Part shown: piece after piece, positions 1 through 64,000 of the stretch
How positions within the stretch are numbered: the first letter of the stretch is position 1
Layout: every line of letters starts with the position of its first letter
Source of the DNA: a virus
Lineage: Duplodnaviria; Heunggongvirae; Uroviricota; Caudoviricetes
DNA: 64,000 bases
Strand: one strand, 5' to 3'
Virus record (IMG/VR): IMGVR_UViG_3300012983_000032
Location: 29,793 to 93,792 of that record
The notes under the pieces: generated by a model
What the model saw: only the letters and a program-made list of their open reading frames with translations
What the model was told of the DNA's origin: nothing
Databases searched by the model: none
Made by a program: the position numbers and the translations under genes

Positions 1-129
1 TTCTACACTTGGTAAATTATTTAGGAGTATCTTCATAAAAAATTAGTAAAGATTATTATTAAAGGCTACACCACACTAAAGAAGTGGCATTTTTAAAATA
101 CCCTCAGTTTAATAACTGAGGGTATATTT

Positions 130-1071
130 TTAATTATCTTTAATTGATTTCATTTTTGGTGTTTTAGTAGGATTAAGTAAACGTTTATATTCTTTTAAGA
201 GTTCTTTTTCTTTACTGTTAAGTTTAGTTGGTGTGGAAATCTCAAGTTTTACAAAAAGGTCTCCACTACCACAATTCCCTTTAATACCCAAACCTTTTAC
301 TCTAAGATATTTACCATTATAAGAGTCTTCAGGAACTTTGAGTGTTAATGTTTTACCCTCAATAGTCTTAATATCAATACTATCACCCAACAATACCTGT
401 GTGTAGTCAACAAGTACTACACAGTACAAGTCAAGTCCTTCACGTGAAAAATATTCGTCTGGCTCAACAGAAATAGTAACTTTAAGATTACCTGAACTAC
501 CACCAAATTGACTTTCATCACCCAAACCGTTCAGTGTTATTATTTTCCCGTCTGGTGTATCTGACGGAAATTTAAGACTAACTGTTCGACTCTTTACAGT
601 ACCAATATTATCTTTATAATAATACTTTACATCTTTTGTTCCACCAAATATAGATTCCTTAAAAGATATACTACATGTAATATAAATATCGTCACCAGGG
701 TCTTTGTATCTACTTTTCCAACTAGAATAGGAGTCTGCGTCGTGTTGATATTTTTCCCAACCTCTTAAAATATCCTCAAAGTCAGAGGCAAATCCAAATC
801 CATGACTAAAAGGATTTTGATAACTATATCTATGTTTTGTACGACTACCGAAATCAGAGTCAGTACCATAGTTGTCGTAGTCACTACGTTTTTCTTTATC
901 AGAGAGAACGTTATATGCCTCAGAAATTTCCTGGAACTTTTTTTCTGATTCTTTATCGCCAGGATTTTTATCTGGGTGATATTTTACTGCAAGTTTTCTG
1001 TAAGCCTTTTTAATTTCATCTTCTGTAGCAGTTTTTGAAACGCCTAGTATTTCATAATAATTTTTTGCCAT
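130..1071 (-). CDS. dnaJ: DnaJ-like J-domain co-chaperone. It lacks the CxxCxGxG zinc-finger repeats, so it is type II/III-like.
   Basis: N-terminal J domain YYEILGV...[16 protein letters not shown] with the HPD motif. A Gly/Phe-rich linker ([10 protein letters not shown]) and a C-terminal DnaJ-type domain follow. Promoter box 31 nt upstream. Confidence 0.8.
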
Positions 1072-1101
1072 TTTCTTACCTAGTCATCTATAGTATAATA
1101 G

Positions 1102-1112
1102 TATATTAACAC
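1102..1112 (-). promoter_or_regulatory. GTTAATATA-box promoter (GTGTTAATATA), 31 nt before the dnaJ ATG
   Basis: Recurrent motif immediately after the dnaK terminator T-tract. Confidence 0.5.
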
Positions 1113-1146
1113 AAAAATCAAAAAATCCAGCTTAAAAAGCTGGATT
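1113..1146 (-). terminator. Rho-independent terminator after dnaK
   Basis: Hairpin atccagctttttaagctggat followed on the minus strand by TTTTTTGATTTTT. Confidence 0.7.
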
Positions 1147-1158
1147 TTTCAAAATCTT

Positions 1159-3042
1159 TTAGTCTTTTACTTCATACTCTACGTCGTCGGCAGTTCCTGA
1201 GTCTGAGGTTCCCTTTGGTGTTTCCTTAGGATTTTCAGACTGTTGCTGATACAACTTTTCAGAAACTTTGTATGCAGACTCTTTAAGCTTTTCAACCTTA
1301 GATTTAAGGTCTTCTACATTATCAGAGTTCATAGACTCTTTCAATTCCTTAATGGCATTTTCACAGTTTGTCTTTTCAGACTCTGATACTTTATCACCAA
1401 GGTCTTTAATAGTTTTTTCTGTCTGATAAATTAAACTATCTGCCTCATTTTTTGTGTCCTGCAAGTCTTTTGCCTTTGCGTCCTCAGCTGCATGGGCTTC
1501 TGCTTCTTTAACCATTTTTTCAATTTCTGCCTCAGAAAGACCAGAACCAGAAGTAATTGTAATCTTTTGTTCCTTTCCTGTACCCAAGTCTTTTGCAGAA
1601 ACATTTACAATACCGTTTGCGTCAATATCAAATGTTACTTCAATTCTTGGTACACCACGAGGTGCAGCAGGAATTCCCTCAAGATTAAAGTTTCCAAGAG
1701 TACGGTTATCTTTTGCCATACTTCTTTCACCTTGCAAAACGTGAACAGTTACTGCGGTTTGTCCATCTGCATAAGTAGAGAACTCCTGACTTTTCTTTGT
1801 AGGGATAGTTGTATTCTTGTCAATAATTTTAGTAAATACACCACCCGCAGTCTCAATACCAAGTGAGAGAGGGGTTACATCAAGAAGTACGATATCTTGT
1901 TTAACATCATTATTAAGAATACCACCCTGAATTGCAGCACCAACAGCAACTGCTTCGTCAGGATTTACAGATTTGTTTCCCTCTTTACCAAATACGTCTT
2001 TTACAAGACTCTGAATTGCAGGAACACGAGTTGTACCACCTACCAAAAGAACATCGTCAATATCAGAGATTGACAAACCTGCGTCTTTCAAAGCCTGCAA
2101 CATAGGTCCACGATGACGTTCAATCAAATCGTGAATAATTGCCTCAAATTTTGAACGACTGATTTCCATTTGCAAGTGTTTTGGACCACTTTGGTCGGCA
2201 GTGATAAATGGAAGATTAACAGAAGTAGTAGTTGAACTTGAAAGTGCAATCTTTGCGTTTTCTGCGGCTTCCTTAATTCTCTGCAATGCCATAGAGTCAT
2301 TTCTAAGGTCTACACCGTTAGACTTTTTAAATTCTTCACAAATGTAGTCTACAAGTGCATTATCAAAGTCTGTACCACCAAGTTTTGCGTCCCCAGAAGT
2401 TGCAAGTACTTCAAATACACCGTCAGAAACGTCAAGAATTGAAACGTCGAAAGTTCCACTTCCCGAATCTATTACTGCAAGTTTTTTATTGATATCTTCT
2501 TTATCAAATCCAAATGCAAGTGCAGCCGCAGTAGGTTCTGCAACAAGACGGAGTACGTTAAGCCCCGCAATTTTACCAGCGTTTTTAGTTGCCTGTCTTT
2601 GTGCGTCATTAAAGTATGCAGGAACAGTAATTACCGCGTCTTTAACTTCTGTCCCAAGGTAGTCTTCGGCAGTTTTCTTCATTTTCATAAGAATCTGTGC
2701 AGAAATCTCTTCTGGGGAAAGGTCTTTACCGTCAACCTTAACACGAACATCTTCATTGTTCCCATTTGAAACTTCATATGGCACGATATTTACCCAATCT
2801 TTCATTTCAGAGTATTTATTACCCATAAAACGTTTAATTGCATAAATTGTATTATTTGGATTTGTTACTGCATTATTTTTTGCAGCCTTACCTACTACAA
2901 TATTTCCGTCTTTATATGAAACAAAAGACGGTGTAGTTCTATCACCTGTGTCATTTACAATGACAGTTGGTGTACCATTTTCAATTACAGCTACACAAGA
3001 ATTTCCTGTGCCTAAGTCACAACCGATTATTTTATTTGACAT
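1159..3042 (-). CDS. dnaK: Hsp70 chaperone DnaK
   Basis: [23 protein letters not shown]-like [12 protein letters not shown], and full ATPase plus substrate-binding domain architecture over 627 aa. A rho-independent terminator hairpin follows immediately downstream (1125-1145). Confidence 0.9.
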
Positions 3043-3200
3043 ATATATCTAACTCCTTTTTATTCATTAAAAATATTACCCAAACAGATTTCTCTGTCTG
3101 GGCATTTATATTGTTTATCTTATTTTATTTAAGAAACAATAACCTCCAGACAAGCAGTGTTAATAATGCACTACTTTAACCTCCAAATAACTTTTTACGC

Positions 3201-3854
3201 TTAGTCATTAAATGTAAGCATCTTAGGTTTTGTTTCTTCTTTTGCAGGAACAATGATGGTCAATACACCGTTTTCGAGAGTCTTTGTAAGTTTTGCAACT
3301 TCATACTGTGAACTGTCACAAATTACTCTCTGATACTCAAATGGTGTTTCTAGTGTCTGGTGCTGAACAATCTTTGACCAATCCTTGAGTTCTCTTGTAC
3401 CACCCTCGTCTTCAGGGATTGTATAAGTCTCACCGTCTTCACACTGTGTAAGAACTTCTTTCCAAGGTTTGTTTCTTGTAGCAATGATATTGAAGTAGCC
3501 ATTCTTGTAGTCCATATAAACTTGGTCTTTTGTAAATCCAGGAAGGAATACTTCAATCTTGTAGTCACCTTTAATATCATTTCCTACATTTGTCTTTGGA
3601 TAGTCACTAAGAACATACTCTTTCTTTGCACGAGTAGGGAACAAATTTCCATTATCAACACAGCGTGTATTGTAACAGATTACTGTAGAACCGTCAGGAG
3701 ACTTGTAAGTCTTCGTATTAGGGTCTTTCATGAGTTCCTGCATACGTGTATCTGCTTCTGCAAGCAATGAGTTAAATGAATTAAAAATTGAAAATGGATT
3801 AGAATTGAAGATATTATCCATCTCTTCAATAAGTGAAGGTAAATTGTTACGCAT
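3201..3854 (-). CDS. Small heat-shock protein, Hsp20/alpha-crystallin family
   Basis: Alpha-crystallin hallmarks IEVFLPGFTKDQV and a C-terminal ENGVLTIIVP motif. Confidence 0.6.
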   Translation of the reverse strand: MRNNLPSLIEEMDNIFNSNPFSIFNSFNSLLAEADTRMQELMKDPNTKTYKSPDGSTVICYNTRCVDNGNLFPTRAKKEYVLSDYPKTNVGNDIKGDYKIEVFLPGFTKDQVYMDYKNGYFNIIATRNKPWKEVLTQCEDGETYTIPEDEGGTRELKDWSKIVQHQTLETPFEYQRVICDSSQYEVAKLTKTLENGVLTIIVPAKEETKPKMLTFND

Positions 3855-4048
3855 AATCGATTTCTCCTATCAGCGTTTTATCGTTCTTGGTTTATTTTTA
3901 TGCCCCAGCCAAGTGGGCGAATTTTTTGAACACCAACTATCTTTATTTGACCCAATTAGGTACCGTATTGCAATCAAACTATTTTCATTGCGTATTCGTA
4001 TAATTAGTAGTTTTTGCAAAACTGCAAATTACCACATTTTTCATATAT

Positions 4049-4058
4049 TATATTAACA
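4049..4058 (-). promoter_or_regulatory. GTTAATATA-box promoter about 195 nt upstream of the hsp20 ATG
   Basis: Only motif copy in the 3855-4074 intergenic region; it implies a long 5' UTR. Confidence 0.4.
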
Positions 4059-4074
4059 TATTTTAAAACTTATT

Positions 4075-5574
4075 CTATTTCATTAAATCACGTATCATTT
4101 CTATTATACGTTTATTTACACCTTTATCTCTAAAGTAGTTCTTTACATAAGTTCGTGAAGACAGATGTTTTTTGTAACAAGTTTTCTTTATAAAGTCGTC
4201 TTCAAAAATAGAAGTAATTAACCCCTCAGAAAGTTCTTTTTGTAAGTCATTATCTTTTGCTCTACGTAATTCACCTACAAGTTCAATTATTGTAAGCATA
4301 ATTTCTTCTGAGATATTTTGGTCATATCCGTGAGGTTTTTCTGCCTCTTGTGGCAAGAAATTATACAATAATTTTACATCACTTACTGAATATTTATGAC
4401 GATTAAGAGTATTCATTATTTTAGTCTTATCTACCCTTGCCAATTCATCACCAAAGTCATACAACTGTAATGTAGATAATTCATTTCTATAGAAGTTTCC
4501 ATATGCACTTGATGGTATAACAAAATCAAATCTTGTTTTCAAGGCAAACAAAAATCCTCTATCGTGAAATTCTTGTTTTGATTTCCACATATTTGAAGCA
4601 TAGAGTAATGCCAAAAATTGAGAGTCATTCAAGTCTGTAAAAAATCTTACAGGTGCAGAGTATTTAAGTAATTCTGGGTCAGTGATATACAAAAGACGCC
4701 TATACCCATCAATCAATTCATATTTACCTGTTTTAGTATTGATATTTATAGTGATTGGTTGAGCCTCAAGGTTCTGGAAAAATTCAAGTTCACCTATACT
4801 GTTATTTTGATATATAGCTGCATTAACAGCATTATCAAATGCTTCTTTTGCAGTTGATTTAGGTAAAAGAACAAATACTTCTATTTTATCAAATTCTGCC
4901 AGTCTTACATTATCGGTAGACCCCGTATGAGACTCATATGGGAGTGTTATCCAATCTTTTAAATCTCCACTATGATTTTTGTAAGACTTATAAACTTTTG
5001 AGAAGTCAATATTTATTGGAGTATTAGTTTCTAACTCATAAGGCATCCCTTCAATACCATGAAATGTATGGTTTGTATCTATTTTATACTTTTCACCAAA
5101 TTTTTCTTTAATATATAACCTAATATGGTCTTTTGCAGTATGAGTTAATTTATTTTTTAATTTATCTCCTATTCTGCGTAGGCTTCTGAAAAATGAGTCA
5201 CTTGCGTTTTGAGTTGATATAGAAAAGTTTGATTCATTCTTTCTGCACTCAAGTATATCTGTTAAAGTAACATTTGGATAATCTCTTTTACAAATTTCAA
5301 ATAATGAGTTAAATTCCTCTTCATACATATTCTGGATATTTTTCTTACCCTCAGTTAAAAAGTATCGTTTAAACTCTTCTTCTATATCTTGACAATCTTT
5401 TAACATTTGTTCAGTTAAGGTTATCTCATAACGCAAATTAATTTTTGACTTTTCGTGAAATCCTTTCAAGATATCTAATGAGGTGAGATTATTTTCCTGA
5501 ATAATTCTGTTTCTTAAACTTAAGAGGCTAACGTCTTTAATCTCATAGTTTGCTTTTACCAAATTACTAAACAT
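4075..5574 (-). CDS. Hypothetical protein with a ParB/Srx-like (DGxxR) motif
   Basis: YELIDGYRRLLYI resembles the ParB/sulfiredoxin-fold DG(H/Q)HR motif. The rest of the protein is unrecognised. Confidence 0.3.
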   Translation of the reverse strand: MFSNLVKANYEIKDVSLLSLRNRIIQENNLTSLDILKGFHEKSKINLRYEITLTEQMLKDCQDIEEEFKRYFLTEGKKNIQNMYEEEFNSLFEICKRDYPNVTLTDILECRKNESNFSISTQNASDSFFRSLRRIGDKLKNKLTHTAKDHIRLYIKEKFGEKYKIDTNHTFHGIEGMPYELETNTPINIDFSKVYKSYKNHSGDLKDWITLPYESHTGSTDNVRLAEFDKIEVFVLLPKSTAKEAFDNAVNAAIYQNNSIGELEFFQNLEAQPITININTKTGKYELIDGYRRLLYITDPELLKYSAPVRFFTDLNDSQFLALLYASNMWKSKQEFHDRGFLFALKTRFDFVIPSSAYGNFYRNELSTLQLYDFGDELARVDKTKIMNTLNRHKYSVSDVKLLYNFLPQEAEKPHGYDQNISEEIMLTIIELVGELRRAKDNDLQKELSEGLITSIFEDDFIKKTCYKKHLSSRTYVKNYFRDKGVNKRIIEMIRDLMK

Positions 5575-5603
5575 TTAATACTCCAAAAAAAAATAATCCC
5601 AAA

Positions 5604-6071
5604 CTAAAAAGCTGGTCCTAATTTTTTAAAATATGACCCCTTCTTAGGTTTAATAATCTCTACATTTGAGTTAATCTTTACCTTTTTAGGAAGATATTCA
5701 CACTTCAAAGTTTCTTTATATTTCATATCACAATTAGAACTTTCATAACCTTGCCAAGTTCTCAAATATTTATCCCAATGCCAATTACAAGCTGGACATT
5801 CTAAAGTTGCATATACCGCATTAATACTGTGAATTTCATCACCAAAATATCCACCTTTTGAATAATTTGTAGATATAAATTCCTTTGCAACATAAACTTC
5901 TTTAAAAAGCTTTTTACACTTTGGGCATCGGATTGAGTTATTCAAAATATCTTTTAATTTTGCTGACTTTTTTCTAAGTTCTTTTAGCTCTTTATTTTCA
6001 ATCTCTACAATCCTTTTCTGAGTAACGGCAAGTTCTTCTTTTATTGATTTTTCGTCAATTTCTTTTATCAT
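5604..6071 (-). CDS. Zinc-ribbon protein (CxxC...CxxC)
   Basis: RCPKCKK ... ECPACNW pairs; coiled-coil N-terminus. Confidence 0.3.
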   Translation of the reverse strand: MIKEIDEKSIKEELAVTQKRIVEIENKELKELRKKSAKLKDILNNSIRCPKCKKLFKEVYVAKEFISTNYSKGGYFGDEIHSINAVYATLECPACNWHWDKYLRTWQGYESSNCDMKYKETLKCEYLPKKVKINSNVEIIKPKKGSYFKKLGPAF

Positions 6072-6080
6072 TCTTCTACC

Positions 6081-6362
6081 TTAGATATATTCTTCAATTT
6101 CGGCAAGGTCTTCAATAATGTAATAACCGTCATTAAAAAATGCTACACCCTTTTCCAAAGCCAACTCTGCAACATCATAATAGATTTCTGTATCTTTGAT
6201 TTTTGCACCGGGCCAACGTTGAATAAGATGTTCAATCTTATTTCTTACACCATATTCCTGTAAGAATTTACCCATTTCAAACTGGTTCTCAAACACTTCA
6301 CCGTCTGGGTATTCATTTCTCAATTCTTCATAAGTCATTTCTTCCATATTCTTTTCCTCCAA
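6081..6362 (-). CDS. Hypothetical acidic protein
   Basis: An ORF packed in a minus-strand operon. No recognisable motif. Confidence 0.3.
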   Translation of the reverse strand: MEEKNMEEMTYEELRNEYPDGEVFENQFEMGKFLQEYGVRNKIEHLIQRWPGAKIKDTEIYYDVAELALEKGVAFFNDGYYIIEDLAEIEEYI

Positions 6363-6371
6363 ATAGTATTT

Positions 6372-6716
6372 TTAAATATTTTTTATTGTTTTTGTATTAA
6401 ACTTAAATGTATCCACTACAAAGTCGTCAAATGTAACGTCTAATGACATTACTTTACTCAATGGAAATGTAACTGTACCATTAAGATTTGTGTCAGTAAA
6501 CTTTGCCAAAAAAACCATTTCTTTAGCATATGAACGTATAATTTTTACAGGTTCTGTAAAATAATGATAGGGGTTAAACTGTTTGTACTGTGCCATAAAC
6601 CAGCTTATTACATCCTTTTCATATGGGGATATTAAAAACTTTTGTTTATAATATGCACTTTTTGATTTTATAAGTTTTCTGTAATGTTTTAAATATAATT
6701 TTTTTATTTTATCCAT
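6372..6716 (-). CDS. Hypothetical protein
   Basis: ORF with a GTTAATATA box 4 nt upstream of the ATG. Confidence 0.3.
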   Translation of the reverse strand: MDKIKKLYLKHYRKLIKSKSAYYKQKFLISPYEKDVISWFMAQYKQFNPYHYFTEPVKIIRSYAKEMVFLAKFTDTNLNGTVTFPLSKVMSLDVTFDDFVVDTFKFNTKTIKNI

Positions 6717-6721
6717 AAAAC

Positions 6722-6730
6722 TATATTAAC
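6722..6730 (-). promoter_or_regulatory. GTTAATATA box 5 nt before ATG 6716 (leaderless configuration)
   Basis: Motif-to-ATG spacing with no SD. Confidence 0.4.
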
Positions 6731-6771
6731 TTAAACCTCCAATTTTTCAAAATTATTTTTAAAAATAATTT

Positions 6772-7944
6772 TTAGGCAATAGTGCTGGATACATACTGTA
6801 TCATCCAATCTTTATCAAAATAAGACCTTGCCTTATTATCAACAATTATGAGTAATGGCATACCATTAGGGCCTTCCATTTCTTGCAGTCTACTAATAAA
6901 TACGTCATATTCCTTATCTGTTAAGCCAATCCTTTCTTTAGCTTGTTTAAGATTAGATAATATAGTAAATGACTTATCTTCACTTTTAGTAGAGTTTTTG
7001 AATATTTCTTCAATAAAATAAACCAACTTAGAAATAACAGGTTTAGAAGTTATACCAAAATGATATTTTGCAGTACCATTTATTTCAGTAGTAGACATTT
7101 CCTTATCTTTTAACTCTAATGGTCTATTCGTCGTTTCAATAGTAACTTTATTATCTTGGTTATTTGAGTCTTTTCTTTTTATAACTGTTGGATTATTAGT
7201 TTCTGCATAAATTCTTTCCAATGTAGCAGAAAGTTCATTAACCTTGGTATTTAAGTCCTCATTTGTTTTAACAAGAGAATTAAACTGTTCCGACTTTCTC
7301 TCTACTTCAATATGTTCTGTCTTTAATTGACTATTTTCAGTTGTCAAAGTATTAATATTGTTAGTAAGCCGAGAAATATCGTCCCTTAACTGAGAAATTA
7401 CCTTTTCTTTAGCCTCCAACTCAGAAGTTAAATGTTTTTGTTCGTCCCATGTATTTTTAAGGGCAGTTTGTTTCTCAGTTTCTATCTTTGCAATATCCTC
7501 ATTATATTTTCTTAAAGTTATATACTGAGAAAGGTCTACTTTTTCTTCATTATTTTTATCATAAAGATGCTTTTCAAGTTCTTCTACCTGTGAAACCAAG
7601 TTAGAATTTTCTTTATCTTTATCTGAGACTGATGCAGAAAGTTCTTCTATTCTAGAAACCAAGAGTTTAACTGTCCCCAAAGTCTTTTCTCTAAAAGAAT
7701 TTATTTTTTCTTCATTATCCTTTAAGATAGAGTCCTTTTCTGACTTCAAAGTTTCATATTCTTGAGTCAATTCATTAAACTTTTCTGTTAAATTATCAAA
7801 CTCAATTGACTTTTTATTAAAACTTTGAAGAATAGTTTCTTTTGCCTCTTCAAGAGAAGAAACTCTTTCCTTATTCTGTATTTTCTGAGACTCAATTATC
7901 TTTTGAATTTCGTAAATAAGTGCTATTACTTCTTCCATACTCAT
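6772..7944 (-). CDS. Coiled-coil protein
   Basis: Long heptad-like, Glu/Lys-rich sequence. Confidence 0.35.
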   Translation of the reverse strand: MSMEEVIALIYEIQKIIESQKIQNKERVSSLEEAKETILQSFNKKSIEFDNLTEKFNELTQEYETLKSEKDSILKDNEEKINSFREKTLGTVKLLVSRIEELSASVSDKDKENSNLVSQVEELEKHLYDKNNEEKVDLSQYITLRKYNEDIAKIETEKQTALKNTWDEQKHLTSELEAKEKVISQLRDDISRLTNNINTLTTENSQLKTEHIEVERKSEQFNSLVKTNEDLNTKVNELSATLERIYAETNNPTVIKRKDSNNQDNKVTIETTNRPLELKDKEMSTTEINGTAKYHFGITSKPVISKLVYFIEEIFKNSTKSEDKSFTILSNLKQAKERIGLTDKEYDVFISRLQEMEGPNGMPLLIIVDNKARSYFDKDWMIQYVSSTIA

Positions 7945-7948
7945 ACCT

Positions 7949-9775
7949 CTAGTCAGTTGTCAAAGAGTTCTTTAATGAAGAAAGTGCCTCAATTAAAGCT
8001 GCAGACATATCTGGTTTTTCTTCTTTCTTTTCTTCTTTAGATTCTTCTACCTTTTCAGGTTCTGAAACTTTAACTTCTTCCTTTTTTGCCTCAAAACCAG
8101 GAATTTCATATTCTTCATTTTCGTCAACTTGTGCATTTTCTACATTAGTTGGTTGAGGAGTAGAAAGAGTCATATTTTCTTCCAAAAGACGAATTTTATT
8201 CTTTAGCTTTTCAACTTCTTTAGAATCTTTTGTTAAAACAGTAGGTTTATTTTTCTTGGAATACTTTTCATAAAGAGATTCCTTTGTAATTTCAGTAAGT
8301 TCTACTGCCTTTTTAGATTTTCTATCAAATGCTTCTCTATCAAGAACACCAAACTTTAATTGGTCGATATATACGTCCATCATAAAGTCGTCAACATTAA
8401 AGTCTGGGTCAAAATATGCACTGAATTGTGAAAGCATCTTTCTCGAAATATTTGTTTTTGGTGAAAATAAATTGATTGCAAGTTCACAAAGTAATGAAAG
8501 GAATAACAACATTCCCATCATCATAATTTCTGTTGCACCAAAAGAACCCTGTGCCTTTACATTAAGTGCAGCCTGTAGGTCTTTATCCCCAAGTTTTTTA
8601 GAGGCAAAAATTGAACCAAACTGCATAAAAATCTTAGAAGATGAACCAATATCACCACTATCATTTTCAACATCAACTCTAAGTGCCTTTAACAATTGTG
8701 TAGCTGATTTTGCCAATACATTTGCAGGTTTATCAGTAGAAGTATCAAAAATCATAGGTTCATTAGTTTTAGGATTTACTAATGCTAAAGCATTTAATGT
8801 TTCTAACCAAGAGTAAATTTCAACATTTGTGTTTTCTTTTAACTCTCCAAGTTTTTCAACTGCAATGTCATTACTACTAGACTGCAAATATTCAAGACGT
8901 TTTTGTTTAATATCAGACGCAAGGTTCATAGTATTAAAAGCAACAAGTTCATCAAAACTTCTTGCACGATATCCTGCACCTTTAAGGATATTATTAATTT
9001 TTTGTCTTCTTGCTTCGTAAGGTTTAAGTGCCTCATTTTTCTTTTGAAGTGCAGTCTTTCCACCTTCCTCAATATTTTCGTCGTCAACATATTCAGCCAA
9101 TACAATTGGACCAACAGTTGCGATAAAATCTTCTATTTCTGCGACTGCGTTTTCTGCATAGTCACGAGCATCTTTTTCAGAAGTATCAGTTGCTTTTAAA
9201 ATAAGACTTTCACGAGTTACAGCATCTGCACCAGCATTAATATTTGTATATTGTTCACCTTGAATAATATACTCATCAATTTGGTTAATAAGATTTGCAT
9301 TTCGTGTAATACCAGCACCAATAGAGATAGAAGACAATGACATAGAAGTAATTACTGAAAGGATAATAAATGTTATGTATACAGACTTCCACCAAATTGC
9401 CGCACGTTTTACGTTTTTAACCCAAGTGAACTTGGATAGTTTTCGGATAAGTTCGTTTAAGGTATTAACTTGAATTGCCAATAAAAACTTTGCAATATCA
9501 AGCCCAATAGAAAGAGACCCCAATAATACTGCGGCTGGAACTGAGATAAGTGTGCCAATGTCATAGTTAGATTTACTCAGATTACTAATAAACACAAGAT
9601 TAATAAACGCAGAAACTAATGAACAAAAAATAAAAACTACTAGTTTACCATTTATTAAAACTTGAGCAGAAGTAACGGGTCTAGACATTACCTTGTCTTT
9701 TTCATTGTATTTCCAGAACCACTTAAACTTTGGTAGTCTTGGTAATACTGTGCTTTTAATTTCATTATTTTTCAT
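7949..9775 (-). CDS. Large membrane protein with coiled-coil regions
   Basis: About four to five hydrophobic helices (LVVFIFCSLVSAFINLVFI, LISVPAAVLLGSLSIGL, ITFIILSVITSMSLSSISIGAG, IMMMGMLLFLSLLCELAINLF) and an acidic, Lys-rich C-terminus. Confidence 0.4.
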   Translation of the reverse strand: MKNNEIKSTVLPRLPKFKWFWKYNEKDKVMSRPVTSAQVLINGKLVVFIFCSLVSAFINLVFISNLSKSNYDIGTLISVPAAVLLGSLSIGLDIAKFLLAIQVNTLNELIRKLSKFTWVKNVKRAAIWWKSVYITFIILSVITSMSLSSISIGAGITRNANLINQIDEYIIQGEQYTNINAGADAVTRESLILKATDTSEKDARDYAENAVAEIEDFIATVGPIVLAEYVDDENIEEGGKTALQKKNEALKPYEARRQKINNILKGAGYRARSFDELVAFNTMNLASDIKQKRLEYLQSSSNDIAVEKLGELKENTNVEIYSWLETLNALALVNPKTNEPMIFDTSTDKPANVLAKSATQLLKALRVDVENDSGDIGSSSKIFMQFGSIFASKKLGDKDLQAALNVKAQGSFGATEIMMMGMLLFLSLLCELAINLFSPKTNISRKMLSQFSAYFDPDFNVDDFMMDVYIDQLKFGVLDREAFDRKSKKAVELTEITKESLYEKYSKKNKPTVLTKDSKEVEKLKNKIRLLEENMTLSTPQPTNVENAQVDENEEYEIPGFEAKKEEVKVSEPEKVEESKEEKKEEKPDMSAALIEALSSLKNSLTTD

Positions 9776-9803
9776 TTTCTTTAATCCTTTTATTGTACTT
9801 AAT

Positions 9804-9813
9804 TATATTAACA
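9804..9813 (-). promoter_or_regulatory. TTGTTAATATA promoter, 28 nt before ATG 9775
   Basis: motif. Confidence 0.5.
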
Positions 9814-9922
9814 AATTAGTTTGGAATTTCAATAAAATTTGAAAATATTTTAAAAATAAGACTCTGTAAATATGTAGTGTTGTTTTTTATGGTTTAAATG
9901 AAATTTGCCATACTAATTGAAT

Positions 9923-10558
9923 ATGGCAGATTCCCCATATACAAAATTATTTGAACAGATTTACAAAAGGGCTGAAGAACGTTTCTTTGAAGAAGTTTAT
10001 AATTCAAGTAAGTCTAAAGAATATGAATCTCTATTTGAGAGTATTTATCAAAAACATTTGATAGAGTGTACAGCTTATACATTATATGATTTGATAAGAG
10101 CATTTAAAGATGAACTTTCTGACCCTCAAAAGAAGAATCAAACAGTAAATATAATTGTTAATAAGATTTTATCTGACGGTGATGAGATATTTGAAATTAA
10201 TAAAAAAGAATTAGGTAAACCTAAACCCTGTATTTTCTTAGACGAATTAGACCAAATATATTGGAAAGATAAGGAGTCAATTTTTAAGTCAGATTTTTTA
10301 AAGGATATTTTATATAATATATTCCTAGAATTAAAGAAACACGGGGTAGGAATTGGAGAGCCAACCTTAAAAAATGCAGTAGTAGGGAATGTTAAGAAAA
10401 ATTTCTGGGATGCAAATAATGGGAATTATGAAAAGGCTTTGAAACATTTTATCTCTGACTTTATCGAAAATAATAGTCGTGCAGACTTTTCTAACATTGA
10501 GAATAATGTTAGGACTGAATATGCAGAAAAGTTTAAGAAAAAGTTAAAACATGGTTAA
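9923..10558 (+). CDS. Hypothetical protein; paralog of 43152..43667
   Basis: Shared N-terminus: M(A/V)DS(P/T)YTK(L/I)FEQIYK. The track start at 9917 is TTG; the ATG at 9923 is more likely. Confidence 0.4.
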   Translation: MADSPYTKLFEQIYKRAEERFFEEVYNSSKSKEYESLFESIYQKHLIECTAYTLYDLIRAFKDELSDPQKKNQTVNIIVNKILSDGDEIFEINKKELGKPKPCIFLDELDQIYWKDKESIFKSDFLKDILYNIFLELKKHGVGIGEPTLKNAVVGNVKKNFWDANNGNYEKALKHFISDFIENNSRADFSNIENNVRTEYAEKFKKKLKHG

Positions 10559-10899
10559 TTTATAAAGTCTTCTGTTGATTTTACAAATTCGTCTGAAAAT
10601 CCATATAATTTAACATATTCCTTTACTAAATTTTTCACAGTAAGAGGGATTTTATTAAGAATAATATGTTTTTCAGCACGACCATTTTTCAAAACTAACT
10701 CTAGCCCTTTAAGAAAGGAAACTCTACCTGTATGTTTTATATTAGAAGTTTCTATTGGGAAGCAATATACATTTCTTGCACAACCTTTTCTTTTCCAATC
10801 TTCTTCAATGGAAGAATAATATTTTGCATTAAGAATCATTAATTCTTTTCTAATTTTCATTGCTTTAAAATAATTTATTATTCTCTTAATAAAATTCAT
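10555..10899 (-). CDS. Hypothetical protein; distant paralog of 43651..44130
   Basis: Shared SNIK ... RV..(L/F)..KGLE order. Both copies have a near-identical 48-nt promoter and 5' UTR. Confidence 0.4.
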   Translation of the reverse strand: MNFIKRIINYFKAMKIRKELMILNAKYYSSIEEDWKRKGCARNVYCFPIETSNIKHTGRVSFLKGLELVLKNGRAEKHIILNKIPLTVKNLVKEYVKLYGFSDEFVKSTEDFIN

Positions 10900-10904
10900 A
10901 ATTT

Positions 10905-20158: not shown

Positions 20159-21367
20159 CTAACACGCTATCTCCTTATTTATTTCGTCTCTTTCTTCAGG
20201 TGTTAACCCAAAGAAATCATATAACATTTCATCAGTCCAAGGATGAGTGTAGTCGGATATAAAAGGGAGAAACCGTGGGTGGATGTTCACGTCCACTATA
20301 CTTTTCCGCAAAACATACATAAACAACTTTGAGTAACAAACGTCATAAAAGTTCTTTGTTTCTTCTTCAGTATCAAACTCAACACAGTCCCAACTCAATA
20401 TATCACCGTGAACACTTCTTTTATTTTGTGCTTTACATTCTGCAAGTGATAAACCATTCTTTTCAGATTTACCATTTACGAACCATCTTCCATAAGTTTG
20501 TTCATTCTTCAGAATGCTACAATCTTTGAAGAGGTTATCAAATCCACTATGGTCACCAACAATCGAACTTATCAAACAAAAGCAAGGTTTCTCTACATTT
20601 TCATATTTTACTATTGGGAAACCATCAGTTTTACTTACAATTTTCTCAAGAAGCTTATTTTTATAAGGACTTTCCCATTTACCATTTTTAGTTATATGAT
20701 AAATACCTAAATCCATCTTCAGATTTATGACAAATATATCAGACGCTTGATGAGCTGTGATTATATCTATTGACTCAATATTTTTTCTCACATCTTCAAA
20801 CTTATTCCAATCACTACTCTTCTTATATTCTGCCAATGGGTCTTGCAACCAACGAATAGGGGAAAGATTTATAATATCATCACTAAGTCTCATTGCAGTA
20901 GAAACAAGTTTAAGATGAAAGTTTCCGTCGTAAGGTGGATTCATAATAATTTTTGTAAATTTCAATTTCTTATTGTATAACTCCTCTAAAACTTTAATAT
21001 ATGACTTATCTACATTATCTTCAAACTCTTCAAAATCAGATAAATTTTTAATAATTTTATTAATATTAACGGAACTCCAATTGATTCTCTTTTGGAGAGA
21101 GTCACCTACCCACTTAAAGATACTTTTATAGTATTTATAAGTATCGGCATTTCCGATAATCATAATCTCGGAATTTTTCCGACATTCATTAATTAGCCAA
21201 CACAAATTATTACTAATAGTATCAGGGTTTGAGTCAGATAAAGATAACTTATTATTTAACACTGCCCCAAAAAAACCAATAGTATTTCCTAATATACATA
21301 TCTTTTCAGCTTTATCATTAATTTGCAAGCCTAAATTTATATACATTGAGTTAGATATTGCAATCAC
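20159..21367 (-). CDS. Putative N6-adenine DNA methyltransferase, gamma-like order
   Basis: N-terminal Gly-rich ICILGNTIGFFGAV, a possible motif I, then KIIMNPPYDGN (motif IV) about 120 aa later, and a C-terminal region shared with the two short paralogs. Start is translationally coupled (ATGA) to the helicase stop. Confidence 0.45.
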   Translation of the reverse strand: MIAISNSMYINLGLQINDKAEKICILGNTIGFFGAVLNNKLSLSDSNPDTISNNLCWLINECRKNSEIMIIGNADTYKYYKSIFKWVGDSLQKRINWSSVNINKIIKNLSDFEEFEDNVDKSYIKVLEELYNKKLKFTKIIMNPPYDGNFHLKLVSTAMRLSDDIINLSPIRWLQDPLAEYKKSSDWNKFEDVRKNIESIDIITAHQASDIFVINLKMDLGIYHITKNGKWESPYKNKLLEKIVSKTDGFPIVKYENVEKPCFCLISSIVGDHSGFDNLFKDCSILKNEQTYGRWFVNGKSEKNGLSLAECKAQNKRSVHGDILSWDCVEFDTEEETKNFYDVCYSKLFMYVLRKSIVDVNIHPRFLPFISDYTHPWTDEMLYDFFGLTPEERDEINKEIAC

Positions 21368-23106
21368 TACAACACCTCATAAAATTTATTAACATCGAAC
21401 CCTGCTACAGACTTTAGCATTTTAGGTATTTTTTTATAAACATAATCTGTAATTTCTCTATTCATTAACCATTCTACAGTATCATATTCTTTGTTTTCAA
21501 CGTCTACTAACCCTTGAACATCTTTTTTAATATTTTTATAAATTTCTTTAGTTTCGGGGAGTTTCATACTTAAAATCTTACCGTATCTTTCTTTAACAGT
21601 ATTTACAATTTTCATAAGTAATTTTTCAATATGTTCTTCAGAGACATCCTTTCCATTTCTTGCTGGGCCAGAACTATGGGTCTCTACAAGTTCATTACTA
21701 CCTGATGGTCTATTACCGTTATGGAGTCCTAGTGTCTCAAATACTGCCAATCCTAGTCCATAATATCTTTCAATAAGACCTCTAGTATTAGAGAGTGCCA
21801 TAGGGTCTTCTGCGGGTTGAATAAGATAAACCCCACCCCACTTTTTAATACGTGGACTATCCATATATTTTTTTTCTTTTGTTCCTACAAATTTTTTACC
21901 ACGTTCACCTTTACGACACCTTAGAACACGTCCAATCGTTTGAATAAACATTCGGTATCTTTCTGCATTTCCTCGACTACGAGAGAAAATTACACAGTCT
22001 GTTAATCCCTTAATGTCAATACCCTCTCTAAGCATACGAATATGAATAACAAAACAATCACCCTCATATGATTCAACTTCTCTAGAAAACTCTGCAATAT
22101 TTGTTCTTTCATATTGTTCATATCCACCATTAGGGTCACAAATACAAATAGTATGATATCCCGCTTTTTGCAATTCAATATCAAGTTTTTGCAAATCTGA
22201 CTTTGCAGAAGTAGTAACCAAAACTTTATGATAAATATTAGGGTTTGTTCTTTTCGCATGTTCCATAATCATTATAAGTTGATTAACTGTAAGTTCTGGT
22301 TCGGAAGTATTTATATAATCTACCATAGGTGGTAGAATATCACCTTTCTGAATAGACTCTTTTGCAGAAACATTAATTATATAAGGTTTCCCCCTCATAG
22401 GTTCTGTTTCGTGCTCTTGTATAATACTTACAATATTAGGGTCTGGTGTAGCAGTAAAAGCAAAGACTGCATCACTAAAGTCACATAATTTATGAAGGTC
22501 AATTCTTTTATCTAAGTCTATAACATTTCCGTCAGAAGTCTGAGTACACTCAATAATAGGAAGGAGATGTGCCTCGTCAAGATAGTTATAAATACTAACA
22601 TACCCAGGGTTTTTAAAATTAATATTGTCTTTTTCGTCTTTAGAATCTCTAACATTTTCAATGAATTTTATAAACTTCCACATAGATAGATTACAAGACG
22701 CAACAATATTTATCTTTCTATGTTTTAATGCAAATTGTGAAAATGGATTAACGTCAATTTCTAGAATACTTACGTCATAGTTTCCACCGTCGTCGGATGA
22801 ATTAATAAAAAATGCAATATCATCAGTACTTATCCCTCTAAGTTGAACTACCTCAAAAAGGTCTTTCATTAATTGCTGAGTTAATTTTAAGATAGGACAA
22901 GAAATATTAATTATAAGGGTACCTTCATTATGAACTTCAATTCTTTTAATAATATCTTCAATACATACCCCTGACTTACCAACACCTGTTGGAATAACAA
23001 TATGACCAAAATGTTTCTTGGTTTCATAAAGACGGTATTTATATTTCTCTCCTTCTTTTTCCATCTTGTCTATCATCCAAGACATTTTACAATCCTGCTT
23101 ATTCAT
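21367..23106 (-). CDS. Superfamily-2 DEAH helicase, restriction-Res/UvsW-like
   Basis: Motif I IPTGVGKSGV, motif II YLDEAHLL, motif III AFTATP, motif VI QTIGRVLR. Confidence 0.75.
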   Translation of the reverse strand: MNKQDCKMSWMIDKMEKEGEKYKYRLYETKKHFGHIVIPTGVGKSGVCIEDIIKRIEVHNEGTLIINISCPILKLTQQLMKDLFEVVQLRGISTDDIAFFINSSDDGGNYDVSILEIDVNPFSQFALKHRKINIVASCNLSMWKFIKFIENVRDSKDEKDNINFKNPGYVSIYNYLDEAHLLPIIECTQTSDGNVIDLDKRIDLHKLCDFSDAVFAFTATPDPNIVSIIQEHETEPMRGKPYIINVSAKESIQKGDILPPMVDYINTSEPELTVNQLIMIMEHAKRTNPNIYHKVLVTTSAKSDLQKLDIELQKAGYHTICICDPNGGYEQYERTNIAEFSREVESYEGDCFVIHIRMLREGIDIKGLTDCVIFSRSRGNAERYRMFIQTIGRVLRCRKGERGKKFVGTKEKKYMDSPRIKKWGGVYLIQPAEDPMALSNTRGLIERYYGLGLAVFETLGLHNGNRPSGSNELVETHSSGPARNGKDVSEEHIEKLLMKIVNTVKERYGKILSMKLPETKEIYKNIKKDVQGLVDVENKEYDTVEWLMNREITDYVYKKIPKMLKSVAGFDVNKFYEVL

Positions 23107-23146
23107 TATATCCTCTTTTAAAAAATAATATACCTATATATTAACA

Positions 23147-23156
23147 CAAAAATCCC
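23147..23156 (-). promoter_or_regulatory. GTGTTAATATA promoter, 40 nt before helicase ATG 23106, directly after a terminator hairpin
   Basis: motif. Confidence 0.5.
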
Positions 23157-23184
23157 CTACTCACTGGTAGGGGATTTAAATATT
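23157..23184 (-). terminator. Terminator hairpin (cccctactcactggtagggg) immediately upstream of the helicase promoter
   Basis: Hairpin then ATTTTTGTG on the minus strand. Confidence 0.6.
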
Positions 23185-23201
23185 TCTGTACTGTAATTCT
23201 C

Positions 23202-23969
23202 TTAAAGTAAGTCTTTCAAATATTTTGGCAAAATATCTCGCCAAAAGAAAGGAACTTGATTGTTAATATTTTGATTTAAGGTCTTTGCGTCAATAAAAAC
23301 AACATGACGATAAAGTGCTTTATTTTCTTTCAAAAAAGTAGATACCTCATTATCTGTGCTTAGCCAACAGATAATAACATTTTTTGTTTCTTCTGGTTTA
23401 ATCAACTCCTCTGCAACAGCTTGACCAAAAACTCCCTGAATTACACTCATATTAAGTGTAGTTCCTGCAAAAGGATTCCAAAACTTTATCTGTATTGCAC
23501 AGTCTTTTTCTTTTGCCCCTACAGAATATGTACAAACCGCGTCTACACCAAAGTCGTGTTCACTTGACTTTAATGGGACAGGTACCACATTCTGAAAATG
23601 ATACATTTCATTAGAAACTAAAAGGGAATTAACATTTGTAAGTAAGCAGTTAAAGAAAATTTCACCAAATGCACCAATACAGAAATTTCGCATATCGTCA
23701 TTTTCTGCATTAGAATATGTTGGTTCTATTGACTTTACCCAGTCAATGTACTTCGGTACAGCTTTTTTATCTATAAAATTTCTATAGGTATTAACATTTG
23801 TAATATTAGATAATGTTTCCCAAAAATCTGAAGGGCATTGTGAAAGGAATTTTATAAGATTTGTACTGTACTTAGGCATATCACCGTACATACCTTTCCA
23901 AGTCAACTTTGATAACCAAACATCGTGTTTATTATCAATATAATATTCAAATCTTTCTTTATTAGTCAT
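23202..23969 (-). CDS. Hypothetical protein with a possible PD-(D/E)xK nuclease-like core
   Basis: HDFGVDAVCTYS ... KDCAIQIKFW is compatible with a D...(E/Q)xK pattern. This is weak. Confidence 0.25.
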   Translation of the reverse strand: MTNKERFEYYIDNKHDVWLSKLTWKGMYGDMPKYSTNLIKFLSQCPSDFWETLSNITNVNTYRNFIDKKAVPKYIDWVKSIEPTYSNAENDDMRNFCIGAFGEIFFNCLLTNVNSLLVSNEMYHFQNVVPVPLKSSEHDFGVDAVCTYSVGAKEKDCAIQIKFWNPFAGTTLNMSVIQGVFGQAVAEELIKPEETKNVIICWLSTDNEVSTFLKENKALYRHVVFIDAKTLNQNINNQVPFFWRDILPKYLKDLL

Positions 23970-23974
23970 ACAGA

Positions 23975-23984
23975 TATATTAACA
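23975..23984 (-). promoter_or_regulatory. TGTTAATATA box 5 nt before ATG 23969 (leaderless configuration), after terminator 23997-24016
   Basis: motif. Confidence 0.4.
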
Positions 23985-24018
23985 TAAAACAAAAAACCCC
24001 AAGATTTCTCTTGGGGCT
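23985..24018 (-). terminator. Rho-independent terminator after RNA ligase 24032..25324
   Basis: ccccaagagaaatcttgggg then TTTTTTGTTTT on the minus strand. Confidence 0.7.
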
Positions 24019-24031
24019 TACAGTATGGTTA

Positions 24032-25324
24032 TCACAAAGACTTTTTAATCTTTACTGCCATACCATGAATTGCTGACAACTTTTCTGAAGCATAGTCACA
24101 ATTTTTAACTTTAAAGCTAACTCCGATATTGCTATCCTTATCGTAGTTCATAGTACGAACTACAACACCTTCGTGCTGCAAGAAGTCTTTCCAAAGTTCA
24201 CCTTTTGGGACTTCTTCCTTATAACAAATAATATTATCGTCCTTTTCAGGAGTCCAATATACTTTTTCTGCATAAGAAACAGCAGTGTTGATATCAGGCA
24301 TAATTGAACCAAGTTTTACGTCCTTTTCAAGGATAGGAACGAATCTCAATCCAAACATTTCTGATACTTTGATAGCCTCTTCCAAAGGAAGTTGCTTACC
24401 AGTTTTGTAGTCTTTTACAGTAAATACATACCAATAGTTTTTGGTAAAGTCATAGATATTATCCTGAATACCTGGACCTACCTGTTCACCCTGGAAAACA
24501 TAAACTTTGCCAATATCTTTGTAAACTCGTTTATACTTATTTACAATATCATACTGCCTCATCATTTCCCAGAATAATGACTTGTCTTCAAGAGTATATG
24601 CGTTGTTACGAGAACAAACATATGCACCTTTAAGTTTTTTACCTTTGAAGTCAGGTACTACTGTAAATGACTGACCCTCCATTTTTACAGATGTATAAAC
24701 TTCGGAGTCTTTAAATCTTTCAAGAACGTACTTCATATTTTGAACACAAGTTTCATCAGATTTTGACACAATCTGTGATGGAAATCCACCCGCAGAGTTT
24801 TGGTGTTTTCTCTGCCAAATACGTCCAATCCAACGTGTTAAGAAGTGACCCAAACAGAACTTTACCCATTTAGGATAACTCTTTTTTGAATCTCCTCTTG
24901 TAGGAGAAGCGTCTTCAACAGGTTCATACTTGCGAATATTCAACAAGTCTGTGATATCATCACCTGCTTTCAACTTACTCAATACATTCTTATCAATCGG
25001 CAATTCTTCAAGAGAAACTGCCAATCCCCAAGATTTAACTCTTTCACCTTTTTCACCATTATAGTCTTTTGCACCCATTGTCATAGGATGGATAATAAAA
25101 CCCTTTTCTTTTTCACTATAACAACGTTTACGCAAAAACTCCCAAGCCTCTACCTCAGGTAAAATTGAACCTTCCTGAATAAATGCTAAGGTATCTCCAA
25201 CTTTAACAGTGCTAGGGACAATAGCCTCAAACCCATTTTGCACAAATCGCACAGCAACGATGCGGTCTTTTTCAAACATTTTTTGAACTGAATCTACAGT
25301 TACAATACTTGCTAAGTCTCTCAT
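24032..25324 (-). CDS. ATP-dependent RNA ligase, Rnl2-like nucleotidyltransferase, with an N-terminal extra domain
   Basis: Motif I VKMEGQS, motif III YVFQGEQVG, motif IV HEGVVVRT, motif V SFKVKN. Confidence 0.55.
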   Translation of the reverse strand: MRDLASIVTVDSVQKMFEKDRIVAVRFVQNGFEAIVPSTVKVGDTLAFIQEGSILPEVEAWEFLRKRCYSEKEKGFIIHPMTMGAKDYNGEKGERVKSWGLAVSLEELPIDKNVLSKLKAGDDITDLLNIRKYEPVEDASPTRGDSKKSYPKWVKFCLGHFLTRWIGRIWQRKHQNSAGGFPSQIVSKSDETCVQNMKYVLERFKDSEVYTSVKMEGQSFTVVPDFKGKKLKGAYVCSRNNAYTLEDKSLFWEMMRQYDIVNKYKRVYKDIGKVYVFQGEQVGPGIQDNIYDFTKNYWYVFTVKDYKTGKQLPLEEAIKVSEMFGLRFVPILEKDVKLGSIMPDINTAVSYAEKVYWTPEKDDNIICYKEEVPKGELWKDFLQHEGVVVRTMNYDKDSNIGVSFKVKNCDYASEKLSAIHGMAVKIKKSL

Positions 25325-25403
25325 ATTTGAGACCTCCTTAATGATTTAAAAATTGCCCGCCACCACTTGCATTTGTAATAGATGCAAGAAACTATGTATA
25401 TAC

Positions 25404-25412
25404 TATATTAAC
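25404..25412 (-). promoter_or_regulatory. CGTTAATATA promoter, 79 nt before RNA-ligase ATG 25324. The UTR contains a 7-bp hairpin (cttgcat...atgcaag) and RBS AAGGAGG.
   Basis: motif. Confidence 0.45.
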
Positions 25413-25418
25413 GCAAAT

Positions 25419-25703
25419 TCACACAATCACACAAGGAACGTATGCAACTGAACGACGATATGTTAGTACTTCTGTTAAATTAAAATGACCAATCATCCAC
25501 TCAGCATCTTTCTCAGAAATTGTGCAGCTAAAGTTTCTTTTTGCTTTTGGTGTGTACTGAAGAAGTTGATAAGATACATTATCCTCATAGTCATATGACT
25601 TCAATATTCTACACATAATTGTAAAAGCCTTTTCCATTTTTGGTCTATCAACTTCACATACCCCAGCAGATGGAAAAGTTTTAAATGCTTCTTTTAATTT
25701 CAT
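25419..25703 (-). CDS. Hypothetical protein
   Basis: ORF in an operon, overlapping the upstream gene by 4 nt. Confidence 0.3.
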   Translation of the reverse strand: MKLKEAFKTFPSAGVCEVDRPKMEKAFTIMCRILKSYDYEDNVSYQLLQYTPKAKRNFSCTISEKDAEWMIGHFNLTEVLTYRRSVAYVPCVIV

Positions 25704-26479
25704 TTTTGACCCCTTGAATAAAATATTTTATCTTTTTCTGTTTCAGGTATTATAGTTACATATTCATTTGCACATATTTTCGGCATAACGCCCCTTACAA
25801 GTTTTAACATACTCTCAGGTCTATCAATGCTTTGGTACTTTTCATATTTCTTGTCTGAAAAATATGGTTCCTCTATGGACGGTACTGGTTCATCAAACTC
25901 ACGTATCAATTCCGTCTTAACAGACTCAATAGATTTTTTTGTTTTCTTTGAAAGACGAAAGTTCATTTCTCCGTCACTAATACCATTAGTAGAGTCTTTA
26001 TATGCAACTTGACGAACTCTGTCAAATGCAATTTCTTTTGCATAATTAAAGTCACCCTTATCTTTAGGATGTTTCTTTACGTATGCAATTCTTATATCTG
26101 GTAGATGTTTAAGAGTCCCTTTAGACAAAATTATTACTGCCATACATATTTCATTCTGATTATTTTTAATTCTAAAAAACTTACAATTTTCAGGAGAAGT
26201 ATATTTTTCTTCAACTTCTCTCCACGTCATTAAAAATGAATTAGGTCTACTGCGAGAAATATACTGTTCAAGTTTTTCCTGATAAGTCTTTTTGTTAATT
26301 TCATACTGTTTATTATATTTTTCCCTATACTCTTTGTAAAGAGGGTCGTCAGATATACTAGACATATAGTCTTGTTGATTACCGATAAATTGGTCTAACG
26401 TTTTATCTATTTTTTCATTTGAAAGTTTTTCTAATAATTCATCTTTAATCATAAAGTCCCTTTTACTCGTTTGTAACAT
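25700..26479 (-). CDS. Hypothetical protein
   Basis: ORF; its start overlaps the thymidine kinase stop. Confidence 0.3.
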   Translation of the reverse strand: MLQTSKRDFMIKDELLEKLSNEKIDKTLDQFIGNQQDYMSSISDDPLYKEYREKYNKQYEINKKTYQEKLEQYISRSRPNSFLMTWREVEEKYTSPENCKFFRIKNNQNEICMAVIILSKGTLKHLPDIRIAYVKKHPKDKGDFNYAKEIAFDRVRQVAYKDSTNGISDGEMNFRLSKKTKKSIESVKTELIREFDEPVPSIEEPYFSDKKYEKYQSIDRPESMLKLVRGVMPKICANEYVTIIPETEKDKIFYSRGQK

Positions 26480-27021
26480 TTTTTACAAACACACTCATAC
26501 TTATCAGTATCACCTACAACAATAGTTTCAGTTTTCTTCCCTCTGAACATAGAGTAATTTCCTAAATCACTTCCACAACGCATACAAATTCCCAAGAGTT
26601 TGATAATATCATCACAATAAGGTAACAAACTTATTGCCTCTGGAAATAATGTATTTTCAGAAGTAGATAATAATCCTGCAAAATACACATCTTGGTTAGT
26701 TACAACCTCATTTGCCATTTTAGCAAGTAATGAAACATTTTTTATCATAAAATATTCGTCAACAAAAATTCTATCAAAATTATCCAAAATAGACATTGCA
26801 TTTTCTTCGGTAATTTCCTCTACCTCAAATAAACTAATCTTACCCTCTTTTATAAACTTCTCCAAAAGTTCATTTCCTGCGGAGTGTGTAAAATAGTCTC
26901 TTGTATCTTTTTTAGGTCTAACAAGTGCAATTCTTTTTTTACCATAAACTGCACGTTCCATTTTCTGCAATAAAGTGGTACTTTTCCCACCATACATTGG
27001 CCCTACGATAAGTGTATTCAT
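26449..27021 (-). CDS. tdk: Thymidine kinase, TK1 family
   Basis: P-loop GPMYGGKST, FVDEYFM, and a C-terminal zinc ribbon CMRCGS...CKKCY. Confidence 0.8.
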   Translation of the reverse strand: MNTLIVGPMYGGKSTTLLQKMERAVYGKKRIALVRPKKDTRDYFTHSAGNELLEKFIKEGKISLFEVEEITEENAMSILDNFDRIFVDEYFMIKNVSLLAKMANEVVTNQDVYFAGLLSTSENTLFPEAISLLPYCDDIIKLLGICMRCGSDLGNYSMFRGKKTETIVVGDTDKYECVCKKCYKRVKGTL

Positions 27022-27040
27022 TGTTTCTACACTGACTTGT

Positions 27041-27262
27041 TTAATCAGTGCCTTCTCCTTTCAAAAATAAAATTAACTCTACTGTAATAAATATAAAGCC
27101 TACAATACCAGCTAAAATAAAGAATATTCCTACAAATATAGGAAATGTAACTTTTACTGGGAAGTTTATGGCTAAATAAACTCCTGCCACCCCTAAAAAT
27201 ACACATAAGAGAAAATATAAATAATGTAATATAAAATAAATTGAACGTTTCATATTTTCCAC
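27041..27262 (-). CDS. Small hydrophobic membrane protein
   Basis: 73 aa with two TM helices. Confidence 0.25.
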   Translation of the reverse strand: MENMKRSIYFILHYLYFLLCVFLGVAGVYLAINFPVKVTFPIFVGIFFILAGIVGFIFITVELILFLKGEGTD

Positions 27263-27270
27263 CCAAACAA

Positions 27271-28158
27271 TTATTTACTTTGTCCTTCTCTAGACAACAT
27301 ATCTCGATACTCTTTAATTTTTCTCTTCTGCAGTCTCTCACTTTCCAACATAGTTAAAAACTCTACTGGCGGTTTTTCTGTATCAAAGATGGTATAGTAA
27401 TCATGACTAGGGGAGTCTATAACAATAAGTTTATCATTATGTTTTGACTTTAAGTACAATGGTGGGTAGTAGGATTCTGTATGTCCTACTATCTGTTGAG
27501 GAAAGTGCATATCATTTAATAATGCTGTCGGGCGTATCCATATAGGACTAGCACGTTTAGTGTCACCACTGCCATAGAAGTCGTCAGCACCAATATTATG
27601 TTCAAAAATGTCTAAATCTGCTCGACGTTCTTCTGAGGTAAAAGCATTTTGAAAGATTTTATTTACTCTTTCTGTTACACACATACTAATCCACTCTTCC
27701 TGTTCCATATCATAACGTTTCTTCTCAAACTCACCAAAAATATCACTGTTAATACCGTGCTTTGTACACCAAGTGGAAGAAAATCCTGCATGGCTAAATA
27801 CCCAGCCGTCAAGTTCTACTGCAATTTTGAAAAGGTCAATATTATCCATAAATACCTTTTGGTAGTCAACACGATATTTTGGATTATATCCAGAGTATTT
27901 TGCACCAACAATATATTGATAGTCATGATTACCTAAGAGAATTTCAAATTTTGTAGGTTCTTCTCTTGCCATAGAACAAACTTCTTTAATCCCACTAATC
28001 ATAGGAAGACCGTGTTTAAATATATCAAAGTCGTCTACATAGTCCCCTAATAAAACTACTTTATCTACCTCGTCTTTATGAGATTTTATATATTCTATAG
28101 TATTAATCCAATTACCATGTACGTCAGGGATAATTAAAATTTTCATAACTCTAACCAA
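27271..28158 (-). CDS. Calcineurin-like metallophosphoesterase (lambda-PPase or Pnkp-phosphatase-like)
   Basis: IIPDVHG, LLGDYVDD, LGNHDY metallophosphatase motifs. Confidence 0.7.
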   Translation of the reverse strand: MVRVMKILIIPDVHGNWINTIEYIKSHKDEVDKVVLLGDYVDDFDIFKHGLPMISGIKEVCSMAREEPTKFEILLGNHDYQYIVGAKYSGYNPKYRVDYQKVFMDNIDLFKIAVELDGWVFSHAGFSSTWCTKHGINSDIFGEFEKKRYDMEQEEWISMCVTERVNKIFQNAFTSEERRADLDIFEHNIGADDFYGSGDTKRASPIWIRPTALLNDMHFPQQIVGHTESYYPPLYLKSKHNDKLIVIDSPSHDYYTIFDTEKPPVEFLTMLESERLQKRKIKEYRDMLSREGQSK

Positions 28159-28484
28159 CCACCTTCACCCATATTCGCAGTCTTATAATACCAAGTACCG
28201 TCCATATAGATAAATATAAAAGCAATATCTTCATTTTGAGAATAACGTGCATCAAAGTTTTCTATCCCTTTTTCAGAAATAAGTTTATATACACTCTTCT
28301 CTGGAGAGATTGTCAAATAATCTCTATTTCCAAGAGAGGCTACCCACTTTGCATCTTCAGGTGAAATATAATTATTTTTAAGGAAGTCTCCTACACCGTC
28401 TGTGATATATCCGTCGTGTCTAACTACTGACGCAACGATATTATCTTTTTTATCCATATAAGCAACAATACACTGTGTACTCAT
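28143..28484 (-). CDS. Hypothetical protein
   Basis: ORF in an operon. Confidence 0.3.
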   Translation of the reverse strand: MSTQCIVAYMDKKDNIVASVVRHDGYITDGVGDFLKNNYISPEDAKWVASLGNRDYLTISPEKSVYKLISEKGIENFDARYSQNEDIAFIFIYMDGTWYYKTANMGEGGWLEL

Positions 28485-28500
28485 ATTCTACTCCTGGGAA

Positions 28501-28752
28501 TTATAATTTATCTTTTTCCGCTACTATTTCAACTAAAATATTATTTACTTCTTCATAAAATGTTCTACTTACTACATTATAGTAATCAGAACCACCCATA
28601 TCATCGTCTTCATTTAAAATTGCAATTGTGTCTCCTATACGAACATTTTCCAATATAGGTGTACATACACTTCTACATCTGCTACCATCTTTATCTTCCT
28701 CTGTTTTAAGATAAAGCCTATAGTCATATTTCATTGTTTTTATAACCTCCAA
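28501..28752 (-). CDS. Hypothetical small protein
   Basis: The track start is TTG. The internal ATG (MKYDY...) with a GAGG RBS is more likely. Promoter box at 28769-28778. Confidence 0.3.
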   Translation of the reverse strand: MEVIKTMKYDYRLYLKTEEDKDGSRCRSVCTPILENVRIGDTIAILNEDDDMGGSDYYNVVSRTFYEEVNNILVEIVAEKDKL

Positions 28753-28768
28753 AATTTGTTATATATAA

Positions 28769-28778
28769 TATATTAACA
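28769..28778 (-). promoter_or_regulatory. TTGTTAATATA promoter after terminator 28787-28820
   Basis: motif. Confidence 0.5.
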
Positions 28779-28821
28779 ACAAAAAAGGTCAGAAACCTAA
28801 GTCTCTGACCTAAAATATACT
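28779..28821 (-). terminator. Rho-independent terminator after the primase gene
   Basis: ggtcagagacttaggtttctgacc then TTTTTTGTTG on the minus strand. Confidence 0.65.
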
Positions 28822-28824
28822 TAA

Positions 28825-29889
28825 CTATTTTAAATTTTTTAAATCTACTCTAACAAACTTAATACCAAACTTTTTTTCAATTTTCTTTGTAAACTTTTCA
28901 TCAGATTTTTTATTAATAATTTCATCAGAATCTTCCTTGATGTCTTCATTAAAATCCTCTTTATTTACAATAACAGGATAACTGTCATACTGACGACAAC
29001 CTGGGGTTGGAATCATTGGGGCTTTTACTCTCCAAGGGTGTTCTTTATCTTGTTTATTACGACGAGGAGGATTAATAACAAACTCTTCATAAGGGAGATT
29101 ATTATCTTTCAATGAAATTTTCAATTTATTATATACATCTGACCGTTCTTCATCAGTAAGTGCCTTAGTAACATTTGTAATAAAATCATTTGGATTAAAC
29201 TTTAAGCACTCTTTTCTTACAAGAGTGTGAAACCCACCTGAAGTTTTAAGAATTGCAAAGTTACCTTTACCAAAAAGTTTAAGACCCTCTTCGTGAATAA
29301 CGTTCTGAATAATATCCAAGTTTTCAGGTGTACGAATATCTTTTTTTACGTCCATATCGAAGTCAATCCAAATACGTCTTGGACAGTTATGTGCGTGACA
29401 AGACTTTAAATGTTCTCCAATCTTTGGCATTTTAACAAGACTGTCATAAATACCATCACGAGAATTTTTTCTTGCAGCATTTGTCATATCCCTACGGCAA
29501 TTATTATACTCATTGATAAGGTCTTCAATACAATTCATCTCGTCAGAAGGATTCAATACTGAATATACTGTCATTGCATGTTCAGGATAAGGTACGTGAT
29601 TTGAAGTAAGCAAAGAGTTCTTATCACAATTATAACGATAGAACGCTTGCTTGTAAATATCAAAGTTCCATTCCTGTTTAAGCCCACCTTTTGTACGGAT
29701 AAGCTCTTCTCTCATCATTTCACCACGAGCACCAACTTTTGTGTATTCGCGTTCTTCATCTGTTAATTTCTTGCCACGACAAGCTAAACAAACCATATAA
29801 CTTTCCTGTGGTTCTGGCTTTTCAATAATGTGGTCAAAAAACCATTTCAATTCGTCTTCATTTAAGACCATATTGTAATATTCCGACAT
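28825..29889 (-). CDS. Archaeo-eukaryotic primase (AEP/PrimPol)-like protein
   Basis: RIWIDFDMD (motif I DxD), SGGFH (motif II), and a zinc-knuckle-like CHAHNC. Confidence 0.5.
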   Translation of the reverse strand: MSEYYNMVLNEDELKWFFDHIIEKPEPQESYMVCLACRGKKLTDEEREYTKVGARGEMMREELIRTKGGLKQEWNFDIYKQAFYRYNCDKNSLLTSNHVPYPEHAMTVYSVLNPSDEMNCIEDLINEYNNCRRDMTNAARKNSRDGIYDSLVKMPKIGEHLKSCHAHNCPRRIWIDFDMDVKKDIRTPENLDIIQNVIHEEGLKLFGKGNFAILKTSGGFHTLVRKECLKFNPNDFITNVTKALTDEERSDVYNKLKISLKDNNLPYEEFVINPPRRNKQDKEHPWRVKAPMIPTPGCRQYDSYPVIVNKEDFNEDIKEDSDEIINKKSDEKFTKKIEKKFGIKFVRVDLKNLK

Positions 29890-29910
29890 ATTTTCCTCCT
29901 AAGAAAATAG

Positions 29911-30045
29911 ATATTATTCTACACCCTCTTGGGTGTTTGTATACTTAATATAATGTATTGTGTCCTCGTCGTGATTTTCTTTTGCAAGTTCTGTAAAAAT
30001 TTTATCACGAATACATACAGGATTTGACCTCGGAAATAAAGGCAT
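29911..30045 (-). CDS. Possible 44-aa ORF upstream of the primase. Not in the ORF track.
   Basis: ATG preceded by a GGGGGT RBS. Sequence MPLFPRSNPVCIRDK...QEGVE. Coordinates approximate. Confidence 0.2.
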
Positions 30046-30084
30046 TAAACCCCCAGGGGTCAAACCACTAAATGCCTCATTCCA

Positions 30085-30393
30085 TTAAGCACGTTGTTTC
30101 TCAAGGTCAACCCTTGTAAAATTCTCTTTACAATAGAGTTTTTTATCCTTTACATATATATGATATTCTTTACACTTTTCAACTGGGATAGTAATCTCGT
30201 CAAAGGGTTCTTCCCCATAAAAAATATCACGACAAAATGAAACTGTTAATACTTTATTATCAATATTAAAGTCTGATGTAATACAATACCCGCCGTCAAG
30301 AATATTTGGCTGATGCCACCACGGAGTAGTGGGACATTTATCTTTTTGTCCTCTCCAATAAAATGTAAACTCTAAATCATCATAATCAAACAT
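30085..30393 (-). CDS. Hypothetical protein
   Basis: ORF with a GTTAATATA box 5 nt upstream of the ATG. Confidence 0.3.
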   Translation of the reverse strand: MFDYDDLEFTFYWRGQKDKCPTTPWWHQPNILDGGYCITSDFNIDNKVLTVSFCRDIFYGEEPFDEITIPVEKCKEYHIYVKDKKLYCKENFTRVDLEKQRA

Positions 30394-30398
30394 AATAC

Positions 30399-30408
30399 TA
30401 TATTAACA
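30399..30408 (-). promoter_or_regulatory. TGTTAATATA box 5 nt before ATG 30393 (leaderless configuration)
   Basis: motif. Confidence 0.4.
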
Positions 30409-30410
30409 CC

Positions 30411-31160
30411 TTACCCGAAATTTTCAGGATTTTCGTCTGCGTTTTCAATTCTTTTTACTGCAATATCAAAATACTCTTTATCTTTCTCTATTCCAATAAA
30501 ATCTCTATTTAATTTCTTGCAAGCAACTCCAGTAGTTCCTGACCCCATACAGTTATCTAAAACTATATCACCCTCATTAGAAAATGTTTTTATCAACTCC
30601 ATAATTAAAGCTAAAGGTTTTTGTGTGGGATGTAGATTACTTGTTAAAATATCTCTCTTAAATTTCCATAATTGTGTTGGGTACCTTAATCCTTTGTCTA
30701 CATATTCTGTAGGCTTTTTATCAAAATCATCGTCAACCAATTTTCCTAATTTACCATTTTTAATTTTATTAACTCTAGGTGGGCCGTTATAGAGAGTCAT
30801 TTGTGGATTATAAGTACATTGTTTCTTATAAAATAAAGATATTACTTCAATATCTTTACCTGCTCTACGTTTTACTTGAAATATATTAGTAACTCGTTCT
30901 TTCTGCCAATAAATATCATACTTGAAATATTTTAGATTTGAGAGTCTGAGAAAAGAAGAAAAAGGTTCTTGCCCAAATAAAATAATTGGAGTAGTGTCTT
31001 TAATAATTCTATTATACTCTTTCCACAATTCTTCAAAAGGTATAATAATATCCCAAGGGCATTTAGTTGTGCCATACGGCAAATCACATATTATTAAATC
31101 GACTGACTTATCAGGTATCAGTTTCATTGCTTGGAGACAGTCGTCATTATAGAATTCCAT
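30411..31160 (-). CDS. DNA methyltransferase, N6-adenine/N4-cytosine beta class
   Basis: N-terminal IICDLPYG (motif IV), HPTQKP, and C-terminal NCMGSGTTGVA (motif I). Confidence 0.8.
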   Translation of the reverse strand: MEFYNDDCLQAMKLIPDKSVDLIICDLPYGTTKCPWDIIIPFEELWKEYNRIIKDTTPIILFGQEPFSSFLRLSNLKYFKYDIYWQKERVTNIFQVKRRAGKDIEVISLFYKKQCTYNPQMTLYNGPPRVNKIKNGKLGKLVDDDFDKKPTEYVDKGLRYPTQLWKFKRDILTSNLHPTQKPLALIMELIKTFSNEGDIVLDNCMGSGTTGVACKKLNRDFIGIEKDKEYFDIAVKRIENADENPENFG

Positions 31161-31164
31161 TTTA

Positions 31165-31174
31165 ATATATTAAC
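31165..31174 (-). promoter_or_regulatory. TGTTAATATA box 4 nt before ATG 31160 of the beta-class MTase (leaderless configuration)
   Basis: motif. Confidence 0.4.
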
Positions 31175-31209
31175 AATACTTAAATTTACTAGTTTTTTGT
31201 GTAGTGGAT

Positions 31210-31248
31210 TTAAAAAAATAAAAAACCCTACACTTCAAAGTGTAGGGT
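31210..31248 (-). terminator. Rho-independent terminator ending the SPFH transcript and the candidate 3' UTR RNA
   Basis: ccctacactttgaagtgtaggg then TTTTTTATTTTTTT on the minus strand. Confidence 0.75.
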
Positions 31249-31436
31249 TAAAGTCACTTAGGATTATAATGTCTGTTAGTCGGCACCACCGAGGTGGGCT
31301 AGTTCTTATGATTTTCAGACATTTTATCGGTCAAGCCTGGATTACGCATAGTTACCCGACCTTTTATATACCAGAGTCTCTGTCTTACCGTCCTATAGCC
31401 GAACTCACTTGTAACTTTTTATTCTTTATTGTAAAG
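31249..31436 (-). ncRNA. Candidate structured small RNA (3' UTR element) between the SPFH gene stop and its terminator
   Basis: About 190 nt of non-coding sequence, markedly GC-richer than its surroundings (cggcaccaccgaggtgggctag; ggtcaagcctgg...cccgacc), with several possible stems. Bounded by terminator 31226-31247. Confidence 0.3.
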
Positions 31437-32537
31437 TTATCTGTTACTAGTATTAGTAGCTTCACGAATAAGACTATCAATACCAAGTACTTTAAGGTCA
31501 TTTGAAGTAACAACTTTAGGAAGTGCAATATCATTCAATGCCTTAGCACGAATCTTAATAGCTTCTGCCTCTGCCTCACCTTTAAGTCTAAGGTTAGTAA
31601 TTTCTTGTTCTCGCTGTTTACGAGCAAGTTCAATACTAGATGTCTGTGCAAGAATCTTCTGAGTTTCTACTGTCTTACGTGCTTCTGCCTTAGCATTTTC
31701 TGTTTCAGCAAGGATTTTCTGCTTTTCCATCTTCTGAAGTTCAATTTCATTTTCCTTCTTCTGTTTTTCAGCCTCGAAACGTTTCTTTTCAGTTTCTACC
31801 TGTGCCGCCAACTTAGCCTGCTCGTCCATCTGATTCTGCAAAGTTGCATCGTCGGGGATAAGACCGTTCCAAACAGCAAGGTTATCAATAGTAATACCAA
31901 ACTCTTTTGACCATTCTTGAATACGTTCAATTGCAGCGGAAACAATTTCATCACGGTTAGGAAGTACGTCTTTATATTCATACTTATGGAATTCCTTAGA
32001 CAACTCTGCTGCAACAATATTTCTAAACTGATTATCCGCTACCATTTCTGGTGAACTCAACATCTTTGAACGTGTGTCTGGAACTGGAATATTTGCCGGG
32101 AACTTAGAAAGAAATCTTCCAGAGTCCTGAGGTGTTACACGAATTGCATATTTCATAGGAACAGTAAATCCCTGACTACCTTTTGTTTCTACCTTAATTT
32201 CGTCGTCCCAAGTACCTGTAATTGGAGAGTTAGAAACTGCTACTACCTTAAGTTTTGGGATATATTTTCCTGTACCTCTCATACGTCCAGTCTTTACCCA
32301 CTTGTGTGGAATCTGTACCAACTTTTCATTTAAAAGATGTGTTTTGTAGTAATCTTCCGAAGTAAGAGTTGCTTGAGCGTTTTCTTCACTTTCTGCAAAA
32401 AGGTTAATTACAAATGCTGTTTCATTTGTATCAATCTGTACATACTCTGGTTTATCGTATGGACGAATAAACATACAAGAAGTACACATTACTGACATTA
32501 CTGTCAGCATAGCAAACAATCCAAAAATCTTTTTCAT
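31437..32537 (-). CDS. SPFH/band-7 (stomatin/prohibitin-like) lipoprotein
   Basis: Signal peptide with a Cys lipobox (LTVMSVMCTSC), and an SPFH-like core with an Ala/Glu/Lys-rich coiled-coil tail. Confidence 0.6.
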   Translation of the reverse strand: MKKIFGLFAMLTVMSVMCTSCMFIRPYDKPEYVQIDTNETAFVINLFAESEENAQATLTSEDYYKTHLLNEKLVQIPHKWVKTGRMRGTGKYIPKLKVVAVSNSPITGTWDDEIKVETKGSQGFTVPMKYAIRVTPQDSGRFLSKFPANIPVPDTRSKMLSSPEMVADNQFRNIVAAELSKEFHKYEYKDVLPNRDEIVSAAIERIQEWSKEFGITIDNLAVWNGLIPDDATLQNQMDEQAKLAAQVETEKKRFEAEKQKKENEIELQKMEKQKILAETENAKAEARKTVETQKILAQTSSIELARKQREQEITNLRLKGEAEAEAIKIRAKALNDIALPKVVTSNDLKVLGIDSLIREATNTSNR

Positions 32538-32541
32538 AAGG

Positions 32542-32853
32542 CTACTTTTCCTCCTTTGCCTTTACAATTTCAATGATTTTAATAATATCTTTATAGGCAA
32601 GATAAATTGCCAAAAGTCCTAATAGAACAACACCAAAACCGAATATAAAAGTAAAACTGCCTTGATGATTAATAACAAACTCTGAAACTGCAAGTGACTC
32701 CTCATGTGCCAATCTCTTAATTTCCAAAGTTCCCGCAGTTTGATTAATAATTGTTTCAACAAAACTAAGAGCCAACGTTAAAAGTCTCATACCAATAAAT
32801 ATAAAAGACTCTTTAATAAATAAAACAATTGACTTACCAATTACTTTATCCAT
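32542..32853 (-). CDS. Small membrane protein (NfeD/YqiJ-like partner of SPFH?)
   Basis: Two TM helices, directly upstream of the SPFH gene. Confidence 0.3.
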   Translation of the reverse strand: MDKVIGKSIVLFIKESFIFIGMRLLTLALSFVETIINQTAGTLEIKRLAHEESLAVSEFVINHQGSFTFIFGFGVVLLGLLAIYLAYKDIIKIIEIVKAKEEK

Positions 32854-33157
32854 CTAAATCCTCCGTATTATTTTTATTTGCCATAAACTTATTGAAATTG
32901 TCATTCAACATATCTACTCTTGATAAGAGTAATTTTTTGACGGCTCGGTAAATCTCAGGAAGTAAAGACAATATATCATTATTATCCTTTGTAGGGTCTG
33001 CTTTAACGTATTCTACAAAATAACCTGTATTACTAGGTGTCCCAAATTTTATAAAATATCCCTCACCTGAGTCTCCACCTACTTCATATATTAATCCATT
33101 TTGGTCAGCAATTATCTGACATAATTCAGATAACAGATTTCTCTTATCTCTTTTCAA
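32846..33157 (-). CDS. Hypothetical protein
   Basis: ORF in an operon. Confidence 0.3.
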   Translation of the reverse strand: MKRDKRNLLSELCQIIADQNGLIYEVGGDSGEGYFIKFGTPSNTGYFVEYVKADPTKDNNDILSLLPEIYRAVKKLLLSRVDMLNDNFNKFMANKNNTEDLDG

Positions 33158-33159
33158 AA

Positions 33160-33534
33160 TTACATTCTCCCTTTCTTAAAGATATAATAACAATGAGGTC
33201 CAGAGTTTATGTAGTCAATAATATATTGTTCACCTTTAGTGATATCCCCATATCGAATCTCACAGTCATAAGGGATATAAAACTCTATTTCTCTAATATT
33301 TGTAAAATTCTTAATGTGCATAGTGAGTTTACACTGTGCATAGTCAGGATAAGACTCAAACTTGTAGTCTAATAGTTTACCAACCCATTTATTTTCATAT
33401 TTAGCACCTAGAGAGTTTGCATAGTCTTCTATAATTGTTATAGTCTTATATCTCTTAAAAGTACGTAGTGCATTTCTCAAATGGTCTTTATTGAAATAAT
33501 TACGTTTTAAGGGTTTTTCATTTTTCATATTCAT
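33160..33534 (-). CDS. Hypothetical protein
   Basis: The promoter box abuts the first ATG. The protein may initiate at the second ATG (M3) as a leaderless mRNA. Confidence 0.3.
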   Translation of the reverse strand: MNMKNEKPLKRNYFNKDHLRNALRTFKRYKTITIIEDYANSLGAKYENKWVGKLLDYKFESYPDYAQCKLTMHIKNFTNIREIEFYIPYDCEIRYGDITKGEQYIIDYINSGPHCYYIFKKGRM

Positions 33535-33543
33535 ATATTAACA
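33534..33543 (-). promoter_or_regulatory. TGTTAATAT box abutting the ATG (33534); 7 nt before the second ATG
   Basis: motif. Confidence 0.35.
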
Positions 33544-33549
33544 ATAATT

Positions 33550-34140
33550 TTAAGAATTTTTTAAAAAAGGTATATTATTTTCCTTGATAATTTCATTATA
33601 TCTGCTATGTGTTTTTTCAAAACCTAAAATATACCTCAATACTTTTTTATTCATATCTAAATATAAAATAATATAATTTGGGTCTTTAGACCTAATAAAG
33701 TCTTTTACATCATCTGAAAAGTCTATAGTATCCAGCATTATAGAAAGTTCTTTATTATAGACAATTAAATACTTTCTATTTAACTTTCCGTCATCATACC
33801 TATAAATGAGATTTTGTGCCGCATGACCATCGTAAATTTGTGTTGGTTCATTAATCCCATCAAATGACATAAAAGCAAAACTGTATGCAAATACGTCCCC
33901 AAACTTTTCCATACTATACTTTTCTTTACCAGTAAGTATATCTATAGAAGTTTTAAGGTTACAAATATAATAAGGATAGTATTCAAGTACTTCTTTGAAA
34001 TTCGGACTGAATTTAATATACATTTCAGACGGATAATCTGGTCTTTTAAACTGTAAAAAGTAAGACAATAATTCATTATCTAGTGAATATACTTGTTCAA
34101 TAACAGTAGTATCAGATAGTGTAAAACCATAAAATTCCAT
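33550..34140 (-). CDS. Hypothetical protein
   Basis: ORF with a GTTAATATA box 5 nt from the ATG. Confidence 0.3.
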   Translation of the reverse strand: MEFYGFTLSDTTVIEQVYSLDNELLSYFLQFKRPDYPSEMYIKFSPNFKEVLEYYPYYICNLKTSIDILTGKEKYSMEKFGDVFAYSFAFMSFDGINEPTQIYDGHAAQNLIYRYDDGKLNRKYLIVYNKELSIMLDTIDFSDDVKDFIRSKDPNYIILYLDMNKKVLRYILGFEKTHSRYNEIIKENNIPFLKNS

Positions 34141-34145
34141 ACAAC

Positions 34146-34154
34146 TATATTAAC
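34146..34154 (-). promoter_or_regulatory. AGTTAATATA box 5 nt before ATG 34140 (leaderless configuration)
   Basis: motif. Confidence 0.4.
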
Positions 34155-34253
34155 TTTTTATTTTTTTTGGCTAATTAAGTGAATTTTTTAAAAAGTTCAA
34201 TTATAACATTAATGTAATCTAAAAAGGATATATAATATATATAATTAATTAAT

Positions 34254-35102
34254 ATGGGAAAACATTTTAAGCCATTAAATAAAAGAACTCACTATAAAAA
34301 AGTATGTAGAAGTTGTGGAGAATTATATTCTGACGATTTTGCAGAGACAGAAATATGTCCAAAATGCCATGAGAAATATAAAGGGAAGAAACCTATACCT
34401 TATAAATGTACTTGTGGTCAGATATTTATGGGACAAAGAGCATTTAGGGCACACAGAAGTGAAATGAAAAAAGCTGGAACTTCTTGTCCACCATATGAAA
34501 GACATGAAACTATGACTAATTGTCCTTATTGTGGAAAGGAACTATCAGCGTCTATGGATAAAAGATGGGGCAAGGAAACATTATTTACTCATTATAAAAC
34601 CTGTAATGAAAGAGAGATTGCATTGGCAAAATATGGGAGTTATAAAAAAACTCCTATGGCAATTCAACATAAACAAGAATCTATGCAATCTATAGAATAT
34701 ATAATTAAAATGTTAACTAGCCCTAAAAGGGAAGACCCTGGTGTCTCTGAAACAGCAATGAATACAGCATTAGGTGGTATTGCGGGGCAAAATACCTTGC
34801 AACAGAATATATTTCTATATAGTGTATTTGAAAAATATAACAGACAATATGACTTGAAAGGCTGCCTTTATAGGGCAAGTTCTATTCAAAATGTTATATT
34901 AGAATTACAGTTAGTTTTTAATTTTGATAATCAGTTAAAAGATTATTTTAGAGAAACTTTTGAAAAGGAAAAATGGTTAATTATAGATTTAAATTGGTCT
35001 GATTTTATTTTAAACCCAGAAGAGTCTGAAAAAAAGGTAATACAGGCAATTATTGACCAAGAGAACAAATTAGGAGTGCCATTTAAAATGAGTAATTGTT
35101 AA
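34254..35102 (+). CDS. Multi-zinc-finger protein
   Basis: Repeated CxxC pairs: CRSCG...CPKCH, CTCG, CPPY...CPYCG. Confidence 0.4.
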   Translation: MGKHFKPLNKRTHYKKVCRSCGELYSDDFAETEICPKCHEKYKGKKPIPYKCTCGQIFMGQRAFRAHRSEMKKAGTSCPPYERHETMTNCPYCGKELSASMDKRWGKETLFTHYKTCNEREIALAKYGSYKKTPMAIQHKQESMQSIEYIIKMLTSPKREDPGVSETAMNTALGGIAGQNTLQQNIFLYSVFEKYNRQYDLKGCLYRASSIQNVILELQLVFNFDNQLKDYFRETFEKEKWLIIDLNWSDFILNPEESEKKVIQAIIDQENKLGVPFKMSNC

Positions 35103-35106
35103 TATA
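35098..35106 (+). promoter_or_regulatory. TTGTTAATATATAAT promoter, 30 nt before DNA-polymerase ATG 35136
   Basis: motif plus RBS TGGAGG. Confidence 0.5.
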
Positions 35107-35135
35107 TAATTAATTATTTTGGAGGTAATTAACTA

Positions 35136-37325
35136 ATGGCAATTCAATTTGGTGGAATTACTACCACCACAAAAGCAAAAAGTTTAGCAATTGCTAAAGA
35201 AGACAGAGTTGACGACTATATTCTTTATAACCATTTTAACCCAGAAGAAGACTATTATATTTTCCTCCTAGAGGGTATGCCAAAAAATAGGGCATTAGTT
35301 GATAAGGTAAGAGCTAAAATTGACGAACATGGTTATCAGTCTTATATTATTGCGTCTGCAACTACAAAAGTCTTCGTAAAAGATGATATTAAACAGTTAA
35401 CAGAACATATGAGTACATTTAGGTCAAAATGGACTAATATTATTACATATCAAGGTGTTCACTGTTCTGCAATTATGGCTTTTGGTGCTGCCTTGTATGG
35501 TATTAACCGTAGTGCCGATATTATGGTTAGTGACTTTTATGATATGTGGATGAATAATCCATATTACTACCTTGGTCACGGATTTATTGGGGATTTTGAC
35601 ACATTTATTTACCCAGTCGATAGTGTTGACCAACTTTATCCGTCTGAGGATAATAGACATAGACCTTTTAAACCCGACGAATCAACTACAAACTGGAAAA
35701 CAAGATTCTTTTTTGCACAATTGAAAAATATGCAAATTGGACGTAAATATCCAGAAGATATGACTGACTTTGAGATTGTTGTATGTAAAACATTGGAAGA
35801 GGCAGATTCCACATTAACTAAACTTATGAACTCAAAGTTATTGGCTTGGGATACTGAAACAAACTCATTAAAATGGTTTAGGAAGAATTCACACATTCAC
35901 TGTTTTACATTCTGTAATGACGGTAAAATTGGATATTATATTCCAGCAAAATTAATTTTTGAAAATCGTGGACTACGTAGAAAATTATGTAGTGTAATGT
36001 ACACTTGTGAAAATATGGTTGGTGCCAATATCAAGTTTGATATTCATTTTATTAAACATGATATGCCTGAATTTGATATCAAAAGAATTAAACATATTGA
36101 CGACGTTGGACAGTTAAGTCATGCTATTAATTCAAACCGTACAAAAGGTTTGAAACCTATGACTTTCTTCTATACACCATTTGGCGGATATGAAAACGAA
36201 TTGGACGTATTTAAAAAACAGACAAAAACTGATAATTACTCACTTATTCCAATAAATATCCTTAGTAAATATGCAACTATTGATGCTATTGTTACATTCA
36301 GAATTTACTTGGCACTTAGAAATCACATAGCTTTAGTTGATAAAAAATTCCCTAATGAAAAGCCACTTAAAGACTGGACTATGGAAAGATGGTATGACCA
36401 AGTAATGGCACCTGTTTATCCAGACTTTATCGGTATGGAAGAAGTAGGTATGAGAATGGACGTAGACTATCTGCAGTCTGTTAGAAAACTTTTACTCTAC
36501 CGTATTCCAATTGTTAGAGATAAACTTTGTAATTTATGGAAAGTACCAAAAGACTTCAAGTTCAATTCACCCGATAAGTTAGGTATGCAAATTGAAAAAA
36601 TGGGTTGGCCAAAGGTTGCAGAAAGTAAGAAAGGTCTTTATGCTACTTCTGATGAGTGTATTCAAGAGTGGAAACGTCTTAATATGCCAGGGATTAATGA
36701 CCTTATTGAACTTAGAGAATTATATTCTTTCTTAGGTACTTTTATTGGTCTTGAGTCAGAAACTGGTAACCCTGACGACGCAACAGGTTGGCAACAGTTC
36801 CTTGTCTTCCACCCAGAAGACAACAGTTGGAGAGTTCATCCAAACTATGGTGTAATGGCAACAGAAACTATGCGTTGTATTGGTACAGAACCTAACTTGC
36901 AAAATATCCCTGCACACTCTAAACTTTCAGACGAAGTTAAGAGATGTATAACGGTTCCAACTTCAATTCAGTACACTATTGCAGACGAAAGTGGTAATGT
37001 ATATGTAGGTGGTCATTTGGATACTATCGAGGTTGAGGGCAGAGGTAGAATTTCTTTGGCAGACGTTAGAGAAAATGATAATATAATACCGAATACTTTT
37101 GAAAAGTACAAGTTCAAATATGCAGAAATATTTGAAAAAGATGATGACGAAAATTCTAAAAAAGGTTCTTGGGAAAGTCAGAGAGCAAAGATTTATGGAC
37201 TAAAATCTATAAATGACGCAGTAGTTTCAAAAGATAAATCATTCCTTGACGATTTTAATGGTAATGAGAGTTCAGAAGAAAATGAACCAAAGAAGTTTGG
37301 TTTTGGATTCGGTATTGGAGCGTAA
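35136..37325 (+). CDS. Family-A DNA polymerase, N-terminal portion. It covers the 3'-5' exonuclease domain and the start of the polymerase domain, then stops after the NLQNIP region.
   Basis: ExoI LLAWDTETNSL, ExoII ANIKFDIHF, ExoIII KYATIDAIV. The polymerase fingers motif TEPNLQNIP is present. Motif A is atypical (IADESG) and motifs B and C are absent. A low-complexity tail precedes the stop. Confidence 0.7.
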   Translation: MAIQFGGITTTTKAKSLAIAKEDRVDDYILYNHFNPEEDYYIFLLEGMPKNRALVDKVRAKIDEHGYQSYIIASATTKVFVKDDIKQLTEHMSTFRSKWTNIITYQGVHCSAIMAFGAALYGINRSADIMVSDFYDMWMNNPYYYLGHGFIGDFDTFIYPVDSVDQLYPSEDNRHRPFKPDESTTNWKTRFFFAQLKNMQIGRKYPEDMTDFEIVVCKTLEEADSTLTKLMNSKLLAWDTETNSLKWFRKNSHIHCFTFCNDGKIGYYIPAKLIFENRGLRRKLCSVMYTCENMVGANIKFDIHFIKHDMPEFDIKRIKHIDDVGQLSHAINSNRTKGLKPMTFFYTPFGGYENELDVFKKQTKTDNYSLIPINILSKYATIDAIVTFRIYLALRNHIALVDKKFPNEKPLKDWTMERWYDQVMAPVYPDFIGMEEVGMRMDVDYLQSVRKLLLYRIPIVRDKLCNLWKVPKDFKFNSPDKLGMQIEKMGWPKVAESKKGLYATSDECIQEWKRLNMPGINDLIELRELYSFLGTFIGLESETGNPDDATGWQQFLVFHPEDNSWRVHPNYGVMATETMRCIGTEPNLQNIPAHSKLSDEVKRCITVPTSIQYTIADESGNVYVGGHLDTIEVEGRGRISLADVRENDNIIPNTFEKYKFKYAEIFEKDDDENSKKGSWESQRAKIYGLKSINDAVVSKDKSFLDDFNGNESSEENEPKKFGFGFGIGA

Positions 37326-37339
37326 ATTAACTGTTTTTT

Positions 37340-37348
37340 GTTAATATA
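37340..37348 (+). promoter_or_regulatory. TTGTTAATATATAG promoter directly after the truncated polymerase ORF
   Basis: motif; drives the small ORFs at 37407-38023. Confidence 0.45.
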
Positions 37349-37406
37349 TAGTCGCCCCTAAGATATTTAATATCTTAAATCTATGGGCATAAGGAGGTAA
37401 TATAAA

Positions 37407-37496
37407 TGGCGTGTCGTATATCAAAAGAATATAAACTGTCTCAAGGTAAAGAAGAATACCTTATGTTAACAGCAGATTTCGGCTCGTTACAATGAC
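37407..37496 (+). CDS. Possible 29-aa ORF behind a strong promoter and RBS
   Basis: TTGTTAATATATAG box at 37338-37351, RBS AAGGAGG, then ATG. Sequence MACRISKEYKLSQGKEEYLMLTADFGSLQ. Confidence 0.2.
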
Positions 37497-37780
37497 AAAT
37501 GCGTCTTACTACACAAGACACAACTCTTAATAAGAGTACTCATGGTAACTGTGACCCAGGTCTTTATGAAATCTACTCTGAAGAATCAGTTTGTCCCGAC
37601 GCCCATTCGTAGATAAGTCTGCGACTGGTAAAAATACTTTCGTTGCTTCTATTAACGGGCAAGTATATGACTTGGAACTTGAAGACGGTTCTTCTGTAAA
37701 GTTATATCAGGAAATGTATGCAAAAATTAAACGTAATGGTACAGAAATGACTGTTAAAGTTTTGGACTTAAAAGAGGGGG

Positions 37781-38023
37781 ATGACTTTATTGAGCCAATC
37801 TACAACTTCTAAAGGAGTATTAGTCATTGACGGTAGAAATCTTTCCAAAGAAGAACTATATATTCATTGTGACAAAAGTAACACATTTGAAATAAGTACT
37901 CCGTCAAAAATATATATTGATGGTATGACATTTTCTTCTATGGAAGAATTTTTTAAATATATTAAAGACTTGAGGGAAGAAAATAAAAGACTACGGAAAA
38001 GATTAGGTCTTAAAGTTAAATAA
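37781..38023 (+). CDS. Hypothetical small protein
   Basis: 80-aa ORF that overlaps a second small ORF (37582-37812) in another frame. Confidence 0.25.
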   Translation: MTLLSQSTTSKGVLVIDGRNLSKEELYIHCDKSNTFEISTPSKIYIDGMTFSSMEEFFKYIKDLREENKRLRKRLGLKVK

Positions 38024-38120
38024 TGAATACTCTGCCGAATCTTGAGTTCGGCAGATTTCCACTCTTTCAATGGTACATAATTTTTCAAATTAATTACAGT
38101 ATTCACATTCCTAATTAAAT

Positions 38121-39113
38121 ATGCTAACAATTATCTCCTTATTTTGCGATAAGGATTATCAATACATACCTTCACTACTTAATAACTTTAATGAAAAAGT
38201 TAAATGTGATAGTGAGTTTATTTTAGTAGATAATCGTGAAGAAAATAAAAATATATCTATCCCAGAAATAGGTATATTTTTTAATACCCATAAAGGTAAA
38301 GTCTTAACCAAGGGTAAGAATCTAGGGATTCTACTTGCAAAAAAATTTGCAGTTGAAAATGCTAATGGGAAATATGTTTGGTTTATAGACGACGATGACT
38401 GGATATATGAAACTATAAGCCCTTTATTATTATCAGAATGTAAAGGAGACCTTATAGCATTTAATTTATGGTATGCCGAGGGGCATTTAAAAAGACTTTA
38501 TCGTGGTAATCATGTTCTAAATAAACGTTTTATTGTAGATAAAAATATTTTTAAAAATAAAAATTATTTAAACACTATCCTACCTACTACCTGGAACAAA
38601 TGGTATAAACGAAGTATTATAAAAGATATATATTCTCAAATAAAAGAAGATATATGGATAACTTGTAATGAAGACTTTTTCTTAAATTTAAATACATTAA
38701 ATACTATAAATTCAGTTCAAGAAATACCATTGAATATTTATGTAAATGACGCTTCTAGGGCTATTTCTAATGGGGAAATTAGAAATATAAATAATTTTCA
38801 TTTACTTCTTAAAGGGTATAATGATTCCTTAAAACTTCTTAATAGTTGTAATTTACCGTCCTCATTATATAATGCTTCCGAAAAAATAGAGTATGATATA
38901 AAGTTTTATTTAGGAAGAGTAACTATGTCAGACCCCACTTTATGGGATAGTGAGTTAGATACTTTAATTAACGTATTCCCTAATAATATATTACAGAAAG
39001 TTGCAGAATATTTGACAGTTGATTTCTTTATTGAGAAAGGAATAAAAATTAATCCTAATAATTTTCCTATGGTTAGAATATTACTTTTTAAGAGACTCTG
39101 TCTAAAAAAATAA
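38121..39113 (+). CDS. Family-2 glycosyltransferase; paralog of 17426..18454
   Basis: ISLFCDKDYQYIPSLLNNF...FILVDNREENKN, and DXD motif YVWFIDDDDWI. Confidence 0.5.
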   Translation: MLTIISLFCDKDYQYIPSLLNNFNEKVKCDSEFILVDNREENKNISIPEIGIFFNTHKGKVLTKGKNLGILLAKKFAVENANGKYVWFIDDDDWIYETISPLLLSECKGDLIAFNLWYAEGHLKRLYRGNHVLNKRFIVDKNIFKNKNYLNTILPTTWNKWYKRSIIKDIYSQIKEDIWITCNEDFFLNLNTLNTINSVQEIPLNIYVNDASRAISNGEIRNINNFHLLLKGYNDSLKLLNSCNLPSSLYNASEKIEYDIKFYLGRVTMSDPTLWDSELDTLINVFPNNILQKVAEYLTVDFFIEKGIKINPNNFPMVRILLFKRLCLKK

Positions 39114-39143
39114 CCCCTACTTTTCCGTAGGGGTTTAATATTT
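39104..39143. terminator. Bidirectional terminator between convergent genes
   Basis: cccctacttttccgtagggg flanked by A-runs and T-runs. Confidence 0.6.
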
Positions 39144-39144
39144 A

Positions 39145-40941
39145 TTAACCTGTAGCCAAAACTTTAATCAAGTCTTCAATGAATTTACCTCTAACCTTAC
39201 TTTCTATAATTGGACGATTAGTAGGTACAGTTGGGTCAATTCCTTCTTTAGCCCAAAGTTTATTTACTCTGATAAGGAACTTGTTAGTAATAACATTTAA
39301 TAGACGGAAGTCTAAGTGTGCCTTAATATTTACTGCCCAGTTCTTATATTTTGTAGTCCCTAAAAGAAGAATCTTGAATAATGCAAATGCCTCATATTTA
39401 CACCACTCAATAACTTCGGCAGCATTAGAAGATTCAATACCAATTTTCATATCATCTAAAATCTGTTCTGCACGGCAGAGATATTCCAACATAGTTAATC
39501 TTAATTCAGATTTTTCACATCTTGAAAGAACTGCTTGGTCTACTTCTGAAAGTGCAAGGTTTGTTACGAATATAATAGAAGAGTCAAACTCCCATTTATT
39601 TTGAATAACGTACTCTACTGCCTCTCCGTCAGTCATAGGGATATCTTCCTGCATATCACTTCTTTCAAATCCTTTACTTATTTCATTTTCAAGGTCATCG
39701 GCTCGCTGATTAAGAATCTGTGCTTCACGGATTGCCTGGATATTTCCATACTCACCAAATCTATTTATAAGTTTTCTAGGTTTATTTGTTTCATTAAGTT
39801 TATTATAACCAAATGCTTTACCAAGTTCTACGGCTTCTTCAAAAGAAACATTAAAATCAAAGTTTTCACCATTTGCAGTAACACTACAAATACCCTCAGC
39901 AAGTCTATCTGTATTTACTTCAATTATACTTTCTTTCTTCTTATCACTAAATTCTTTTTTCAAAGAGTTATTTGCATTATCCAAAATAGTTGGTGAAACA
40001 CTGATAGGTAATTGTGGTCCAACAAGTGCTTTAAGGAAGTTCTGAATATCCTTATTTGTACTAACAACGAATCCATCACAGTCGTCAAGAAGAATAAGTT
40101 TATTATGACGATTCTTGTAAAAGAATAAAAGTAATGGAGTAAATGAAGAACCAATAGAACCTGACTCTTTAACTACTGTTGGTAATATTGTATGTCTTCT
40201 ATTTGGAGTCCATACTTCTTGACCGTCTTGAATTGCCCTATTTACAGTTGTTGTTTTACCACATCCTGCCTCTCCACAAATAATTGCATGTCTATTTACA
40301 GACTTTTCACAAGCAATAACATATACGGCGTCATATACTTCCTCATATTTATCTGATACTGACTCTTCAACGGATTTTGTTCTGTTATTAATATTATTCA
40401 TTACAGTAAAGATTTCAGACTCAATTTTATCAGAAGATTGTTCTGCGTTAAAGTCAGGGCGGCTATCAGCAGTTAAAACTTCACCTGTTTTTTCATCACG
40501 CTTTTCACCAGTTAAGGCATAAACGTTTTTACCATATGCACCCTCTTTATATAATTTAATCTCTTCTGTATATGTAGGGCGAGAAATATTTACAGAGTCA
40601 TTATATCCTCTATTATTAAAGTCATCATAACTTCTTATTTCAGGGTTATCTTTTGTGTCAATTAAATATCTGGTAATTGCTTGTCTAGTACCTTTTGCCT
40701 CTAAAAGTTTATAAAGTCCTGTAATAGCTTCTTTACTTTCATACATATCCTCTATTTTAGTTTTAATTAAACTAGGGTCTTCGTGAAACTGCAAAAAAGG
40801 TGGTAAAGTAGACTGGTCTACTTTTTTAATAGTATCTGCAAGAGTAGCAGTGGATTCCTGTGTATCTGTTTCAGGATTTTCTACTATTTCTTCCGAAATA
40901 GGTGCCTGAATTTCTGTATTTTCTAATTCTTCATTTTCCAT
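39145..40941 (-). CDS. P-loop NTPase, AAA-like
   Basis: Walker A GEAGCGKTT, Walker B LILLDDCDG. Acidic N-terminal region. Confidence 0.5.
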   Translation of the reverse strand: MENEELENTEIQAPISEEIVENPETDTQESTATLADTIKKVDQSTLPPFLQFHEDPSLIKTKIEDMYESKEAITGLYKLLEAKGTRQAITRYLIDTKDNPEIRSYDDFNNRGYNDSVNISRPTYTEEIKLYKEGAYGKNVYALTGEKRDEKTGEVLTADSRPDFNAEQSSDKIESEIFTVMNNINNRTKSVEESVSDKYEEVYDAVYVIACEKSVNRHAIICGEAGCGKTTTVNRAIQDGQEVWTPNRRHTILPTVVKESGSIGSSFTPLLLFFYKNRHNKLILLDDCDGFVVSTNKDIQNFLKALVGPQLPISVSPTILDNANNSLKKEFSDKKKESIIEVNTDRLAEGICSVTANGENFDFNVSFEEAVELGKAFGYNKLNETNKPRKLINRFGEYGNIQAIREAQILNQRADDLENEISKGFERSDMQEDIPMTDGEAVEYVIQNKWEFDSSIIFVTNLALSEVDQAVLSRCEKSELRLTMLEYLCRAEQILDDMKIGIESSNAAEVIEWCKYEAFALFKILLLGTTKYKNWAVNIKAHLDFRLLNVITNKFLIRVNKLWAKEGIDPTVPTNRPIIESKVRGKFIEDLIKVLATG

Positions 40942-40981
40942 AATAAATTAGTGGATTAATGGTTAATTTATAGATTCATTT

Positions 40982-40990
40982 GTTAATATA
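40982..40990 (+). promoter_or_regulatory. TTGTTAATATA promoter, 19 nt before ATG 41009
   Basis: motif plus RBS TGGAGGA. Confidence 0.5.
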
Positions 40991-41008
40991 TTTGTATGAG
41001 TATTTTAA

Positions 41009-41620
41009 ATGGAGGATATATTGAAAAAGATATTTATTTTATTTTTTGTATTATTCATATCTACAGTTAATCTACACTCAATAGTTGTTGTTCCAACAAC
41101 GTCACATCATCATTTTGGTGAAGTAGTTTTTGTTGAATCACATTATAAGTCAGACTTTGTTTTTATAGGAAGTGAAAAAGAGTTTGCTAAGAAGAATTTG
41201 ATAAATGCAGTTACAAATACAAAGTATGATTCCCATTACGTAGATAATTATTCAAACGAGCCACTTTATTATAGGGAAGTAGAAAGTTTATACAAATACT
41301 CCGGTTGTGGTCATTGTTTTACTGCTATTCGTGTAGAAATATTAGATGAAAAAGTAAGTGATGAAGGCGCATATAAATGGGATAGAAAACACAGTAAGCA
41401 TTGGTATCAAAATTATAACTGGGAAACAGACGAGTATGAATTAAATGGATTATTTGGTCTATTTTGTGGATTTATTTTAATTATGGTTAGTGTAGTATTT
41501 GGTGTAATTGGAATAATTTATGAAGAAAAACACTCAACACCTTCAGTAGAATATAACTATAATTATGAAAAAGGACAATATGACATAATAAACTACTTGA
41601 AAGAAGAAGGAGTAAAATAG
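41009..41620 (+). CDS. Membrane protein with N- and C-terminal TM helices
   Basis: IFILFFVLFISTV and LFGLFCGFILIMVSVVFGVIGII. Confidence 0.4.
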   Translation: MEDILKKIFILFFVLFISTVNLHSIVVVPTTSHHHFGEVVFVESHYKSDFVFIGSEKEFAKKNLINAVTNTKYDSHYVDNYSNEPLYYREVESLYKYSGCGHCFTAIRVEILDEKVSDEGAYKWDRKHSKHWYQNYNWETDEYELNGLFGLFCGFILIMVSVVFGVIGIIYEEKHSTPSVEYNYNYEKGQYDIINYLKEEGVK

Positions 41621-42040
41621 ATGAATATTTTTAATAATATCTCAAAAAGTAATGACTTTGATATTGATGAACTTAAAATAAAGTTTGAACGAGGTTATAC
41701 TATTCAGATTTGGGAAGACTATGACGCTGGTGAGGACTCTTATGAGGACAAACATACAGGTCATTGGGAAGACTGTGAAAATCCTACATGGGAAACAGAT
41801 AGAAAATATCGTGTAAAGCCTAATGAAGAAGGTTATCTTTCACCAAAAGAAAAAGAAATGTATAAAAATGCTGTTAATAAGTTGTATAAGAAAACAGGCA
41901 TTTCACTTTATGATAAACACGACTTTGATAAAGACTTTGAAAATTGGTGGCAGAAAGCAATTACAACCTACACTATGCCACCCAACGTAAATAAACATTG
42001 GTGCAAAATGGCATATATGGCTGCACTAGGCATTGAATAA
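41621..42040 (+). CDS. Hypothetical protein
   Basis: ORF with RBS GAAGGAG. Confidence 0.35.
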   Translation: MNIFNNISKSNDFDIDELKIKFERGYTIQIWEDYDAGEDSYEDKHTGHWEDCENPTWETDRKYRVKPNEEGYLSPKEKEMYKNAVNKLYKKTGISLYDKHDFDKDFENWWQKAITTYTMPPNVNKHWCKMAYMAALGIE

Positions 42041-42061
42041 AAGTCAGAGGAGAAAAAAGGA

Positions 42062-42238
42062 TGAATGACTATATTCCCAATAAAGAACTAGAACAAACTG
42101 CACTCCATTTTATCTTTAATTATAACAAGTCAGGTAAATGTTTGACTGATGAAGAGTTTCTTGTATATTTTGTGCAAGAAAATAAAGAAGCGATTATGAA
42201 GTTTTATAGAGGCGAAAATGAGGATAGAGGAATATAAA
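42062..42238 (+). CDS. Possible 58-aa ORF, not in the track
   Basis: RBS GGAGAAAAAAGG then ATG. Sequence MNDYIPNKELEQ... Confidence 0.2.
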
Positions 42239-42487
42239 TCAAGAAACGGATGTTTGAATGGTCAAGTTACTATTCACTTTAGTGAAAGTGAAATTGGGAT
42301 TATTGATAATGCTCTTTTTGAGGTGTCAAAACTACCTGCATATAGAGAAGATAATGATTTCTTAGAAGTTCAAAATTATTTTCACATAATTCGAGAAATT
42401 GTAAATCACGGATTTCTTTCTAATGACGAAATTCTGTCTGCTGCAAAAAGGATAGCAATTTTTAGAGAAAGAAAGTTGGAGCAATAA
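42218..42487 (+). CDS. Hypothetical protein
   Basis: ORF. Confidence 0.3.
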   Translation: MRIEEYKSRNGCLNGQVTIHFSESEIGIIDNALFEVSKLPAYREDNDFLEVQNYFHIIREIVNHGFLSNDEILSAAKRIAIFRERKLEQ

Positions 42488-42772
42488 ATGGGTAAAGTTT
42501 GGTTTGACCCTAAGAAAGGGGAGTTTCCAAAAATAAAAGAAGGCTCATATGGTGTTGATAAATGGATAGAATATCAACAAGAAGATATTTACCAAATTCC
42601 GATAGACGAACATTTTTATATAACAGTTTACGCATTATTGGAAGACCCTAGTACGCCTGTAATAGTATTTTATGACGATAACGGTAAGTTTACAGATTAT
42701 GATAAAATAGACGTTACAGATATGATACTCCGTTGGAGATATTTACCTAAACCACCAAAGGACGTGTTATGA
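42488..42772 (+). CDS. Hypothetical protein
   Basis: ORF. Confidence 0.3.
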   Translation: MGKVWFDPKKGEFPKIKEGSYGVDKWIEYQQEDIYQIPIDEHFYITVYALLEDPSTPVIVFYDDNGKFTDYDKIDVTDMILRWRYLPKPPKDVL

Positions 42773-43149
42773 ATAAAACCGATATTGAGAAAGAAGTAAA
42801 ATATATTCATGAACAATATGAAAAAGAAAATGGTAAATTTATAAAACCTTCTTTTAGATATTTACTTGAAGTTTTATCTTGCTTTGGTGGTCACGACGGA
42901 GATTATTATGTTTCAAATGACCTTGCGGAAATTCAGTCTAAAGCATTAGACTTTACCAGATTTGGTGATAAGGTTGTTATTTTTGAAGTTATTTCTACAA
43001 AAGATGGGTATGTTGGAGAAGATAGATATGAAACAACTTTTGAAGGAAAAATATTAAAAGAGGTACATAGACCTGTATATTCTCGTCCTATGCACATAGC
43101 ATGGCATACTAGGGGAGAATGTTTAAATGAAATTTGCCGTACTAATTGA
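42769..43149 (+). CDS. Hypothetical protein
   Basis: ORF overlapping the previous stop. Confidence 0.3.
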   Translation: MNKTDIEKEVKYIHEQYEKENGKFIKPSFRYLLEVLSCFGGHDGDYYVSNDLAEIQSKALDFTRFGDKVVIFEVISTKDGYVGEDRYETTFEGKILKEVHRPVYSRPMHIAWHTRGECLNEICRTN

Positions 43150-43151
43150 CT

Positions 43152-43667
43152 ATGGTAGATAGTACATACACAAAAATATTTGAGCAGATTTACAAATCCA
43201 CACACTTAAAAGAAGAAGATGCATTATCTCTTGTAATGGACGCGAAAAATACTTTTCTAGATATAAAATCTGTAGAAGAAGATAAAAGATGGGATTGGAT
43301 AACAGATAGAATTACAAATGAACTACGAGATAGAGATGTTCAGAGATTGGGGTATTTAGAGGGTCAAACTTGGAAAGAATTTTTTAATCAAATAGATTTT
43401 TATTTAAGAAGAGAAAGTATAAATAATATTGAATTTTTCAGATATTTAATTGAAAGATATAAACGAGCTTTATGGGGTCTAGAGGATATAAAAGACCAAA
43501 ATGGTATTTCCTTAAAAGATTATGTAAAAATAATCTGTAAAGAAAAAGGTAATAATTCATTAGACAACTATTTTCAACAAATGGAAGTAAAAGGACAGCA
43601 TGGAATAGGTAATGTAGACGTAAAAAACGCACTTGCTGAGTTTGAAGTGTCTAGAAGAAATTCTTAA
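43152..43667 (+). CDS. Hypothetical protein; paralog of 9923..10558
   Basis: MVDSTYTKIFEQIYK N-terminus. Confidence 0.4.
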   Translation: MVDSTYTKIFEQIYKSTHLKEEDALSLVMDAKNTFLDIKSVEEDKRWDWITDRITNELRDRDVQRLGYLEGQTWKEFFNQIDFYLRRESINNIEFFRYLIERYKRALWGLEDIKDQNGISLKDYVKIICKEKGNNSLDNYFQQMEVKGQHGIGNVDVKNALAEFEVSRRNS

Positions 43668-44130
43668 GTTTTTCTTTTTCTGATTTTAATACTCTCAGTA
43701 AAGTTTCTTTATTACCATTAATATCGTCTGTATTTGTAATATCCTCATCTTGTAAATAACCTAATAGATAATTAGCCAACTTACGTTCTGTCTTGAAATC
43801 TTTAACAGTAAAATTTTTAATATTGGGGTAGTCTATATCAATTTTCCAAGGTGTTTTAGTTTCTAAACCTTTAATATAAAGAACTCTTCTATTAACATTT
43901 GAATTCGGAAATAGGTTCTCATTTAATTCGTATATAATATTGAGAATTTCTTTATCTTCAAAAACAGGAATAAAAATAGTATTATTCTCTTTTAGAATTT
44001 TATATGATTCTGATACAGATATTGTTTTAATATTTGAAGGAATTACTTCATCATAATGATATAAGTAACCATAAGAGTTTCTACGAATCTCGACTTTATA
44101 TTTCTTATCTAATTCTTCAAAATTAAGCAT
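43651..44130 (-). CDS. Hypothetical protein; distant paralog of 10555..10899
   Basis: Convergent and overlapping with 43152..43667. Has the identical promoter and 5' UTR. Confidence 0.4.
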   Translation of the reverse strand: MLNFEELDKKYKVEIRRNSYGYLYHYDEVIPSNIKTISVSESYKILKENNTIFIPVFEDKEILNIIYELNENLFPNSNVNRRVLYIKGLETKTPWKIDIDYPNIKNFTVKDFKTERKLANYLLGYLQDEDITNTDDINGNKETLLRVLKSEKEKLKNFF

Positions 44131-44144
44131 ATATTACCCCCAAT

Positions 44145-44192
44145 TTTATCTAATATTATATTAACATATTTATAAGATTTTACTAAAACTAT
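44145..44192 (-). repeat. Second copy of the 48-nt promoter/5' UTR element
   Basis: See 10905..10952. Confidence 0.8.
44167..44176 (-). promoter_or_regulatory. GTGTTAATATA promoter, second copy of the 48-nt element
   Basis: Identical to 10905-10952 except for one mismatch. Confidence 0.5.
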
Positions 44193-44204
44193 TACTAAAT
44201 TTTT

Positions 44205-44954
44205 ATGAAAATTAAATTTGAAAAATTGTTAACCACAGACGGTAAAGTTTATGTAGACTTTGGTGAAGGGTATCAGTCTTATAATGTTGCAGATATTAAA
44301 GACTCTGGTATTGAAATTCCTACTTCTTGTGAAGACTATTCTAATATCTTGATAAAAGGTAATACAAAAATCTTAAAAAATCTTGATATGATTAAAAAAA
44401 TAGAATTTTCTAGTTTTACTGAAATTGACTATCCATCTTCTGCAGACTCGATATCTAGGATTCTTAATAATTTATCAATTGAGGAGATAAAGGAGGCTTG
44501 TAAAAACGGTAAAAAACTCAATTTCATTATTAATCATAATTATACATATTTTGATTGGTTACCAAAAAACAAGATATTACTTTATTTTGATATTCCAATA
44601 GAGGTTGTTGAAAATGCAGTTCGTTATAATTCAAGTTCAGATTTAAGTTCAACAATAAACACTACTGCACTTTTTATTGGAAATCCATTTCTTGCAGGAA
44701 TAGAGGGGTATGAAGATAATGGCTGTGACCTTTTTGGGGTTGTTTTTCCCGATAGAGAAAATAAATATTTCTCATATACATATCCTTTAGTAAGTCCTAT
44801 ATATACACAGGCAGAACTAGAAAGGTCTTTATGTGGTAAAATAAGGTATAATGGTATAATCCATACAATGGATAATACCTTAAATTCCGTATATCTTGAC
44901 GATTTATCAGCAAATTATTCTCTTGGGGATGATAAAATAGTTTTCATAAAGTAG
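44205..44954 (+). CDS. Hypothetical protein
   Basis: ORF followed by a bidirectional terminator at 45060-45077. Confidence 0.35.
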   Translation: MKIKFEKLLTTDGKVYVDFGEGYQSYNVADIKDSGIEIPTSCEDYSNILIKGNTKILKNLDMIKKIEFSSFTEIDYPSSADSISRILNNLSIEEIKEACKNGKKLNFIINHNYTYFDWLPKNKILLYFDIPIEVVENAVRYNSSSDLSSTINTTALFIGNPFLAGIEGYEDNGCDLFGVVFPDRENKYFSYTYPLVSPIYTQAELERSLCGKIRYNGIIHTMDNTLNSVYLDDLSANYSLGDDKIVFIK

Positions 44955-45049
44955 TATAAATGTAGTTATAGTATGGTGGGATTTAAACAATTTGACAAAA
45001 GACTTTATAAGAAATTCTTAAAAAACAACACTATTTACTGACAGAGCTA

Positions 45050-45084
45050 AAACAAAAAAGGTCGGTTTACACCGACCTTTTTCT
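45050..45084. terminator. Bidirectional terminator
   Basis: ggtcggtttacaccgacc then TTTTTC; A-run upstream. Confidence 0.65.
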
Positions 45085-45103
45085 ATTTGACTAGAATATC
45101 AAA

Positions 45104-46531
45104 TTAAAGTCCGTTACCAGACTTTACGAAGTTGTGCCAGTTAAAAGCACCCGTTTCGTCAAGAGATTCTTGAACTTTTTTTGTTACAGGGTCTTCTTCT
45201 TTAGCTGGTTCTTGAGATTCTTCGATATTGCCTAACTTCTTTTCCATACTTACATCAGCAATTTTTTCTGTTGGCCATTGGTCAGCAGGTTTCATTTCTT
45301 TTGCAGCTGGTCCAGTTGCAGTACCTTTTAACAAAGCGTTTGTAGAAGGAATCTTAACCAATTCTTCTGAAGGGTTAGATTTGTCTACATGGAAGTCCTG
45401 TTTTTCGAGGTTCTTATTTTTTGCAATAGCATCTGCTTCAGCAGTTGTACCATCTACAAAATATTTACCTTCTTCAAGTTTTGCAGCTCTTTCTTCAAGT
45501 CTTGCTTGAATTTTTGCAATAGAATCTTCAGATTCAGGTAAAGGTTGTGCAGCGTTAGGGTCAACAACAGCATTAGGGTCAGCAACACCAGTTGTAGCTG
45601 GAACACCTGCATTAGGGTCTGCACCTAAGTCAAGTGGAGACTGAATACCTGCCTCTGCAGCCAAAGTGTCTACTGACTGTTTAATTGCAGCGATTTCATC
45701 TACAATGTTCTGTGGAAGAGGAGTTGCAGCAGGGTCACCAGCAACTGCACCAAAGTCTTGAACACCAGCATCTGCAGCCTGAACTGCTGCACCAGCATTT
45801 TGAACTGCTGCACCTGCGTCCATCATATCACCTTCGATAAGGTGAACTCTTGCTTCACGACAAAGTTTTTTTGCTTCTTCAAGTTTAGAAGTAATATCTT
45901 CTTTCTTCAAGTCTTGCTTAATTGCAATCTTTTCAAGGTCAGAAACTTCTGGATTATCAGGACGGTTAGCTTTTTTCCATTCTGAGAACTTTTCAACTGC
46001 TTCATTGAATCTCTTTTCTTCTGCTGAAATTTCTGTTTTAGCTTCTTCTTTAGCAGGTTCTTTAGATTCATCTAATTTATTTCCTTTTTTCAATTCAATG
46101 AAACTTTCTTTCAACATTTTCTTTTCGTCTTCGTTCAAAGAAGTAGATTTTCTATGAGCTTCTTTGAAGTTCTTATATGTTGCAACAAATTCCTTGAATT
46201 CAGCAGCCAAAGTGTTCTTTTCTTCTACCATCTTCATTCCAAGTTTAGCACGGATTTTGTTTTCTTGTTTAATAGTAAGTGGAGAATCATCGTGTTTTAC
46301 GTTCTTTTTCCATTCCAAGAACTTAGCTTTTGCAGCTTCAAATTTAGCATCAACGTCATTAGTTTTTTTAGACTCTACAAGTCTTCCCTTTTTAACTAAA
46401 GCTTCATAAGCCTCACGAATTTCTTTAACTTCACTAACGTCAAGTTTTGCTTTACCGTCTTTACTTGTACTTTTTTTCCAAGTTTTGTATTCCTCTACAA
46501 ATTCAGAAAATTTTAATCCTTTCTTTTGCAT
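45104..46531 (-). CDS. Repeat-containing Lys/Glu-rich protein with an internal Ala/Pro/Asp-rich GC-rich segment. Possible virion or scaffold protein.
   Basis: Three KF(S/K)EFV..YK.(W/F)K(K/E) repeats and a central AGAAVQNAGAAVQAADAGVQ...ADPNAVVDPNAAQP stretch. Confidence 0.4.
   Translation of the reverse strand: MQKKGLKFSEFVEEYKTWKKSTSKDGKAKLDVSEVKEIREAYEALVKKGRLVESKKTNDVDAKFEAAKAKFLEWKKNVKHDDSPLTIKQENKIRAKLGMKMVEEKNTLAAEFKEFVATYKNFKEAHRKSTSLNEDEKKMLKESFIELKKGNKLDESKEPAKEEAKTEISAEEKRFNEAVEKFSEWKKANRPDNPEVSDLEKIAIKQDLKKEDITSKLEEAKKLCREARVHLIEGDMMDAGAAVQNAGAAVQAADAGVQDFGAVAGDPAATPLPQNIVDEIAAIKQSVDTLAAEAGIQSPLDLGADPNAGVPATTGVADPNAVVDPNAAQPLPESEDSIAKIQARLEERAAKLEEGKYFVDGTTAEADAIAKNKNLEKQDFHVDKSNPSEELVKIPSTNALLKGTATGPAAKEMKPADQWPTEKIADVSMEKKLGNIEESQEPAKEEDPVTKKVQESLDETGAFNWHNFVKSGNGL
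45540..45830 (-). repeat. GC-rich imperfect tandem repeats (gcattagggtc[at]gca units) inside the CDS, encoding ADPNA/AGAAVQ repeats
   Basis: Local GC content far above the phage background, with repeated nucleotide and peptide units. Confidence 0.5.
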
Positions 46532-46727
46532 ATTGTTTATATGCTCCTTATGAATAAATCTTACACTTTACCCCATTGCCCTACTTTAAATTTAGGTATA
46601 TTTGTTTTAGGTATAATTTTCATAGTTTCCTATGAAGGACAGTCGTAGGTGCCCAAAATAGTTTATTGCCTAACAGACAATTATATTATAATTAGTATAA
46701 TTTTTGAAAAAACACTATATCTATTCT

Positions 46728-46736
46728 GTTAATATT
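46728..46736 (+). promoter_or_regulatory. Variant GTTAATATT box 7 nt before helicase ATG 46743 (leaderless configuration)
   Basis: Variant motif, no SD. Confidence 0.3.
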
Positions 46737-46742
46737 TATTAT

Positions 46743-48533
46743 ATGATAAAATTTGATAGAGACGAGGTAGCATATTTTATAGACGAATGGGTAAAAGAAA
46801 ATCTATCTGAATCTTTTATTTTCAGACCTTTTCAAAAAGAGGCCATTATTTCGTTAATAGAAAATATACTTACGGGTAAAAAAGTACAAGTTATTGAGGC
46901 ACCCACAGGTAGTGGTAAATCATATATTGCTATCATTGCAGCAGGTGTTTTGTATCAACATTTTAGAAAAACCTCATATATTCTAGTTTCAGACGTTACA
47001 CTTTTTAATCAGTATGAAAAGGATTTAAATAATTTTAATCTTAGATGGGGTTGTATTTGTGGTAAAGATAATTACCTTTGCTCTCAAAATGGAGAGTGTT
47101 TTAGTAATGGTAAATGTCAAATAAATAATATTTCCGTTCAAAAATTATCTGACCCTATTACTGCAAAGGAAGAAGGATATTTTTGTGCAACTTCTTGTAA
47201 ATATATAAAAGAACATAAACGTGCTATGGCGGCACCAATAACCGTAATGACATATCAATTGTGGTTTATTAGTATGTGTCTTATGAAGGACACTGACGGT
47301 GTAGCTTTTCCTAAAAAAGATATAGTTATTTGTGACGAGGCACATAAATTGGCAGATATAGTACAATCACAATTTTCACCTAGAATAAGTATGGGTGAGA
47401 TGGAGTATCTATCTGTTATTGATAATTTTATGGAAACTCATGGTGACGAATTCAAAGACCCTAGTATAAACCCAGGATTTCAAAAGTTCAATCAGACATA
47501 TGAAATTATGAAATTGGTTTACAATAAAAACTACTCTGATATAAATGAAAAACGTAGAGACCTTAAAATGTTATTTGATAGGTTCTATAATTTATTTAAT
47601 AAATTATCAGGTCTTTATGAAGAATTAACAGATATCGTTAAAGAGGCACCTCACTCACAACCATATTATAAAGTATTAAAGGCTTTTAGGGCTATGATTA
47701 ACGACCTATGTAAAATGACATTATATAAGAGGATTATAGAGCAAAAAGGAATATCTAATTTTATTCCAAGTCTTACAAATGATGAAGTTGTAGAGTTTAA
47801 CTGTGCGTGTGAGGCAGAATTAATAAAAGAGACTTTCCATAAAGAAGCAAATCAAGAAATCTTAATGTCTGCCACAATTGGTGACGCTGATATTTATATT
47901 GACTTAATAGGTGCAACAGATTTTAGTAAATATGCTATGGAAGTTCCGTCTATATTTGATTTCACCAAATCTCCTATATACTTTGGTTCAAAGTATAAAA
48001 TGTCGTATACTGAAAAGGCAAATTCATTACCACACGTTTTAGAGGAAATAAAGAAAATCCTTAACAAACATAAATCTGAACGTGGTATTATTCATTCTGG
48101 CACTTATGAAATATCAAAGGCAATTTTTGACTCTTTACCACCTGACTTAAAGACAAGAATTATTTTTTATAATAATGCAAAAGGTAGGTCTGAGGCAATT
48201 GCCCTTTATAAGAAGTTTAATAATAAAATACTTATGGGTCCGTCAATTCTTGAAGGATTAGATTTCGAGGGAGACCTTTGTAGATTTATAATTATTGCCA
48301 AATTGCCTTATGCAAGTTTAAGTAATAATCTTGTTCAGGCTAAAATGGAATTATACCCAAATTGGTATCAGTATGACTGTGTAAATAAAATTACTCAGGG
48401 TATTGGTAGAGGTGTAAGAAGTGAAACAGACTACTGTTCTACATATATTGTAGACGGATGTTTTTCTGATTTGGTAAGAAGAAGTGGTAATCTTTTTAGT
48501 AAAAATATTAGTTCAAGATTTAGAAGACTATAA
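46743..48533 (+). CDS. XPD/DinG(Rad3)-like SF2 helicase with an Fe-S cluster domain
   Basis: Walker A EAPTGSGKS, DEAH box VICDEAHKLAD, and a four-Cys insert CGKDNYLC...C...C. The track start at 46704 is TTG; the ATG at 46743 is preferred. Confidence 0.65.
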   Translation: MIKFDRDEVAYFIDEWVKENLSESFIFRPFQKEAIISLIENILTGKKVQVIEAPTGSGKSYIAIIAAGVLYQHFRKTSYILVSDVTLFNQYEKDLNNFNLRWGCICGKDNYLCSQNGECFSNGKCQINNISVQKLSDPITAKEEGYFCATSCKYIKEHKRAMAAPITVMTYQLWFISMCLMKDTDGVAFPKKDIVICDEAHKLADIVQSQFSPRISMGEMEYLSVIDNFMETHGDEFKDPSINPGFQKFNQTYEIMKLVYNKNYSDINEKRRDLKMLFDRFYNLFNKLSGLYEELTDIVKEAPHSQPYYKVLKAFRAMINDLCKMTLYKRIIEQKGISNFIPSLTNDEVVEFNCACEAELIKETFHKEANQEILMSATIGDADIYIDLIGATDFSKYAMEVPSIFDFTKSPIYFGSKYKMSYTEKANSLPHVLEEIKKILNKHKSERGIIHSGTYEISKAIFDSLPPDLKTRIIFYNNAKGRSEAIALYKKFNNKILMGPSILEGLDFEGDLCRFIIIAKLPYASLSNNLVQAKMELYPNWYQYDCVNKITQGIGRGVRSETDYCSTYIVDGCFSDLVRRSGNLFSKNISSRFRRL

Positions 48534-48537
48534 TGTA

Positions 48538-48564
48538 AATTAGGCAATCAGTGATTGCCTAATT
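48538..48564. terminator. Bidirectional terminator between convergent genes
   Basis: Near-perfect palindrome aattaggcaatcagtgattgcctaatt. Confidence 0.55.
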
Positions 48565-48568
48565 CTTA

Positions 48569-49327
48569 TTAGATAACTGCCACAGGTCTTTCAATAACGT
48601 GTGCCCATTTAACACTAGAAGAATTAAGTGGTTTTATATTTTTAACCACATAATCCCAAGGCAAGAAAATATCATTTCCTGGACCTTGCCAGTCATTAAG
48701 GGTATTTCCATATGGGTCGTCTATTTTAATTTTTGCAATTTTAATATCATTAGGTATTACACCTTTTAATTTTACAGAGTTTGCAGCTTCAATGTAATCT
48801 TTTTCTTCCATAGCAAATCCTGTACAAACTACAATATGGTTTAGTCTTACATTATTTGACTTTGGAAAACTCCCTGATATAACAAAAGGAAGTGAGTCTA
48901 AAACAAAGTTTTTCCAACATAATGCAGGAAAATTGGCACGTTCAATAAACCTTGTAGCATTAGGAACTTTAACCCATAAATTAAAAGCATAACTTAATAT
49001 TGAATGGATTTCATTTGGAGTATAACACCCTCTTTTACCTGCCTTGTAGTCTTCATACATTGTTGGATAATTTATTTTGTAATATTCATCTACTTCTTTA
49101 GAATTCATAATGAAATCTGCAAAATTATCTTCTGGTTGAGTATATTTACCTACAGGTAATTTCCATCCTGCATAGTCTGCAAACATAACATAACTTGTAA
49201 CATTACACATTGTAGAGTTTTTTACTTCTGCAAAGTTTTTTTTCCATACAAACTGATTATTTCTTTGTGAATAATTTTCTTTATTACCGTCACAGTCAAA
49301 ATAAATAATTCCGTCTTTCTTATACAT
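48569..49327 (-). CDS. Hypothetical protein
   Basis: ORF flanked by terminator hairpin 48538-48564. Confidence 0.3.
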   Translation of the reverse strand: MYKKDGIIYFDCDGNKENYSQRNNQFVWKKNFAEVKNSTMCNVTSYVMFADYAGWKLPVGKYTQPEDNFADFIMNSKEVDEYYKINYPTMYEDYKAGKRGCYTPNEIHSILSYAFNLWVKVPNATRFIERANFPALCWKNFVLDSLPFVISGSFPKSNNVRLNHIVVCTGFAMEEKDYIEAANSVKLKGVIPNDIKIAKIKIDDPYGNTLNDWQGPGNDIFLPWDYVVKNIKPLNSSSVKWAHVIERPVAVI

Positions 49328-49458
49328 ATAGATATCTCCTTATACATTAATTAGCTTATAATCTCTATTTTTGAAAATATACACCTATCATAATACCCTT
49401 TACTAATTTAAATATACTAAGGAGTCTAATTAAAAAACGTAAAGGGGGATTTTATAAG

Positions 49459-49689
49459 TTGTTTAATAAGACTTGCGAGACCAGAAAATCTGATACTGCA
49501 GAAGTTGTAAATCAACTTTTTGACCTTTGTATGAAAATGCAAAGAAAATCAGAACCGGAACAAGCTATGCAATTCGCAGAACTTGTAGAAAACCTTTCCA
49601 GTTTAGTTGATAAGCTAGGTCAGGCAGATATTGAACAAATGGTATTTGACTTGAAAGAACTTATCAATAACTCTTTAAGGGAAGATTAA
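49459..49689 (+). CDS. Hypothetical small protein with a TTG start
   Basis: RBS AAAGGGGGAT. Followed by a strong terminator. Confidence 0.3.
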   Translation: MFNKTCETRKSDTAEVVNQLFDLCMKMQRKSEPEQAMQFAELVENLSSLVDKLGQADIEQMVFDLKELINNSLRED

Positions 49690-49710
49690 AATCCATAGTC
49701 TTACCTAATT

Positions 49711-49745
49711 CCCACACCAAAAGGTGTGGGTTTTTTATTTTTTTT
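49711..49745 (+). terminator. Rho-independent terminator
   Basis: cccacaccaaaaggtgtggg then TTTTTTATTTTTTTT. Confidence 0.8.
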
Positions 49746-49754
49746 GTTAATATA
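49746..49754 (+). promoter_or_regulatory. TTGTTAATATA promoter right after terminator 49711-49745. 97-nt 5' UTR with a 9-bp hairpin (atcttacat/atgtaagat) at about 49785-49808.
   Basis: motif. Confidence 0.5.
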
Positions 49755-49851
49755 TCTGTATAACAGAGGCTATTTATAGAAAAATCTTACATCTTTAATG
49801 TAAGATAACATTCAAGACAGATTTGGAAAAATAATTGGAGGAATTAAAAAT

Positions 49852-50223
49852 ATGTTTCCTACTGACTTTGACTTGAGGGGGTTAAGTTCACCTATTAAGG
49901 TAACTCCTCGTGAAAAAGATTGGGTTGCTGCACCAGACCATTATGCACAATTAAAAGAAAAACTTGGGGGTAAGGAGTGTTGGGACGTATATACACTTCT
50001 TTTGAGACATAAACCAAGAATCCCAGGATTTCTTGCAACATTTTGGCAAAACTGTTTCAAGTACCTTTGGCGTCTTGGAGACAAACCAGGTGACTACGGT
50101 AAAACTGACGAAGAAAAGATGTGTGAAGACATGTGTAAAGTAATGGAATATGCTGCAAAATTTATTATTGAGGCTGGTGGTAAAATTCCTGACTTCTCAC
50201 ATATTCAATACACAGGAGAATAA
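49852..50223 (+). CDS. Hypothetical protein
   Basis: RBS TTGGAGG. 97-nt 5' UTR containing a hairpin. Confidence 0.35.
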   Translation: MFPTDFDLRGLSSPIKVTPREKDWVAAPDHYAQLKEKLGGKECWDVYTLLLRHKPRIPGFLATFWQNCFKYLWRLGDKPGDYGKTDEEKMCEDMCKVMEYAAKFIIEAGGKIPDFSHIQYTGE

Positions 50224-50224
50224 T

Positions 50225-51532
50225 ATGGGGAAACATCCTTTTTTACCATTATATAACTTTATAAAAAAACATCCATTTACTTGGAAAAAGAAACTCAAGG
50301 AAAATCCATATTGTATTACAATTAAGAGTCCAAATTATAACAAAGATTGGTATATGTTCTCATATAGTCAGTTCGACTCGGACTTTTATAATGACGTAGT
50401 AAAATGCTGTCGTGGGACAGTTTTGGAAGTTAAAGGAAAACTTTTCAAACGTATCAAACCAATTTGTTTACCATTCAAAAAGTTTGGTAATTACGGTGAA
50501 GGGTATTGTGACCCTATTGACATAGAAAGTGCTACTATTCGTGATAAAGTTGACGGCATTCTTGTAAAGTGTTCTGTAATTGACGGAAAAACATATTGGT
50601 TTACAAATAACGGTTTTGACTGGACTATGAAGTTTGGTACAGATTTTTCTTTTGATGACGGTGAAGAAGCAACTAAACTTGCTGAAAACTTTGGTGATTT
50701 ATTAGAATATGCGTTATACCGTAAACTGGATATCCCAAGATTTACAGTTGTCGGTAAGTATAAAGATATTACCAAATCACTTAACCGTATTTACAATATG
50801 GAAAATTCTTGGTTATCTAAAATCCCAAATAACTATACTCTTGGCTTTGAGTTAGTTTCACCTAGAAATAGAATCATTTGCAAATATCCTGAAACAAAAA
50901 TTGTTTTATTGTTTGCAAGAGATAATATTACAGGTCAGGAATTTACACCAGAAGAAATGGTATCCCAATATGGTATCCCATATGAAACACCAAAATTATA
51001 TGACTGTAAAACACTTAAAGACACTCAGGAAATGTTAAAGTCTTTCAAAGGTCTTGAACAAGAAGGTGTAGTAGTTTGTGATAAATATTTTCATCGTGTA
51101 AAAATGAAGTGTGAGTCATACTTACAGTTAAAGTATGCTGTAGATAATGACAAACCTAAAATAATCTTTAAGGCAGTTGTAGAAGAGTCCACTGACGACT
51201 TACTTACTGCATTTCCTACTTTAAAAGACTCTGTAGATAAAATGACAGAAGATATAAAAAACTTTAAGGAATCCTACAAAAAGTTCTACGAGTTTTTGCA
51301 GCTTAAAGGTGTTGAGGACAAAAAGATATTTGCATTATATGTAAATGCAAATATAAATGACCCTTTAAAAAAGTTGGCTTTTAATGCAAGCAGTCAAACC
51401 GCAGAACAAATTGTGGATAAGTTCATTACGGAATGTGCAATGAAAAGTTCTAAGGGGTATAGAGAATATTTTAATGTTAAAGCATTATTAGATAATGGAG
51501 AATATTTACATAATAGAACAATAAAAAACTAA
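50225..51532 (+). CDS. ATP-dependent RNA ligase, Rnl1/Rnl2-like nucleotidyltransferase
   Basis: Motif I IRDKVDGILVK (KxDG), motif IV EQEGVVVCDK, motif V RVKMK. The ATG at 50225 has RBS AGGAG; the track start at 50150 is rejected. Confidence 0.55.
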   Translation: MGKHPFLPLYNFIKKHPFTWKKKLKENPYCITIKSPNYNKDWYMFSYSQFDSDFYNDVVKCCRGTVLEVKGKLFKRIKPICLPFKKFGNYGEGYCDPIDIESATIRDKVDGILVKCSVIDGKTYWFTNNGFDWTMKFGTDFSFDDGEEATKLAENFGDLLEYALYRKLDIPRFTVVGKYKDITKSLNRIYNMENSWLSKIPNNYTLGFELVSPRNRIICKYPETKIVLLFARDNITGQEFTPEEMVSQYGIPYETPKLYDCKTLKDTQEMLKSFKGLEQEGVVVCDKYFHRVKMKCESYLQLKYAVDNDKPKIIFKAVVEESTDDLLTAFPTLKDSVDKMTEDIKNFKESYKKFYEFLQLKGVEDKKIFALYVNANINDPLKKLAFNASSQTAEQIVDKFITECAMKSSKGYREYFNVKALLDNGEYLHNRTIKN

Positions 51533-51541
51533 TTGTATATT

Positions 51542-51823
51542 ATGATAAATGTTACACAATCTATCTCTGCCCTCTCTCAGATAGAGGGTTTATGCAATGT
51601 TTACGAAGTATTTAATGGTTTACATTCTGAGAGTTTTGTATTGAACTATAAAAACCTTAAATGTAATATTACTATAAAAAATAATGACATTATTACTTTT
51701 ACTATAATTGGAAATAATTGCAGTTTTAAAAGGAGCTGGTCATTGTTAAAACAAGAGAACGAAGAGGCATTTATAAATGACCTAAAGTTCTTCTTTGAAG
51801 ATACAGAAAGAAAAATCGCCTAA
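51542..51823 (+). CDS. Hypothetical protein
   Basis: ORF with a terminator downstream. Confidence 0.3.
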   Translation: MINVTQSISALSQIEGLCNVYEVFNGLHSESFVLNYKNLKCNITIKNNDIITFTIIGNNCSFKRSWSLLKQENEEAFINDLKFFFEDTERKIA

Positions 51824-51831
51824 ATCTAAAA

Positions 51832-51866
51832 CCTAGGAACTTATAGTCCTAGGTTTTTATTTTTAA
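51832..51866 (+). terminator. Rho-independent terminator
   Basis: cctaggaacttatagtcctagg then TTTTTATTTTT. Confidence 0.75.
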
Positions 51867-51893
51867 AAATAATCCTAAAAATTTTAATTCTCT

Positions 51894-51902
51894 GTTAATA
51901 TA
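51894..51902 (+). promoter_or_regulatory. CTGTTAATATA promoter, 32 nt before ATG 51934, after terminator 51832-51866
   Basis: motif. Confidence 0.5.
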
Positions 51903-51933
51903 ACTTTATATATCATATTAAGGAGAATATTAA

Positions 51934-52461
51934 ATGAAAAAACTAATTTTTATTTTTGCACTTATCTTTGGGCTTAATATTGTAATGGGGTGTGATGCAA
52001 ATTATGAACAATCTGCCTCAGTAAAAACTGCAGAAACAGCAAATAATGCTATGGAGTCAGCAATTGCTGCTACACCTATTCCTACCGTTACACATTTCTT
52101 GGAAAGAAAAACTATTGCCAAATGGGTAGAAACTTGGGACCAACCTAGTTTACCTTGTTATGTATATCTTTATTCATACGGTGTATGTATTGGATATTAC
52201 GTTTCTAATGGAAAACCTGCAAGTACTCAGTCTTATTTAATCCCAGAAGAATCATATCAGAGAGTAAGAAGTGCAGAGGGGTATTCAAGTACATTAATGA
52301 CACAAGCACCTGATTTAGACGGAACATACGGTACAAATAATCCTGGAATTCGTTTCTTTACTGCGTCAGGTGTAGCAGTTGAATGGGCAGGTGCAGGTGC
52401 AACATATCTTTATAGTAATGCACCTATTAAGACACTGAATGTACCTTTGCTAGGAGACTAA
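51934..52461 (+). CDS. Putative lipoprotein
   Basis: Signal peptide plus lipobox NIVMGC. Confidence 0.4.
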   Translation: MKKLIFIFALIFGLNIVMGCDANYEQSASVKTAETANNAMESAIAATPIPTVTHFLERKTIAKWVETWDQPSLPCYVYLYSYGVCIGYYVSNGKPASTQSYLIPEESYQRVRSAEGYSSTLMTQAPDLDGTYGTNNPGIRFFTASGVAVEWAGAGATYLYSNAPIKTLNVPLLGD

Positions 52462-52463
52462 AA

Positions 52464-53000
52464 ATGAGCCTTTTCAAAAAAATTTTTGATTTACCCCCAG
52501 AAGATGTAGAAGCCTTCATTATAAATCGAGTAAAGAATATGTGGGGAGAGTATGACGGTAGATATGATGACTACGATATAGAAATTAAATGGCTAGTACC
52601 CTGTAATGAGTTCTATGTACATCTTGAGCCTAAACTTCAGACAAAAGATTGGCAAGTTTATTCTTTTAAGAATAATAAAAATCTGTCTCTTAAAGACTAT
52701 TTTGACGAGACCTTTAAACATTGGCATTTTACCTTCCAAGAAATATATGGTCTTATGACAGGTGAGACAGTATTTATTGGGTATCTTAGTTGTGATGGGA
52801 TAGAAGACTTTGGAATGATGGAATATAATTTCATTTATGAAAAGGAATATATTACTGTTAAATACCATAAACCTACAGAGGCTTGGGTTATAGTAGATTG
52901 GGATGAAGAGAAAGAACGTTTTGCATTAGGGGACTTGCCGTCTAAATTGGTAAAGTTCATTAAGGAAGAAAAAGTTTTCGACTTAGATAAAGAGGGATAA
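52464..53000 (+). CDS. Hypothetical protein
   Basis: RBS AGGAGAC. Confidence 0.3.
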   Translation: MSLFKKIFDLPPEDVEAFIINRVKNMWGEYDGRYDDYDIEIKWLVPCNEFYVHLEPKLQTKDWQVYSFKNNKNLSLKDYFDETFKHWHFTFQEIYGLMTGETVFIGYLSCDGIEDFGMMEYNFIYEKEYITVKYHKPTEAWVIVDWDEEKERFALGDLPSKLVKFIKEEKVFDLDKEG

Positions 53001-53131
53001 ATGAGAATTAAATGGAAAAACTTTTGGATTTGGTTTATTGACCAAGTTAAAAGAAAACGTGCCTTTTATATATTGGCTAAAAAATGATAGTATAGTCATT
53101 AATGACTTCAAAAAACGATGGGAGATATAAA

Positions 53132-53287
53132 ATGGAACAATACCTATATTCTATTTTAGACGAATATGGCAACGTTACTGCAAAAGATATGACATTAGAC
53201 GTAGCAATGGTCTTATTAAGAGCCTTGTTTATGGAATATTTTAACGAGCCAACAATTGGGTATCAAATGGTAAGACAGGAAAAATGA
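53132..53287 (+). CDS. Hypothetical small protein
   Basis: ATG with RBS GGGAGA. Confidence 0.25.
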   Translation: MEQYLYSILDEYGNVTAKDMTLDVAMVLLRALFMEYFNEPTIGYQMVRQEK

Positions 53288-53308
53288 AAAAAGACTGAGG
53301 TAAAAAAT

Positions 53309-53650
53309 ATGACAGAAGAAAAAATAAAGGAACTTGAAGACTGTATTCCTAAAAAACATAAGCGAGTAGATTTTAGTAAAGAAAAGGGAGTCTTATATGA
53401 TTACCTTATAAATATTAAGGGTAAGTATGGGTTTGACATATCTGATAACAATTTTAATAATTGTTGTTGGGGTTCTAACTATGACACAGATAGATTATTA
53501 TTTAAGATACTTCATAGAATAAATTGTGAAGACGTTGATGTTTGTTATAATTACTACTCTGATATTTCAGACGTAGACTGGTTCAAAATTGTTTTGAAAA
53601 TACCTATTGAAGAATTAAGAAAAAGAAAGACTAAAAATGGTGAAGATTGA
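53309..53650 (+). CDS. Hypothetical protein
   Basis: RBS GAGG. Confidence 0.3.
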   Translation: MTEEKIKELEDCIPKKHKRVDFSKEKGVLYDYLINIKGKYGFDISDNNFNNCCWGSNYDTDRLLFKILHRINCEDVDVCYNYYSDISDVDWFKIVLKIPIEELRKRKTKNGED

Positions 53651-54065
53651 AATTTTATGTAATGTTTGTCAAAAAATTTTTAGAAAATCTAAAATATGCA
53701 AACCAAATAATATTGAACAAAGTTACTATAACTTAAAAGACACTACAATTAAAAATGATTGGGTATACGAAGAAAGTGAAGATAGTTACTATTGTCCAGA
53801 ATGTGCAGAATTTAGAAATCTCTATAAAGGTAAACGTGCATCCATGAATAAAGAAAATAATCCAGACTGGCATTATACGGAGTCAGGGGACTTGCCACCA
53901 ATAGTTAGAAATGGAATAACTGATACTGTAATAGACCAAAATGGGCAAGAAGTATTCTATAGCCAAAACTGTGGATGGTTAAAAGATGATGAGATGGTAG
54001 TAGTTAAAGTCTATAAATGGAAATATAAATGTATGGTAAATTATGTTGGAAATAGGAGGAAATAA
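53637..54065 (+). CDS. Zinc-ribbon protein
   Basis: CNVCQK ... CPECAEF. Confidence 0.3.
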   Translation: MVKIEILCNVCQKIFRKSKICKPNNIEQSYYNLKDTTIKNDWVYEESEDSYYCPECAEFRNLYKGKRASMNKENNPDWHYTESGDLPPIVRNGITDTVIDQNGQEVFYSQNCGWLKDDEMVVVKVYKWKYKCMVNYVGNRRK

Positions 54066-54067
54066 AT

Positions 54068-54847
54068 ATGTTTGCAGATAATCTTGGTGACAGAATGAAA
54101 ATGCACTATGAAAATCTTACAAAGACTAAACTTATTCAGGAAGTACCAGTAATTATAAGACTTGACGGTAAAGCATTTCATACCTTTACACGTAAATTTG
54201 AAAAGCCTTTTGACAGTATTCTTGTAAAGACAATGCAGGAAACTACAAAATACTTGTGTGAAAATATTCAGAACTGTATCTTTGGGTATACTCAATCTGA
54301 CGAAATTTCTTTGGTCTTGACTAAACCTCTTATTAGTTCGGAAGTTTGGTTTGACTATGAAGTACAGAAACTTTGCAGTGTTTCTGCGTCTATGGCTACT
54401 TTGGCATTTATGCAGAACTTTAAAAAGAATATTAACGAAAGATACGTTGTAGACCCTCTTTCAGATGTTTACCGTACTGCATTAGATAAAGGGGCAATGT
54501 TTGACGCAAGATGTTTTAATATCCCAGAGTGTGAAGTTGTAAACTGTATTTATTGGAGACAGATTGACGCAAAACGTAATTCGGTACAAATGTTGGCAAG
54601 GTCTCTTTACTCTCATAAAGAGCTTGACAAAAAGAATACTGCTATGTTACTCGAAATGTGTAATCAAAAAGGTAAAGATTGGGAGAAACTTTCTAATCAC
54701 CTTAAATGGGGTTCTGCAGTAAAATACAACCTAGAAACTCATAAAGTTGAAATTGATGAAAATATGCCACTTCTTAAAGGAGAAGACAGAAAGTATCTTG
54801 AAGACTTTATTGTAATGAACCAAGACCCTTCACCACATTTCCACTAA
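54068..54847 (+). CDS. Thg1-like protein (tRNA-His guanylyltransferase family, 3'-5' nucleotidyl addition)
   Basis: VIIRLDGKAFHTFTRKF (RxDGxxFHxF) and FGYTQSDEISLVL (SDE catalytic motif). 259 aa, typical TLP size. Confidence 0.7.
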   Translation: MFADNLGDRMKMHYENLTKTKLIQEVPVIIRLDGKAFHTFTRKFEKPFDSILVKTMQETTKYLCENIQNCIFGYTQSDEISLVLTKPLISSEVWFDYEVQKLCSVSASMATLAFMQNFKKNINERYVVDPLSDVYRTALDKGAMFDARCFNIPECEVVNCIYWRQIDAKRNSVQMLARSLYSHKELDKKNTAMLLEMCNQKGKDWEKLSNHLKWGSAVKYNLETHKVEIDENMPLLKGEDRKYLEDFIVMNQDPSPHFH

Positions 54848-54867
54848 TTTTTTAAGGAGATATTAGT

Positions 54868-55086
54868 ATGGCAAAGAAAACTGCAAAAGAAGTTGTTTCC
54901 GAAGTTACACAAAAGATTAACGAGTCTGCAAAGGAAACAAAAGCAGAAAACGGTGAGGAACTTTCTAAAGAAAGTAAAGAAGCCGCAACTGCAACTAAAA
55001 ACTTCTTCAAAGAAGTTGGAGAATGGTTTGTAGCACTTTTCAAATATATTGGAAAGTTCTTCAAAAAACTTTTCACTAAAAAGTAA
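54868..55086 (+). CDS. Small Lys-rich protein with a C-terminal amphipathic helix
   Basis: WFVALFKYIGKFFKKLFTKK. RBS AAGGAGA. Confidence 0.3.
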   Translation: MAKKTAKEVVSEVTQKINESAKETKAENGEELSKESKEAATATKNFFKEVGEWFVALFKYIGKFFKKLFTKK

Positions 55087-55134
55087 TTATATGGCAGTCT
55101 AAAAAGACTGCCAAAATTATTGGAGGTATTCTAA

Positions 55135-55647
55135 ATGAAATTTATATTTAGTGTAGGATGTTCTGGAAGTGGAAAATCTACATATTATTATAAAAACCTT
55201 AAAGACACATTTGAAATTGTAGAACCTGACTTAATCCGAAAAGAAATGGGTGATATCAATGACCAATCAAGAAATGGTGAAGTATATATGACTGCACACA
55301 AACGTCTTGACAAATATCTTAGTGAGGGTAAAAACGTTTATTTTTCAGCAACAAATCTTAACATTAAATCAATTAAAGATATAGGAGACATTGCAAAAAA
55401 ATATACAGACGATATTACTTGTATACAATTTAATGACTCATATGTATGGGAACTCTGTCAAGATAGAGTTAAAAAAGACCTGAGTAATGGAGTAGATAGG
55501 TCAAATACTGATGTTATGAAAGAACTTCCAACAGGTGAAAAAATACCTCTTGTTAAAGAGATGTCTGATAGATTTACCAAATTGGTTAACAGCCAAGAGT
55601 TTTCCGACCTTATTGAAGAGCAGGGTATTAAATTAATGGAGGTATAA
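55135..55647 (+). CDS. Polynucleotide 5'-kinase, T4 Pnk kinase-domain-like, with no phosphatase domain
   Basis: VGCSGSGKST P-loop, EPDLIRKEM, SATNLN; compare T4 Pnk GCPGSGKST and SDTNLN. Confidence 0.65.
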   Translation: MKFIFSVGCSGSGKSTYYYKNLKDTFEIVEPDLIRKEMGDINDQSRNGEVYMTAHKRLDKYLSEGKNVYFSATNLNIKSIKDIGDIAKKYTDDITCIQFNDSYVWELCQDRVKKDLSNGVDRSNTDVMKELPTGEKIPLVKEMSDRFTKLVNSQEFSDLIEEQGIKLMEV

Positions 55648-55649
55648 AA

Positions 55650-56102
55650 ATGAAGTCTGTTTTTAAGAATATTATAATTTTCTGCATAGGATTTACAATA
55701 TACCAAAGTATTGAGGGTATATTCAAAATGGTTGTACCTAATATGGGTGCAGAAAGTTTTTTAATGGGAATAATTGGTGGTTTAGCACTTCTTCTTATAG
55801 GAGGGATAAATAATAAACTTTCCTGGAATATGCCTATTTGGTTACAGTCTATTATTGGTGGAGTATGTATATTAGGAACAGAATTTATAATGGGTCTTAT
55901 CCTTAATAAATGGCTCTGTCCTTTACTTAATAAACCTTTAATTTGGGACTACTCAAACTTTCCTGGGAATATTATGGGGCAAATATGTCCTCAATTCTTT
56001 ATAGCTTGGATACTATTAGGTGCCACCTGTATTGTAATTGACGACTATTTAAGATACTTTTTATTTAACGAAGAAAAACCACATTATTGCTGGAAATTCT
56101 AA
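55650..56102 (+). CDS. Integral membrane protein, about four TM helices
   Basis: Hydrophobic segments IIIFCIGFTIY, LMGIIGGLALLLIGGI, IIGGVCILGTEFIMGLIL, ILLGATCIVI. Confidence 0.4.
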   Translation: MKSVFKNIIIFCIGFTIYQSIEGIFKMVVPNMGAESFLMGIIGGLALLLIGGINNKLSWNMPIWLQSIIGGVCILGTEFIMGLILNKWLCPLLNKPLIWDYSNFPGNIMGQICPQFFIAWILLGATCIVIDDYLRYFLFNEEKPHYCWKF

Positions 56103-56117
56103 AAATCTTATTTTTAC

Positions 56118-56126
56118 GTTAATATA
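56118..56126 (+). promoter_or_regulatory. ACGTTAATATA promoter, 39 nt before the C5-MTase ATG
   Basis: motif. Confidence 0.5.
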
Positions 56127-56164
56127 TTAAATACATTATAAATTATTTGATAGGTGATAGAATT

Positions 56165-57226
56165 ATGTCTATAACATTTAATCCTGAAAAATATCATATT
56201 ACTAAACCAGTAAGGCTTATTGAATTGTTTGCTGGTATTGGAAGTCAATCTAAGGCATTAGATAAACTTGGAGTAAATTACGTTCCGTGGAAAGTTTGTG
56301 AGTTCGACAAATATGCAGTTGCCTCTTATAATGCAGTGCACGGCACAAATTTTGAAACTTCTGACGTTTCTAAAATTACAGGTGCAGACCTAGAAATTGT
56401 AGACACTGATAAGTATGAATATATTATGACATACTCGTTTCCTTGCGTAGACCTTTCCTTGGCTGGTAAAAGAGCAGGTATGGATAAAAACAGTGGCACT
56501 CGTTCTTCCCTTCTTTGGCAAGTAGGGCGTCTTTTGACAGAAACCAAAGAACTTCCACAGGTACTTGTTATGGAAAATGTTCCACAGGTTCATAGTGCAT
56601 CTAATATGAGTGCATTTCAAGATTGGTGCAAGTTTTTGCAGGATAAAGGATATTCTTCTTATTACAAAGACCTCAATGCAGTGGACTACGGTATTCCTCA
56701 GAGACGTATGAGATGTATTATGGTTTCTATCCTTGGGGATTATATATACAAGTTTCCTAAACCTTTAGAAAAATCTGTAAAACTCGATGACTTCCTTGAT
56801 AAGATTCCTGACCCTAAGTTCTACATTGATAATAAAAAATCTAAAGAGCTTATCAATAATATTCTTGCAGATAAAATTAAATTACATAATGGTGCAAATG
56901 GTGTTATTGTAAAAGGGATGAGTGGTGAAAAATATCGTGCAGAATGTAAACCTACTGATATCTCAAGTACACTTTGTGCAAGAGATTGGAAAGGTTTCAA
57001 TAACTACGGTCAAACAGGTATTGTTGAAATGAACGGTGACACCCCAACTGCCGATAACCTGAAAATTCGTAGGCTCTCTACTGTTGAGTCTTGGAAACTT
57101 ATGGGCTTTACTGAGGAAGACCTTAGAAAAGCAGAAAAAGTAAACAGTAACACTCAATTACTAAAACAAGCTGGAAACTCAATTGTAGTTGACGTTTTAG
57201 TTAATGTATTCAAAGAATTATTTTAA
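56165..57226 (+). CDS. DNA (cytosine-5) methyltransferase
   Basis: Motif I LFAGIGS, motif IV SFPCVDLSLAG, motif VI ENV. The ATG at 56165 has RBS AGGTGA; the track TTG start at 56147 is less likely. Confidence 0.85.
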   Translation: MSITFNPEKYHITKPVRLIELFAGIGSQSKALDKLGVNYVPWKVCEFDKYAVASYNAVHGTNFETSDVSKITGADLEIVDTDKYEYIMTYSFPCVDLSLAGKRAGMDKNSGTRSSLLWQVGRLLTETKELPQVLVMENVPQVHSASNMSAFQDWCKFLQDKGYSSYYKDLNAVDYGIPQRRMRCIMVSILGDYIYKFPKPLEKSVKLDDFLDKIPDPKFYIDNKKSKELINNILADKIKLHNGANGVIVKGMSGEKYRAECKPTDISSTLCARDWKGFNNYGQTGIVEMNGDTPTADNLKIRRLSTVESWKLMGFTEEDLRKAEKVNSNTQLLKQAGNSIVVDVLVNVFKELF

Positions 57227-57285
57227 AAAATATAGGGAACAGGTTTAATATAAAAACCCAGAGTTCAACTCTGGGTTCAAATTCA

Positions 57286-59118
57286 CTAAGAAGTCTTCAT
57301 AAAAAGTACTTTCTGTCCGTCTATTTCTAGAACTTTACTATTTTCGTCTACGTAGTCGTCAAAAATATCTACGTCTGGATTACTTTCATAAAAAATATTT
57401 TCATAGATTTGTCTCAACTCAGGTTTTAAATCTTTTATATCAATACTCTCTGTCATTTTTATTTCTTCTCCTAAATACTTTTTCATATTCTCAAATTCAT
57501 TAGTAGTAGTTGCGTAGTAAGCACCATCAAACTCATAAGGTTTTATATACTTAAACGGAACACCATTTTTGATATTATAAAGTTTATTATCATAATAAAA
57601 ATTTAATGACCAATCTTTCTTAAACCTATCAATATCTTCTTTTGGAACCAATACATATGCTATACTTTTTCTTACCCTACCGTTACGACGACCTACAAAC
57701 ATATAATAGTTCTTCGCAATTTCGTCATTTTCTAAAGTAGGTACTTCAATACTACTTATATCTATCTTTGTAATATCTCCTCTTTTTTCAAGTTCGTCAA
57801 AAATTGTTGATGTGAAGCATTGGTATCCTTTATTATCAAACTCAGTAATATTAGAAACACTTTCTGCATTATGAATATCAAATACTTCTATACCACTATA
57901 ATTAAGAGATATACTACTTACCATTTCCGAAACGTTTTCTTTCTTTACTAAAGTTGCAGCAGACAATTTTCTCTCATACCCTCTTTTACCTCTTTTAGTT
58001 GAGTCAAATTTTATAAGGTAATAATTCTCTTGGATATTATTTATTTCATCTTGTGAAATTTCTATACCACCTACTTTATCGTCTACTACAGAAATATCCC
58101 AACCACCAAGGTCATTAATTTCCTTCATTTTTACTGTAAATGTTGGTCCGTGACCAGACGAATTTTCACTTTTAGTTTCAAGTCCAGTCCTTTTCAATAC
58201 CTGGATTTGATAAACATGAATCATTTCGTGAATAATAACTTCACACCAAGACTTTTCTGTACGTTCAGGTGGATTATTTTTTTCTCCAATACAAAACTCA
58301 GTTATTCTGTCTAAAAGAAAATCTTGCCTATTTGCTATATCTTTTGGACCTAATCCCCTATTAATAGTTCTATCTAATATACAATGTGTAACGTGTCCTG
58401 CAGTCTTTTTTGTAGACTTATAGGCTGTAACTCTAGTACCCTCTAAAGAAAGGTCACCATTAAAATATGCATCATTAAATGCTGCAAACATTTTACGGAT
58501 ATAAGACTCATTTATTCTAATAGACTTTTTATCAGAAATACCAAAAGACTGCCAACTTAATGGTTTTGCAGATTCAGGTTTTTTCTCGTCTACATACTCT
58601 CCACTTTTTCCCTCAACGGCAGCTTGTTCAGCAGGATTTAATTCATTTTTACTTACTGTTTCTTCACTTTCTACTTGTGCTGCGGGTGCAGTGTCATTAG
58701 GATTATCACCGCCTACAGTTGGTGGTAAGTCATTAGATTGTTCAACTTCTTTTTCTTCCTTATGAATAACACCATCTTTGGTAAGATTACCACCATTATT
58801 CTTTTCTGCTCTCTTTGCGGCTGCCTTTGCACGTCTTCTAGCAAGTTGTTCTTCTTTTTCTATAGTAATATCTTTGGCACCTGTCAAAATTATAATCTGA
58901 CCGTCCTCAGTATCTTTAATACCTTGAATCTTTGCAGAAACATACTTAACACCCTCATCAGGAAAAGATGTATTATAATTTACACCCCAAACGTAGTTAT
59001 TACCACTCTTATCTGTGAACTCTATTAACTTTCTAACAGCCCCAGAACTTATCTTAACATTCTTTATAATATAACTCGTAACTCTAATAGTTATCTTTTT
59101 TCCAACTGTAAACTTCAT
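57286..59118 (-). CDS. Large protein with a SprT/Wss1-like zinc-metalloprotease motif. Possibly virion-associated.
   Basis: EVIIHEMIHVYQ (HExxH). Lys/Ala-rich N-terminal region. No GTTAATATA box. Confidence 0.4.
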   Translation of the reverse strand: MKFTVGKKITIRVTSYIIKNVKISSGAVRKLIEFTDKSGNNYVWGVNYNTSFPDEGVKYVSAKIQGIKDTEDGQIIILTGAKDITIEKEEQLARRRAKAAAKRAEKNNGGNLTKDGVIHKEEKEVEQSNDLPPTVGGDNPNDTAPAAQVESEETVSKNELNPAEQAAVEGKSGEYVDEKKPESAKPLSWQSFGISDKKSIRINESYIRKMFAAFNDAYFNGDLSLEGTRVTAYKSTKKTAGHVTHCILDRTINRGLGPKDIANRQDFLLDRITEFCIGEKNNPPERTEKSWCEVIIHEMIHVYQIQVLKRTGLETKSENSSGHGPTFTVKMKEINDLGGWDISVVDDKVGGIEISQDEINNIQENYYLIKFDSTKRGKRGYERKLSAATLVKKENVSEMVSSISLNYSGIEVFDIHNAESVSNITEFDNKGYQCFTSTIFDELEKRGDITKIDISSIEVPTLENDEIAKNYYMFVGRRNGRVRKSIAYVLVPKEDIDRFKKDWSLNFYYDNKLYNIKNGVPFKYIKPYEFDGAYYATTTNEFENMKKYLGEEIKMTESIDIKDLKPELRQIYENIFYESNPDVDIFDDYVDENSKVLEIDGQKVLFMKTS

Positions 59119-59149
59119 AAATAATTAGTTCCTATTCTTATTGTATTAA

Positions 59150-59186
59150 ACAAAAAACCCTAGTATTCTTATACTAGGGTTTTCAA
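59150..59186. terminator. Bidirectional terminator between fiber 1 and the SprT-like gene
   Basis: ccctagtattcttatactaggg flanked by A6 and TTTTC. Confidence 0.6.
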
Positions 59187-59204
59187 CTTTAGAATGTATC
59201 TATT

Positions 59205-61319
59205 CTAATCAGTAATATATGCTACAATTTCTTCCTGTTTTACAGATACTTCTGGGTCAACAATAATATTTTGTTCATATTGTTCTTCATTAACACCAGT
59301 AGGAAGTCCTAAGTCAAACTTTCCTTCATTTTCAGCAGTAACTACTACTTGTCCATCTACCACTTTCCATTCACCACAGTCAATGATAGAGTTTGAGTTC
59401 AAGATATGACCTGAAACATAAGGCATTGAGTGTACAACTTCTTTATTTGCACCTTCACCTTTACGGAAAATTACTTTAGAAGTATGTTCATTTTCTGCAT
59501 CTCCGTGGTGGAAAACAAATCCCTCATAACCATTATCAACATCACCATCTGTAATTTCAATTGGAGAATCTGCTAAGACAAGTTTGTTATTATCGTCTTT
59601 CTTATATCTTGGAATAAAGAAGTCTGTACCGTCACCTGTAACGATATCATTTACTGCTTCTTCTGTTGCAAGTGTACCACTCTTTGCTGGGAGTGTAACA
59701 GTAATATTTTCTGACTCTTCACCTTGAAGTTCAGTGTTTTCATTTTGTTTAATTGCTACACCAGGGATATAAGTAGTTGCGTCTTTCTTTGCACCTTTTA
59801 CTACAACACCTTCTGATTCAGTAATTGTAAGTTTATTATTAGACTCATTAAGTCCAGACTTAATTAAAGTCTTATTACCATTTTCCTTATAAATATCACC
59901 TAATGCACCTTCATTATCATCATCAATTAATGCGGCATTTGGAGATTCAATAATAAGAGTTGGTCCTGTAGAGTCGTCTACAATAGTTCTTGTTTCTACA
60001 AGACTTTCTTCACCATCTCTCTTTTTACCCTTAAAAATTACAGTACCTTGGAGTGCGTTATCTGCCTCAGTAATAGTATCGTCTGTACCAGCTGTTGCTA
60101 CAACTTCACCTTTAATACCAGTGATAGGAGAAGTATTATCAATAACACCCCATTTTCCATCACCATTATAAACAAGGTTATCACCACTGTTAATAAAACC
60201 TGTTGAAGATTCAACCTCAGTAGGTAATGCAAGTCTTGGACCAGAATAAGTCCAATAGTCACCTTTTACTAAATCTTCTTCTTTTACTAATGTTGAAGTA
60301 TCATCATCATTAGATGATTTTTCAGTTTGTGTTGGTAATGTAAACTCTGTTACATCTTGACCTAAAACAAAGGAACCTTGGAATTCCATAGCACCAATGA
60401 TTGTGTCAGGTAACTGTTTTAATGGTACTTTACCTTGATGGTCAAGGTCTGCCTTAGATTTGAATAATTGGTCTAGACCGTCTTTAACAGTTTTAATACT
60501 ACTGTCTTTAATTGCATTTTCGTCAGTGTCGTCGTCTGAATAAAGTACACCTGCTGAATCGTCTCTTTCACCAGCAGTATAATTTATTTTTTCTGAATTA
60601 TGTGTACCACCTGGGATTTTTACAAAATTACAGTCGTCAGCAGTAAGTGCTGCGTCATTTGTAAGTACGTCAGAAGTAACGGCAATATAGTCACCCTCTT
60701 CAAAAGTAATAGTTTCTGAACCGTTTACTACTTTAACTGTTTTATTAAGTACATAATAATATCCAGCTTTTACATTTGGTAATCCAAAGATATCTGCATA
60801 AGTTAAACTATTAAGATTAAGTCCATCAGCAGAAGTGTCTAACACCCCACCAAAACCTAACTTATGTCTATCAATATCTACTAATGCTTCTTGTACAGTT
60901 GTTGTACCTGGAAGATAATTTGTGTTACTATTATCAAATGAAGTCTCATTTGCAGAACCACCACCATTGTTAATTCTGTACCAAGCACCATTTGTATCAC
61001 CTAACTTTGAAGACCAGAAAGCATAGTCTCCTTTACGATAGTCAGGTTTATCTGGGTCAGAGTTTCCTTCCAAGAAAATATTTTCTTCAATGTAATAAAG
61101 AGCACCTTCAACTGGGTGTTCTGGGAGTTCAGTAATACTGTCTGTAGGAGTTAAAACACCATCACCACCAATTTTTACTTTACCACCTACACCGTCTGTA
61201 CCTACATAAAGTTCATATGTACGACCACTTACGTTGTTTAAGAATAATTCACCAGCATAAAGTTTTTCTTGTCCTTCTCTGGCAGCAATCTCACCTCTTG
61301 CAATTTGAATAACTTGCAT
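59205..61319 (-). CDS. Tail fiber / receptor-binding-like protein
   Basis: Gly/Asp/Asn/Thr-rich 704-aa beta-type sequence. It shares GKVPLKQLPDTIIGAMEFQG and TVQEAL motifs with the next gene. Confidence 0.5.
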   Translation of the reverse strand: MQVIQIARGEIAAREGQEKLYAGELFLNNVSGRTYELYVGTDGVGGKVKIGGDGVLTPTDSITELPEHPVEGALYYIEENIFLEGNSDPDKPDYRKGDYAFWSSKLGDTNGAWYRINNGGGSANETSFDNSNTNYLPGTTTVQEALVDIDRHKLGFGGVLDTSADGLNLNSLTYADIFGLPNVKAGYYYVLNKTVKVVNGSETITFEEGDYIAVTSDVLTNDAALTADDCNFVKIPGGTHNSEKINYTAGERDDSAGVLYSDDDTDENAIKDSSIKTVKDGLDQLFKSKADLDHQGKVPLKQLPDTIIGAMEFQGSFVLGQDVTEFTLPTQTEKSSNDDDTSTLVKEEDLVKGDYWTYSGPRLALPTEVESSTGFINSGDNLVYNGDGKWGVIDNTSPITGIKGEVVATAGTDDTITEADNALQGTVIFKGKKRDGEESLVETRTIVDDSTGPTLIIESPNAALIDDDNEGALGDIYKENGNKTLIKSGLNESNNKLTITESEGVVVKGAKKDATTYIPGVAIKQNENTELQGEESENITVTLPAKSGTLATEEAVNDIVTGDGTDFFIPRYKKDDNNKLVLADSPIEITDGDVDNGYEGFVFHHGDAENEHTSKVIFRKGEGANKEVVHSMPYVSGHILNSNSIIDCGEWKVVDGQVVVTAENEGKFDLGLPTGVNEEQYEQNIIVDPEVSVKQEEIVAYITD

Positions 61320-61486
61320 CTATTAAATCTCCTATCAATTTCAATTTTCTAATTTTAAAAATTAGTAAATATCATACTTTTTTAGCAATTATATATAAAT
61401 TAGTTATTTTGGGTTATTTTTATCCAATATTTAAGTAGTTTAATAATCCTTACTAATTATAAAACTCATTCAAAGGAGAATACAAC

Positions 61487-61768
61487 ATGTCTGAAGATTT
61501 TGAAGAAGTTGTAGAGGAAATCAAATCCTCTCCTAAAACAAAAATTAAATGGGTGTGTCCTGTTTGTGAGGGACAAGAGTTATTAAAACAGAAAGTTATC
61601 TGTCAGTCTGACGAAGAAATGGAAGTCCAAGTTACGACTGGTCTAGGAGAACTTTATGTGGAAGTTTCCAAGGGAAATGAAGTTTTGGAAAAAACAAAGT
61701 TTCCTATAAGATACTGTCCTTGGTGTGGTAGAAAGATAAGGGAAAAATATAAAAAATTAAAAAAATAA
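61487..61768 (+). CDS. Small zinc-ribbon protein
   Basis: CPVCEG ... CPWCG. RBS AAAGGAG. Confidence 0.4.
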   Translation: MSEDFEEVVEEIKSSPKTKIKWVCPVCEGQELLKQKVICQSDEEMEVQVTTGLGELYVEVSKGNEVLEKTKFPIRYCPWCGRKIREKYKKLKK

Positions 61769-61769
61769 A

Positions 61770-61808
61770 TTAAAAAGGCTGTCTAAAAGACAGCCTTTCT
61801 TTTTATAT
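61770..61808. terminator. Bidirectional terminator between convergent genes
   Basis: ggctgtctaaaagacagcc then TTTCTTTTT. Confidence 0.65.
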
Positions 61809-63846
61809 TACGTACAATCCCCCATCCAGACGGGAGTTTGAAGTCAGAATCACTCCCGAAACACTCGGCATTTCAACATAAACATCCTTTTCTGGTAAGA
61901 GTTCGTCAGTTCTTGGGTCAAAATACTGTGTATCCCTAGGGAATAATTTTCTACCAGGAACTATATGTGTAGTATTAGTATCTTGATTACCTACTAACAA
62001 AGACTTTGTTACCATTAAAGACCTTGGAGTCTTTACTTTATATCCGTTATCTGTTTTTTCAAGTTCTCCAATAACTGTATCTGACTCAAAAATAACGTTG
62101 CTGTCTGTACCTACATATGATTCATCACCAGTCTCTGGGTCAACAACTTTAACACCGTGCTTTTCGTTATTATATCTTTCGTCAGTATAATCTCTATAGT
62201 CGATAGAGTCAAGACCCTTTTCTCCGTCAATAGTATGAGTTGCATTATGAATATCTGTTTTACTGTTAAACAATAAATCAAATAATGCCCCACCAACTTG
62301 TTTAACTTTAGAGTCAATTAAAGTTGTTCTAGGACTTGCCTCATTATCTCTTTGGTCAGGTGTACCGTATACAGGGATAGTGCCCTCAGTACCAACAATA
62401 TCCTTTTTCCAATCAGTATCATTTACAAGAACACCACTTTGCTGTGGAAGAGTATGTGTTACATTTGTAGACTGAGAAGAGTGTGCATATACATCTGCAG
62501 TTAATTCACCCTCTAATAATCTACCGTCTGTACCAAACTGACCACCATTTGAAAGTGAATTATTAAGATTAGACCTTCTACCAAACTTAATATGTCTTGT
62601 TTCAATATTATTTACGTCTACAACAGGTGCGTGGAACTCTACTGAAAGAATCTCGTCATCATTATAAGTAGTGTTTCCACTTCTCATATGTTCTTCAATA
62701 GAAGTTGACTCAATATATCCGTCTTGTATAGATTTTGTTAGACGACCACCTATAAGAGTTACACCTTTTAACTTACCAATAATTTTAGAATTTAGAGTAG
62801 GTAAAATGAACTCTTGTCCGTCGTCCTGTTCAGAGTCTGCATAGAGAGTAGAAGCCTTACCAGAATTAACCTTAAATACAATTCCCGAATCTTTTGGTTC
62901 ACTTAATAATCCGTCCTCAATAAAGATATGAGGATTAATAAAGATATCACCATAGATATATTCATTATAGTGTTCAGTTTCACTACCAATAACTACATCA
63001 GAGTGTGTTTCTGTTACGTTAATACCTAACGCATTTTGGAAGTTTTTAATAGTAGAAACTGTAATAGTGTCATTTGCGTCGTCTGTATAAACAGGTAAAT
63101 GATAAATCTGAGAAGGACTCTTTGAAGTTTCTTTTGCCTGGTCAACAAGTCTAACACCAGCAGTAGTCATTACACTACCATTTTCATATATTACAAGTTT
63201 TCCGTCGGCTGCATGAGTTGGAATATCAATCAACATTGTATTATGTGTTGGGTTAAGATATTCTATTGCACCACCAACTTTTGTACCGTTAATTGTAAAG
63301 TTAATACCTGAAAGTTTATCGGTATTATCTATAACTTCCCAACGACCTTTACCATTACCAATATCTGTATATACAATCCAGTCACCATTATTTAATACTA
63401 ATGGTTCTCTAGAATGGTCACCAGTAGAAGTTATAGAGTCTTTATCAATGTAATATATATGTTTATAAGAAGTGCTTACAATGTAGTAATCACCTGGTTT
63501 ATTTTTTCTTGCACCACTATCAAGAGGACTTTCTTCGTCTCCTGCAACGTCAGGTTTTTCATTAGATGCAGTTGGCCAAGGATTTTGGTTATTTATATCT
63601 TGTGCAACACTGTTATCCAAAGCCAATCCAGATTTAACAGGGTCCCAAGTACCTTTATACTGCATAGCACCAAGAACAGTACTGTGCAACTGACTTAATG
63701 GTACTTTACCACTACTATCCAACATAGCCTTGTGTGACAACAAGTATGTTAAAGCGTCTTGTACATTTGTAAGTCCACTTGTTGAAATTATATGTTCAAG
63801 TTCGTCTTCATTGAAAGTTCCAATTTCTGTTTGCTGTTGAACTGCC
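61803..63846 (-). CDS. Tail fiber-like protein, paralog of 59205..61319. The downstream frame has no ATG near its start.
   Basis: NVQDALTYLLSHKAMLDSSGKVPLSQLHSTVLGAMQYKG aligns to the motif of the other fiber. The frame is open from the stop at 63847-49. The track start (63743) is a TTG. Confidence 0.45.
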
Positions 63847-64000
63847 TCAGTAGGGTCGAACTCAAGTTTTTTTGAATTAAATCCAGAAGGTACTAATATC
63901 CAACCTCTTTCATCGTTCTGCCATATAATAAAGTCGCCTCTTGTTGTAGTCCATTTTGTGGCATTACCTTTTAAGTCAGTCCCTTTTATTTCATACCCTG
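63793..64000 (-). pseudogene. Partial ORF running off the window edge in a different frame. It encodes a fiber N-terminal-like segment and is probably the 5' part of a frameshifted or split tail-fiber gene.
   Basis: ...TTTRGDFIIWQNDERGWILVPSG resembles YRKGDYAFWSSKLGDTNGAWYRINNGG of fiber 1. It ends NLNI* at about 63793, overlapping the downstream fiber frame. Confidence 0.35.

Follow-up and report, generated by a model that had tools for sequence, protein, structure and literature searches.

A strict, gene-oriented box as the probable core promoter element of non-virion genes in an uncultivated 425-kb phage, with a predicted leaderless class

What is the short AT-rich word that recurs in front of genes in this phage DNA, and what might read it? 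The stretch analysed, 64,000 nucleotides long and called here the window, belongs to an uncultivated phage of 425 kb whose host is probably a Treponema of the gut or rumen. We think, with a probability of about 0.8, that (T)GTTAATAT(A) acts on its own, independently of a −35, as the core promoter element of the main non-virion class of genes, probably early/middle.

The initial annotation of this DNA had counted about 25 copies. The strong recurrence stands, and the number becomes 23 exact copies of GTTAATATA, on both strands, plus one to three plausible variants (46728, GTTAATATT; 13775, ATTAATATA; about 3070, GGTAATATT). A set of 100 dinucleotide-preserving shuffles gave 2.20 ± 1.51 copies (largest count, 5), which places the box above composition. 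The 8-mer GTTAATAT occurs 28 times versus 7.3 expected; its five copies beyond the 23 are 15085 (GTTAATATG), the intergenic 46728 and three inside coding sequence, which read GTT-AAT-ATT. The conserved core is T-GTTAATAT-A, and the longer form, (T)GTTAATATA, is strict over 9–10 bases, one-mismatch variants being hardly enriched (57 non-exact matches versus about 53 expected). GTTAATAT was also the top motif of a crude de novo discovery on oriented intergenic segments. Since the flanks carry almost no information, the copies can be considered independent. The box is asymmetric, with neither a dyad nor a direct-repeat partner. Its proposed likeness to an extended −10 element (TG-n-TAATAT) lacking a −35 is borne out by its sequence and by the −35 search, in which the best TTGACA match 16–18 nt from the box was no better than in shuffled controls; nor does the window show an excess of generic −35/−10 pairs.

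All 23 exact copies are intergenic or reach no more than 5 nt into the end of a gene, and all of them point in the direction of the next gene, so that the gene orientation claimed for both strands holds. The box, at a density of one per 2.7 kb, is missing from all six convergent gaps and present in 15 of the 21 tandem gaps that measure 50 nt or more and in six of the eight divergent ones. Promoters must exist in divergent gaps and immediately behind intrinsic terminators, and therefore boxes found there count for the promoter reading; as some promoter-requiring gaps have no box, it is not the sole promoter signal of the genome. A terminator adjoins the box at five sites (1118, 23150, 23994, 28786 and 49730) and lies 37–50 nt upstream at two more. 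The unit of hairpin, T-tract and box described initially can thus be recognized at the five abutting sites, not as a general feature. The sites are as follows (N5, ATG 5 nt after the box; SD, Shine-Dalgarno sequence):

1102..1110 (−): 30-nt leader to the DnaJ gene 130–1071; directly after terminator hairpin 1152–1118.
4049..4057 (−): 194 nt upstream of the Hsp20-like gene 3201–3854, with only small ORFs between.
6722..6730 (−): N5 to the ATG of 6372–6716, no SD; leaderless class, predicted +1 at 6716.
9804..9812 (−): divergent gap; 28-nt leader with AGGA to gene 7949–9775.
10926..10934 (−): 26-nt leader to gene 10555–10899; duplicated module, compare 44157.
12231..12239 (−): 43-nt leader with GAGGAGG to the GTG start of 11348–12187.
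14865..14873 (−): 91-nt leader to the FlaB-like flagellin gene 13913–14773.
19280..19288 (−): N7 to the ATG of methyltransferase-like 18454–19272, no SD; predicted leaderless or with a 0–3-nt leader.
23137..23145 (−): adjoins terminator 23177–23150; 30-nt leader to the helicase gene 21367–23106.
23975..23983 (−): adjoins terminator 24019–23994; N5 to the ATG of 23202–23969, no SD; leaderless class.
25404..25412 (−): 79-nt leader with a hairpin to the RNA ligase gene 24032–25324.
28769..28777 (−): adjoins terminator 28811–28786; leadered (GGAGG), gene 28501–28734; kept in relatives L100 and L101.
30399..30407 (−): fills a 17-nt gap; N5 to the ATG of 30085–30393, no SD; leaderless class; same arrangement in L100 and L101.
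31166..31174 (−): N5 to the ATG of N6/N4 DNA methyltransferase 30411–31160, no SD; N5 with another spacer in L100.
33534..33542 (−): 15-nt gap; N5 to the ATG at 33528 (33160–33528), no SD; N5 with another spacer in L100.
34146..34154 (−): divergent gap; N5 to the ATG of 33550–34140, no SD; the orthologue has N5 in L101 and N6 in L011.
35098..35106 (+): 29-nt leader with GGAGG to the DNA polymerase A gene 35136–37325; orthologous box in L011, L100 and L101.
37340..37348 (+): leader with conserved hairpin 37359–37377, then a 29-aa ORF, 37406–37495.
40982..40990 (+): divergent gap; the N5 ATG is out of frame, not used and absent in L100; SD-led start of 41009/41021–41620.
44157..44165 (−): divergent gap; 26-nt leader to gene 43651–44130; duplicate of the 10926 module.
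46728..46736 (+): variant box GTTAATATT; N6 to the ATG at 46743 of helicase 46743–48533, no SD; N5 in L100.
49746..49754 (+): 16 nt after terminator 49711–49730; leader of about 97 nt to 49852–50223.
51894..51902 (+): 37 nt after terminator 51828–51857; 31-nt leader with AGGAG to gene 51934–52461.
56118..56126 (+): 38-nt leader to the C5 DNA methyltransferase gene 56165–57226.

The two spacing classes that had been described are real. About two thirds of the sites have a GGAGG-type SD between box and ATG, at variable distance. In six genes the ATG lies exactly 5 nt after the 9-mer, and in two more at 6–7 nt; all eight of these starts are ATG without an SD, whereas most other genes have GGAGG-like sites. 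The arrangement GTTAATAT-N6-ATG occurs seven times versus 0.12 expected, and six of these ATGs open long ORFs. For the N6/N4 methyltransferase 30411–31160, the alignment to the solved homologues DpnA, MboIIA and CcrM begins at residue 4–5, which fixes the box-adjacent ATG as its real start. A Pribnow-to-start distance of 6–8 nt has been used for recognizing leaderless genes (PMC6028130), and the box, which ends 6 nt before the ATG, fits it. It is well supported in silico that about one third of the sites are placed so that the predicted +1 is the A of an SD-less ATG, which would give a leaderless mRNA. The leaderless list of the initial annotation shrinks to eight sites: its 31165 should read 31166, and 15085 is dropped, since there the ATG lies inside the box itself, with GAGG 13 nt upstream, and the box cannot serve that gene in this way. 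A second class of SD-less genes, with a CTAATT-N4-ATG box, is present, and therefore a missing SD alone is no proof of leaderless mRNA in this genome. For those SD-less genes that lie in tight gaps, read-through transcription followed by some other mode of translation is conceivable.

The box is also kept in relatives. In L100 and L101 (86–93% DNA identity), 0 of 72 and 0 of 63 box positions are changed, compared with 9.7–11.9% of other intergenic positions and about 11% of coding positions; by this measure, purifying selection acts on the box. The 5 nt after it are changed at 35% of positions while the spacer length is kept, and such drift in sequence at constant length is, as a sequence pattern, the standard signature of leaderless mRNA. 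A further relative, L011 (PolA 70% identical), has five copies of GTTAATAT versus 0.79 expected, all five intergenic, with orthologous sites before PolA, after PolA and before the orthologue of 33550–34140. In relatives that are more distant, other boxes seem to be in use.

Behind the boxes are replication, modification and chaperone genes. An early/middle class had been proposed from the absence of the box at virion genes, an argument that is not supported: it concerns three tail-fibre/SprT-like genes of 6.5 kb in total, and such a gap is not unusual at one box per 2.7 kb. Many non-virion genes lack the box as well (DnaK, 34254, 39145–40941, 44205, 45104–46531 and 48569–49327). We infer that the box probably marks the main non-virion transcription class, early/middle.

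In the mechanism that we propose, a multisubunit RNA polymerase holoenzyme would bind the box as a −10-type element and then melt the DNA, and initiation would occur about 7 nt past the last T, with a preference for an A that follows a T. With a start 7 nt after the last core T, the box would read TG(−15/−14)-n-TAATAT(−12 to −7), a −10 fit that is partly circular because +1 was taken from geometry and ATG positions. Transcripts from about two thirds of the sites would carry a leader of 16–97 nt (occasionally longer) with a GGAGG-type ribosome-binding site. At about one third (six at N5, two at N6–N7), +1 would be the A of the ATG, and these leaderless mRNAs would be translated without SD interaction. 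Terminator hairpins directly upstream of several boxes would insulate successive units. We infer both the transcription start position and leaderless translation from this geometry.

Several known systems resemble this arrangement in part. Extended −10 promoters (TGnTATAAT) serve host RNA polymerase in the late genes of Thermus phage P23-45 and the middle genes of T4, and a phage that blocks −35 recognition, through gp39 or AsiA, can thereby favour such promoters (PMC4124052). Like them, the box is a single −35-independent element with TG one base upstream of the −10 hexamer; unlike them, its hexamer is invariantly TAATAT and not TATAAT-like, and it precedes replication and modification genes, whereas the P23-45 promoters are late. 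The P23-45 middle and late transcripts are reportedly largely leaderless (Berdygulova et al. 2011). Compared with ordinary sigma-A promoters, positions −13, −10, −9, −8 and −6 are also fixed here. No gp39- or AsiA-like factor was identified in the ~76 kb visible of 425 kb. T4 late promoters are TATAAATA, read by gp55. That protein is a phage sigma (PMC5312081). They share with the box a short, strict, AT-rich −10 element without a −35, and T4 reads them through this phage-encoded sigma-like protein; however, they drive virion genes, while the box precedes DNA metabolism genes and is missing from tail-fibre-like genes. No gp55 homologue was seen in the same ~76 kb. The lambda cI mRNA made from PRM is an example of a leaderless message. 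In Actinobacteria and Deinococcus-Thermus, leaderless genes have a −10 box 6–8 nt from the start codon (PMC6028130, PMC3160421, PMC12340547). With these and cI the box shares a −10-type element that ends 6 nt before the ATG, no SD, an ATG start (not GTG or TTG) and SD-led genes in the same genome; the strict 9–10-mer differs from a loose TANNNT. Here, the leaderless signature belongs to a phage of a probable spirochaete host. To our knowledge, leaderless translation has not been described as common in spirochaetes, nor are we aware that frequent leaderless genes have been reported for that lineage.

The early promoters of jumbo-phage virion RNA polymerases, in phiKZ and AR9 (PMC7598289, PMC5312081), are close in other respects. 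In AR9 the consensus reads AAATATATATTAT-(6N)-G+1: transcription begins 6 nt past the box, and one mismatch is enough to abolish function (PMC5312081). Common traits are an AT-rich box, some 10 nt long and centred at −10, that is very highly conserved, a start 6 nt after it, intolerance of single mismatches, a phage-lineage-specific sequence, and bioinformatic discovery upstream of early operons in very large phages. The box sequence differs, the available ~76 kb shows no genes for a multisubunit RNA polymerase, and phiKZ/AR9 transcripts are leadered, while one site in three here is of leaderless type. A virion-delivered multisubunit RNA polymerase of this kind, or another phage RNA polymerase, could have the box as its early promoter, in which case no sigma-70-family holoenzyme would read it. 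The parallel of the AR9 consensus with GTTAATAT-(6N)-A, the lack of enriched one-mismatch variants and of a −35, the other boxes of more distant relatives and the replication, modification and chaperone genes behind the box all agree with that. We consider it unlikely: Pfam and PHROGs give no beta/beta'-like gene in the ~76 kb visible and the relatives' loci (such genes are divergent), the nearest matches of the family A DNA polymerase (24% identity) come from SPO1-like and T5-like phages, whose transcription relies on the host polymerase, phiKZ is without leaderless transcripts (PMC8244752), and AR9 leaders measure 26–491 nt (PMC5312081).

An operator for a phage or host regulator, beside promoters set by other, weaker signals, would explain the strict conservation of 9–10 bp, typical of regulator sites, and the promoter-requiring gaps that have no box. 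It is improbable for an asymmetric element in a single orientation relative to the gene, at a fixed distance to SD-less ATGs that is kept in relatives; besides, no other promoter-like signal is enriched around the box, and gaps of 15–17 nt are too small to hold a second core promoter behind it. Even less probable is a signal in the RNA of polycistronic transcripts, whether a processing site (e.g., for an endoribonuclease giving 5'-AUG mRNAs) or a non-SD translation signal. In its favour, the box shares strand specificity and an intergenic location with RNA signals, and at N5 sites it takes the SD place; but five boxes directly follow hairpin-plus-T-tract terminators, where upstream transcripts would end first, six lie in divergent gaps where no sense transcript arrives from upstream, and the normal GGAGG SD at two thirds of the sites makes the box unneeded for ribosome binding there. 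Chance, in the form of an AT-rich word in a genome of 31% G+C, or a single repeat or mobile sequence present in several copies, as the duplicated module at 10926 and 44157 might suggest, is hardly credible: the 2.2 shuffled copies, uninformative flanks, single orientation of 23/23 and lack of substitutions in relatives refute it.

For the core promoter element that we favour, the issue becomes which factor reads it. In 502 kb of Treponema DNA, GTTAATAT has 14 matches, a chance-like number, and upstream of Treponema genes TAATAT is outnumbered by both TATAAT and TAAAAT. The proposed comparison with host sigma-70 points the other way: the box is no Treponema-wide signal, and therefore its likeness to an extended −10 is no proof of reading by unmodified host polymerase. 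In the ~76 kb visible of the 425-kb genome, neither a sigma factor gene nor an RNA polymerase gene was found. We think that a phage-specified factor (a phage sigma, a modified host holoenzyme or a phage RNA polymerase) is somewhat likelier than unmodified host sigma-A, because 9–10 positions are invariant, one-mismatch variants are nearly absent, Treponema promoters do not have the box and distant relatives apparently have others. A leaderless start at about a third of the sites would be a tidy solution, yet no new kind of biology.

The recurrent, gene-oriented box described in the initial annotation stands out clearly from shuffled sequence: GTTAATATA was counted 23 times in the window against 2.2 ± 1.5 copies expected from dinucleotide-preserving shuffles, and all 23 copies are intergenic, overlapping a gene end by 5 nt at most, and point toward the next gene on the same strand. 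When the 46 intergenic gaps measuring 12 nt or more were sorted by type, the box was present in 6 of 8 divergent gaps, in 15 of the 21 tandem gaps that reach 50 nt and in none of the 6 convergent ones. Motif discovery agrees with the proposal, since a crude expectation-maximisation on oriented intergenic segments of the window, of the ~10 kb directly upstream (L016) and of a further relative (L011) returned the eight-base core GTTAATAT as the top motif. Seven further box sites are found in L016. The conserved unit can be written as T(78-85%)-G-T-T-A-A-T-A-T-A(~90%). Taken together, one-mismatch variants hardly exceed expectation, and most of the copies with T, C or G at position 9 are intragenic chance matches that read Val-Asn-Ile. 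Clustered boxes were seen on no contig among the IMG/VR matches listed for TGTTAATATANNNNTATG, which have single chance-level matches, and a literature search for the word GTTAATATA gave unrelated matches only.

The flanks of the box carry almost no information and, therefore, the copies can be considered independent. The exception is formed by the sites at 10926 and 44157, which belong to a duplicated module (9917-10934 and 43146-44165) of two convergent, overlapping genes with a GTTAATATA promoter and a leader; the upstream regions of both module copies are near-identical.

The comparison with relatives indicates that the box is strongly selected. Ten contigs from other samples were of no use for footprinting, being 99.99-100% identical, and the contigs L100 and L101 of a relative (PolA, the family A DNA polymerase, 97% identical; DNA 86-93% identical) served instead. 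Not one box position is changed in L100 (0/72) or in L101 (0/63), whereas other intergenic positions are changed in 11.9% and 9.7% of cases and coding positions in 10.9% and 11.5%, respectively. The most variable positions overall are the five bases that follow the box, with 35% changed. In L011, with a PolA 70% identical, GTTAATAT is present in 5 copies versus 0.79 expected, all of them intergenic and including the orthologous sites of 35098, 37340 and 34146. As regards the population itself, contigs L002-L010, L015 and L016, which come from six or more further samples or assemblies (ENA, Logan, JGI), match the window within 1612-58423 and 49205-64000 at 99.99-100% identity over up to 14.8 kb; therefore, the phage population is remarkably clonal or the samples are related.

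We think that the box is a promoter element of the -10 type, with a probability of about 0.8. Five boxes abut a terminator (hairpin plus T-tract) and two more lie 37-50 nt behind one. Because boxes are located behind terminators and in six divergent gaps, a new promoter is required and an upstream RNA-level signal is excluded. An operator is disfavoured by the asymmetry, fixed orientation and fixed spacing of the box. If transcription starts at position 15, the box would read T-15 G-14 T-13 T-12 A-11 A-10 T-9 A-8 T-7 A-6, that is, an extended -10 element with a strictly conserved core from -14 to -7. With this numbering a TG lies one base upstream of the -10 hexamer, its G being invariant and the preceding T present at 18 of 23 window sites and at all 7 of L016. 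The hexamer TAATAT is invariant at all sites and shares 4 of its 6 positions with TATAAT, among them the critical T-12, A-11 and T-7. The predicted start position relies on the location of the ATG codons and on a weak T14-A15-T16-(A/G) preference downstream of the box. No -35 element accompanies it: the best TTGACA match at 16-18 nt resembles what shuffled upstream DNA gives, no part of the window is enriched in generic -35/-10 pairs, and no UP-like conserved element was found near the box.

A spacing class in which the box lies next to the ATG and no ribosome-binding site is present had also been proposed, and it holds up well. The arrangement GTTAATAT-N6-ATG occurs 7 times versus 0.12 expected, and in 6 of the 7 a long ORF has this ATG as its first start codon. 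The genes of this class are the following (N5 denotes five bases between the 9-mer and the ATG):

6372-6716, N5
23202-23969, N5
30085-30393, N5
30411-31160, N5, a methyltransferase
33160-33528, N5
33550-34140, N5
46743-48533, start 6-7 nt after the 9-mer, in its variant GTTAATATT
18454-19272, start 6-7 nt after the 9-mer

All eight start with ATG and none has a Shine-Dalgarno (SD) sequence, whereas most other genes show GGAGG-like sites 5-12 nt upstream. Alignments of the methyltransferase 30411-31160 to DpnA, MboIIA and CcrM begin at residue 4-5, which makes a downstream start impossible, and an upstream start is also absent. Other box-adjacent starts are supported by orthologues in L011, L100 and L101. 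L100/L101 also retain N5 at four orthologous sites, despite a differing spacer sequence (ttaaa vs atata, tgaat vs ttgtt, gttgt vs tcctt); the 46728 site is N5 in L100, and the L011 orthologue of 33550-34140 starts 6 nt after the box. At 40982 the N5 ATG is not a start codon, and it is not conserved in L100. The site at 15085, formerly included in this class, has to be removed from it, as the ATG lies inside the box itself with GAGG upstream. The distance from TAATAT to the ATG is 6 nt at six genes and 7-8 nt at two more, the same as the 6-8 nt between the -10 box and the start codon of predicted leaderless genes in other bacteria (PMC6028130). The in-silico case for a leaderless subclass is well supported, and we are inclined to think that box-adjacent genes are probably expressed from leaderless mRNAs. 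One of them, 18454-19272, is the last of three adjacent paralogues (18454-21367(-)) that share an N-terminal (M/L)NPPY adenine-methyltransferase-like motif, and is the only one with its own box. The 276 nt of 31161-31436 contain no ORF and end in a strong terminator (31249-31224) that closely precedes the box at 31166; this stretch is possibly a small RNA. An Rfam scan of the window, including this stretch, gave no match, and the long leaders between box and gene therefore belong to no known RNA family.

The window (G+C ~31%) derives from the metagenomic contig ENA ERZ27246346 k141_1467315 of 425,174 bp, its position 1 corresponding approximately to position 23,832 of that record. The majority of ORFs lack a match in Pfam or PHROGs. 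Those with an assignable name comprise chaperones (DnaK, DnaJ and an Hsp20-like protein), several DNA methyltransferases, two helicases, two RNA ligases, thymidine kinase, Thg1, PolA, a TnpB/IS605 gene, a FlaB-type flagellin and, at the right end, three large tail-fibre/SprT-like genes. GenBank contains no close phage: a 12-kb query returned no match by megablast, and by tblastn no phage polymerase there exceeded 24% identity to PolA, the best being SPO1-like and T5-like ones; a scan of IMG/VR with PolA peptides found nothing. The host is probably Treponema, because the phage flagellin is 60-68% identical to gut and rumen Treponema flagellins.

The flagellin gene (13913-14773(-)), whose matches include T. 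bryantii and a large number of MAGs, represents cargo that is unusual for a phage and offers a clue to the host lineage; it has its own GTTAATATA promoter with a leader of 91 nt. Directly downstream lies the TnpB/IS605 OrfB (Cas12f-like) gene, 12250-13608(-), and the 304-nt gap between both (13609-13912) holds a terminator hairpin and then a one-mismatch box, ATTAATATA, at 13775. In relatives (L012), PolA likewise has one or two TnpB genes nearby. The PolA ORF itself (35136-37325) ends ahead of motif A and is followed by the box at 37340, a leader hairpin (37359-37377) with compensatory changes in L100, and a separate 29-aa ORF (37406-37495) ending in EEYLMLTADFGSLQ and a stop codon. Only the first ~74 residues of the C-terminal polymerase piece of relatives are present in the window (37496-37713), frameshifted, and the remainder is missing from it.

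The genes preceded by a box have functions in chaperoning, replication, modification and RNA repair, which is compatible with an early/middle class. The initial annotation had further read the box as absent from virion genes. It is indeed missing at three tail-fibre/SprT-like ORFs in 6.5 kb, but several non-virion genes also lack it.

Another positioned box, CTAATT-N4-ATG, is present in 7 copies in the window versus 1.7 expected:

34-46(-), CTAATT-N4-ATG
9913-9925(+), CTAATT-N4-ATG
14999-15011(-), CTAATT-N4-ATG
38111-38123(+), CTAATT-N4-ATG
40939-40951(-), CTAATT-N4-ATG
43142-43154(+), CTAATT-N4-ATG
59116-59128(-), CTAATT-N4-ATG

Every copy lies at the start of a gene or small ORF without a clear SD and without GTTAATATA. 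The carriers include the SprT-like, virion-side gene, partner genes in divergent gaps, and the small ORF 14792-15001, otherwise treated as dubious. The same arrangement precedes SD-less genes in the relatives L012, L017 and L018. This box may represent a further class of promoter or a translation signal of the non-SD type. The word ACTAATT, regardless of position, is under-represented overall, and the enrichment concerns the positioned form only. More distant relatives (PolA 51-53% identical) have few or no GTTAATAT sites. L018 contains four exact copies of ATTGTAAAAT, all intergenic and co-oriented (1185, 3861, 5218 and 7118), and L012 has 7 copies of TACATATT versus 3.4 expected, with (T)TACATATT(AT) at 3428, 14862, 17760 and 19945. 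These words are suggestive of promoter boxes that may be lineage-specific.

Concerning the reader of the box, a phage-specified factor seems somewhat more likely to us than the unmodified host sigma-A. The box does not behave as a Treponema signal, as 502 kb of host DNA contain 14 scattered GTTAATAT matches and TATAAT and TAAAAT are commoner than TAATAT upstream of host genes. Its 9-10 invariant positions include some that sigma-A freely tolerates, one-mismatch variants are not used, and more distant relatives apparently use other boxes. The factor could be a virion RNA polymerase of the jumbo-phage (phiKZ/AR9) type, the early promoters of which are AT-rich, highly conserved over ~10 nt and centred at -10, differ from phage to phage, start transcription 6 nt downstream and are inactivated by one mismatch, the AR9 consensus being AAATATATATTAT-(6N)-G+1 (PMC7598289, PMC5312081). 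Our box resembles them in AT-richness, ~10-nt conservation, -10 centring, predicted start spacing and mismatch intolerance. However, phiKZ and AR9 transcripts are leadered (PMC8244752, PMC5312081), and the ~76 kb visible (~18% of the genome) and the relatives' loci show no polymerase subunit or sigma gene. This search compared ~45 ORFs of the window, flank and relatives with Pfam and PHROGs; neither the precomputed Pfam matches nor PHROGs revealed split beta/beta'-like subunits in the window, the upstream flank or the relatives' loci, where many ORFs are matchless, and a large PHROG match in L018 proved to correspond to a DUF285/LRR repeat protein.

An alternative is that a phage factor restricts the host holoenzyme to extended -10 promoters, for which there is precedent in Thermus phage P23-45 and in T4 middle transcription (PMC4124052). 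A T4-type late promoter does not fit, given that the genes behind the box encode polymerase, helicase, methyltransferase, ligase and chaperones and that the box is missing before the three tail-fibre/SprT-like ones; no gp55-like protein was found in the visible part of the genome. Coming back to the phage-specified factor, a more far-reaching proposal, which we regard as unlikely though worth stating, combines a polymerase or sigma orthogonal to the Treponema machinery, a start point precisely 7 nt downstream of GTTAATAT, a regulon devoted to leaderless expression that exists alongside an SD-led one and acts as a built-in translational switch, and CTAATT-N4-ATG as a further initiation mode. 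The leaderless regulon would arise from placing the ATG at the start point in a third of the units, and the switch might operate, for example, if leaderless mRNAs were favoured or silenced when the phage alters ribosomes or initiation factors.

The box is real and most likely represents a -35-independent promoter element, of an already known kind, in an uncultivated megaphage that is probably associated with Treponema. In our opinion, its value lies in providing a ready-made transcription-unit map for an uncultivated 425-kb phage lineage without a cultured relative, and in fixing reliably the starts of SD-less genes, which gene callers can place wrongly. With the box as a sequence tag, fragments of this lineage can be spotted in metagenomes, and for Treponema genetics it offers a compact, -35-independent promoter candidate. 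It also directs attention to the polymerase or sigma factor that reads a 10-bp element not used by the probable host. To our knowledge, the Treponema lineage is not known for leaderless expression. If the leaderless class were confirmed, programmed leaderless expression would be extended to a spirochaete-phage system.

Follow-up and report, generated by a model that had tools for sequence, protein, structure and literature searches.

Predicted RNA end-processing genes and their families

The window, that is, the whole stretch of 64,000 nucleotides that was analysed, comes from an uncultured phage of ~425 kb. The first-pass annotation had recognised two RNA ligases, a polynucleotide kinase, a calcineurin-like phosphoesterase and a Thg1-like protein (TLP) in it. 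The presence of this five-gene set was confirmed: all five open reading frames were located where reported and fall in the families named, with profile E-values of 5.5e-9 to 6e-78, and their catalytic residues were conserved wherever these could be checked. The Thg1, RNA_ligase and RNA_lig_T4_1 profiles all matched, the motifs quoted for both ligases and the TLP were found at the residues given below, and neither ligase resolved as a DNA ligase. The genes form two blocks on opposite strands, separated by about 27 kb.

Ligase 1 (24032..25324, minus strand, 430 aa) matched Pfam RNA_ligase PF09414 over residues 208-407 (E 6.6e-15), the Pfam PHA02142 OB domain at its N-terminus (residues 4-83) and PHROG family phrog_968 (E 8.5e-36). 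The match to NCBIfam TIGR02306 RNA_lig_DRB0094 (E 4.6e-14) reached 52 bits, far under the 151-bit equivalog cut-off. An OB-like domain at the N-terminus of the protein is followed by a nucleotidyltransferase domain at the C-terminus, and an extra C-terminal domain is absent. Both domains aligned with the closest solved structure, the Naegleria gruberi RNA ligase (5cot/6vt4, E 2.6e-11), in which KLDG aligns with motif I of ligase 1 (KMEG, residues 214-217). The other motifs were EGVVV at 385-389 and KVK at 405-407, the motif residues being K214, E385-G386 and K405/K407. By its sequence, ligase 1 is an Rnl5-type (Naegleria/Deinococcus-like), predicted nick-sealing RNA ligase.

The phosphoesterase gene (27271..28158, minus strand) matched Metallophos PF00149 (E 2e-11), bearing out the calcineurin-like assignment, and encodes a binuclear metallophosphoesterase belonging to the PPP / ApaH / lambda-phosphatase / Pnkp-phosphatase clade. 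Since its relatives are 291 aa long, translation probably starts at an ATG four codons downstream, giving a gene of about 27271-28146. The Pnkp phosphatase domain was the third-best structural match; the clade placement does not fix the substrate, and a protein phosphatase or an Np4N hydrolase would be equally compatible with the fold. The enzyme is a candidate for healing 2',3'-cyclic-phosphate or 3'-phosphate ends, the weakest of the five assignments, for which the evidence consists of the fold class and two related loci elsewhere. No ligase was found near a relative at 43% identity.

Ligase 2 is encoded on the plus strand. The longest open reading frame begins at 50150, and metagenome gene calls place the start at 50225 (50225..51532, 435 aa), in agreement with the first-pass annotation. 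It matched Pfam RNA_lig_T4_1 PF09511 (E 5.5e-9), phrog_562 (E 4e-39) and, under the cut-off, the NCBIfam T4 RnlA family TIGR02308 (E 9.7e-19). Its motifs are KVDG (108-111), EGVVV (280-284) and KMK (293-295), and the CRG, KxDG, EGxV and KxK elements aligned with T4 Rnl1 (2c5u, E 8.3e-13), identifying its predicted product as T4 Rnl1-like. The conserved orf123 (49852..50223, plus strand) abuts this gene, its stop lying 1 nt ahead of the Rnl1 start. Among lineage relatives orf123 was 87-97% identical compared to only 57-92% for Rnl1. It had no Pfam or NCBIfam match but showed similarity to the 'nucleotide kinase' PHROGs 236/1689 in their C-terminal part (E 7e-8), and whether it belongs to the repair system is uncertain. 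Two putative terminator-like hairpins on the plus strand, both consensus matches only, flank the three-gene unit orf123-Rnl1-orf96: one upstream (49711..49730; 8-bp stem with 6 GC pairs, T-run) and one after orf96 (51828..51857; 11-bp stem, T-run), the latter lying between the Rnl1 unit and the TLP-kinase unit.

The TLP gene (54068..54847, plus strand, 259 aa) matched Pfam Thg1 PF04446 (E 2.9e-33) and phrog_4717 'tRNA-His guanylyltransferase' (E 6.2e-78). Its product aligned across residues 4-253 with the Bacillus thuringiensis TLP (BtTLP; 4kgk) at about 45% identity (E 2.8e-41). The catalytic core was intact, with RLDG at 31-34 and SDE at 77-79, and E15, R31, D33, K46, D78 and E79 corresponded to E12, R28, D30, K43, D75 and E76 of BtTLP, respectively. 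KRNSV occupies the place of HINNL in Candida Thg1. The alignment indicates a bacterial-type TLP, a templated 3'-5' nucleotidyltransferase, and not a true Thg1. In the lineage the TLP gene is always followed by orf72 (54868..55086, plus strand), encoding a small lysine/glutamate-rich protein whose position is kept in two relatives (L096 and L097, 70-100% identity); orf72 had no family match and no relatives near other TLPs.

The kinase gene (55135..55647, plus strand, 170 aa) had been described as T4-Pnk-like without the phosphatase domain. A stand-alone 5'-OH polynucleotide kinase was indeed found, but its subtype is nearer bacterial Pnkp than T4 Pnk. The closest solved relative was the Clostridium thermocellum Pnkp kinase domain (4jst/4gp7, E 1.2e-10), and TIGR04075 bacter_Pnkp matched at positions 11-136 (E 3e-8), in addition to AAA_33 (E 5.7e-10) and the polynucleotide kinase family phrog_505 (E 1.7e-12); as with both ligases, the NCBIfam score lies far under the equivalog cut-off. 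The P-loop K14/S15, D32-x-x-R35, T73 and lid R111/R122 were invariant across 26 relatives and map to K21, S22, D38, R41, T80 and the lid arginines of the C. thermocellum enzyme.

Gene neighbourhoods in related and divergent phages

The block orf123-Rnl1-orf96-orf175-TLP-orf72-kinase was retained in lineage relatives down to 54% kinase identity, and both of its flanks differ. The phosphoesterase-TK-orf259-Rnl5 block was retained in the same relatives; it sits within a wider syntenic region, and block conservation may be partly plain inherited synteny. In one relative (L086) a homing-endonuclease-like gene was inserted beside the ligase. The GenBank phages had no nucleotide match to the lineage, and their best protein matches to it were 28-51% identical.

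The same families were found tightly clustered in other phages. An Rnl5-type ligase (31% identity, E 2e-47) was followed by two open reading frames and a kinase in L180, a kinase, an Rnl5-type ligase and a Metallophos_2 protein formed a cluster in L182, and a phosphoesterase of the type found in the window, a kinase and an Rnl5-type ligase lay within 7.5 kb in L245. The TLP was included in four further loci: kinase, Rnl1, one open reading frame and TLP inside 5.8 kb (L212); Rnl1, a kinase-HD fusion and TLP (L262); TLP, Rnl5-type ligase and kinase (L055); and Rnl1 directly after TLP (L007). Moreover, the Pfam families recurring most near 42 dereplicated kinase loci were phosphoesterases (Metallophos, Metallophos_2 and HD), RNA ligase, RlaP and a CCA-adding-type nucleotidyltransferase. 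Recurrence in independent, very divergent phages supports a functional link. Most phage TLPs nonetheless occur without such partners: within 10 kb of the TLP, kinase, ligase or phosphoesterase relatives were absent in 24 of the 34 phage TLP lineages sampled. Small hypothetical genes surrounded the TLP in the three GenBank phages inspected, and no recurrent family was seen among immediate TLP neighbours.

Proposed RNA healing and sealing, and alternative readings

Taken together, the genes make a credible kit for healing and sealing RNA. We give an even chance to the reading that they are a complete ATP-dependent set in two conserved blocks, with a 3'-5' polymerase in addition, serving anti-defence or translation maintenance. 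The steps below follow the biochemistry of the families and not that of these proteins themselves. A host (or rival) ribonuclease would cut a tRNA, leaving 2',3'-cyclic-phosphate and 5'-OH ends; the metallophosphoesterase would take off the 3' phosphate, which is the weakest step, and the Pnkp-type kinase would phosphorylate the 5'-OH. Loop breaks would be sealed by the Rnl1-type ligase and nicks in duplex stems by the Rnl5-type ligase, for which a retron that cuts nicks into tRNA acceptor-stem duplexes (PMC12916289) offers a plausible substrate. Nucleotides lost from a 5' strand paired with an intact 3' strand, for example in the acceptor stem, would be rebuilt by the TLP, with ATP or GTP activating the 5'-monophosphate before templated nucleotides are added 3'-5'. 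The kinase, whose gene lies 290 bp downstream, would provide that monophosphate. In-vitro repair of 5'-truncated tRNAs by TLPs has been described (PMC3701042). Points against this reading are that the literature searched gave no description of a defence truncating tRNA 5' ends, that the window has no tRNA gene or Rfam RNA, that the two blocks are distant and on opposite strands, that the terminator-like hairpins set Rnl1 off from TLP-kinase, and that most TLP lineages lack nearby repair genes.

A broader tRNA-healing system had been proposed at the outset, and this interpretation is partly supported: the comparative context ties the parts together, but the novelty drawn from the TLP, as an enzyme outside the standard phage tRNA-repair pathways, was overstated. 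At least 164 GenBank phage records carry an annotated TLP gene, and such genes make up the family phrog_4717. One was flagged in 2013 by a Bacillus phage paper, the first phage paper to note a TLP, which linked it to phage tRNAs, and in 2021 Thg1 was placed among the jumbo-phage RNA-repair nucleotidyltransferases restoring tRNA 5' ends (section 3.4.9 of Iyer et al.; PMC7824862).

That early link bears on a tentative and rather unlikely alternative, namely that the TLP works for the phage's own supply of tRNAs, adding G-1 to phage tRNA-His or tidying or editing the 5' ends of array-derived tRNAs, and that the other four genes constitute a classic kit of their own for repairing anticodon breaks. 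Many tRNA genes are described as usual in megaphages (PMC7824862), tRNA arrays lay within 10 kb at 10 of 80 TLP loci, and mitochondrial tRNAs undergo 5' editing by TLPs (PMC3701042). The two tRNA-His genes adjoining a TLP point in opposite directions: that in L079 encodes U-1 and a G73 discriminator, whereas that in L007 encodes G-1 and C73, so that no addition is needed. A pair at positions 1-3 that is neither Watson-Crick nor GU was found in only 4 of 47 tRNAs near TLPs, and two of these are tRNA-Met genes, possibly initiators. Neither the window nor seven further loci of lineage, kinase or phosphoesterase relatives contained a tRNA, and the recurring clusters of TLP, kinase and Rnl1 are not predicted by a role in tRNA supply.

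It seems quite improbable that the five are unrelated accessory genes sharing a large genome by chance, with the phosphoesterase as a protein phosphatase, Np4N/cap hydrolase or signalling-nucleotide hydrolase, the Rnl1 as a factor for attaching tail fibres, as T4 gp63 is, and the kinase working on DNA ends or nucleotides. Tight clusters of the same families recur across mutually very divergent phages, and the kinase family retains the polynucleotide-kinase-specific acceptor-site D-x-x-R and Thr. Processing of phage RNAs during normal gene expression, with no attack involved (tRNA halves, intron-containing or permuted RNAs, RNA-DNA junctions), is very unlikely: such enzymes can act without a toxin, Rnl5-type ligases seal duplex nicks with a 3'-OH RNA strand and L086 carries its endonuclease-like gene beside the ligase, but the window yielded no match to an intron, a tRNA or any other Rfam family, and no split RNA gene was seen.

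Comparison with known repair systems

The heal-and-seal reading follows the logic of T4 Pnkp and Rnl1 acting against the PrrC anticodon nuclease, in which ends are healed and then sealed by an Rnl1-family ligase. The phage studied here differs in that it has no HAD-type phosphatase domain, its kinase is not of the T4 subtype, and it carries a TLP and an additional ligase of the Rnl5 type. T4-like phages dominate the Rnl1 matches but are missing from the ten commonest organisms among the TLP matches. With C. thermocellum Pnkp of the Pnkp-Hen1 system the kinase shares the catalytic Lys, Ser, Asp and Arg, and 3' healing falls there, as in the candidate role here, to a binuclear metallophosphoesterase. 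However, that Pnkp is one 850-aa polypeptide with a C-terminal ligase domain, whereas the modules of the phage are individual proteins encoded about 27 kb from each other, its ligases are of the Rnl1 and Rnl5 types, and Hen1 methyltransferase was not found.

The Rnl5 ligases of N. gruberi and Deinococcus radiodurans have the same order of OB-like and nucleotidyltransferase domains as ligase 1, which exceeds them by ~90 aa and has insertions between motifs III and IV. The phage TLP retains every catalytic and activation residue of BtTLP, and templated 3'-5' repair of 5'-truncated tRNA may be expected from it; the phage-encoded TLP differs in preceding the lineage-specific 72-aa open reading frame and the polynucleotide kinase.

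Jumbo-phage RNA repair was catalogued by Iyer, Anantharaman, Krishnan, Burroughs and Aravind (2021; Viruses 13:63). The systems described in section 3.4.9 of that paper have in common with the present one ATP-dependent ligases of the Rnl1/Rnl2 class (of which a genome often has several), polynucleotide kinase, phosphoesterases and nucleotide-restoring nucleotidyltransferases. The phosphoesterases named there are of the HAD and 2H classes, whereas this phage has a metallophosphoesterase, and RlaP, CCA-adding enzyme, RtcB and Pth were searched for in the window and not found. A kit of this type had already been put forward for giant phages, and the present set adds another carrier.

Families and active sites of the five enzymes

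The first-pass annotation had described a dispersed RNA end-repair toolkit of two RNA ligases, a polynucleotide kinase, a phosphoesterase and a Thg1-like protein (TLP). The five ORFs were recovered exactly at the coordinates it gave, the motifs it quoted were found where it placed them, and all the families were borne out by profile searches, far beyond chance. The TLP gene (54068-54847, plus strand) matched Pfam Thg1 (E 2.9e-33) and phrog_4717, 'tRNA-His guanylyltransferase' (E 6.2e-78), and no match to Pfam Thg1C was found at E <= 0.01. When compared to the PDB, the window TLP was 45% identical to the Bacillus thuringiensis TLP (BtTLP, 4kgk) over the whole length (E 2.8e-41), and Thg1 structures gave E 2e-8 or weaker. 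The HINNLYN-type motif is a mark of eukaryotic, bona fide tRNA-His Thg1; at the position of the Candida Thg1 HINNL, KRNSV was found in the window TLP and SKNSI in BtTLP. The Thg1/TLP active-site carboxylates were present in the alignment, with the predicted catalytic triad D33, D78 and E79 in register with BtTLP D30, D75 and E76 (human D29, D76 and E77). The residues of 5'-end activation and NTP binding were also kept, K46, R31 and E15 corresponding to BtTLP K43, R28 and E12, respectively; the BtTLP reference residues E12, R28, D30, K43, D75 and E76 were taken from PMC3701042. On sequence grounds, the window protein is classed as a bacterial-type TLP and not as a bona fide tRNA-His Thg1. Members of the bacterial-type subgroup repair 5'-truncated tRNAs in vitro (PMC3701042). 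The next gene, orf72 (54868-55086, plus strand), encodes a 72-aa Lys/Glu-rich protein with a hydrophobic C-terminal helix; it was always found 3' of the TLP gene within the lineage, at 70-100% identity, and was absent beside other TLPs.

Ligase 1 (24032-25324, minus strand) matched Pfam RNA_ligase (E 6.6e-15) and phrog_968 (E 8.5e-36), and its 430 aa were laid out as an N-terminal PHA02142 OB domain (4-83) followed by the RNA_ligase domain (208-407), without a C-terminal appended domain. Its closest solved relative was the Naegleria gruberi RNA ligase NgrRnl (E 2.6e-11), and its motifs were K214 (KMEG, compared to KLDG in NgrRnl), E385-G386 (motif IV) and K405/K407 (motif V). Because both the OB-like and the nucleotidyltransferase parts aligned with NgrRnl and the NCBIfam match was to the Deinococcus DRB0094 family, ligase 1 is assigned to the Rnl5 type (NgrRnl/DraRnl), a class of enzymes that seal nicks in duplex RNA. 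Ligase 2 (50225-51532, plus strand) matched RNA_lig_T4_1 (E 5.5e-9; 36.6 bits, above the Pfam cut-off of 28.3) and phrog_562 (E 4e-39), and scored 67.7 bits with NCBIfam TIGR02308, below the cut-off of 242. In the alignment with T4 Rnl1 (2c5u; E 8.3e-13), the lysine of motif I and the EG and KxK residues coincided. Its motifs were K108-V-D-G (I), E280-G281 (IV) and K293/K295 (V), and the T4 Rnl1 counterparts are K99, E227/G228 and K240/K242, respectively. By these matches ligase 2 is assigned to the Rnl1 (T4 RnlA) family as a divergent member. No DNA-ligase family was matched by either enzyme in the profile searches, and the claim of two RNA ligases therefore held.

The kinase (55135-55647, plus strand) matched AAA_33 (E 5.7e-10) and the polynucleotide kinase family phrog_505 (E 1.7e-12). 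It had been likened to T4 Pnk; it is indeed a polynucleotide kinase, but its closest solved relative was the kinase domain of Clostridium thermocellum Pnkp (CthPnk; E 1.2e-10), and its NCBIfam match was bacter_Pnkp. In CthPnk, K21, S22, D38 and R41 are essential, and T80 and the lid arginines contribute (PMC3902929). The window kinase residues K14, S15, D32, R35, T73, R111 and R122 correspond to the CthPnk catalytic set and were invariant in 26 relatives; the P-loop Lys/Ser, the downstream Asp-x-x-Arg acceptor-site motif and the acceptor Thr were all present.

The phosphoesterase (27271-28158, minus strand) matched Metallophos (E 2e-11) and gave no sequence match in the PDB. Its binuclear metallophosphoesterase motifs were complete (D12-V-H14, G38-D39-x-x-D42, G76-N77-H78-D79, H123 and G225-H226) and invariant in 49 relatives. 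A confident structure model (pLDDT 93.4) placed it in the PPP/ApaH/lambda-phosphatase clade, a modelled placement which would be compatible with a Pnkp-like 3' end-healing role and does not single it out.

Gene content and layout of the window

The contig that carries the exact sequence of the kinase is 425,174 bp long, and those with its close relatives are 437 and 442 kb; the source of the window is a megaphage. A nucleotide search of GenBank phages with 8 kb of the window gave no match, and the lineage is unrepresented among them. No tRNA gene or Rfam family was found in the window, and no tRNA was found in 10 kb of sequence extending one of its ends. A search of nearly all ORFs of >=100 aa for further RNA-repair domains (RlaP, CCA-adding enzyme, RtcB, 2H, HD, Hen1 and Pth) was negative. 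The other genes of the window include those for DnaK, DnaJ, flagellin, TnpB, two glycosyltransferases, thymidine kinase, two DNA methyltransferases, helicases and a PolA fragment.

The genes orf123, Rnl1 and orf96 are flanked by terminator-like hairpins at 49711 and 51828, and the TLP gene, orf72 and the kinase lie within the co-directional run that follows. The start of Rnl1 is abutted by orf123 (49852-50223, plus strand), which is better conserved than any other gene of the block (identity 87-97%, compared to 57-92% for Rnl1). It had no Pfam match, and its similarity to the 'nucleotide kinase' PHROGs 236/1689/4897, which we take to be T7 gp1.7-like, was limited to their C-terminal part; orf123 may be a partner of the ligase. 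Convergent to the repair block is a 610-aa protein (57286-59118, minus strand; 87% in the lineage relative L097) with an SprT-like metalloprotease domain (E 3.6e-8).

Elsewhere in the window, a chaperone set (130-3854, minus strand) comprises a full-length DnaJ (130-1071), a DnaK/Hsp70 (1159-3042; Pfam E 1e-250) and a weak Hsp20-like match (3201-3854). The best genomic relatives of DnaK, at only 57-64% identity, came from Spirochaetales, Geomonas and Gammaproteobacteria alike and do not settle the host. A complete flagellin gene is present at 13913-14773 on the minus strand (Flagellin_N E 2.5e-38, Flagellin_C E 4.8e-22), and in the distant relative L088 (4135-5821) flagellin lies beside a faint match to FlaA, the spirochaete filament sheath protein, and a GGDEF protein. 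The surroundings in L088 hint at a spirochaete host. The TnpB/IS605 OrfB gene (12250-13614, minus strand) carries a Cas12f-like TNB domain, and another TnpB adjoins the kinase-ligase cluster of phage locus L182. The family A DNA polymerase ORF (35136-37325, plus strand) has a 3'-5' exonuclease domain and a polymerase domain that matches no more than the first ~155 of the 381 positions in the profile; the relative L086 has the same truncated arrangement, and this PolA may be split or highly divergent.

Linkage of the repair genes across phages

In the lineage relative L096, whose kinase is 54% identical, the order orf123-Rnl1-orf96-orf175-TLP-orf72-...-kinase is kept and both flanks differ. The same contig also keeps phosphoesterase-TK (thymidine kinase)-orf259-Rnl5, but within a wider syntenic stretch. 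L096 is a phage relative of ~120 kb, and just upstream of its repair block (1-1272) is a eukaryotic-type topoisomerase IB (Topoisom_I_N, Topoisom_I and Topo_C_assoc).

Beyond the lineage, related kinases (28-46% identity) adjoin the same families, and end-healing phosphoesterases or RNA ligases were found next to them in L098, L180, L182, L245, L212 and L262. In L180, an Rnl5-type ligase (31% identical to that of the window) is followed by two ORFs and the kinase; L182 has the kinase, an Rnl5-type ligase and Metallophos_2, and L098 has the kinase and an HD protein. A window-type phosphoesterase (HMM E 1.2e-48), the kinase and an Rnl5-type ligase lie within 7.5 kb in L245/L247. The phosphoesterase is linked to kinase and ligase genes there and in its own lineage, and is unlinked in L088 (43% identity). 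Pfam families were counted in the two genes on each side of the kinase at 42 dereplicated loci. Those of AAA_33 paralogues, phosphoesterases and RNA ligase recurred most often, and the neighbors also included RlaP and a CCA-adding-type nucleotidyltransferase.

Rnl1, TLP and the kinase occur as a trio in no fewer than three phage lineages that are very divergent from one another, those of the window, L212 (kinase, Rnl1, one ORF and TLP within 5.8 kb) and L262 (Rnl1, a kinase-HD fusion and TLP). The L212 and L262 proteins are only 26-40% identical to those of the window and to each other, and therefore the trio is not simple shared synteny. Moreover, TLP, an Rnl5-type ligase and the kinase occur together in L055, and TLP is directly followed by Rnl1 in L007. 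The L262 fusion (5995-6876, between an Rnl1 fragment and the TLP gene) is a 293-aa protein in which a Pnk-type kinase at the N terminus is joined to an HD-domain-like region at the C terminus, its HD motifs identified by eye, and could be a compact end-healing enzyme.

Other large or recurrent ORFs were seen at kinase and TLP loci. Two IMG/VR lineages have such ORFs ~2 kb upstream of the TLP gene. In L017/L019/L023 (e.g. L017 5869-8061) the product is a 730-aa protein that begins with a Pnk kinase and is possibly a kinase-ligase fusion (cf. phrog_8238). The 304-aa proteins encoded ~2 kb upstream of TLP in the L030 group (e.g. L030 7617-8531) are the size of a full T4-type Pnkp. Giant ORFs of ~2,300-3,500 aa with an embedded Pnk-type kinase domain (L207, L219, L220, L225, L248, L250 and L258 in IMG/VR) may be phage polyvalent proteins. 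At about 11 dereplicated loci (L185, L189, L191, L195, L196, L199, L200, L201, L215, L218 and L234), the kinase relative lies between two conserved ORFs, one of 372 aa on its upstream side and one of ~183 aa on its downstream side. Neither ORF had a significant PDB sequence match or ligase motifs, no recurrent family was drawn from them in the neighbor Pfam count, and they are probably lineage synteny.

The linkage of TLP to repair genes is facultative. A BLAST-only scan of 80 TLP loci found one kinase, one Rnl1 and two Rnl5 genes nearby, suggesting almost no linkage; profile HMMs raised this to a heal-and-seal relative within 10 kb in 10 lineages, and these were still only 10 of 34. For the kinase near TLP we infer a roughly three-fold enrichment, a rough estimate made without a matched control and not a computed statistic. 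In 33 lineages, the two nearest genes on each flank of TLP showed no recurrent Pfam family, and small hypothetical genes surrounded TLP in three GenBank phages. The immediate TLP neighbors in L006-L085 included two known kinds of anti-defense gene in single copies, a Tad4 and a Tad2-like gene, and two T7 gp5.9-like RecBCD inhibitors, which suggests that TLP often lies within accessory or counter-defense regions.

Proposed pathway and relation to known systems

The presence of the gene set is confirmed, and its interpretation as a tRNA repair system is partly supported. In the best-supported reading, the set is a heal-and-seal RNA kit like that of bacterial Pnkp, but distributed over separate proteins. 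In its weakest step, the phosphoesterase would strip the 2',3'-cyclic or 3' phosphate. The kinase, as its fully conserved catalytic residues suggest, would phosphorylate the 5'-OH, and judging by the biochemistry of the ligase families, breaks in loops would be sealed by Rnl1 and nicks in duplexes by the Rnl5-type ligase. Missing 5' nucleotides would be rebuilt by TLP opposite the intact 3' strand, and the 5'-monophosphate needed by TLP could be supplied by the adjacent kinase. Since a retron is known to nick tRNA acceptor-stem duplexes (PMC12916289), the nick-sealing ligase has a plausible target. No defense that trims tRNA 5' ends has been described in the literature searched, and the substrate of TLP is therefore hypothetical. 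We know of no natural substrate for the bacterial or phage TLPs.

It is conceivable, and in our judgment unlikely, that Rnl1, TLP and the Pnk kinase form a dedicated module for rebuilding the 5' strand of tRNA, countering a host nuclease, as yet undiscovered, by which tRNA 5' ends are trimmed or removed. In such a module the kinase would make the 5'-phosphate, TLP would polymerize 3'-5' with the 3' strand as its template, and sealing would fall to the ligase. If true, bacterial-type TLPs would have their first biological role, and a tRNA-targeting defense of a new class would come to light.

Alternatively, TLP may act on phage-encoded tRNAs, for which the evidence is thin either way. A tRNA-His(GUG) gene in L079 (17432-17507), 7 kb from TLP, has U at -1 and a G discriminator instead of the usual G-1/C73, and may be non-canonical or a misfolded prediction; in contrast, the tRNA-His beside another TLP already encodes G-1 and C73, and only 4 of 47 tRNAs near TLPs had a mismatch at positions 1-3. 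With only two tRNA-His genes, nothing systematic was seen in missing G-1 or in 5' acceptor-stem mismatches. The five genes could also be unrelated, the phosphoesterase being a protein phosphatase or an Np4N hydrolase and Rnl1 a tail-fiber factor, but the recurring clusters of the same families argue against it. Routine processing of phage RNAs by these enzymes is very improbable, as no split or intron-containing RNA was found.

The heal-and-seal kit belongs to a described repertoire. The tRNA-His guanylyltransferase annotation given to TLP genes is carried by at least 164 GenBank phage records, a PHROG family exists for it, and a Bacillus phage paper of 2013 singled out a TLP gene. In Iyer et al. 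2021 (PMC7824862), jumbo-phage RNA repair is described with multiple ligases, kinases, phosphoesterases and nucleotidyltransferases, and Thg1 is named as a sporadically present restorer of tRNA 5' ends. The central idea of the first-pass annotation, a broader tRNA healing system that includes TLP, was thus already in print as a proposal, and its novelty was overstated; the recurring clusters support a functional link between the parts.

In this lineage TLP is encoded between a ligase of the Rnl1 type and a kinase of the Pnkp type, and with the same trio in two other very divergent contigs this gives specific candidates, open to experiment, for a branch of phage tRNA repair in which 5' ends are rebuilt. 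If this branch is real, a host defense that damages tRNA 5' ends is predicted; otherwise the window adds a further case to the described jumbo-phage repertoire. Its main value is as a test case for the biological role of TLPs, both bacterial and phage. Compared to bacterial Pnkp, the window kit is Pnkp-like but split, with a metallophosphoesterase; the window contributes this arrangement, a new megaphage lineage and a conserved block of Rnl1, TLP and kinase that is paralleled in two other divergent phage contigs.

What the first reader, a model, noticed from the sequence alone, without database searches (positions are those of the whole stretch)
31249..31436. GC-rich, about 190-nt untranslated segment between the SPFH gene stop and its terminator: candidate structured sRNA
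Almost everywhere else, stop codons are followed within about 10-40 nt by a terminator or the next gene. Here about 190 nt of clearly GC-enriched sequence, with several self-complementary stretches, separates the SPFH stop (31437) from a strong terminator (31226-31247). The opposite-strand ORF in the track is an artefact of the GC skew. This could be a 3' UTR-derived sRNA, a riboregulator, or a remnant of an RNA gene. I checked for tRNA features and found none.
Basis: seen in the sequence. Interest (0 to 1): 0.55.

Follow-up and report, generated by a model that had tools for sequence, protein, structure and literature searches.

The report
Conserved noncoding insert after SPFH gene
A 167-base, GC-rich, non-coding block sits between a phage membrane-protein (SPFH) gene and its terminator and is kept nearly unchanged in one sub-clade of uncultured huge gut phages, so it probably does something as RNA, but nothing shows that it folds into a special structure or belongs to a known RNA family.

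Summary
The segment is real. A 167-nt core (window 31251-31417, minus strand, 43% GC against 28% for intergenic DNA) lies between the SPFH stop codon (31437-31439) and a strong intrinsic terminator (31224-31249).

Ten distinct copies were recovered from metagenomic relatives whose SPFH protein is at least 90% identical. Relatives at 79-86% identity have only stop codon, then terminator.

The block is non-coding. No reading frame stays open across the copies, indels are 1-4 nt, and the opposite-strand ORF has no homologues. Its pairwise diversity is about 0.41 of that at SPFH third codon positions. Conservation starts and stops at a 7-bp inverted repeat (AAGUUAC/GURACUU), while the flanks are rearranged.

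The "structured" part is not supported:
- Fold energies equal those of shuffled sequences in all ten copies (z from -1.0 to +0.6).
- There is no significant covariation.
- There is no Rfam, tRNA or tmRNA match.
- There is no second copy in the window or in public collections.

Best reading (0.4): a clade-specific, sequence-constrained RNA tail of the SPFH transcript, that is, a candidate 3'UTR-derived sRNA. Its function is untested. Interest is modest.

The parts
31437..32537 (-). SPFH/Band-7 gene with a lipoprotein-like N-terminus. The element lies in its 3' untranslated tail.
   Evidence: ORF. Pfam Band_7 at E 2.3e-7. 133 homologues.
31418..31436 (-). AT-rich leader between the stop codon and the conserved block. 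It varies in sequence and length among copies: about 6 nt in L014 and L020, and 43 nt with a 12-bp hairpin in L019.
   Evidence: Alignments.
31251..31417 (-). Conserved 167-nt GC-rich non-coding core, the element itself.
   Evidence: The covariance model matches it at 205 bits and matches the other copies at 151-214 bits. Identity between clades is 85-96% (93-96% without the most divergent copy, L019), where SPFH third codon positions are 74-88% identical.
31411..31417 (-). 5' arm AAGUUAC of the terminal inverted repeat, the predicted closing helix P1. It marks the 5' edge of conservation.
   Evidence: Only one-sided compatible changes are seen (C to U in L011). In L019 an extra C here and an extra G on the 3' arm would extend the helix to 8 bp.
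31251..31257 (-). 3' arm GUGACUU of the inverted repeat (GUAACUU in most copies). It marks the 3' edge of conservation, 1 nt before the terminator stem.
31283..31299 (-). Hairpin GCCC(ACCUCGGU)GGUGC with a variable tip. Other clades are 3-4 nt shorter (GCCCUAGUGGUGC, GCCCUCUGUGGUGC) but can still form the base of the stem.
   Evidence: Alignments. The pairing itself was judged by inspection.
31372..31382 (-). Small variable hairpin CAGA-GAC-UCUG. Other clades carry CGG-AUUC-CUG, GGA-CAC-UCC or CAGA-UAC-UCUG.
31214..31249 (-). Intrinsic terminator with an 11-bp stem, a 4-nt loop and a U-tract. The stem is invariant and the loop varies. Its 3' half is deleted in L019.
30411..31160 (-). Downstream N6/N4 DNA methyltransferase gene. 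In the L001/L013/L014/L016 clade a 94-98-aa membrane ORF lies between the terminator and this gene; in L019 the same kind of ORF follows the element, but the contig ends before any methylase gene could be seen.
   Evidence: Pfam N6_N4_Mtase at E 1.5e-33. Gene maps.

Best explanation
The element is a clade-specific non-coding module whose primary sequence is under constraint. It is transcribed as the last ~190 nt of the SPFH operon mRNA and ends at the intrinsic terminator.

Most likely it acts as RNA through conserved sequence rather than through a compact fold. Either it is released from the mRNA as a roughly 200-nt RNA that shares the terminator (a 3'UTR-derived sRNA), or it serves as a binding platform for a protein or another RNA.

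Shown:
- It is non-coding.
- It has sharp boundaries at a 7-bp inverted repeat.
- Its diversity is lower than that of synonymous-like sites and of its flanks.
- High GC is maintained in an AT-rich genome.
- It has the same orientation as all surrounding genes.

Inferred:
- That it is transcribed.
- That it is processed, with the upstream AU-rich leader as a plausible cleavage site.
- That it acts in trans.
For: 1. The same block sits at the same place in 10 distinct copies from relatives with SPFH at least 90% identical: L001, L010-L014, L016/L017, L018, L019 and the partial L020.
2. Summed pairwise divergence of the element is 0.41 of that at SPFH third codon positions and 1.9 times that at positions 1+2.
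3. The leader, the terminator loop and the trailer vary freely. L014 against L001 shows about 60% identity (read off the alignment) in the last 45 nt of SPFH and an unrelated leader, yet 161 of 162 identical bases in the element.
4. GC is 41-45% in every copy, against 28% for intergenic DNA.
5. It is not coding. No frame is open in all copies and indels are 1-4 nt. Six-frame pieces gave no significant match in Pfam or PHROGs. The antisense ORF has no homologue family.
6. The terminator and all neighbouring genes are on the minus strand.
7. Precedent exists. Candidate non-coding RNAs derived from 5'UTRs and 3'UTRs are reported in virulent and jumbo Pseudomonas phages (PMC10914365).
8. A fold z near 0 fits a sequence-acting sRNA better than a riboswitch or ribozyme.
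Against: - No expression data exist and no 5' end is defined.
- The constraint estimate is confounded by mosaicism. L019 against the L001 clade is as diverged in the element (0.875-0.882) as at third codon positions (0.85-0.88).
- No outlier target was found in the 64-kb window by duplex scanning. The host is unknown.
- The element is dispensable in close relatives: L007-L009 at 86% and L005/L006 at 79% lack it.
- In L019 the terminator that would define the sRNA's 3' end is destroyed.
Confidence: 0.4

Rival explanations
1. Cis-acting leader or attenuator. The block would be a ligand- or protein-sensing domain that controls read-through of the adjacent terminator into the downstream methyltransferase or 95-aa ORF module, in a riboswitch-like layout.
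For: - The order is always element, 1 nt (a single U), terminator, then the next gene.
- Hairpin tips vary in length while the bases of the stems are kept.
- In L019 the terminator is lost and the element sits directly in front of the 95-aa ORF.
- Relatives without the element have a plain terminator there.
Against: - The fold is no more stable than shuffles in all copies, and there is no significant covariation.
- I found no anti-terminator. The best complementarity to the terminator's 5' half is 4-5 bp, judged by inspection.
- No Rfam riboswitch or leader scores above noise.
- The gene downstream is not the same in all clades.
- No promoter shared by all copies lies upstream. The TTTACA-16-TACAAG match is absent in L014 and L019.
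Confidence: 0.15
2. DNA-level element. The block would be a protein-binding, recombination or insertion module bounded by 7-8-bp terminal inverted repeats (AAAGTTAC...GTAACTTT), such as the footprint of a small mobile cassette. Its conservation would then reflect DNA function or recent horizontal spread.
For: - There is presence/absence polymorphism among close relatives.
- The terminal inverted repeats are perfect.
- Recombination breakpoints lie right at its edges in L014 and L019.
- Sequence is conserved without any structural signal.
- A GC content foreign to the surrounding intergenic DNA suggests import.
Against: - It is single-copy. There is no second copy in the window or in any fetched locus.
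- The JGI metagenome scan found only the same locus. IMG/VR, GTDB genomes, phage and plasmid collections gave nothing.
- There is no target-site duplication (inspection).
- No transposase, integrase or endonuclease gene is next to it in the window clade.
Confidence: 0.2
3. Non-functional relic of a decayed gene fragment or RNA gene. It would have been carried along since the ancestor of the clade with SPFH at least 90% identical, and its low divergence would come from mosaic recombination and small sample size.
For: - It is dispensable in relatives.
- Its GC of 0.42-0.45 is within the range of GC-rich coding stretches of this genome, for example 0.44-0.45 inside SPFH.
- The L019 copy is as diverged as third codon positions.
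- It has neither structure nor a family match.
- The same junction holds tRNA arrays and other RNA genes in more distant relatives, so decay products are plausible here.
Against: - Overall diversity is 0.41 of that at third codon positions, while the immediately adjacent leader and trailer are scrambled.
- High GC is retained in all copies despite an AT-biased genome.
- The conservation edges are sharp.
- No protein family matches significantly in any frame.
- It shows no similarity to the RNA regions of L002 and L003.
Confidence: 0.2

Closest known systems
3'UTR-derived small RNAs that share the mRNA's intrinsic terminator. Examples from my own knowledge are enterobacterial CpxQ, SroC and DapZ. 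Candidate phage RNAs derived from 5'UTRs and 3'UTRs, including one in phiKZ, are reported in PMC10914365.
   Same: It lies between a stop codon and that mRNA's Rho-independent terminator on the coding strand. It is conserved more than the neutral-like flanks. It is about 190-200 nt including the terminator. It has no strong global fold.
   Different: No transcript, processing site, chaperone or target is known. There is no sequence similarity to any described sRNA. It comes from an uncultured huge-phage lineage whose host is unknown.
Transcription-terminating riboswitches or attenuators (aptamer followed by a terminator).
   Same: A conserved GC-rich block closed by a terminal helix lies directly upstream of an intrinsic terminator and a downstream gene. 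Peripheral hairpins vary in length.
   Different: No anti-terminator was found. There is no covariation and no excess fold stability. It matches no Rfam riboswitch. It follows a stop codon rather than a recognisable promoter.
Orphan GC-rich intergenic motifs found by screens of GC-rich intergenic regions in AT-rich genomes (Breaker-lab style screens; from my own knowledge).
   Same: It was picked out by the same signature: an unusually long and GC-rich intergenic region in an AT-rich genome.
   Different: Motifs accepted from such screens rest on covariation across many diverse representatives. Here there are ten near-identical copies (85-99%) and no covariation.
Miniature inverted-repeat elements or small non-autonomous insertions.
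   Same: It has 7-8-bp terminal inverted repeats, presence/absence polymorphism, and a size of about 170 bp.
   Different: It is single-copy, has no target-site duplication, and always sits at the same locus.

Membership tests
Any Rfam 15 family (4227 models) | Covariance-model score at or above the family's gathering threshold | tested here: not met
   There were 0 hits in the whole window at gathering thresholds. At E up to 10 on 31100-31600, the only hits were terminator-driven noise of at most 25.8 bits, against thresholds of 38-141.
tRNA / tmRNA / tRNA-like | Cloverleaf or tmRNA architecture detectable by ARAGORN or Rfam RF00005 | tested here: not met
   ARAGORN found 0 genes in the window. 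There was no tRNA hit at E up to 10. The same tools readily found the tRNA arrays in L002-L004.
Transcription-terminating riboswitch / attenuator | Intrinsic terminator immediately downstream of the sensing domain | tested here: met
   The terminator stem starts 1 nt after the 3' arm of the closing helix. This holds in 8 of the 9 distinct copies where that region is on the contig.
Transcription-terminating riboswitch / attenuator | Mutually exclusive anti-terminator pairing with the terminator's 5' half | tested here: not met
   By inspection of the sequence, the best complementarity within the element to AACCCUACACU is 4-5 bp (AAGUG/CACUU, UAGG/CCUA), and it is not conserved among copies.
Transcription-terminating riboswitch / attenuator | Conserved folded aptamer supported by covariation or excess stability | tested here: not met
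   Fold z-scores run from -1.03 to +0.56 in ten copies. No consensus-fold pair changes on both sides. The covariation candidates are within chance expectation.
3'UTR-derived sRNA | Located between the stop codon and the mRNA's own intrinsic terminator on the sense strand | tested here: met
3'UTR-derived sRNA | Sequence conserved above the neutral-like flanks | tested here: met
   Diversity is 0.41 of that at third codon positions. The leader and trailer are scrambled. Caveat: the loci are mosaic.
3'UTR-derived sRNA | Discrete stable transcript with a defined 5' end, from processing or an internal promoter | not testable with these tools
   No expression data are available. A TTTACA-16-TACAAG promoter-like match, found by inspection of the leader alignment, is absent in L014 and L019.
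3'UTR-derived sRNA | Base-pairing target(s) | tested here: inconclusive
   An RNAduplex scan of both strands of the window found no outlier other than the element's own antisense. The host genome is unknown.
MITE / small mobile insertion | Terminal inverted repeats | tested here: met
   AAGTTAC...GTAACTT, 7-8 bp.
MITE / small mobile insertion | Multiple dispersed copies and a target-site duplication | tested here: not met
   There is one copy per genome fragment. The only metagenome hits are at the same locus. No flanking duplication is visible.
Retron non-coding RNA (msr-msd) | Adjacent reverse-transcriptase gene | tested here: not met
   The neighbours are SPFH, a DNA methylase and small ORFs with no Pfam match.
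Protein-coding gene (either strand) | Reading frame open and conserved in relatives, with homologues | tested here: not met
   No frame is open in all ten copies. The 124-aa antisense ORF has a single hit, apparently from the same locus, among 5.8 billion proteins. There is no significant Pfam or PHROGs match.

The most novel reading that the evidence does not exclude
The block is the founding member of an undescribed class of functional phage RNA. It could be a ligand- or protein-responsive regulator of the downstream DNA-methylase module, or an RNA decoy aimed at a host system. In that case it would be restricted so far to one clade of uncultured huge gut/rumen phages, and its structure would be invisible here only because the ten available copies are too similar.
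Probability: 0.1. Interest if true: 0.55.

Novelty: new member of a known kind. Interest (0 to 1): 0.3.

Why it matters
If it is functional, it would be one more phage-encoded regulatory RNA, from a lineage of very large uncultured phages in which almost nothing is annotated. Contigs reach 460 kb and the DNA polymerase I (PolA) is only 24% identical to that of any isolate.

It would also mark the SPFH 3' junction as a site where these phages swap RNA cargo. In different relatives that site holds tRNA arrays, another unknown RNA motif, or this block.

As it stands it is a modest lead: constrained, non-coding and unclassified, but without evidence of structure, expression or a target.

Tried and rejected
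- Rfam at gathering thresholds and at E up to 10: nothing.
- ARAGORN: nothing.
- blastn of the element against phage and plasmid collections: nothing.
- Exact and gapped pattern scans of IMG/VR (five patterns) and GTDB genomes (two patterns): nothing (46, 55).
- The JGI metagenome scan gave only two contigs, both from the same locus.
- A peptide-pattern search for SPFH relatives in IMG/VR found none.
- The covariance model R1 found no paralogue in the window or in 18 of the 20 fetched loci (L004, L009 and L012 were not scanned; L004 duplicates L003, L009 duplicates L007 and L012 was in the model). That set includes the tRNA/RNA regions of L002 and L003.
- Fold stability against shuffles shows no signal. 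The -2.25 z-score comes from the terminator.
- RNAalifold and pair counting found only one-sided compatible changes.
- An exhaustive search for compensatory column pairs gave UAGGA/UCCUA (5-bp context) and AUAA/UUAU (4-bp context). Both are driven by L019 alone. About 1-3 such pairs are expected by chance among the 18 candidates, so I rejected them as evidence.
- Variable columns are not significantly depleted in paired positions (odds ratio 0.59, p = 0.16).
- Target search by RNAduplex over the window found no outlier.
- Coding hypotheses were rejected.
- A template/variable repeat pair of a diversity-generating retroelement, or any other repeat: rejected, because there is no second copy.
- An internal sigma-70 promoter: not conserved across copies.

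Full report
**What is there**

On the minus strand, the 366-aa SPFH/Band-7 gene (31437-32537; Pfam Band_7, E 2.3e-7) ends in TAA at 31439-31437. After it come, in order:
- a 19-nt AT-rich leader;
- a 167-nt GC-rich block at 31417-31251;
- one base;
- an intrinsic terminator with an 11-bp stem at 31249-31224 followed by TTTTATTTTT.

About 60 nt further on, an N6/N4 DNA methyltransferase gene starts at 31160.

The block has 43.7% GC, against 28% for intergenic and 32% for coding DNA in this window. Its 150-nt GC peak is at the 99.3rd percentile and is the highest of any non-coding gap. Long gaps as such are not rare here: 17 are at least 100 nt and the median is 58 nt.

**Known families**

- Rfam finds nothing in the whole window at gathering thresholds.
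- A permissive scan of 31100-31600 returns only weak matches driven by the terminator.
- ARAGORN finds no tRNA or tmRNA.
- The phage itself is far from anything cultured. Its PolA is 24% identical to the best isolate, and no phage record matches the region at DNA level beyond the methylase gene.

**Relatives**

The SPFH protein has 133 homologues in metagenomic protein collections, on contigs up to 460 kb. I fetched 20 loci.

Every locus whose SPFH is at least 90% identical to the window's carries the block at the same place. These are L010-L012, L001, L013, L014, L016/L017, L018, L019 and the partial L020.

More distant loci lack it:
- L007-L009 (86%) and L005/L006 (79%) have a stop codon followed within 30-50 nt by an unrelated terminator.
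- L015 (81%) and L002 (84%) have a palindromic promoter-like region there.
- L002 and L003/L004 (76%) carry other non-coding RNA-like sequence and tRNA arrays at this junction.

The block is therefore a clade-specific insert at a junction that is generally variable.

**It is non-coding**

The copies differ by indels of 1, 1 and 3-4 nt. No reading frame on either strand is open in all ten copies. Six-frame pieces gave no significant match in Pfam or PHROGs. The 124-aa opposite-strand ORF has a single database hit, a 78-aa call on a 1-kb contig, apparently from the same locus.

**It is constrained**

Between clades the block is 85-96% identical, while SPFH third codon positions are 74-88% identical. 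Summed over all pairs, its divergence is 0.41 of that at third positions and 1.9 times that at positions 1+2.

Conservation starts exactly at AAGTTAC and ends at GTRACTT. The leader, the terminator loop and the trailer vary or are replaced. The sharpest contrast is L014 against L001: the last 45 nt of SPFH are about 60% identical and the leaders are unrelated, yet the block is 161/162 identical. GC stays at 41-45% in all copies.

Two caveats apply:
- These loci are mosaic.
- L019's block is as diverged from the L001 clade as third codon positions are.

The constraint estimate is therefore suggestive, not rigorous.

**Structure is not supported**

- The core's minimum free energy is indistinguishable from dinucleotide shuffles: z = -0.58, and -1.03 to +0.56 across the ten copies. 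The opposite strand is no better. The -2.25 obtained with flanks comes from the terminator.
- RNAalifold proposes a multibranch fold closed by the 7-bp helix AAGUUAC/GURACUU. All variation in its 40 pairs is one-sided (A-U to G-U, G-C to G-U), and no pair changes on both sides. The more divergent L019 copy breaks three helix-end pairs.
- An exhaustive scan for compensatory column pairs found two with helix context: UAGGA/UCCUA, where A-U becomes G-C, and AUAA/UUAU. Both rest on L019 alone. Among the 18 candidate pairs, about 1-3 such cases are expected by chance.
- Variable columns are not significantly depleted in paired positions (p = 0.16).

A few features are mildly suggestive. Two hairpin tips change length while the bases of their stems are kept. 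L019 has a matched C/G insertion that would lengthen the closing helix. These remain anecdotes.

**Uniqueness**

There is no second copy in the window or in the fetched loci, by BLAST or by covariance model (model R1 skipped only L004, L009 and L012, of which L004 and L009 duplicate scanned loci and L012 was in the model). IMG/VR, GTDB representative genomes and PLSDB gave no hits. The JGI metagenome scan returned only two contigs of the same locus. This argues against an active mobile element and against a host-derived sequence, within the limits of exact-pattern scans.

**How it most likely works**

The block lies on the coding strand of a long minus-strand gene run, after a stop codon and before that transcript's terminator, so it is almost certainly transcribed as the 3' tail of the SPFH mRNA. 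This is an inference; no expression data exist.

Conserved sequence without a compact fold fits best with an RNA that acts through its primary sequence. That could be a 3'UTR-derived sRNA sharing the terminator, or a binding platform. Candidate phage non-coding RNAs derived from UTRs have precedents (PMC10914365). I give this reading 0.4.

The three rivals:
- **Riboswitch or attenuator (0.15).** The element-terminator-gene layout and the L019 rearrangement favour it. The absence of an anti-terminator, of fold stability and of covariation argue against it.
- **DNA-level module or insertion scar with inverted-repeat ends (0.2).**
- **Non-functional relic whose apparent constraint reflects mosaicism (0.2).**

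A duplex scan of the window found no target.

**Verdict**

This is a real, discrete, non-coding, clade-restricted block that is probably constrained. "Candidate sRNA in the SPFH 3' UTR" is fair. "Structured" is not shown. It belongs to no known family. Interest is modest (0.3) and would rise only with expression data or with covariation from more diverse copies.

Noticed in passing
L003:4118-4200, L004:2443-2525 and L002:4314-4410 (not in the window): A different, unclassified RNA-like motif lies directly downstream of the SPFH gene in more distant relatives. Its sequence is CUYGGUGAGAAACCRAG-CGUGAA...ACGCGGARARCUGCMCC...GCUGAUGG. Two sequences alone show 3 base pairs with compensatory changes. 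There is no Rfam hit at E up to 0.5. It is absent from the window and, as an exact pattern, from IMG/VR. It is a better candidate for a structured RNA than the window's element.
   Followed up: partly
L003:4519-5300 and 6918-7094; L004 (same genes); L002:5325-6714: tRNA arrays (Ile-TAT, Arg-TCT, Glu-CTC, Gln-TTG, two Leu, Phe, Asn and others) occupy the junction downstream of SPFH in relatives, whereas the 64-kb window has no tRNA at all. The SPFH 3' junction appears to be a hot spot for swapping RNA cargo.
   Followed up: partly
L014:3541-3601 and L019:2136-2196, compared with window 31437-31497: The last ~45 nt of the SPFH gene are about 60% identical (read off the alignment) between the two groups of copies, while the element next to it is 88-99% identical. 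This indicates a recombination breakpoint at the stop codon.
   Followed up: partly
L019:2197-2455: In this copy a 12-bp hairpin without a U-tract (UACAUUGCCGAA...UUCGGCAAUGUA) precedes the element. The 3' half of the downstream terminator is deleted, so the element sits about 35 nt upstream of the 95-aa ORF.
   Followed up: partly
L007:2083-2160; L002:4100-4200; L015:2977-3076: Relatives without the element carry extended -10-like sequences right after the SPFH stop codon: TGATATAAT in L007, and TGTTATAAT in L002. In L002 and L015 this region lies inside long palindromes with repeated ATCACTTG boxes, which look like a promoter with operators.
   Followed up: no
window 37326-37590: A 265-nt gap follows the PolA gene, with a 100-nt GC peak of 0.41 and only a 37-aa ORF. 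It has no Rfam hit and was not examined further.
   Followed up: no
whole window; L001: The window belongs to an uncultured huge-phage lineage, with a 460,660-bp contig from ENA sample ERZ28436052. The record labels (MUNK18, XIEF21, ANDE20) look to me like animal-gut or rumen surveys; I did not check this. Its PolA is only 24% identical to that of any isolated phage, and IMG/VR lacks close relatives.
   Followed up: partly
window 30411-31160, compared with L001:4332-4619, L013, L014, L016 and L019: Gene content after the terminator differs between clades. In the window and L010-L012 the methylase gene follows directly. In the other clade a 94-98-aa membrane ORF is inserted before it. In L007 that ORF lies after the methylase gene.
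   Followed up: no

What the first reader, a model, noticed from the sequence alone, without database searches (positions are those of the whole stretch)
35136..38120. Family-A DNA polymerase ORF that stops just after NLQNIP, followed by a promoter and small ORFs; motifs B and C are absent from the window
The ORF contains an unassigned N-terminal domain, a complete 3'-5' exonuclease (Exo I, II, III) and the start of the polymerase fingers, up to TEPNLQNIP. It then shows an atypical stretch where motif A should be (IADESGNVYVGGHLDTIEVEG) and ends in a low-complexity tail. The remaining polymerase motifs (RRxAKxxNFG, HDE) are not found anywhere in this 64-kb window.

Immediately downstream are a strong promoter box, a 29-aa ORF and two overlapping small ORFs with locally elevated GC, and then the truncated GT2 paralog. 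Possible explanations are a split polymerase whose catalytic half is encoded elsewhere, an interrupting intron, intein or homing-endonuclease remnant, a decayed polymerase retained for its exonuclease, or an assembly artefact.
Basis: partly seen in the sequence, partly recalled or inferred. Interest (0 to 1): 0.65.

Follow-up and report, generated by a model that had tools for sequence, protein, structure and literature searches.

The report
Three-piece phage DNA polymerase gene
The "truncated" DNA polymerase is the first of three separately encoded pieces of a working polymerase from a huge uncultured gut phage. The second piece lies right behind it and carries two tiny stop-containing inserts that ribosomes must somehow get past.

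Summary
The ORF at 35136-37325 is real, and its Pfam DNA_pol_A match does stop before motif A. It is not decayed or misassembled. About 64 metagenomic protein clusters share the same truncated architecture, on contigs up to 442 kb.

The polymerase is a fractured gene in three pieces:
- **Piece 2:** a 129-codon gene carrying motif A.
- **Piece 3:** about 300 aa carrying motifs B and C.

Both break points lie inside homologous, degenerate mini-Hint (intein-fold) modules. In relatives, HNH/NUMOD1 and GIY-YIG homing-endonuclease genes sit in the gaps.

Piece 2 is in the window at 37406-37812. Piece 3 is not in the window.

Piece 2 is interrupted by a 6-nt insert (CAA TGA CAA ATG) and an 11-nt insert (TCG TAG ATAAG TCT GCG). 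Removing them restores the exact protein found in relatives that are 98-99% identical. I found 16 such inserts at five positions, and 15 of them start with an in-frame stop. At least 14 other assemblies carry an insert at the second position. Insert-bearing alleles remain under strong purifying selection (dN/dS 0.02-0.15 at dS about 1).

The inserts must be overcome during translation, either by short ribosomal hops or by termination-reinitiation. Sequence data alone cannot decide which.

The parts
35136..35780 (+). PolA-N, N-terminal UDG-fold domain (aa 1 to about 215)
35781..36329 (+). PolA-N, 3'-5' exonuclease domain (Exo I DTET, Exo II NIKFD, Exo III YATIDA)
   Evidence: Pfam DNA_pol_A_exo1, aa 216-398, E 2.1e-13.
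36468..36962 (+). PolA-N, N-terminal part of the polymerase domain, ending ...TEPNLQNIPAHSKLSDEVKRCITVPT (equivalent to E. coli ..NLQNIP..IRQAFIAP)
   Evidence: Pfam DNA_pol_A profile positions 3-155 of 381. PDB Pol I sequences align to aa about 416-618. Family alignment.
36966..37121 (+). Module 1, N-part (aa about 611-662, IQYTIADESGNVYVGGHLDTIEVEGRGRISLADVRENDNIIPNTFEKYKFKY): a degenerate mini-Hint-like beta module at break point 1
   Evidence: Conserved in the truncated family members. hhalign against module 2 gives probability 88%, E 3.4e-6. In P0047 it is an in-frame insertion just before motif A. No Pfam hit.
37122..37325 (+). Lineage-specific acidic, low-complexity tail of PolA-N, plus the TAA stop
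   Evidence: Length and sequence vary among homologues, and many end right after the module.
37391..37398 (+). Shine-Dalgarno AAGGAGGT, 7 nt upstream of the piece-2 ATG
   Evidence: Read directly from the sequence. The same AAGGAGGT box is present in the window's close relatives and in L014/L015; more distant relatives (L003, L004) have variant boxes.
37406..37492 (+). Piece 2, segment 1 (29 codons: MACRISKEYKLSQGKEEYLMLTADFGSLQ). It holds the last strand of module 1 and the motif A strand with the catalytic Asp.
   Evidence: Intact 129-aa homologues are P0075 (98% identical) and L016 (99%).
37493..37498 (+). Insert 1 (TGACAA): an in-frame TGA flanked by CAA codons at 37490-37492 and 37496-37498, followed by ATG at 37499
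   Evidence: Absent from L003, L004, L006 and L016. Present in L001, L008, L012, L013 and L117-119. Length variants of 4-13 nt occur at the same position in other lineages.
37499..37609 (+). Piece 2, segment 2 (37 codons: MRLTTQDTTLNKSTHGNCDPGLYEIYSEESVCPDAHS)
   Evidence: dN/dS is 0.02-0.07 against diverged alleles.
37610..37620 (+). Insert 2 (TAGATAAGTCT): a TAG directly after Ser codon TCG (37607-37609) and a second Ser codon TCT (37618-37620) directly before the resuming GCG. It shifts the reading frame.
   Evidence: Absent from L003, L004 and L016. Variants: TAGAAAAATCT (L006-L013), TAGGTAAGTCT (L117-119), TAGGTCA (L014/15).
37603..37628 (+). Predicted RNA hairpin formed by insert 2 and its flanks (CCA.UCGUAGA-UAAG-UCUGCGA.UGG)
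   Evidence: RNAfold gives -11.8 kcal/mol. Only 4% of insert shuffles fold as well (0% for variant m). The three 11-nt variants differ only in the loop or by an A:U to G:U change.
37621..37812 (+). Piece 2, segment 3 (63 codons plus TAA: ATGKNTFVASINGQVYDLELEDGSSVKLYQEMYAKIKRNGTEMTVKVLDLKEGDDFIEPIYNF). It holds the end of the DxHxxT(A/G)xxxF helix and the N-part of module 2 (break point 2).
37781..38023 (+). Conserved small ORF (80 aa) that overlaps the 3' end of piece 2 in another frame. Function is unknown and membership in the system is uncertain.
   Evidence: Present in L001, L004, L016 and L117-119, absent from L006. Pfam gives only sub-threshold hits.

Best explanation
**What it is.** The ORF is the first subunit (PolA-N) of a naturally fractured family-A DNA polymerase. 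It belongs to a widespread clade of uncultured, very large phages from animal gut and rumen metagenomes. The enzyme is encoded as three genes:
1. PolA-N: UDG-fold domain, proofreading exonuclease and the polymerase domain up to just before motif A.
2. A 129-codon gene with motif A and the following helix. In the window it sits 80 nt downstream, at 37406-37812.
3. A gene of about 300 codons with motifs B and C, lying outside this window.

**How the pieces probably assemble.** Each break lies near the C-terminal end of a small inserted beta-module with an intein (Hint) fold. The upstream piece ends with most of the module, and the downstream piece begins with its last strand. These modules lack the intein nucleophiles and are about half the size of a mini-intein. 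The pieces therefore most likely reassemble non-covalently by strand complementation, without protein splicing. This step is inferred.

**How it arose.** The arrangement fits homing-endonuclease invasion of intein-bearing sites. Relatives still carry HNH/NUMOD1 and GIY-YIG endonuclease genes in both gaps. In the window lineage the first gap has lost its endonuclease gene and the third piece has moved away.

**The two inserts.** In the window the middle gene carries two tiny stop-first inserts, 6 nt and 11 nt. These are not lethal lesions. They are old, polymorphic and recurrent, and the gene stays under strong purifying selection, so all three segments must be translated.

The most likely route, by a narrow margin, is short-range hopping. 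The peptidyl-tRNA takes off at CAA (or TCG) with a stop codon in the A site and lands on the matching CAA (or TCT). This restores exactly the protein of insert-free relatives. Termination followed by re-initiation, giving three peptides, is almost as likely.

The inserts may be scars that protect conserved target sequences from homing endonucleases, as proposed for the 50-nt gap of T4 gene 60. This is also inferred.

**Shown:** the three-piece architecture, the homology of the two modules, the Hint fold of module 2, the endonuclease genes in relatives, the insert polymorphism and the selection signal.

**Inferred:** non-covalent assembly, the decoding route and the immunity role.
For: **Family and architecture**
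- 64 related protein clusters of 468-797 aa end like this ORF. One further relative, P0065 (840 aa), is a continuous full-length polymerase, and the remaining nine hits are P0066 and ordinary bacterial Pol I.
- The cluster at >=90% identity to this ORF has 123 members, on contigs up to 442 kb.
- An intact middle gene follows PolA-N directly in L003, L004 and L016.
- The third piece, with RQVSKTINFAVLFG and MVHDSED, lies 2.7 kb downstream in L014 and L032. 34 clusters hold stand-alone third pieces (about 292-346 aa) or fused piece 2+3 forms.
- Fused forms (P0116 for pieces 2+3, P0047 for pieces 1+2) show that the modules are in-frame insertions.

**Modules and endonucleases**
- Module 1 against module 2 by hhalign: probability 88%, E 3e-6.
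- NUMOD1 (E 2.4e-7) and SegE-type GIY-YIG genes sit in the gaps of L032 and L014.

**Inserts**
- 16 variants at 5 positions, 15 beginning with an in-frame stop. Lengths run from 4 to 13 nt and cover all three frames.
- Excising them restores an intact 129-aa ORF in every allele processed except L019, whose extra site-2' insert the script did not remove.
- dN/dS is 0.02-0.15 with dS about 1 between insert-bearing alleles.
- No other frame-breaking indel occurs in the 34168-41000 neighbourhood in comparisons with close relatives.
- Matched take-off and landing codons occur in 9 of 16 variants.
- Insert-dependent hairpins occur in the longer variants.
Against: - The third piece of this particular genome was not seen, because the window ends first.
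- No expression or protein data exist.
- Non-covalent assembly through a half-size Hint module has no direct precedent that I found.
- Matched codons could be target-site-duplication-like by-products of how the inserts arose.
- Hairpins could be fold-back repair scars rather than recoding signals.
- Five site-1 variants (c-f, as listed in the full report, four of them 8 nt long) have no matching landing codon and look like plain stop/restart junctions before the native ATG.
Two in series would give very little full-length protein.
- Recombination between insert-bearing and intact alleles could inflate the apparent post-insertion purifying selection. The window and L001 are mosaic: dS is 0.02 in segments 1-2 but 0.66 in segment 3.
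Confidence: 0.8

Rival explanations
1. Hopping sub-model. Each insert is skipped by the ribosome. The peptidyl-tRNA leaves CAA (37490) or TCG (37607) while a stop codon occupies the A site, then re-pairs with the matching CAA (37496) or TCT (37618). Decoding resumes at ATG or GCG, giving a single native 129-aa protein.
For: - Matched or synonymous codons flank the insert in 9 of 16 variants: CAA/CAA three times, ACT/ACT, TCG/TCT three times, TCG/TCA and CGG/CGT.
- In 15 of 16 variants a stop codon directly follows the take-off codon. The exception has the codons CGG CCC instead, which I expect to be rare in a genome of about 31% G+C (codon usage not measured). This is the pattern reported for gene-60-type bypass cassettes (abstract of bioRxiv 10.1101/2022.08.31.505936).
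- L009 has a 7-nt site-1 insert that keeps CAA..CAA although it breaks the frame.
- Site-2 inserts of 11 nt and 7 nt both keep Ser-TAG-...-Ser.
- Hairpin-forming variants differ only in the loop or by G:U-compatible changes.
- At site 2 the break falls in the middle of the conserved DxHxxT(A/G)xxxF helix, and any restart would add 6-10 junk residues.
Against: - Variants c-f, i, k and o have no matching landing codon.
- Short stop-hops are known only from synthetic constructs. The 2016 review states that no natural in-frame stop-hop is known (PMC5009743). Their low efficiency is from my own knowledge.
- Flanking repeats may come from the insertion mechanism itself.
- In the site-2 hairpin both the take-off and the landing codon lie inside the stem, unlike in gene 60.
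Confidence: 0.4
2. Further-fission sub-model. The inserts simply cut the middle gene into three translationally coupled cistrons of 29, 37 and about 73 aa. The ribosome terminates at TGA or TAG and restarts at the native ATG (37499) and at TTG (37591). The polymerase would then be assembled from five polypeptides.
For: - All eight site-1 variants place a stop 1-10 nt before the invariant native ATG of 'MRL'. Their lengths of 4, 6, 7, 8 and 13 nt ignore the reading frame.
- In L014, L032 and L019 the 8-nt insert creates an ATGA stop/start overlap that is in frame with the downstream segment.
- L017 has GTG directly after its TAG.
- Gene callers annotated the 73-aa, 84-aa and 100-aa products.
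- A start codon exists 11-34 nt upstream of the stop, in the correct frame, for variants h, k, l, m and n.
- This clade splits the gene freely elsewhere: the UDG domain is a separate gene in L032, with junction TAG ATA ATG.
Against: - Variants i and o have no usable restart codon.
- The site-2 restart would be at a TTG 19 nt upstream of the stop, with no Shine-Dalgarno sequence, and would add 10 unrelated residues in the middle of a helix.
- Peptides of 29 and 37 aa carrying the catalytic Asp would have to dock stably.
- This model gives no reason for the duplicated codon that precedes the resume point in 9 of 16 variants.
Confidence: 0.35
3. Pseudogene or decay. The middle gene is dead in this genome. 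PolA-N survives only as an exonuclease, or the whole polymerase is dispensable.
For: - There are two stop or frameshift lesions within 129 codons.
- No motif B/C gene lies in the window.
- L031 (variant o) and L023/24 (variant i) are hard to decode by either a hop or a restart.
Against: - Insert-bearing alleles occur in at least 14 other assemblies and differ by dS about 1, yet keep dN/dS at 0.02-0.15 in every segment. No further lesion was seen.
- Fifteen of 16 inserts begin with an in-frame stop, against about 5% expected for random insertions.
- The catalytic residues are intact.
Confidence: 0.08
4. Active trans-splicing split inteins ligate the three pieces into one polypeptide, as in classical fractured genes.
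For: - The module has a Hint fold.
- Homing-endonuclease genes sit between the pieces in relatives.
- A canonical intein (CFIEGTKI...TPNHFF) is present in motif B of the distant relative P0066.
Against: - Each module totals about 60-75 aa, against about 125 aa or more for known mini-inteins (the size figure is from my own knowledge).
- There is no conserved Cys, Ser or Ala at the N-junction, and no TxxH block.
- The C-part ends ..S(H/T)H(N/D/S) but is followed by Met or Pro, not Cys, Ser or Thr.
- Fused forms keep the module in frame.
- Pfam intein and Hint models do not match.
Confidence: 0.05
5. Sequencing or assembly artefact. An in-frame continuation of the polymerase was lost to errors.
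For: None beyond the unusual appearance of the locus.
Against: - The stop of PolA-N and both inserts are reproduced base for base in independent ENA, Logan and JGI assemblies.
- No frame downstream continues the polymerase.
Confidence: 0.01

Closest known systems
Fractured genes (Dassa, London, Stoddard, Schueler-Furman and Pietrokovski 2009, NAR; PMC2677866)
   Same: A DNA-replication enzyme gene is broken at an intein-type module, with free-standing GIY-YIG/NUMOD homing-endonuclease genes between the parts (seen here in relatives L032 and L014). Their model also predicts later loss of the endonuclease gene and genomic uncoupling of the parts, which matches the window's state.
   Different: - Here there are two breaks in one family-A polymerase.
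- The Hint modules are about half size and lack splicing residues.
- The split lies just before the module's last strand, leaving a C-part of about 10 aa.
- Fused, non-spliced forms exist in relatives.
- No family-A polymerase case was seen in the passages of that paper read here.
Split gp43 family-B DNA polymerases of T4-like Aeromonas phages (Petrov and Karam, cited in PMC2677866) and the Aes123 PolB1 split intein (PDB 9hth)
   Same: A phage replicative polymerase is encoded by two genes separated by a region containing a homing endonuclease. The parts reconstitute the enzyme.
   Different: Those are family B, not family A. They have one break rather than two. The Aes123 case has a genuine split intein.
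Phage T4 gene 60 translational bypass with the MobA cassette (PMC5009743; bioRxiv 10.1101/2022.08.31.505936)
   Same: - A replication-related gene is split by a homing endonuclease.
- The downstream part carries a non-coding insert that starts with a stop codon and is flanked by matched codons.
- The insert is proposed to protect against the endonuclease.
   Different: - The inserts here are 4-13 nt, not 50 nt.
- No nascent-peptide signal or gap Shine-Dalgarno sequence is known here.
- There are several positions and many variants.
- Bypass is not demonstrated here.
Synthetic 'stop-hops' in E. coli (Weiss et al. 1987, as reviewed in PMC5009743) and the 'byp' inserts of Magnusiomyces capitatus mitochondria
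   Same: Site 1 (CAA TGA CAA) is literally the stop-hop design: matched codons flank a stop, so that 9 nt specify one amino acid. The byps are likewise many short inserts corrected at translation.
   Different: Stop-hops are known only from engineered constructs; the review states that no natural in-frame case is known. The byps are 27-55 nt and mitochondrial (the length is from my own knowledge).
Phage family-A polymerases with an N-terminal UDG-like domain (for example the phiLo polymerase, PDB 9qhs; T5/SPO1-like PolA as the nearest sequence relatives in GenBank phages)
   Same: The order UDG-fold domain, then 3'-5' exonuclease, then family-A polymerase. The best GenBank phage hits are SPO1-like and T5-like PolA at about 24% identity.
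   Different: Those enzymes are single polypeptides with motifs A, B and C contiguous.

Membership tests
Family-A DNA polymerase (Pfam PF00476 with PF01612) | 3'-5' exonuclease motifs Exo I, II and III | tested here: met
   PF01612 at aa 216-398, E 2e-13. DTET, NIKFD and YATIDA are present.
Family-A DNA polymerase (Pfam PF00476 with PF01612) | Motif A (DxSxxExR-type strand and helix with the catalytic Asp) | tested here: met
   Not in the 729-aa ORF, but encoded at 37475-37507 as DFGSLQ[insert]MRL in the downstream gene. The Asp is invariant in the family.
Family-A DNA polymerase (Pfam PF00476 with PF01612) | Motif B (RxxxKxxNFxxxY/F) and motif C (HD[E/S]) | tested here: not met
   Absent from the window. 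Present in the separate third piece of relatives (L014 3383-4270, L032 13086-13979, P0100-P0132).
Fractured gene (split intein plus free-standing homing endonuclease) | Host gene broken into collinear parts at an intein-type (Hint-fold) module | tested here: met
   The fold was tested on a fused relative's module, not on the window's own sequence.
Fractured gene (split intein plus free-standing homing endonuclease) | Free-standing homing-endonuclease gene between the parts | tested here: not met
   None between 37326 and 37405 or elsewhere near the gene in the window. Present in relatives L032 and L014 (NUMOD1 E 2.4e-7; SegE GIY-YIG 25.7 bits against a cut-off of 25).
Fractured gene (split intein plus free-standing homing endonuclease) | Splicing-competent intein: Cys/Ser1, block B TxxH, terminal (H)N, and a +1 Cys/Ser/Thr | tested here: not met
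   No conserved nucleophile at either junction, no TxxH, the +1 residue is Met or Pro, and the module is only about 60-75 aa. No Pfam intein or Hint hit.
Gene-60-type programmed translational bypass | Matched take-off and landing codons, with a stop or hungry codon directly after the take-off codon | tested here: met
   CAA-TGA-CAA (37490-37498). TCG-TAG-N5-TCT (37607-37620).
Gene-60-type programmed translational bypass | 50-nt gap with take-off stem-loop, gap Shine-Dalgarno sequence and nascent-peptide signal; homology to the MobA cassette | tested here: not met
   The gaps are 6 and 11 nt. A hairpin exists at site 2 only, with different geometry. There is no mobA-like gene in the window.
Gene-60-type programmed translational bypass | A single polypeptide produced from the discontinuous ORFs | not testable with these tools
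   Needs expression, mass spectrometry or ribosome profiling.
Termination-reinitiation (translational coupling) | A start codon within a few nt of the upstream stop, in the downstream frame | tested here: inconclusive
   Met at site 1 (TGA CAA ATG). At site 2 the only candidate is TTG at 37591, 19 nt upstream of the TAG, with no Shine-Dalgarno sequence.
Uracil-DNA glycosylase superfamily (family 4/UdgX-like fold) | UDG alpha/beta fold | tested here: met
Uracil-DNA glycosylase superfamily (family 4/UdgX-like fold) | Catalytic motifs (GE[A/G]PG, HPS) and the Fe-S cysteines of family 4 | not tested
   Eye inspection only ('LLEGMPKN' lies where GEAPG might be). No alignment to family 4 was made.
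Group I or group II intron interrupting the gene | Match to an intron covariance model | tested here: not met
   Rfam gathering scan of the whole window, and an E <= 1 scan of 37200-38200, both gave 0 hits.

The most novel reading that the evidence does not exclude
The 6-nt and 11-nt stop-first inserts, and their 14 relatives at five positions in this gene, are natural short-range translational hop sites. They would include the first natural 'stop-hop' (CAA UGA CAA). On this reading they are maintained in wild phage populations as 'savior indels' that destroy homing-endonuclease target sequences in the most conserved codons of a polymerase without changing the protein. Nearly isogenic intact and insert-bearing alleles co-circulate (98-99% protein identity), which would provide a ready-made natural mutant series for studying bypass.
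Probability: 0.35. Interest if true: 0.9.

Novelty: new variant of a known kind. Interest (0 to 1): 0.72.

Why it matters
1. It shows that a replicative family-A polymerase can be built from three (in some relatives four, possibly five) separately encoded chains. The cuts fall right next to the catalytic motif A strand and inside the fingers. The chains appear to be held together by half-size, splicing-dead intein remnants. This extends the "fractured gene" pathway to an end state in which the intein has become a docking module, and it suggests very small split-Hint tags for protein engineering.

2. It explains a widespread class of "truncated PolA" and orphan small-ORF annotations in very large gut and rumen phages. 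The 123-member cluster alone includes one sequence seen on 103 contigs.

3. The stop-first mini-inserts are a population-scale natural experiment on how ribosomes cope with interrupted genes. If they are hops, they fill the gap between synthetic stop-hops and the lone 50-nt gene-60 case. They would also support the idea that bypass elements evolve as immunity against homing endonucleases. If they are restarts, they show gene fission happening codon-exactly at native Met codons.

Tried and rejected
- **Intron:** no Rfam hit in the window at gathering thresholds, and none at E <= 1 in 37200-38200.
- **tRNAs or suppressors:** no tRNA genes in the window.
- **Alternative genetic code:** treating TAG or TGA as sense barely lengthens ORFs. 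TAA, TAG and TGA all terminate long ORFs, 39, 15 and 11 times respectively.
- **Motif B/C in the window:** not found by tblastn, by a PolA C-terminus HMM, or by a real third piece. The best HMM hit, ORF 15091-15966, is not a polymerase.
- **My own first reading was wrong:** I initially took 'IADESG' as motif A, from a BLAST extension against P0065/P0066. The family alignment and the fused forms show it is the start of module 1.
- **Active intein:** rejected on size and on missing catalytic residues.
- **Pfam on the modules, the tail and the 80-aa ORF:** nothing significant.
- **Close relatives in reference collections:** none in GenBank phages, IMG/VR or species-representative bacterial genomes, where only ordinary Pol I at 21-29% identity turned up. 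No host could be named.
- **L035 (P0107) and L036 (P0095):** these looked like further interrupted alleles but are contig-end or chimeric truncations.
- **Promoter claim:** the sigma-70 scan lists no site in the 37326-37405 intergenic stretch and finds no more sites in the region than in shuffles.
- **Hairpins at short inserts:** no insert-specific structure was found for the 4-8-nt variants.
- **Restart-codon bias upstream of site 2:** uninformative, because three of the four possible NTG codons are start codons anyway.

Full report
**1. The observation**

ORF 35136-37325 (+, 729 aa) is real. Pfam finds the 3'-5' exonuclease domain at aa 216-398. It also finds DNA_pol_A, but only profile positions 3-155 of 381, at aa 445-614. 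Solved Pol I structures align only to about aa 606-618.

Motifs B and C are absent from the window. This holds for tblastn with ten PolA C-termini, for an HMM of those C-termini against all 902 stop-to-stop ORFs, and for tblastn with a genuine third piece from a relative. There is no tRNA gene and no Rfam family in the window, and nothing at E <= 1 in 37200-38200. The window uses the standard genetic code. The description is therefore confirmed.

**2. It is a family trait, not an accident**

A search of 5.8 billion proteins returned 74 clusters. Sixty-four of them, 468-797 aa long, have the same truncated architecture. One further relative, P0065 (840 aa), is a continuous full-length polymerase, and the remaining nine are P0066 and ordinary bacterial Pol I.

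The cluster at >=90% identity to this ORF has 123 member sequences. One of them was seen on 103 contigs, and the longest contigs are 200-442 kb. Sources include pig-gut metagenomes and other host-associated samples. No close relative exists in GenBank phages, IMG/VR or species-representative bacterial genomes. The nearest named polymerases are SPO1-like and T5-like, at about 24% identity.

**3. Where the rest of the polymerase is**

In the family, the sequence after ...KRCITVPT (equivalent to E. coli IRQAFIAP) is not motif A. It is a conserved beta-rich module of about 50 aa, (Y)TIESDDGNVYEGGELDTVEVEGRGRISLAEVTExDxIIPGSF.KY, after which the protein ends.

In the 70%-identical relative L003, the next gene encodes MGCKIQKEYSLAQGKEECLMLTADFGSLQMRLTTQDT...PDAHSATGKNTF...IYNF. 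That is motif A plus the following DxHxxT(A/G)xxxF helix, followed by a second module of the same kind.

The window encodes the same protein at 37406-37812, behind a strong Shine-Dalgarno sequence (AAGGAGGT, 37391-37398).

The third piece carries motif B (RQVSKTINFAVLFG) and motif C (MVHDSED). I found it 2.7 kb further downstream in L014 and L032. Thirty-four clusters hold either stand-alone third pieces of about 292-346 aa or fused piece 2+3 forms of about 390-465 aa.

Two relatives show the modules as in-frame insertions: P0116 (428 aa, pieces 2+3 fused) and P0047 (pieces 1+2 fused). One module sits just before the motif A strand. The other sits in the fingers, between the DAHSxTG helix and motif B.

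In split forms, the downstream piece begins with the module's last strand: MACRISKEY... in piece 2 and MKIKSISTHN... in piece 3.

**4. What the modules are**

Profile-profile comparison shows the two modules are homologous (hhalign probability 88%, E 3.4e-6). Pfam sees nothing in them.

The modules are only about 60-75 aa. They have no conserved N-terminal Cys or Ser and no TxxH block. The residue after the ..SHN-like end is Met or Pro. I therefore read them as splicing-dead intein remnants that now act as docking modules by strand complementation. This is an inference.

A canonical intein (CFIEGTKI...TPNHFF) does sit in motif B of the distant relative P0066, so inteins do invade this polymerase lineage.

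In the 245-kb contig L032 the gene order is:
- UDG-domain gene (198 aa)
- PolA-N (542 aa)
- HNH/NUMOD1 endonuclease-like gene (NUMOD1 E 2.4e-7)
- piece 2
- four small genes
- SegE-type GIY-YIG gene, on the opposite strand
- piece 3

 This is the 'fractured gene' arrangement of Dassa et al. 2009 (PMC2677866), occurring twice in one gene. The window shows the later stages that their model predicts: the endonuclease gene is lost from gap 1, and piece 3 is uncoupled from the locus.

**5. The N-terminal domain**

**6. The unexpected part: two mini-inserts in piece 2**

Compared with L003, L004 and L016, the window has two inserts:
- Six extra bases, read as tta CAA TGA CAA atg (37490-37501).
- Eleven extra bases, read as cat TCG TAG ATA AG TCT gcg (37607-37623).

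L016 has the same gene order as the window, including the GT2 gene, and its piece-2 protein is 99% identical.

Deleting the inserts restores the exact 129-aa protein. P0075, an intact allele, is 98% identical.

The inserts are not errors. Both are present in L001, L008, L012, L013 and L117-119. Insert 2 alone is present in L006, L007, L010 and L011. These are all independent samples. No other frame-breaking indel occurs in the surrounding 34168-41000 region in these comparisons.

Across about 35 loci I catalogued 16 variants at five positions.

| Position | Variant | Inserted bases (or context) | Length (nt) |
|---|---|---|---|
| After ..DFGSLQ | a | TGACAA | 6 |
| After ..DFGSLQ | b | TGACCAA | 7 |
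| After ..DFGSLQ | c | TGACCCTT | 8 |
| After ..DFGSLQ | d | TGACGCTT | 8 |
| After ..DFGSLQ | e | TAGCTCTT | 8 |
| After ..DFGSLQ | f | TAAA | 4 |
| After ..DFGSLQ | g | TAGGTGGCCCCAA | 13 |
| Within MRLT | h | CG[GCCCG]T | 5 |
| Within MRLT | i | CTT[TGAGCCC] | 7 |
| Within MRLT | j | ACT[TAGGTGAGGACT] | 12 |
| After ..PCPD | k | TAAGGGC | 7 |
| After ..DAHS | l | TAGATAAGTCT | 11 |
| After ..DAHS | l' | TAGGTAAGTCT | 11 |
| After ..DAHS | m | TAGAAAAATCT | 11 |
| After ..DAHS | n | TAGGTCA | 7 |
| After ..DAHS | o | TAGAGTGCT | 9 |

Variant c was counted twice in the restart survey (L014 and L032), which is why eight site-1 entries appear there.

Fifteen of the 16 begin with an in-frame stop, against about 5% expected by chance. 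All three frames are represented.

Nei-Gojobori estimates between insert-bearing alleles give dN/dS of 0.02-0.15 at dS of about 0.6-1.6, in the segments both before and after the inserts. A dead gene is therefore very unlikely. One caveat is that the alleles are recombination mosaics: between the window and L001, dS is 0.02 in segments 1-2 but 0.66 in segment 3.

**7. How the inserts are decoded: unresolved between two routes**

*For hopping:*
- Nine of 16 variants have the codon before the insert repeated, or replaced by a synonymous codon of the same box, directly before the resume codon. The pairs are CAA/CAA three times, ACT/ACT, TCG/TCT three times, TCG/TCA and CGG/CGT.
- The 7-nt variant b keeps CAA..CAA even though it breaks the frame.
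- The stop sits directly after the take-off codon, as in gene-60-type cassettes. Site 1 in the window is literally the synthetic 'stop-hop' design, for which the 2016 review says no natural case is known (PMC5009743).
- The longer inserts form insert-dependent hairpins: g, j, l, m and o gain 2.5-8.4 kcal/mol over the insert-free sequence. The three 11-nt variants differ only in the loop or by an A:U to G:U change.
- At site 2 a restart would cut a conserved helix and add 6-10 unrelated residues.

*For termination-reinitiation:*
- Every site-1 variant puts a stop 1-10 nt before the invariant native ATG, whatever the frame.
- The 8-nt variants lack a matching landing codon. In three lineages they create an in-frame ATGA overlap.
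- Variant j has GTG directly after its TAG.
- Start codons exist 11-34 nt upstream of the stop for h, k, l, m and n.
- The clade also splits off the UDG domain with a TAG ATA ATG junction.

*Neither route covers variants i and o.* Variant i (CUU UGA G) carries the CUU UGA shift site that I recall from prfB, which would give a +1 frameshift. Variant o is in frame and has no restart codon.

My estimate is hopping about 0.40, restart about 0.35, a dead gene about 0.08, and the remainder for other or mixed routes.

The matched codons and hairpins might instead be by-products of how the inserts arose, for example fold-back repair of endonuclease cuts. Because homing-endonuclease genes flank this gene in relatives, and the inserts hit its most conserved codons, I suggest they are endonuclease-immunity scars. 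This parallels the proposal for the gene-60 gap. It is an inference.

**8. Verdict**

The finding is real. The 'split polymerase' reading is right but incomplete. The window holds two of the three pieces, and the 'small ORFs' are the motif-A piece.

As a fractured polymerase, this is a new variant of a known kind: a first family-A case as far as my searches went, with a double break and half-size dead Hint modules. The stop-first mini-inserts are the most interesting element and can be tested directly by experiment.

Noticed in passing
window 13913-14773 (-): A complete flagellin gene in a phage genome (Flagellin_N E 2.5e-38, Flagellin_C E 4.8e-22). This is unusual cargo and might hint at a flagellated host or at immune or motility mimicry.
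   Followed up: no
window 12250-13614 (-): A TnpB / IS605 OrfB-type gene (Cas12f1-like_TNB, OrfB_IS605 and HTH_OrfB_IS605 domains) next to the flagellin gene. It may be a mobile insertion in the phage genome.
   Followed up: no
window 50150-51532, 54068-54847, 55135-55647 (+): A possible RNA/tRNA repair cluster: an RNA ligase (phrog_562), a Thg1-like 3'-5' nucleotidyltransferase (PF04446, E 3e-33) and an AAA_33 kinase-like protein. The relative L032 also carries a T4 Rnl1-type RNA ligase.
   Followed up: no
window 38121-39113 (+) and 17426-18454 (-): Two GT2 glycosyltransferase paralogues. The one next to the polymerase locus is an indel polymorphism. It is present in L016, absent from L001 and L006, and absent from L004, which has a 133-aa gene in the gap instead.
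   Followed up: partly
window 37781-38023 (+): A conserved 80-aa ORF overlaps the last 32 nt of piece 2 in another frame. It ends in a Lys/Arg-rich helix. It is present in most close relatives but absent from L006. Function is unknown.
   Followed up: partly
window 30411-31160 (-) and 56147-57226 (+): An N6/N4 DNA methyltransferase and a C5 cytosine DNA methyltransferase. Together with the UDG-fold domain on the polymerase, these may point to modified DNA.
   Followed up: no
L023 3555-3575 and L024 (JGI Ga0326511 / Ga0326512): In these relatives the motif-A gene carries a 7-nt insert that reads CGT CTT TGA GCC C. CUU UGA is, from my recollection, the shift site of the prfB +1 programmed frameshift. 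There is no restart codon and no matching landing codon nearby.
   Followed up: partly
L031 650-670 (Logan SRR29277932): An in-frame 9-nt insert, TCC TAG AGT GCT, forms a strong hairpin with the preceding codons (-19.7 kcal/mol). The database protein (P0090) has Gln at the TAG, and the tool flagged that the locus does not translate to it. The source's gene caller may therefore have used a TAG=Gln code for that contig.
   Followed up: partly
P0066 (769 aa, JGI, contig 3877 nt): A distant relative with contiguous motif A carries a canonical intein start (K|CFIEGTKI...TPNHFF) inside motif B. Either the contig ends there or the intein is split.
   Followed up: no
L032 6711-8939: In the 540-aa-type relatives the UDG-fold domain is a separate 198-aa gene (junction GCT TAG ATA ATG). 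The polymerase subunit gains an unrelated N-terminal extension of about 80 aa. The enzyme is thus in four pieces there.
   Followed up: partly
window 37335-37347, also L001, L003, L014: A short motif, TGTTAATAT, is conserved in the gap upstream of piece 2 across diverged relatives. It may be a phage-specific promoter or regulatory element. It does not match the sigma-70 consensus scan.
   Followed up: no
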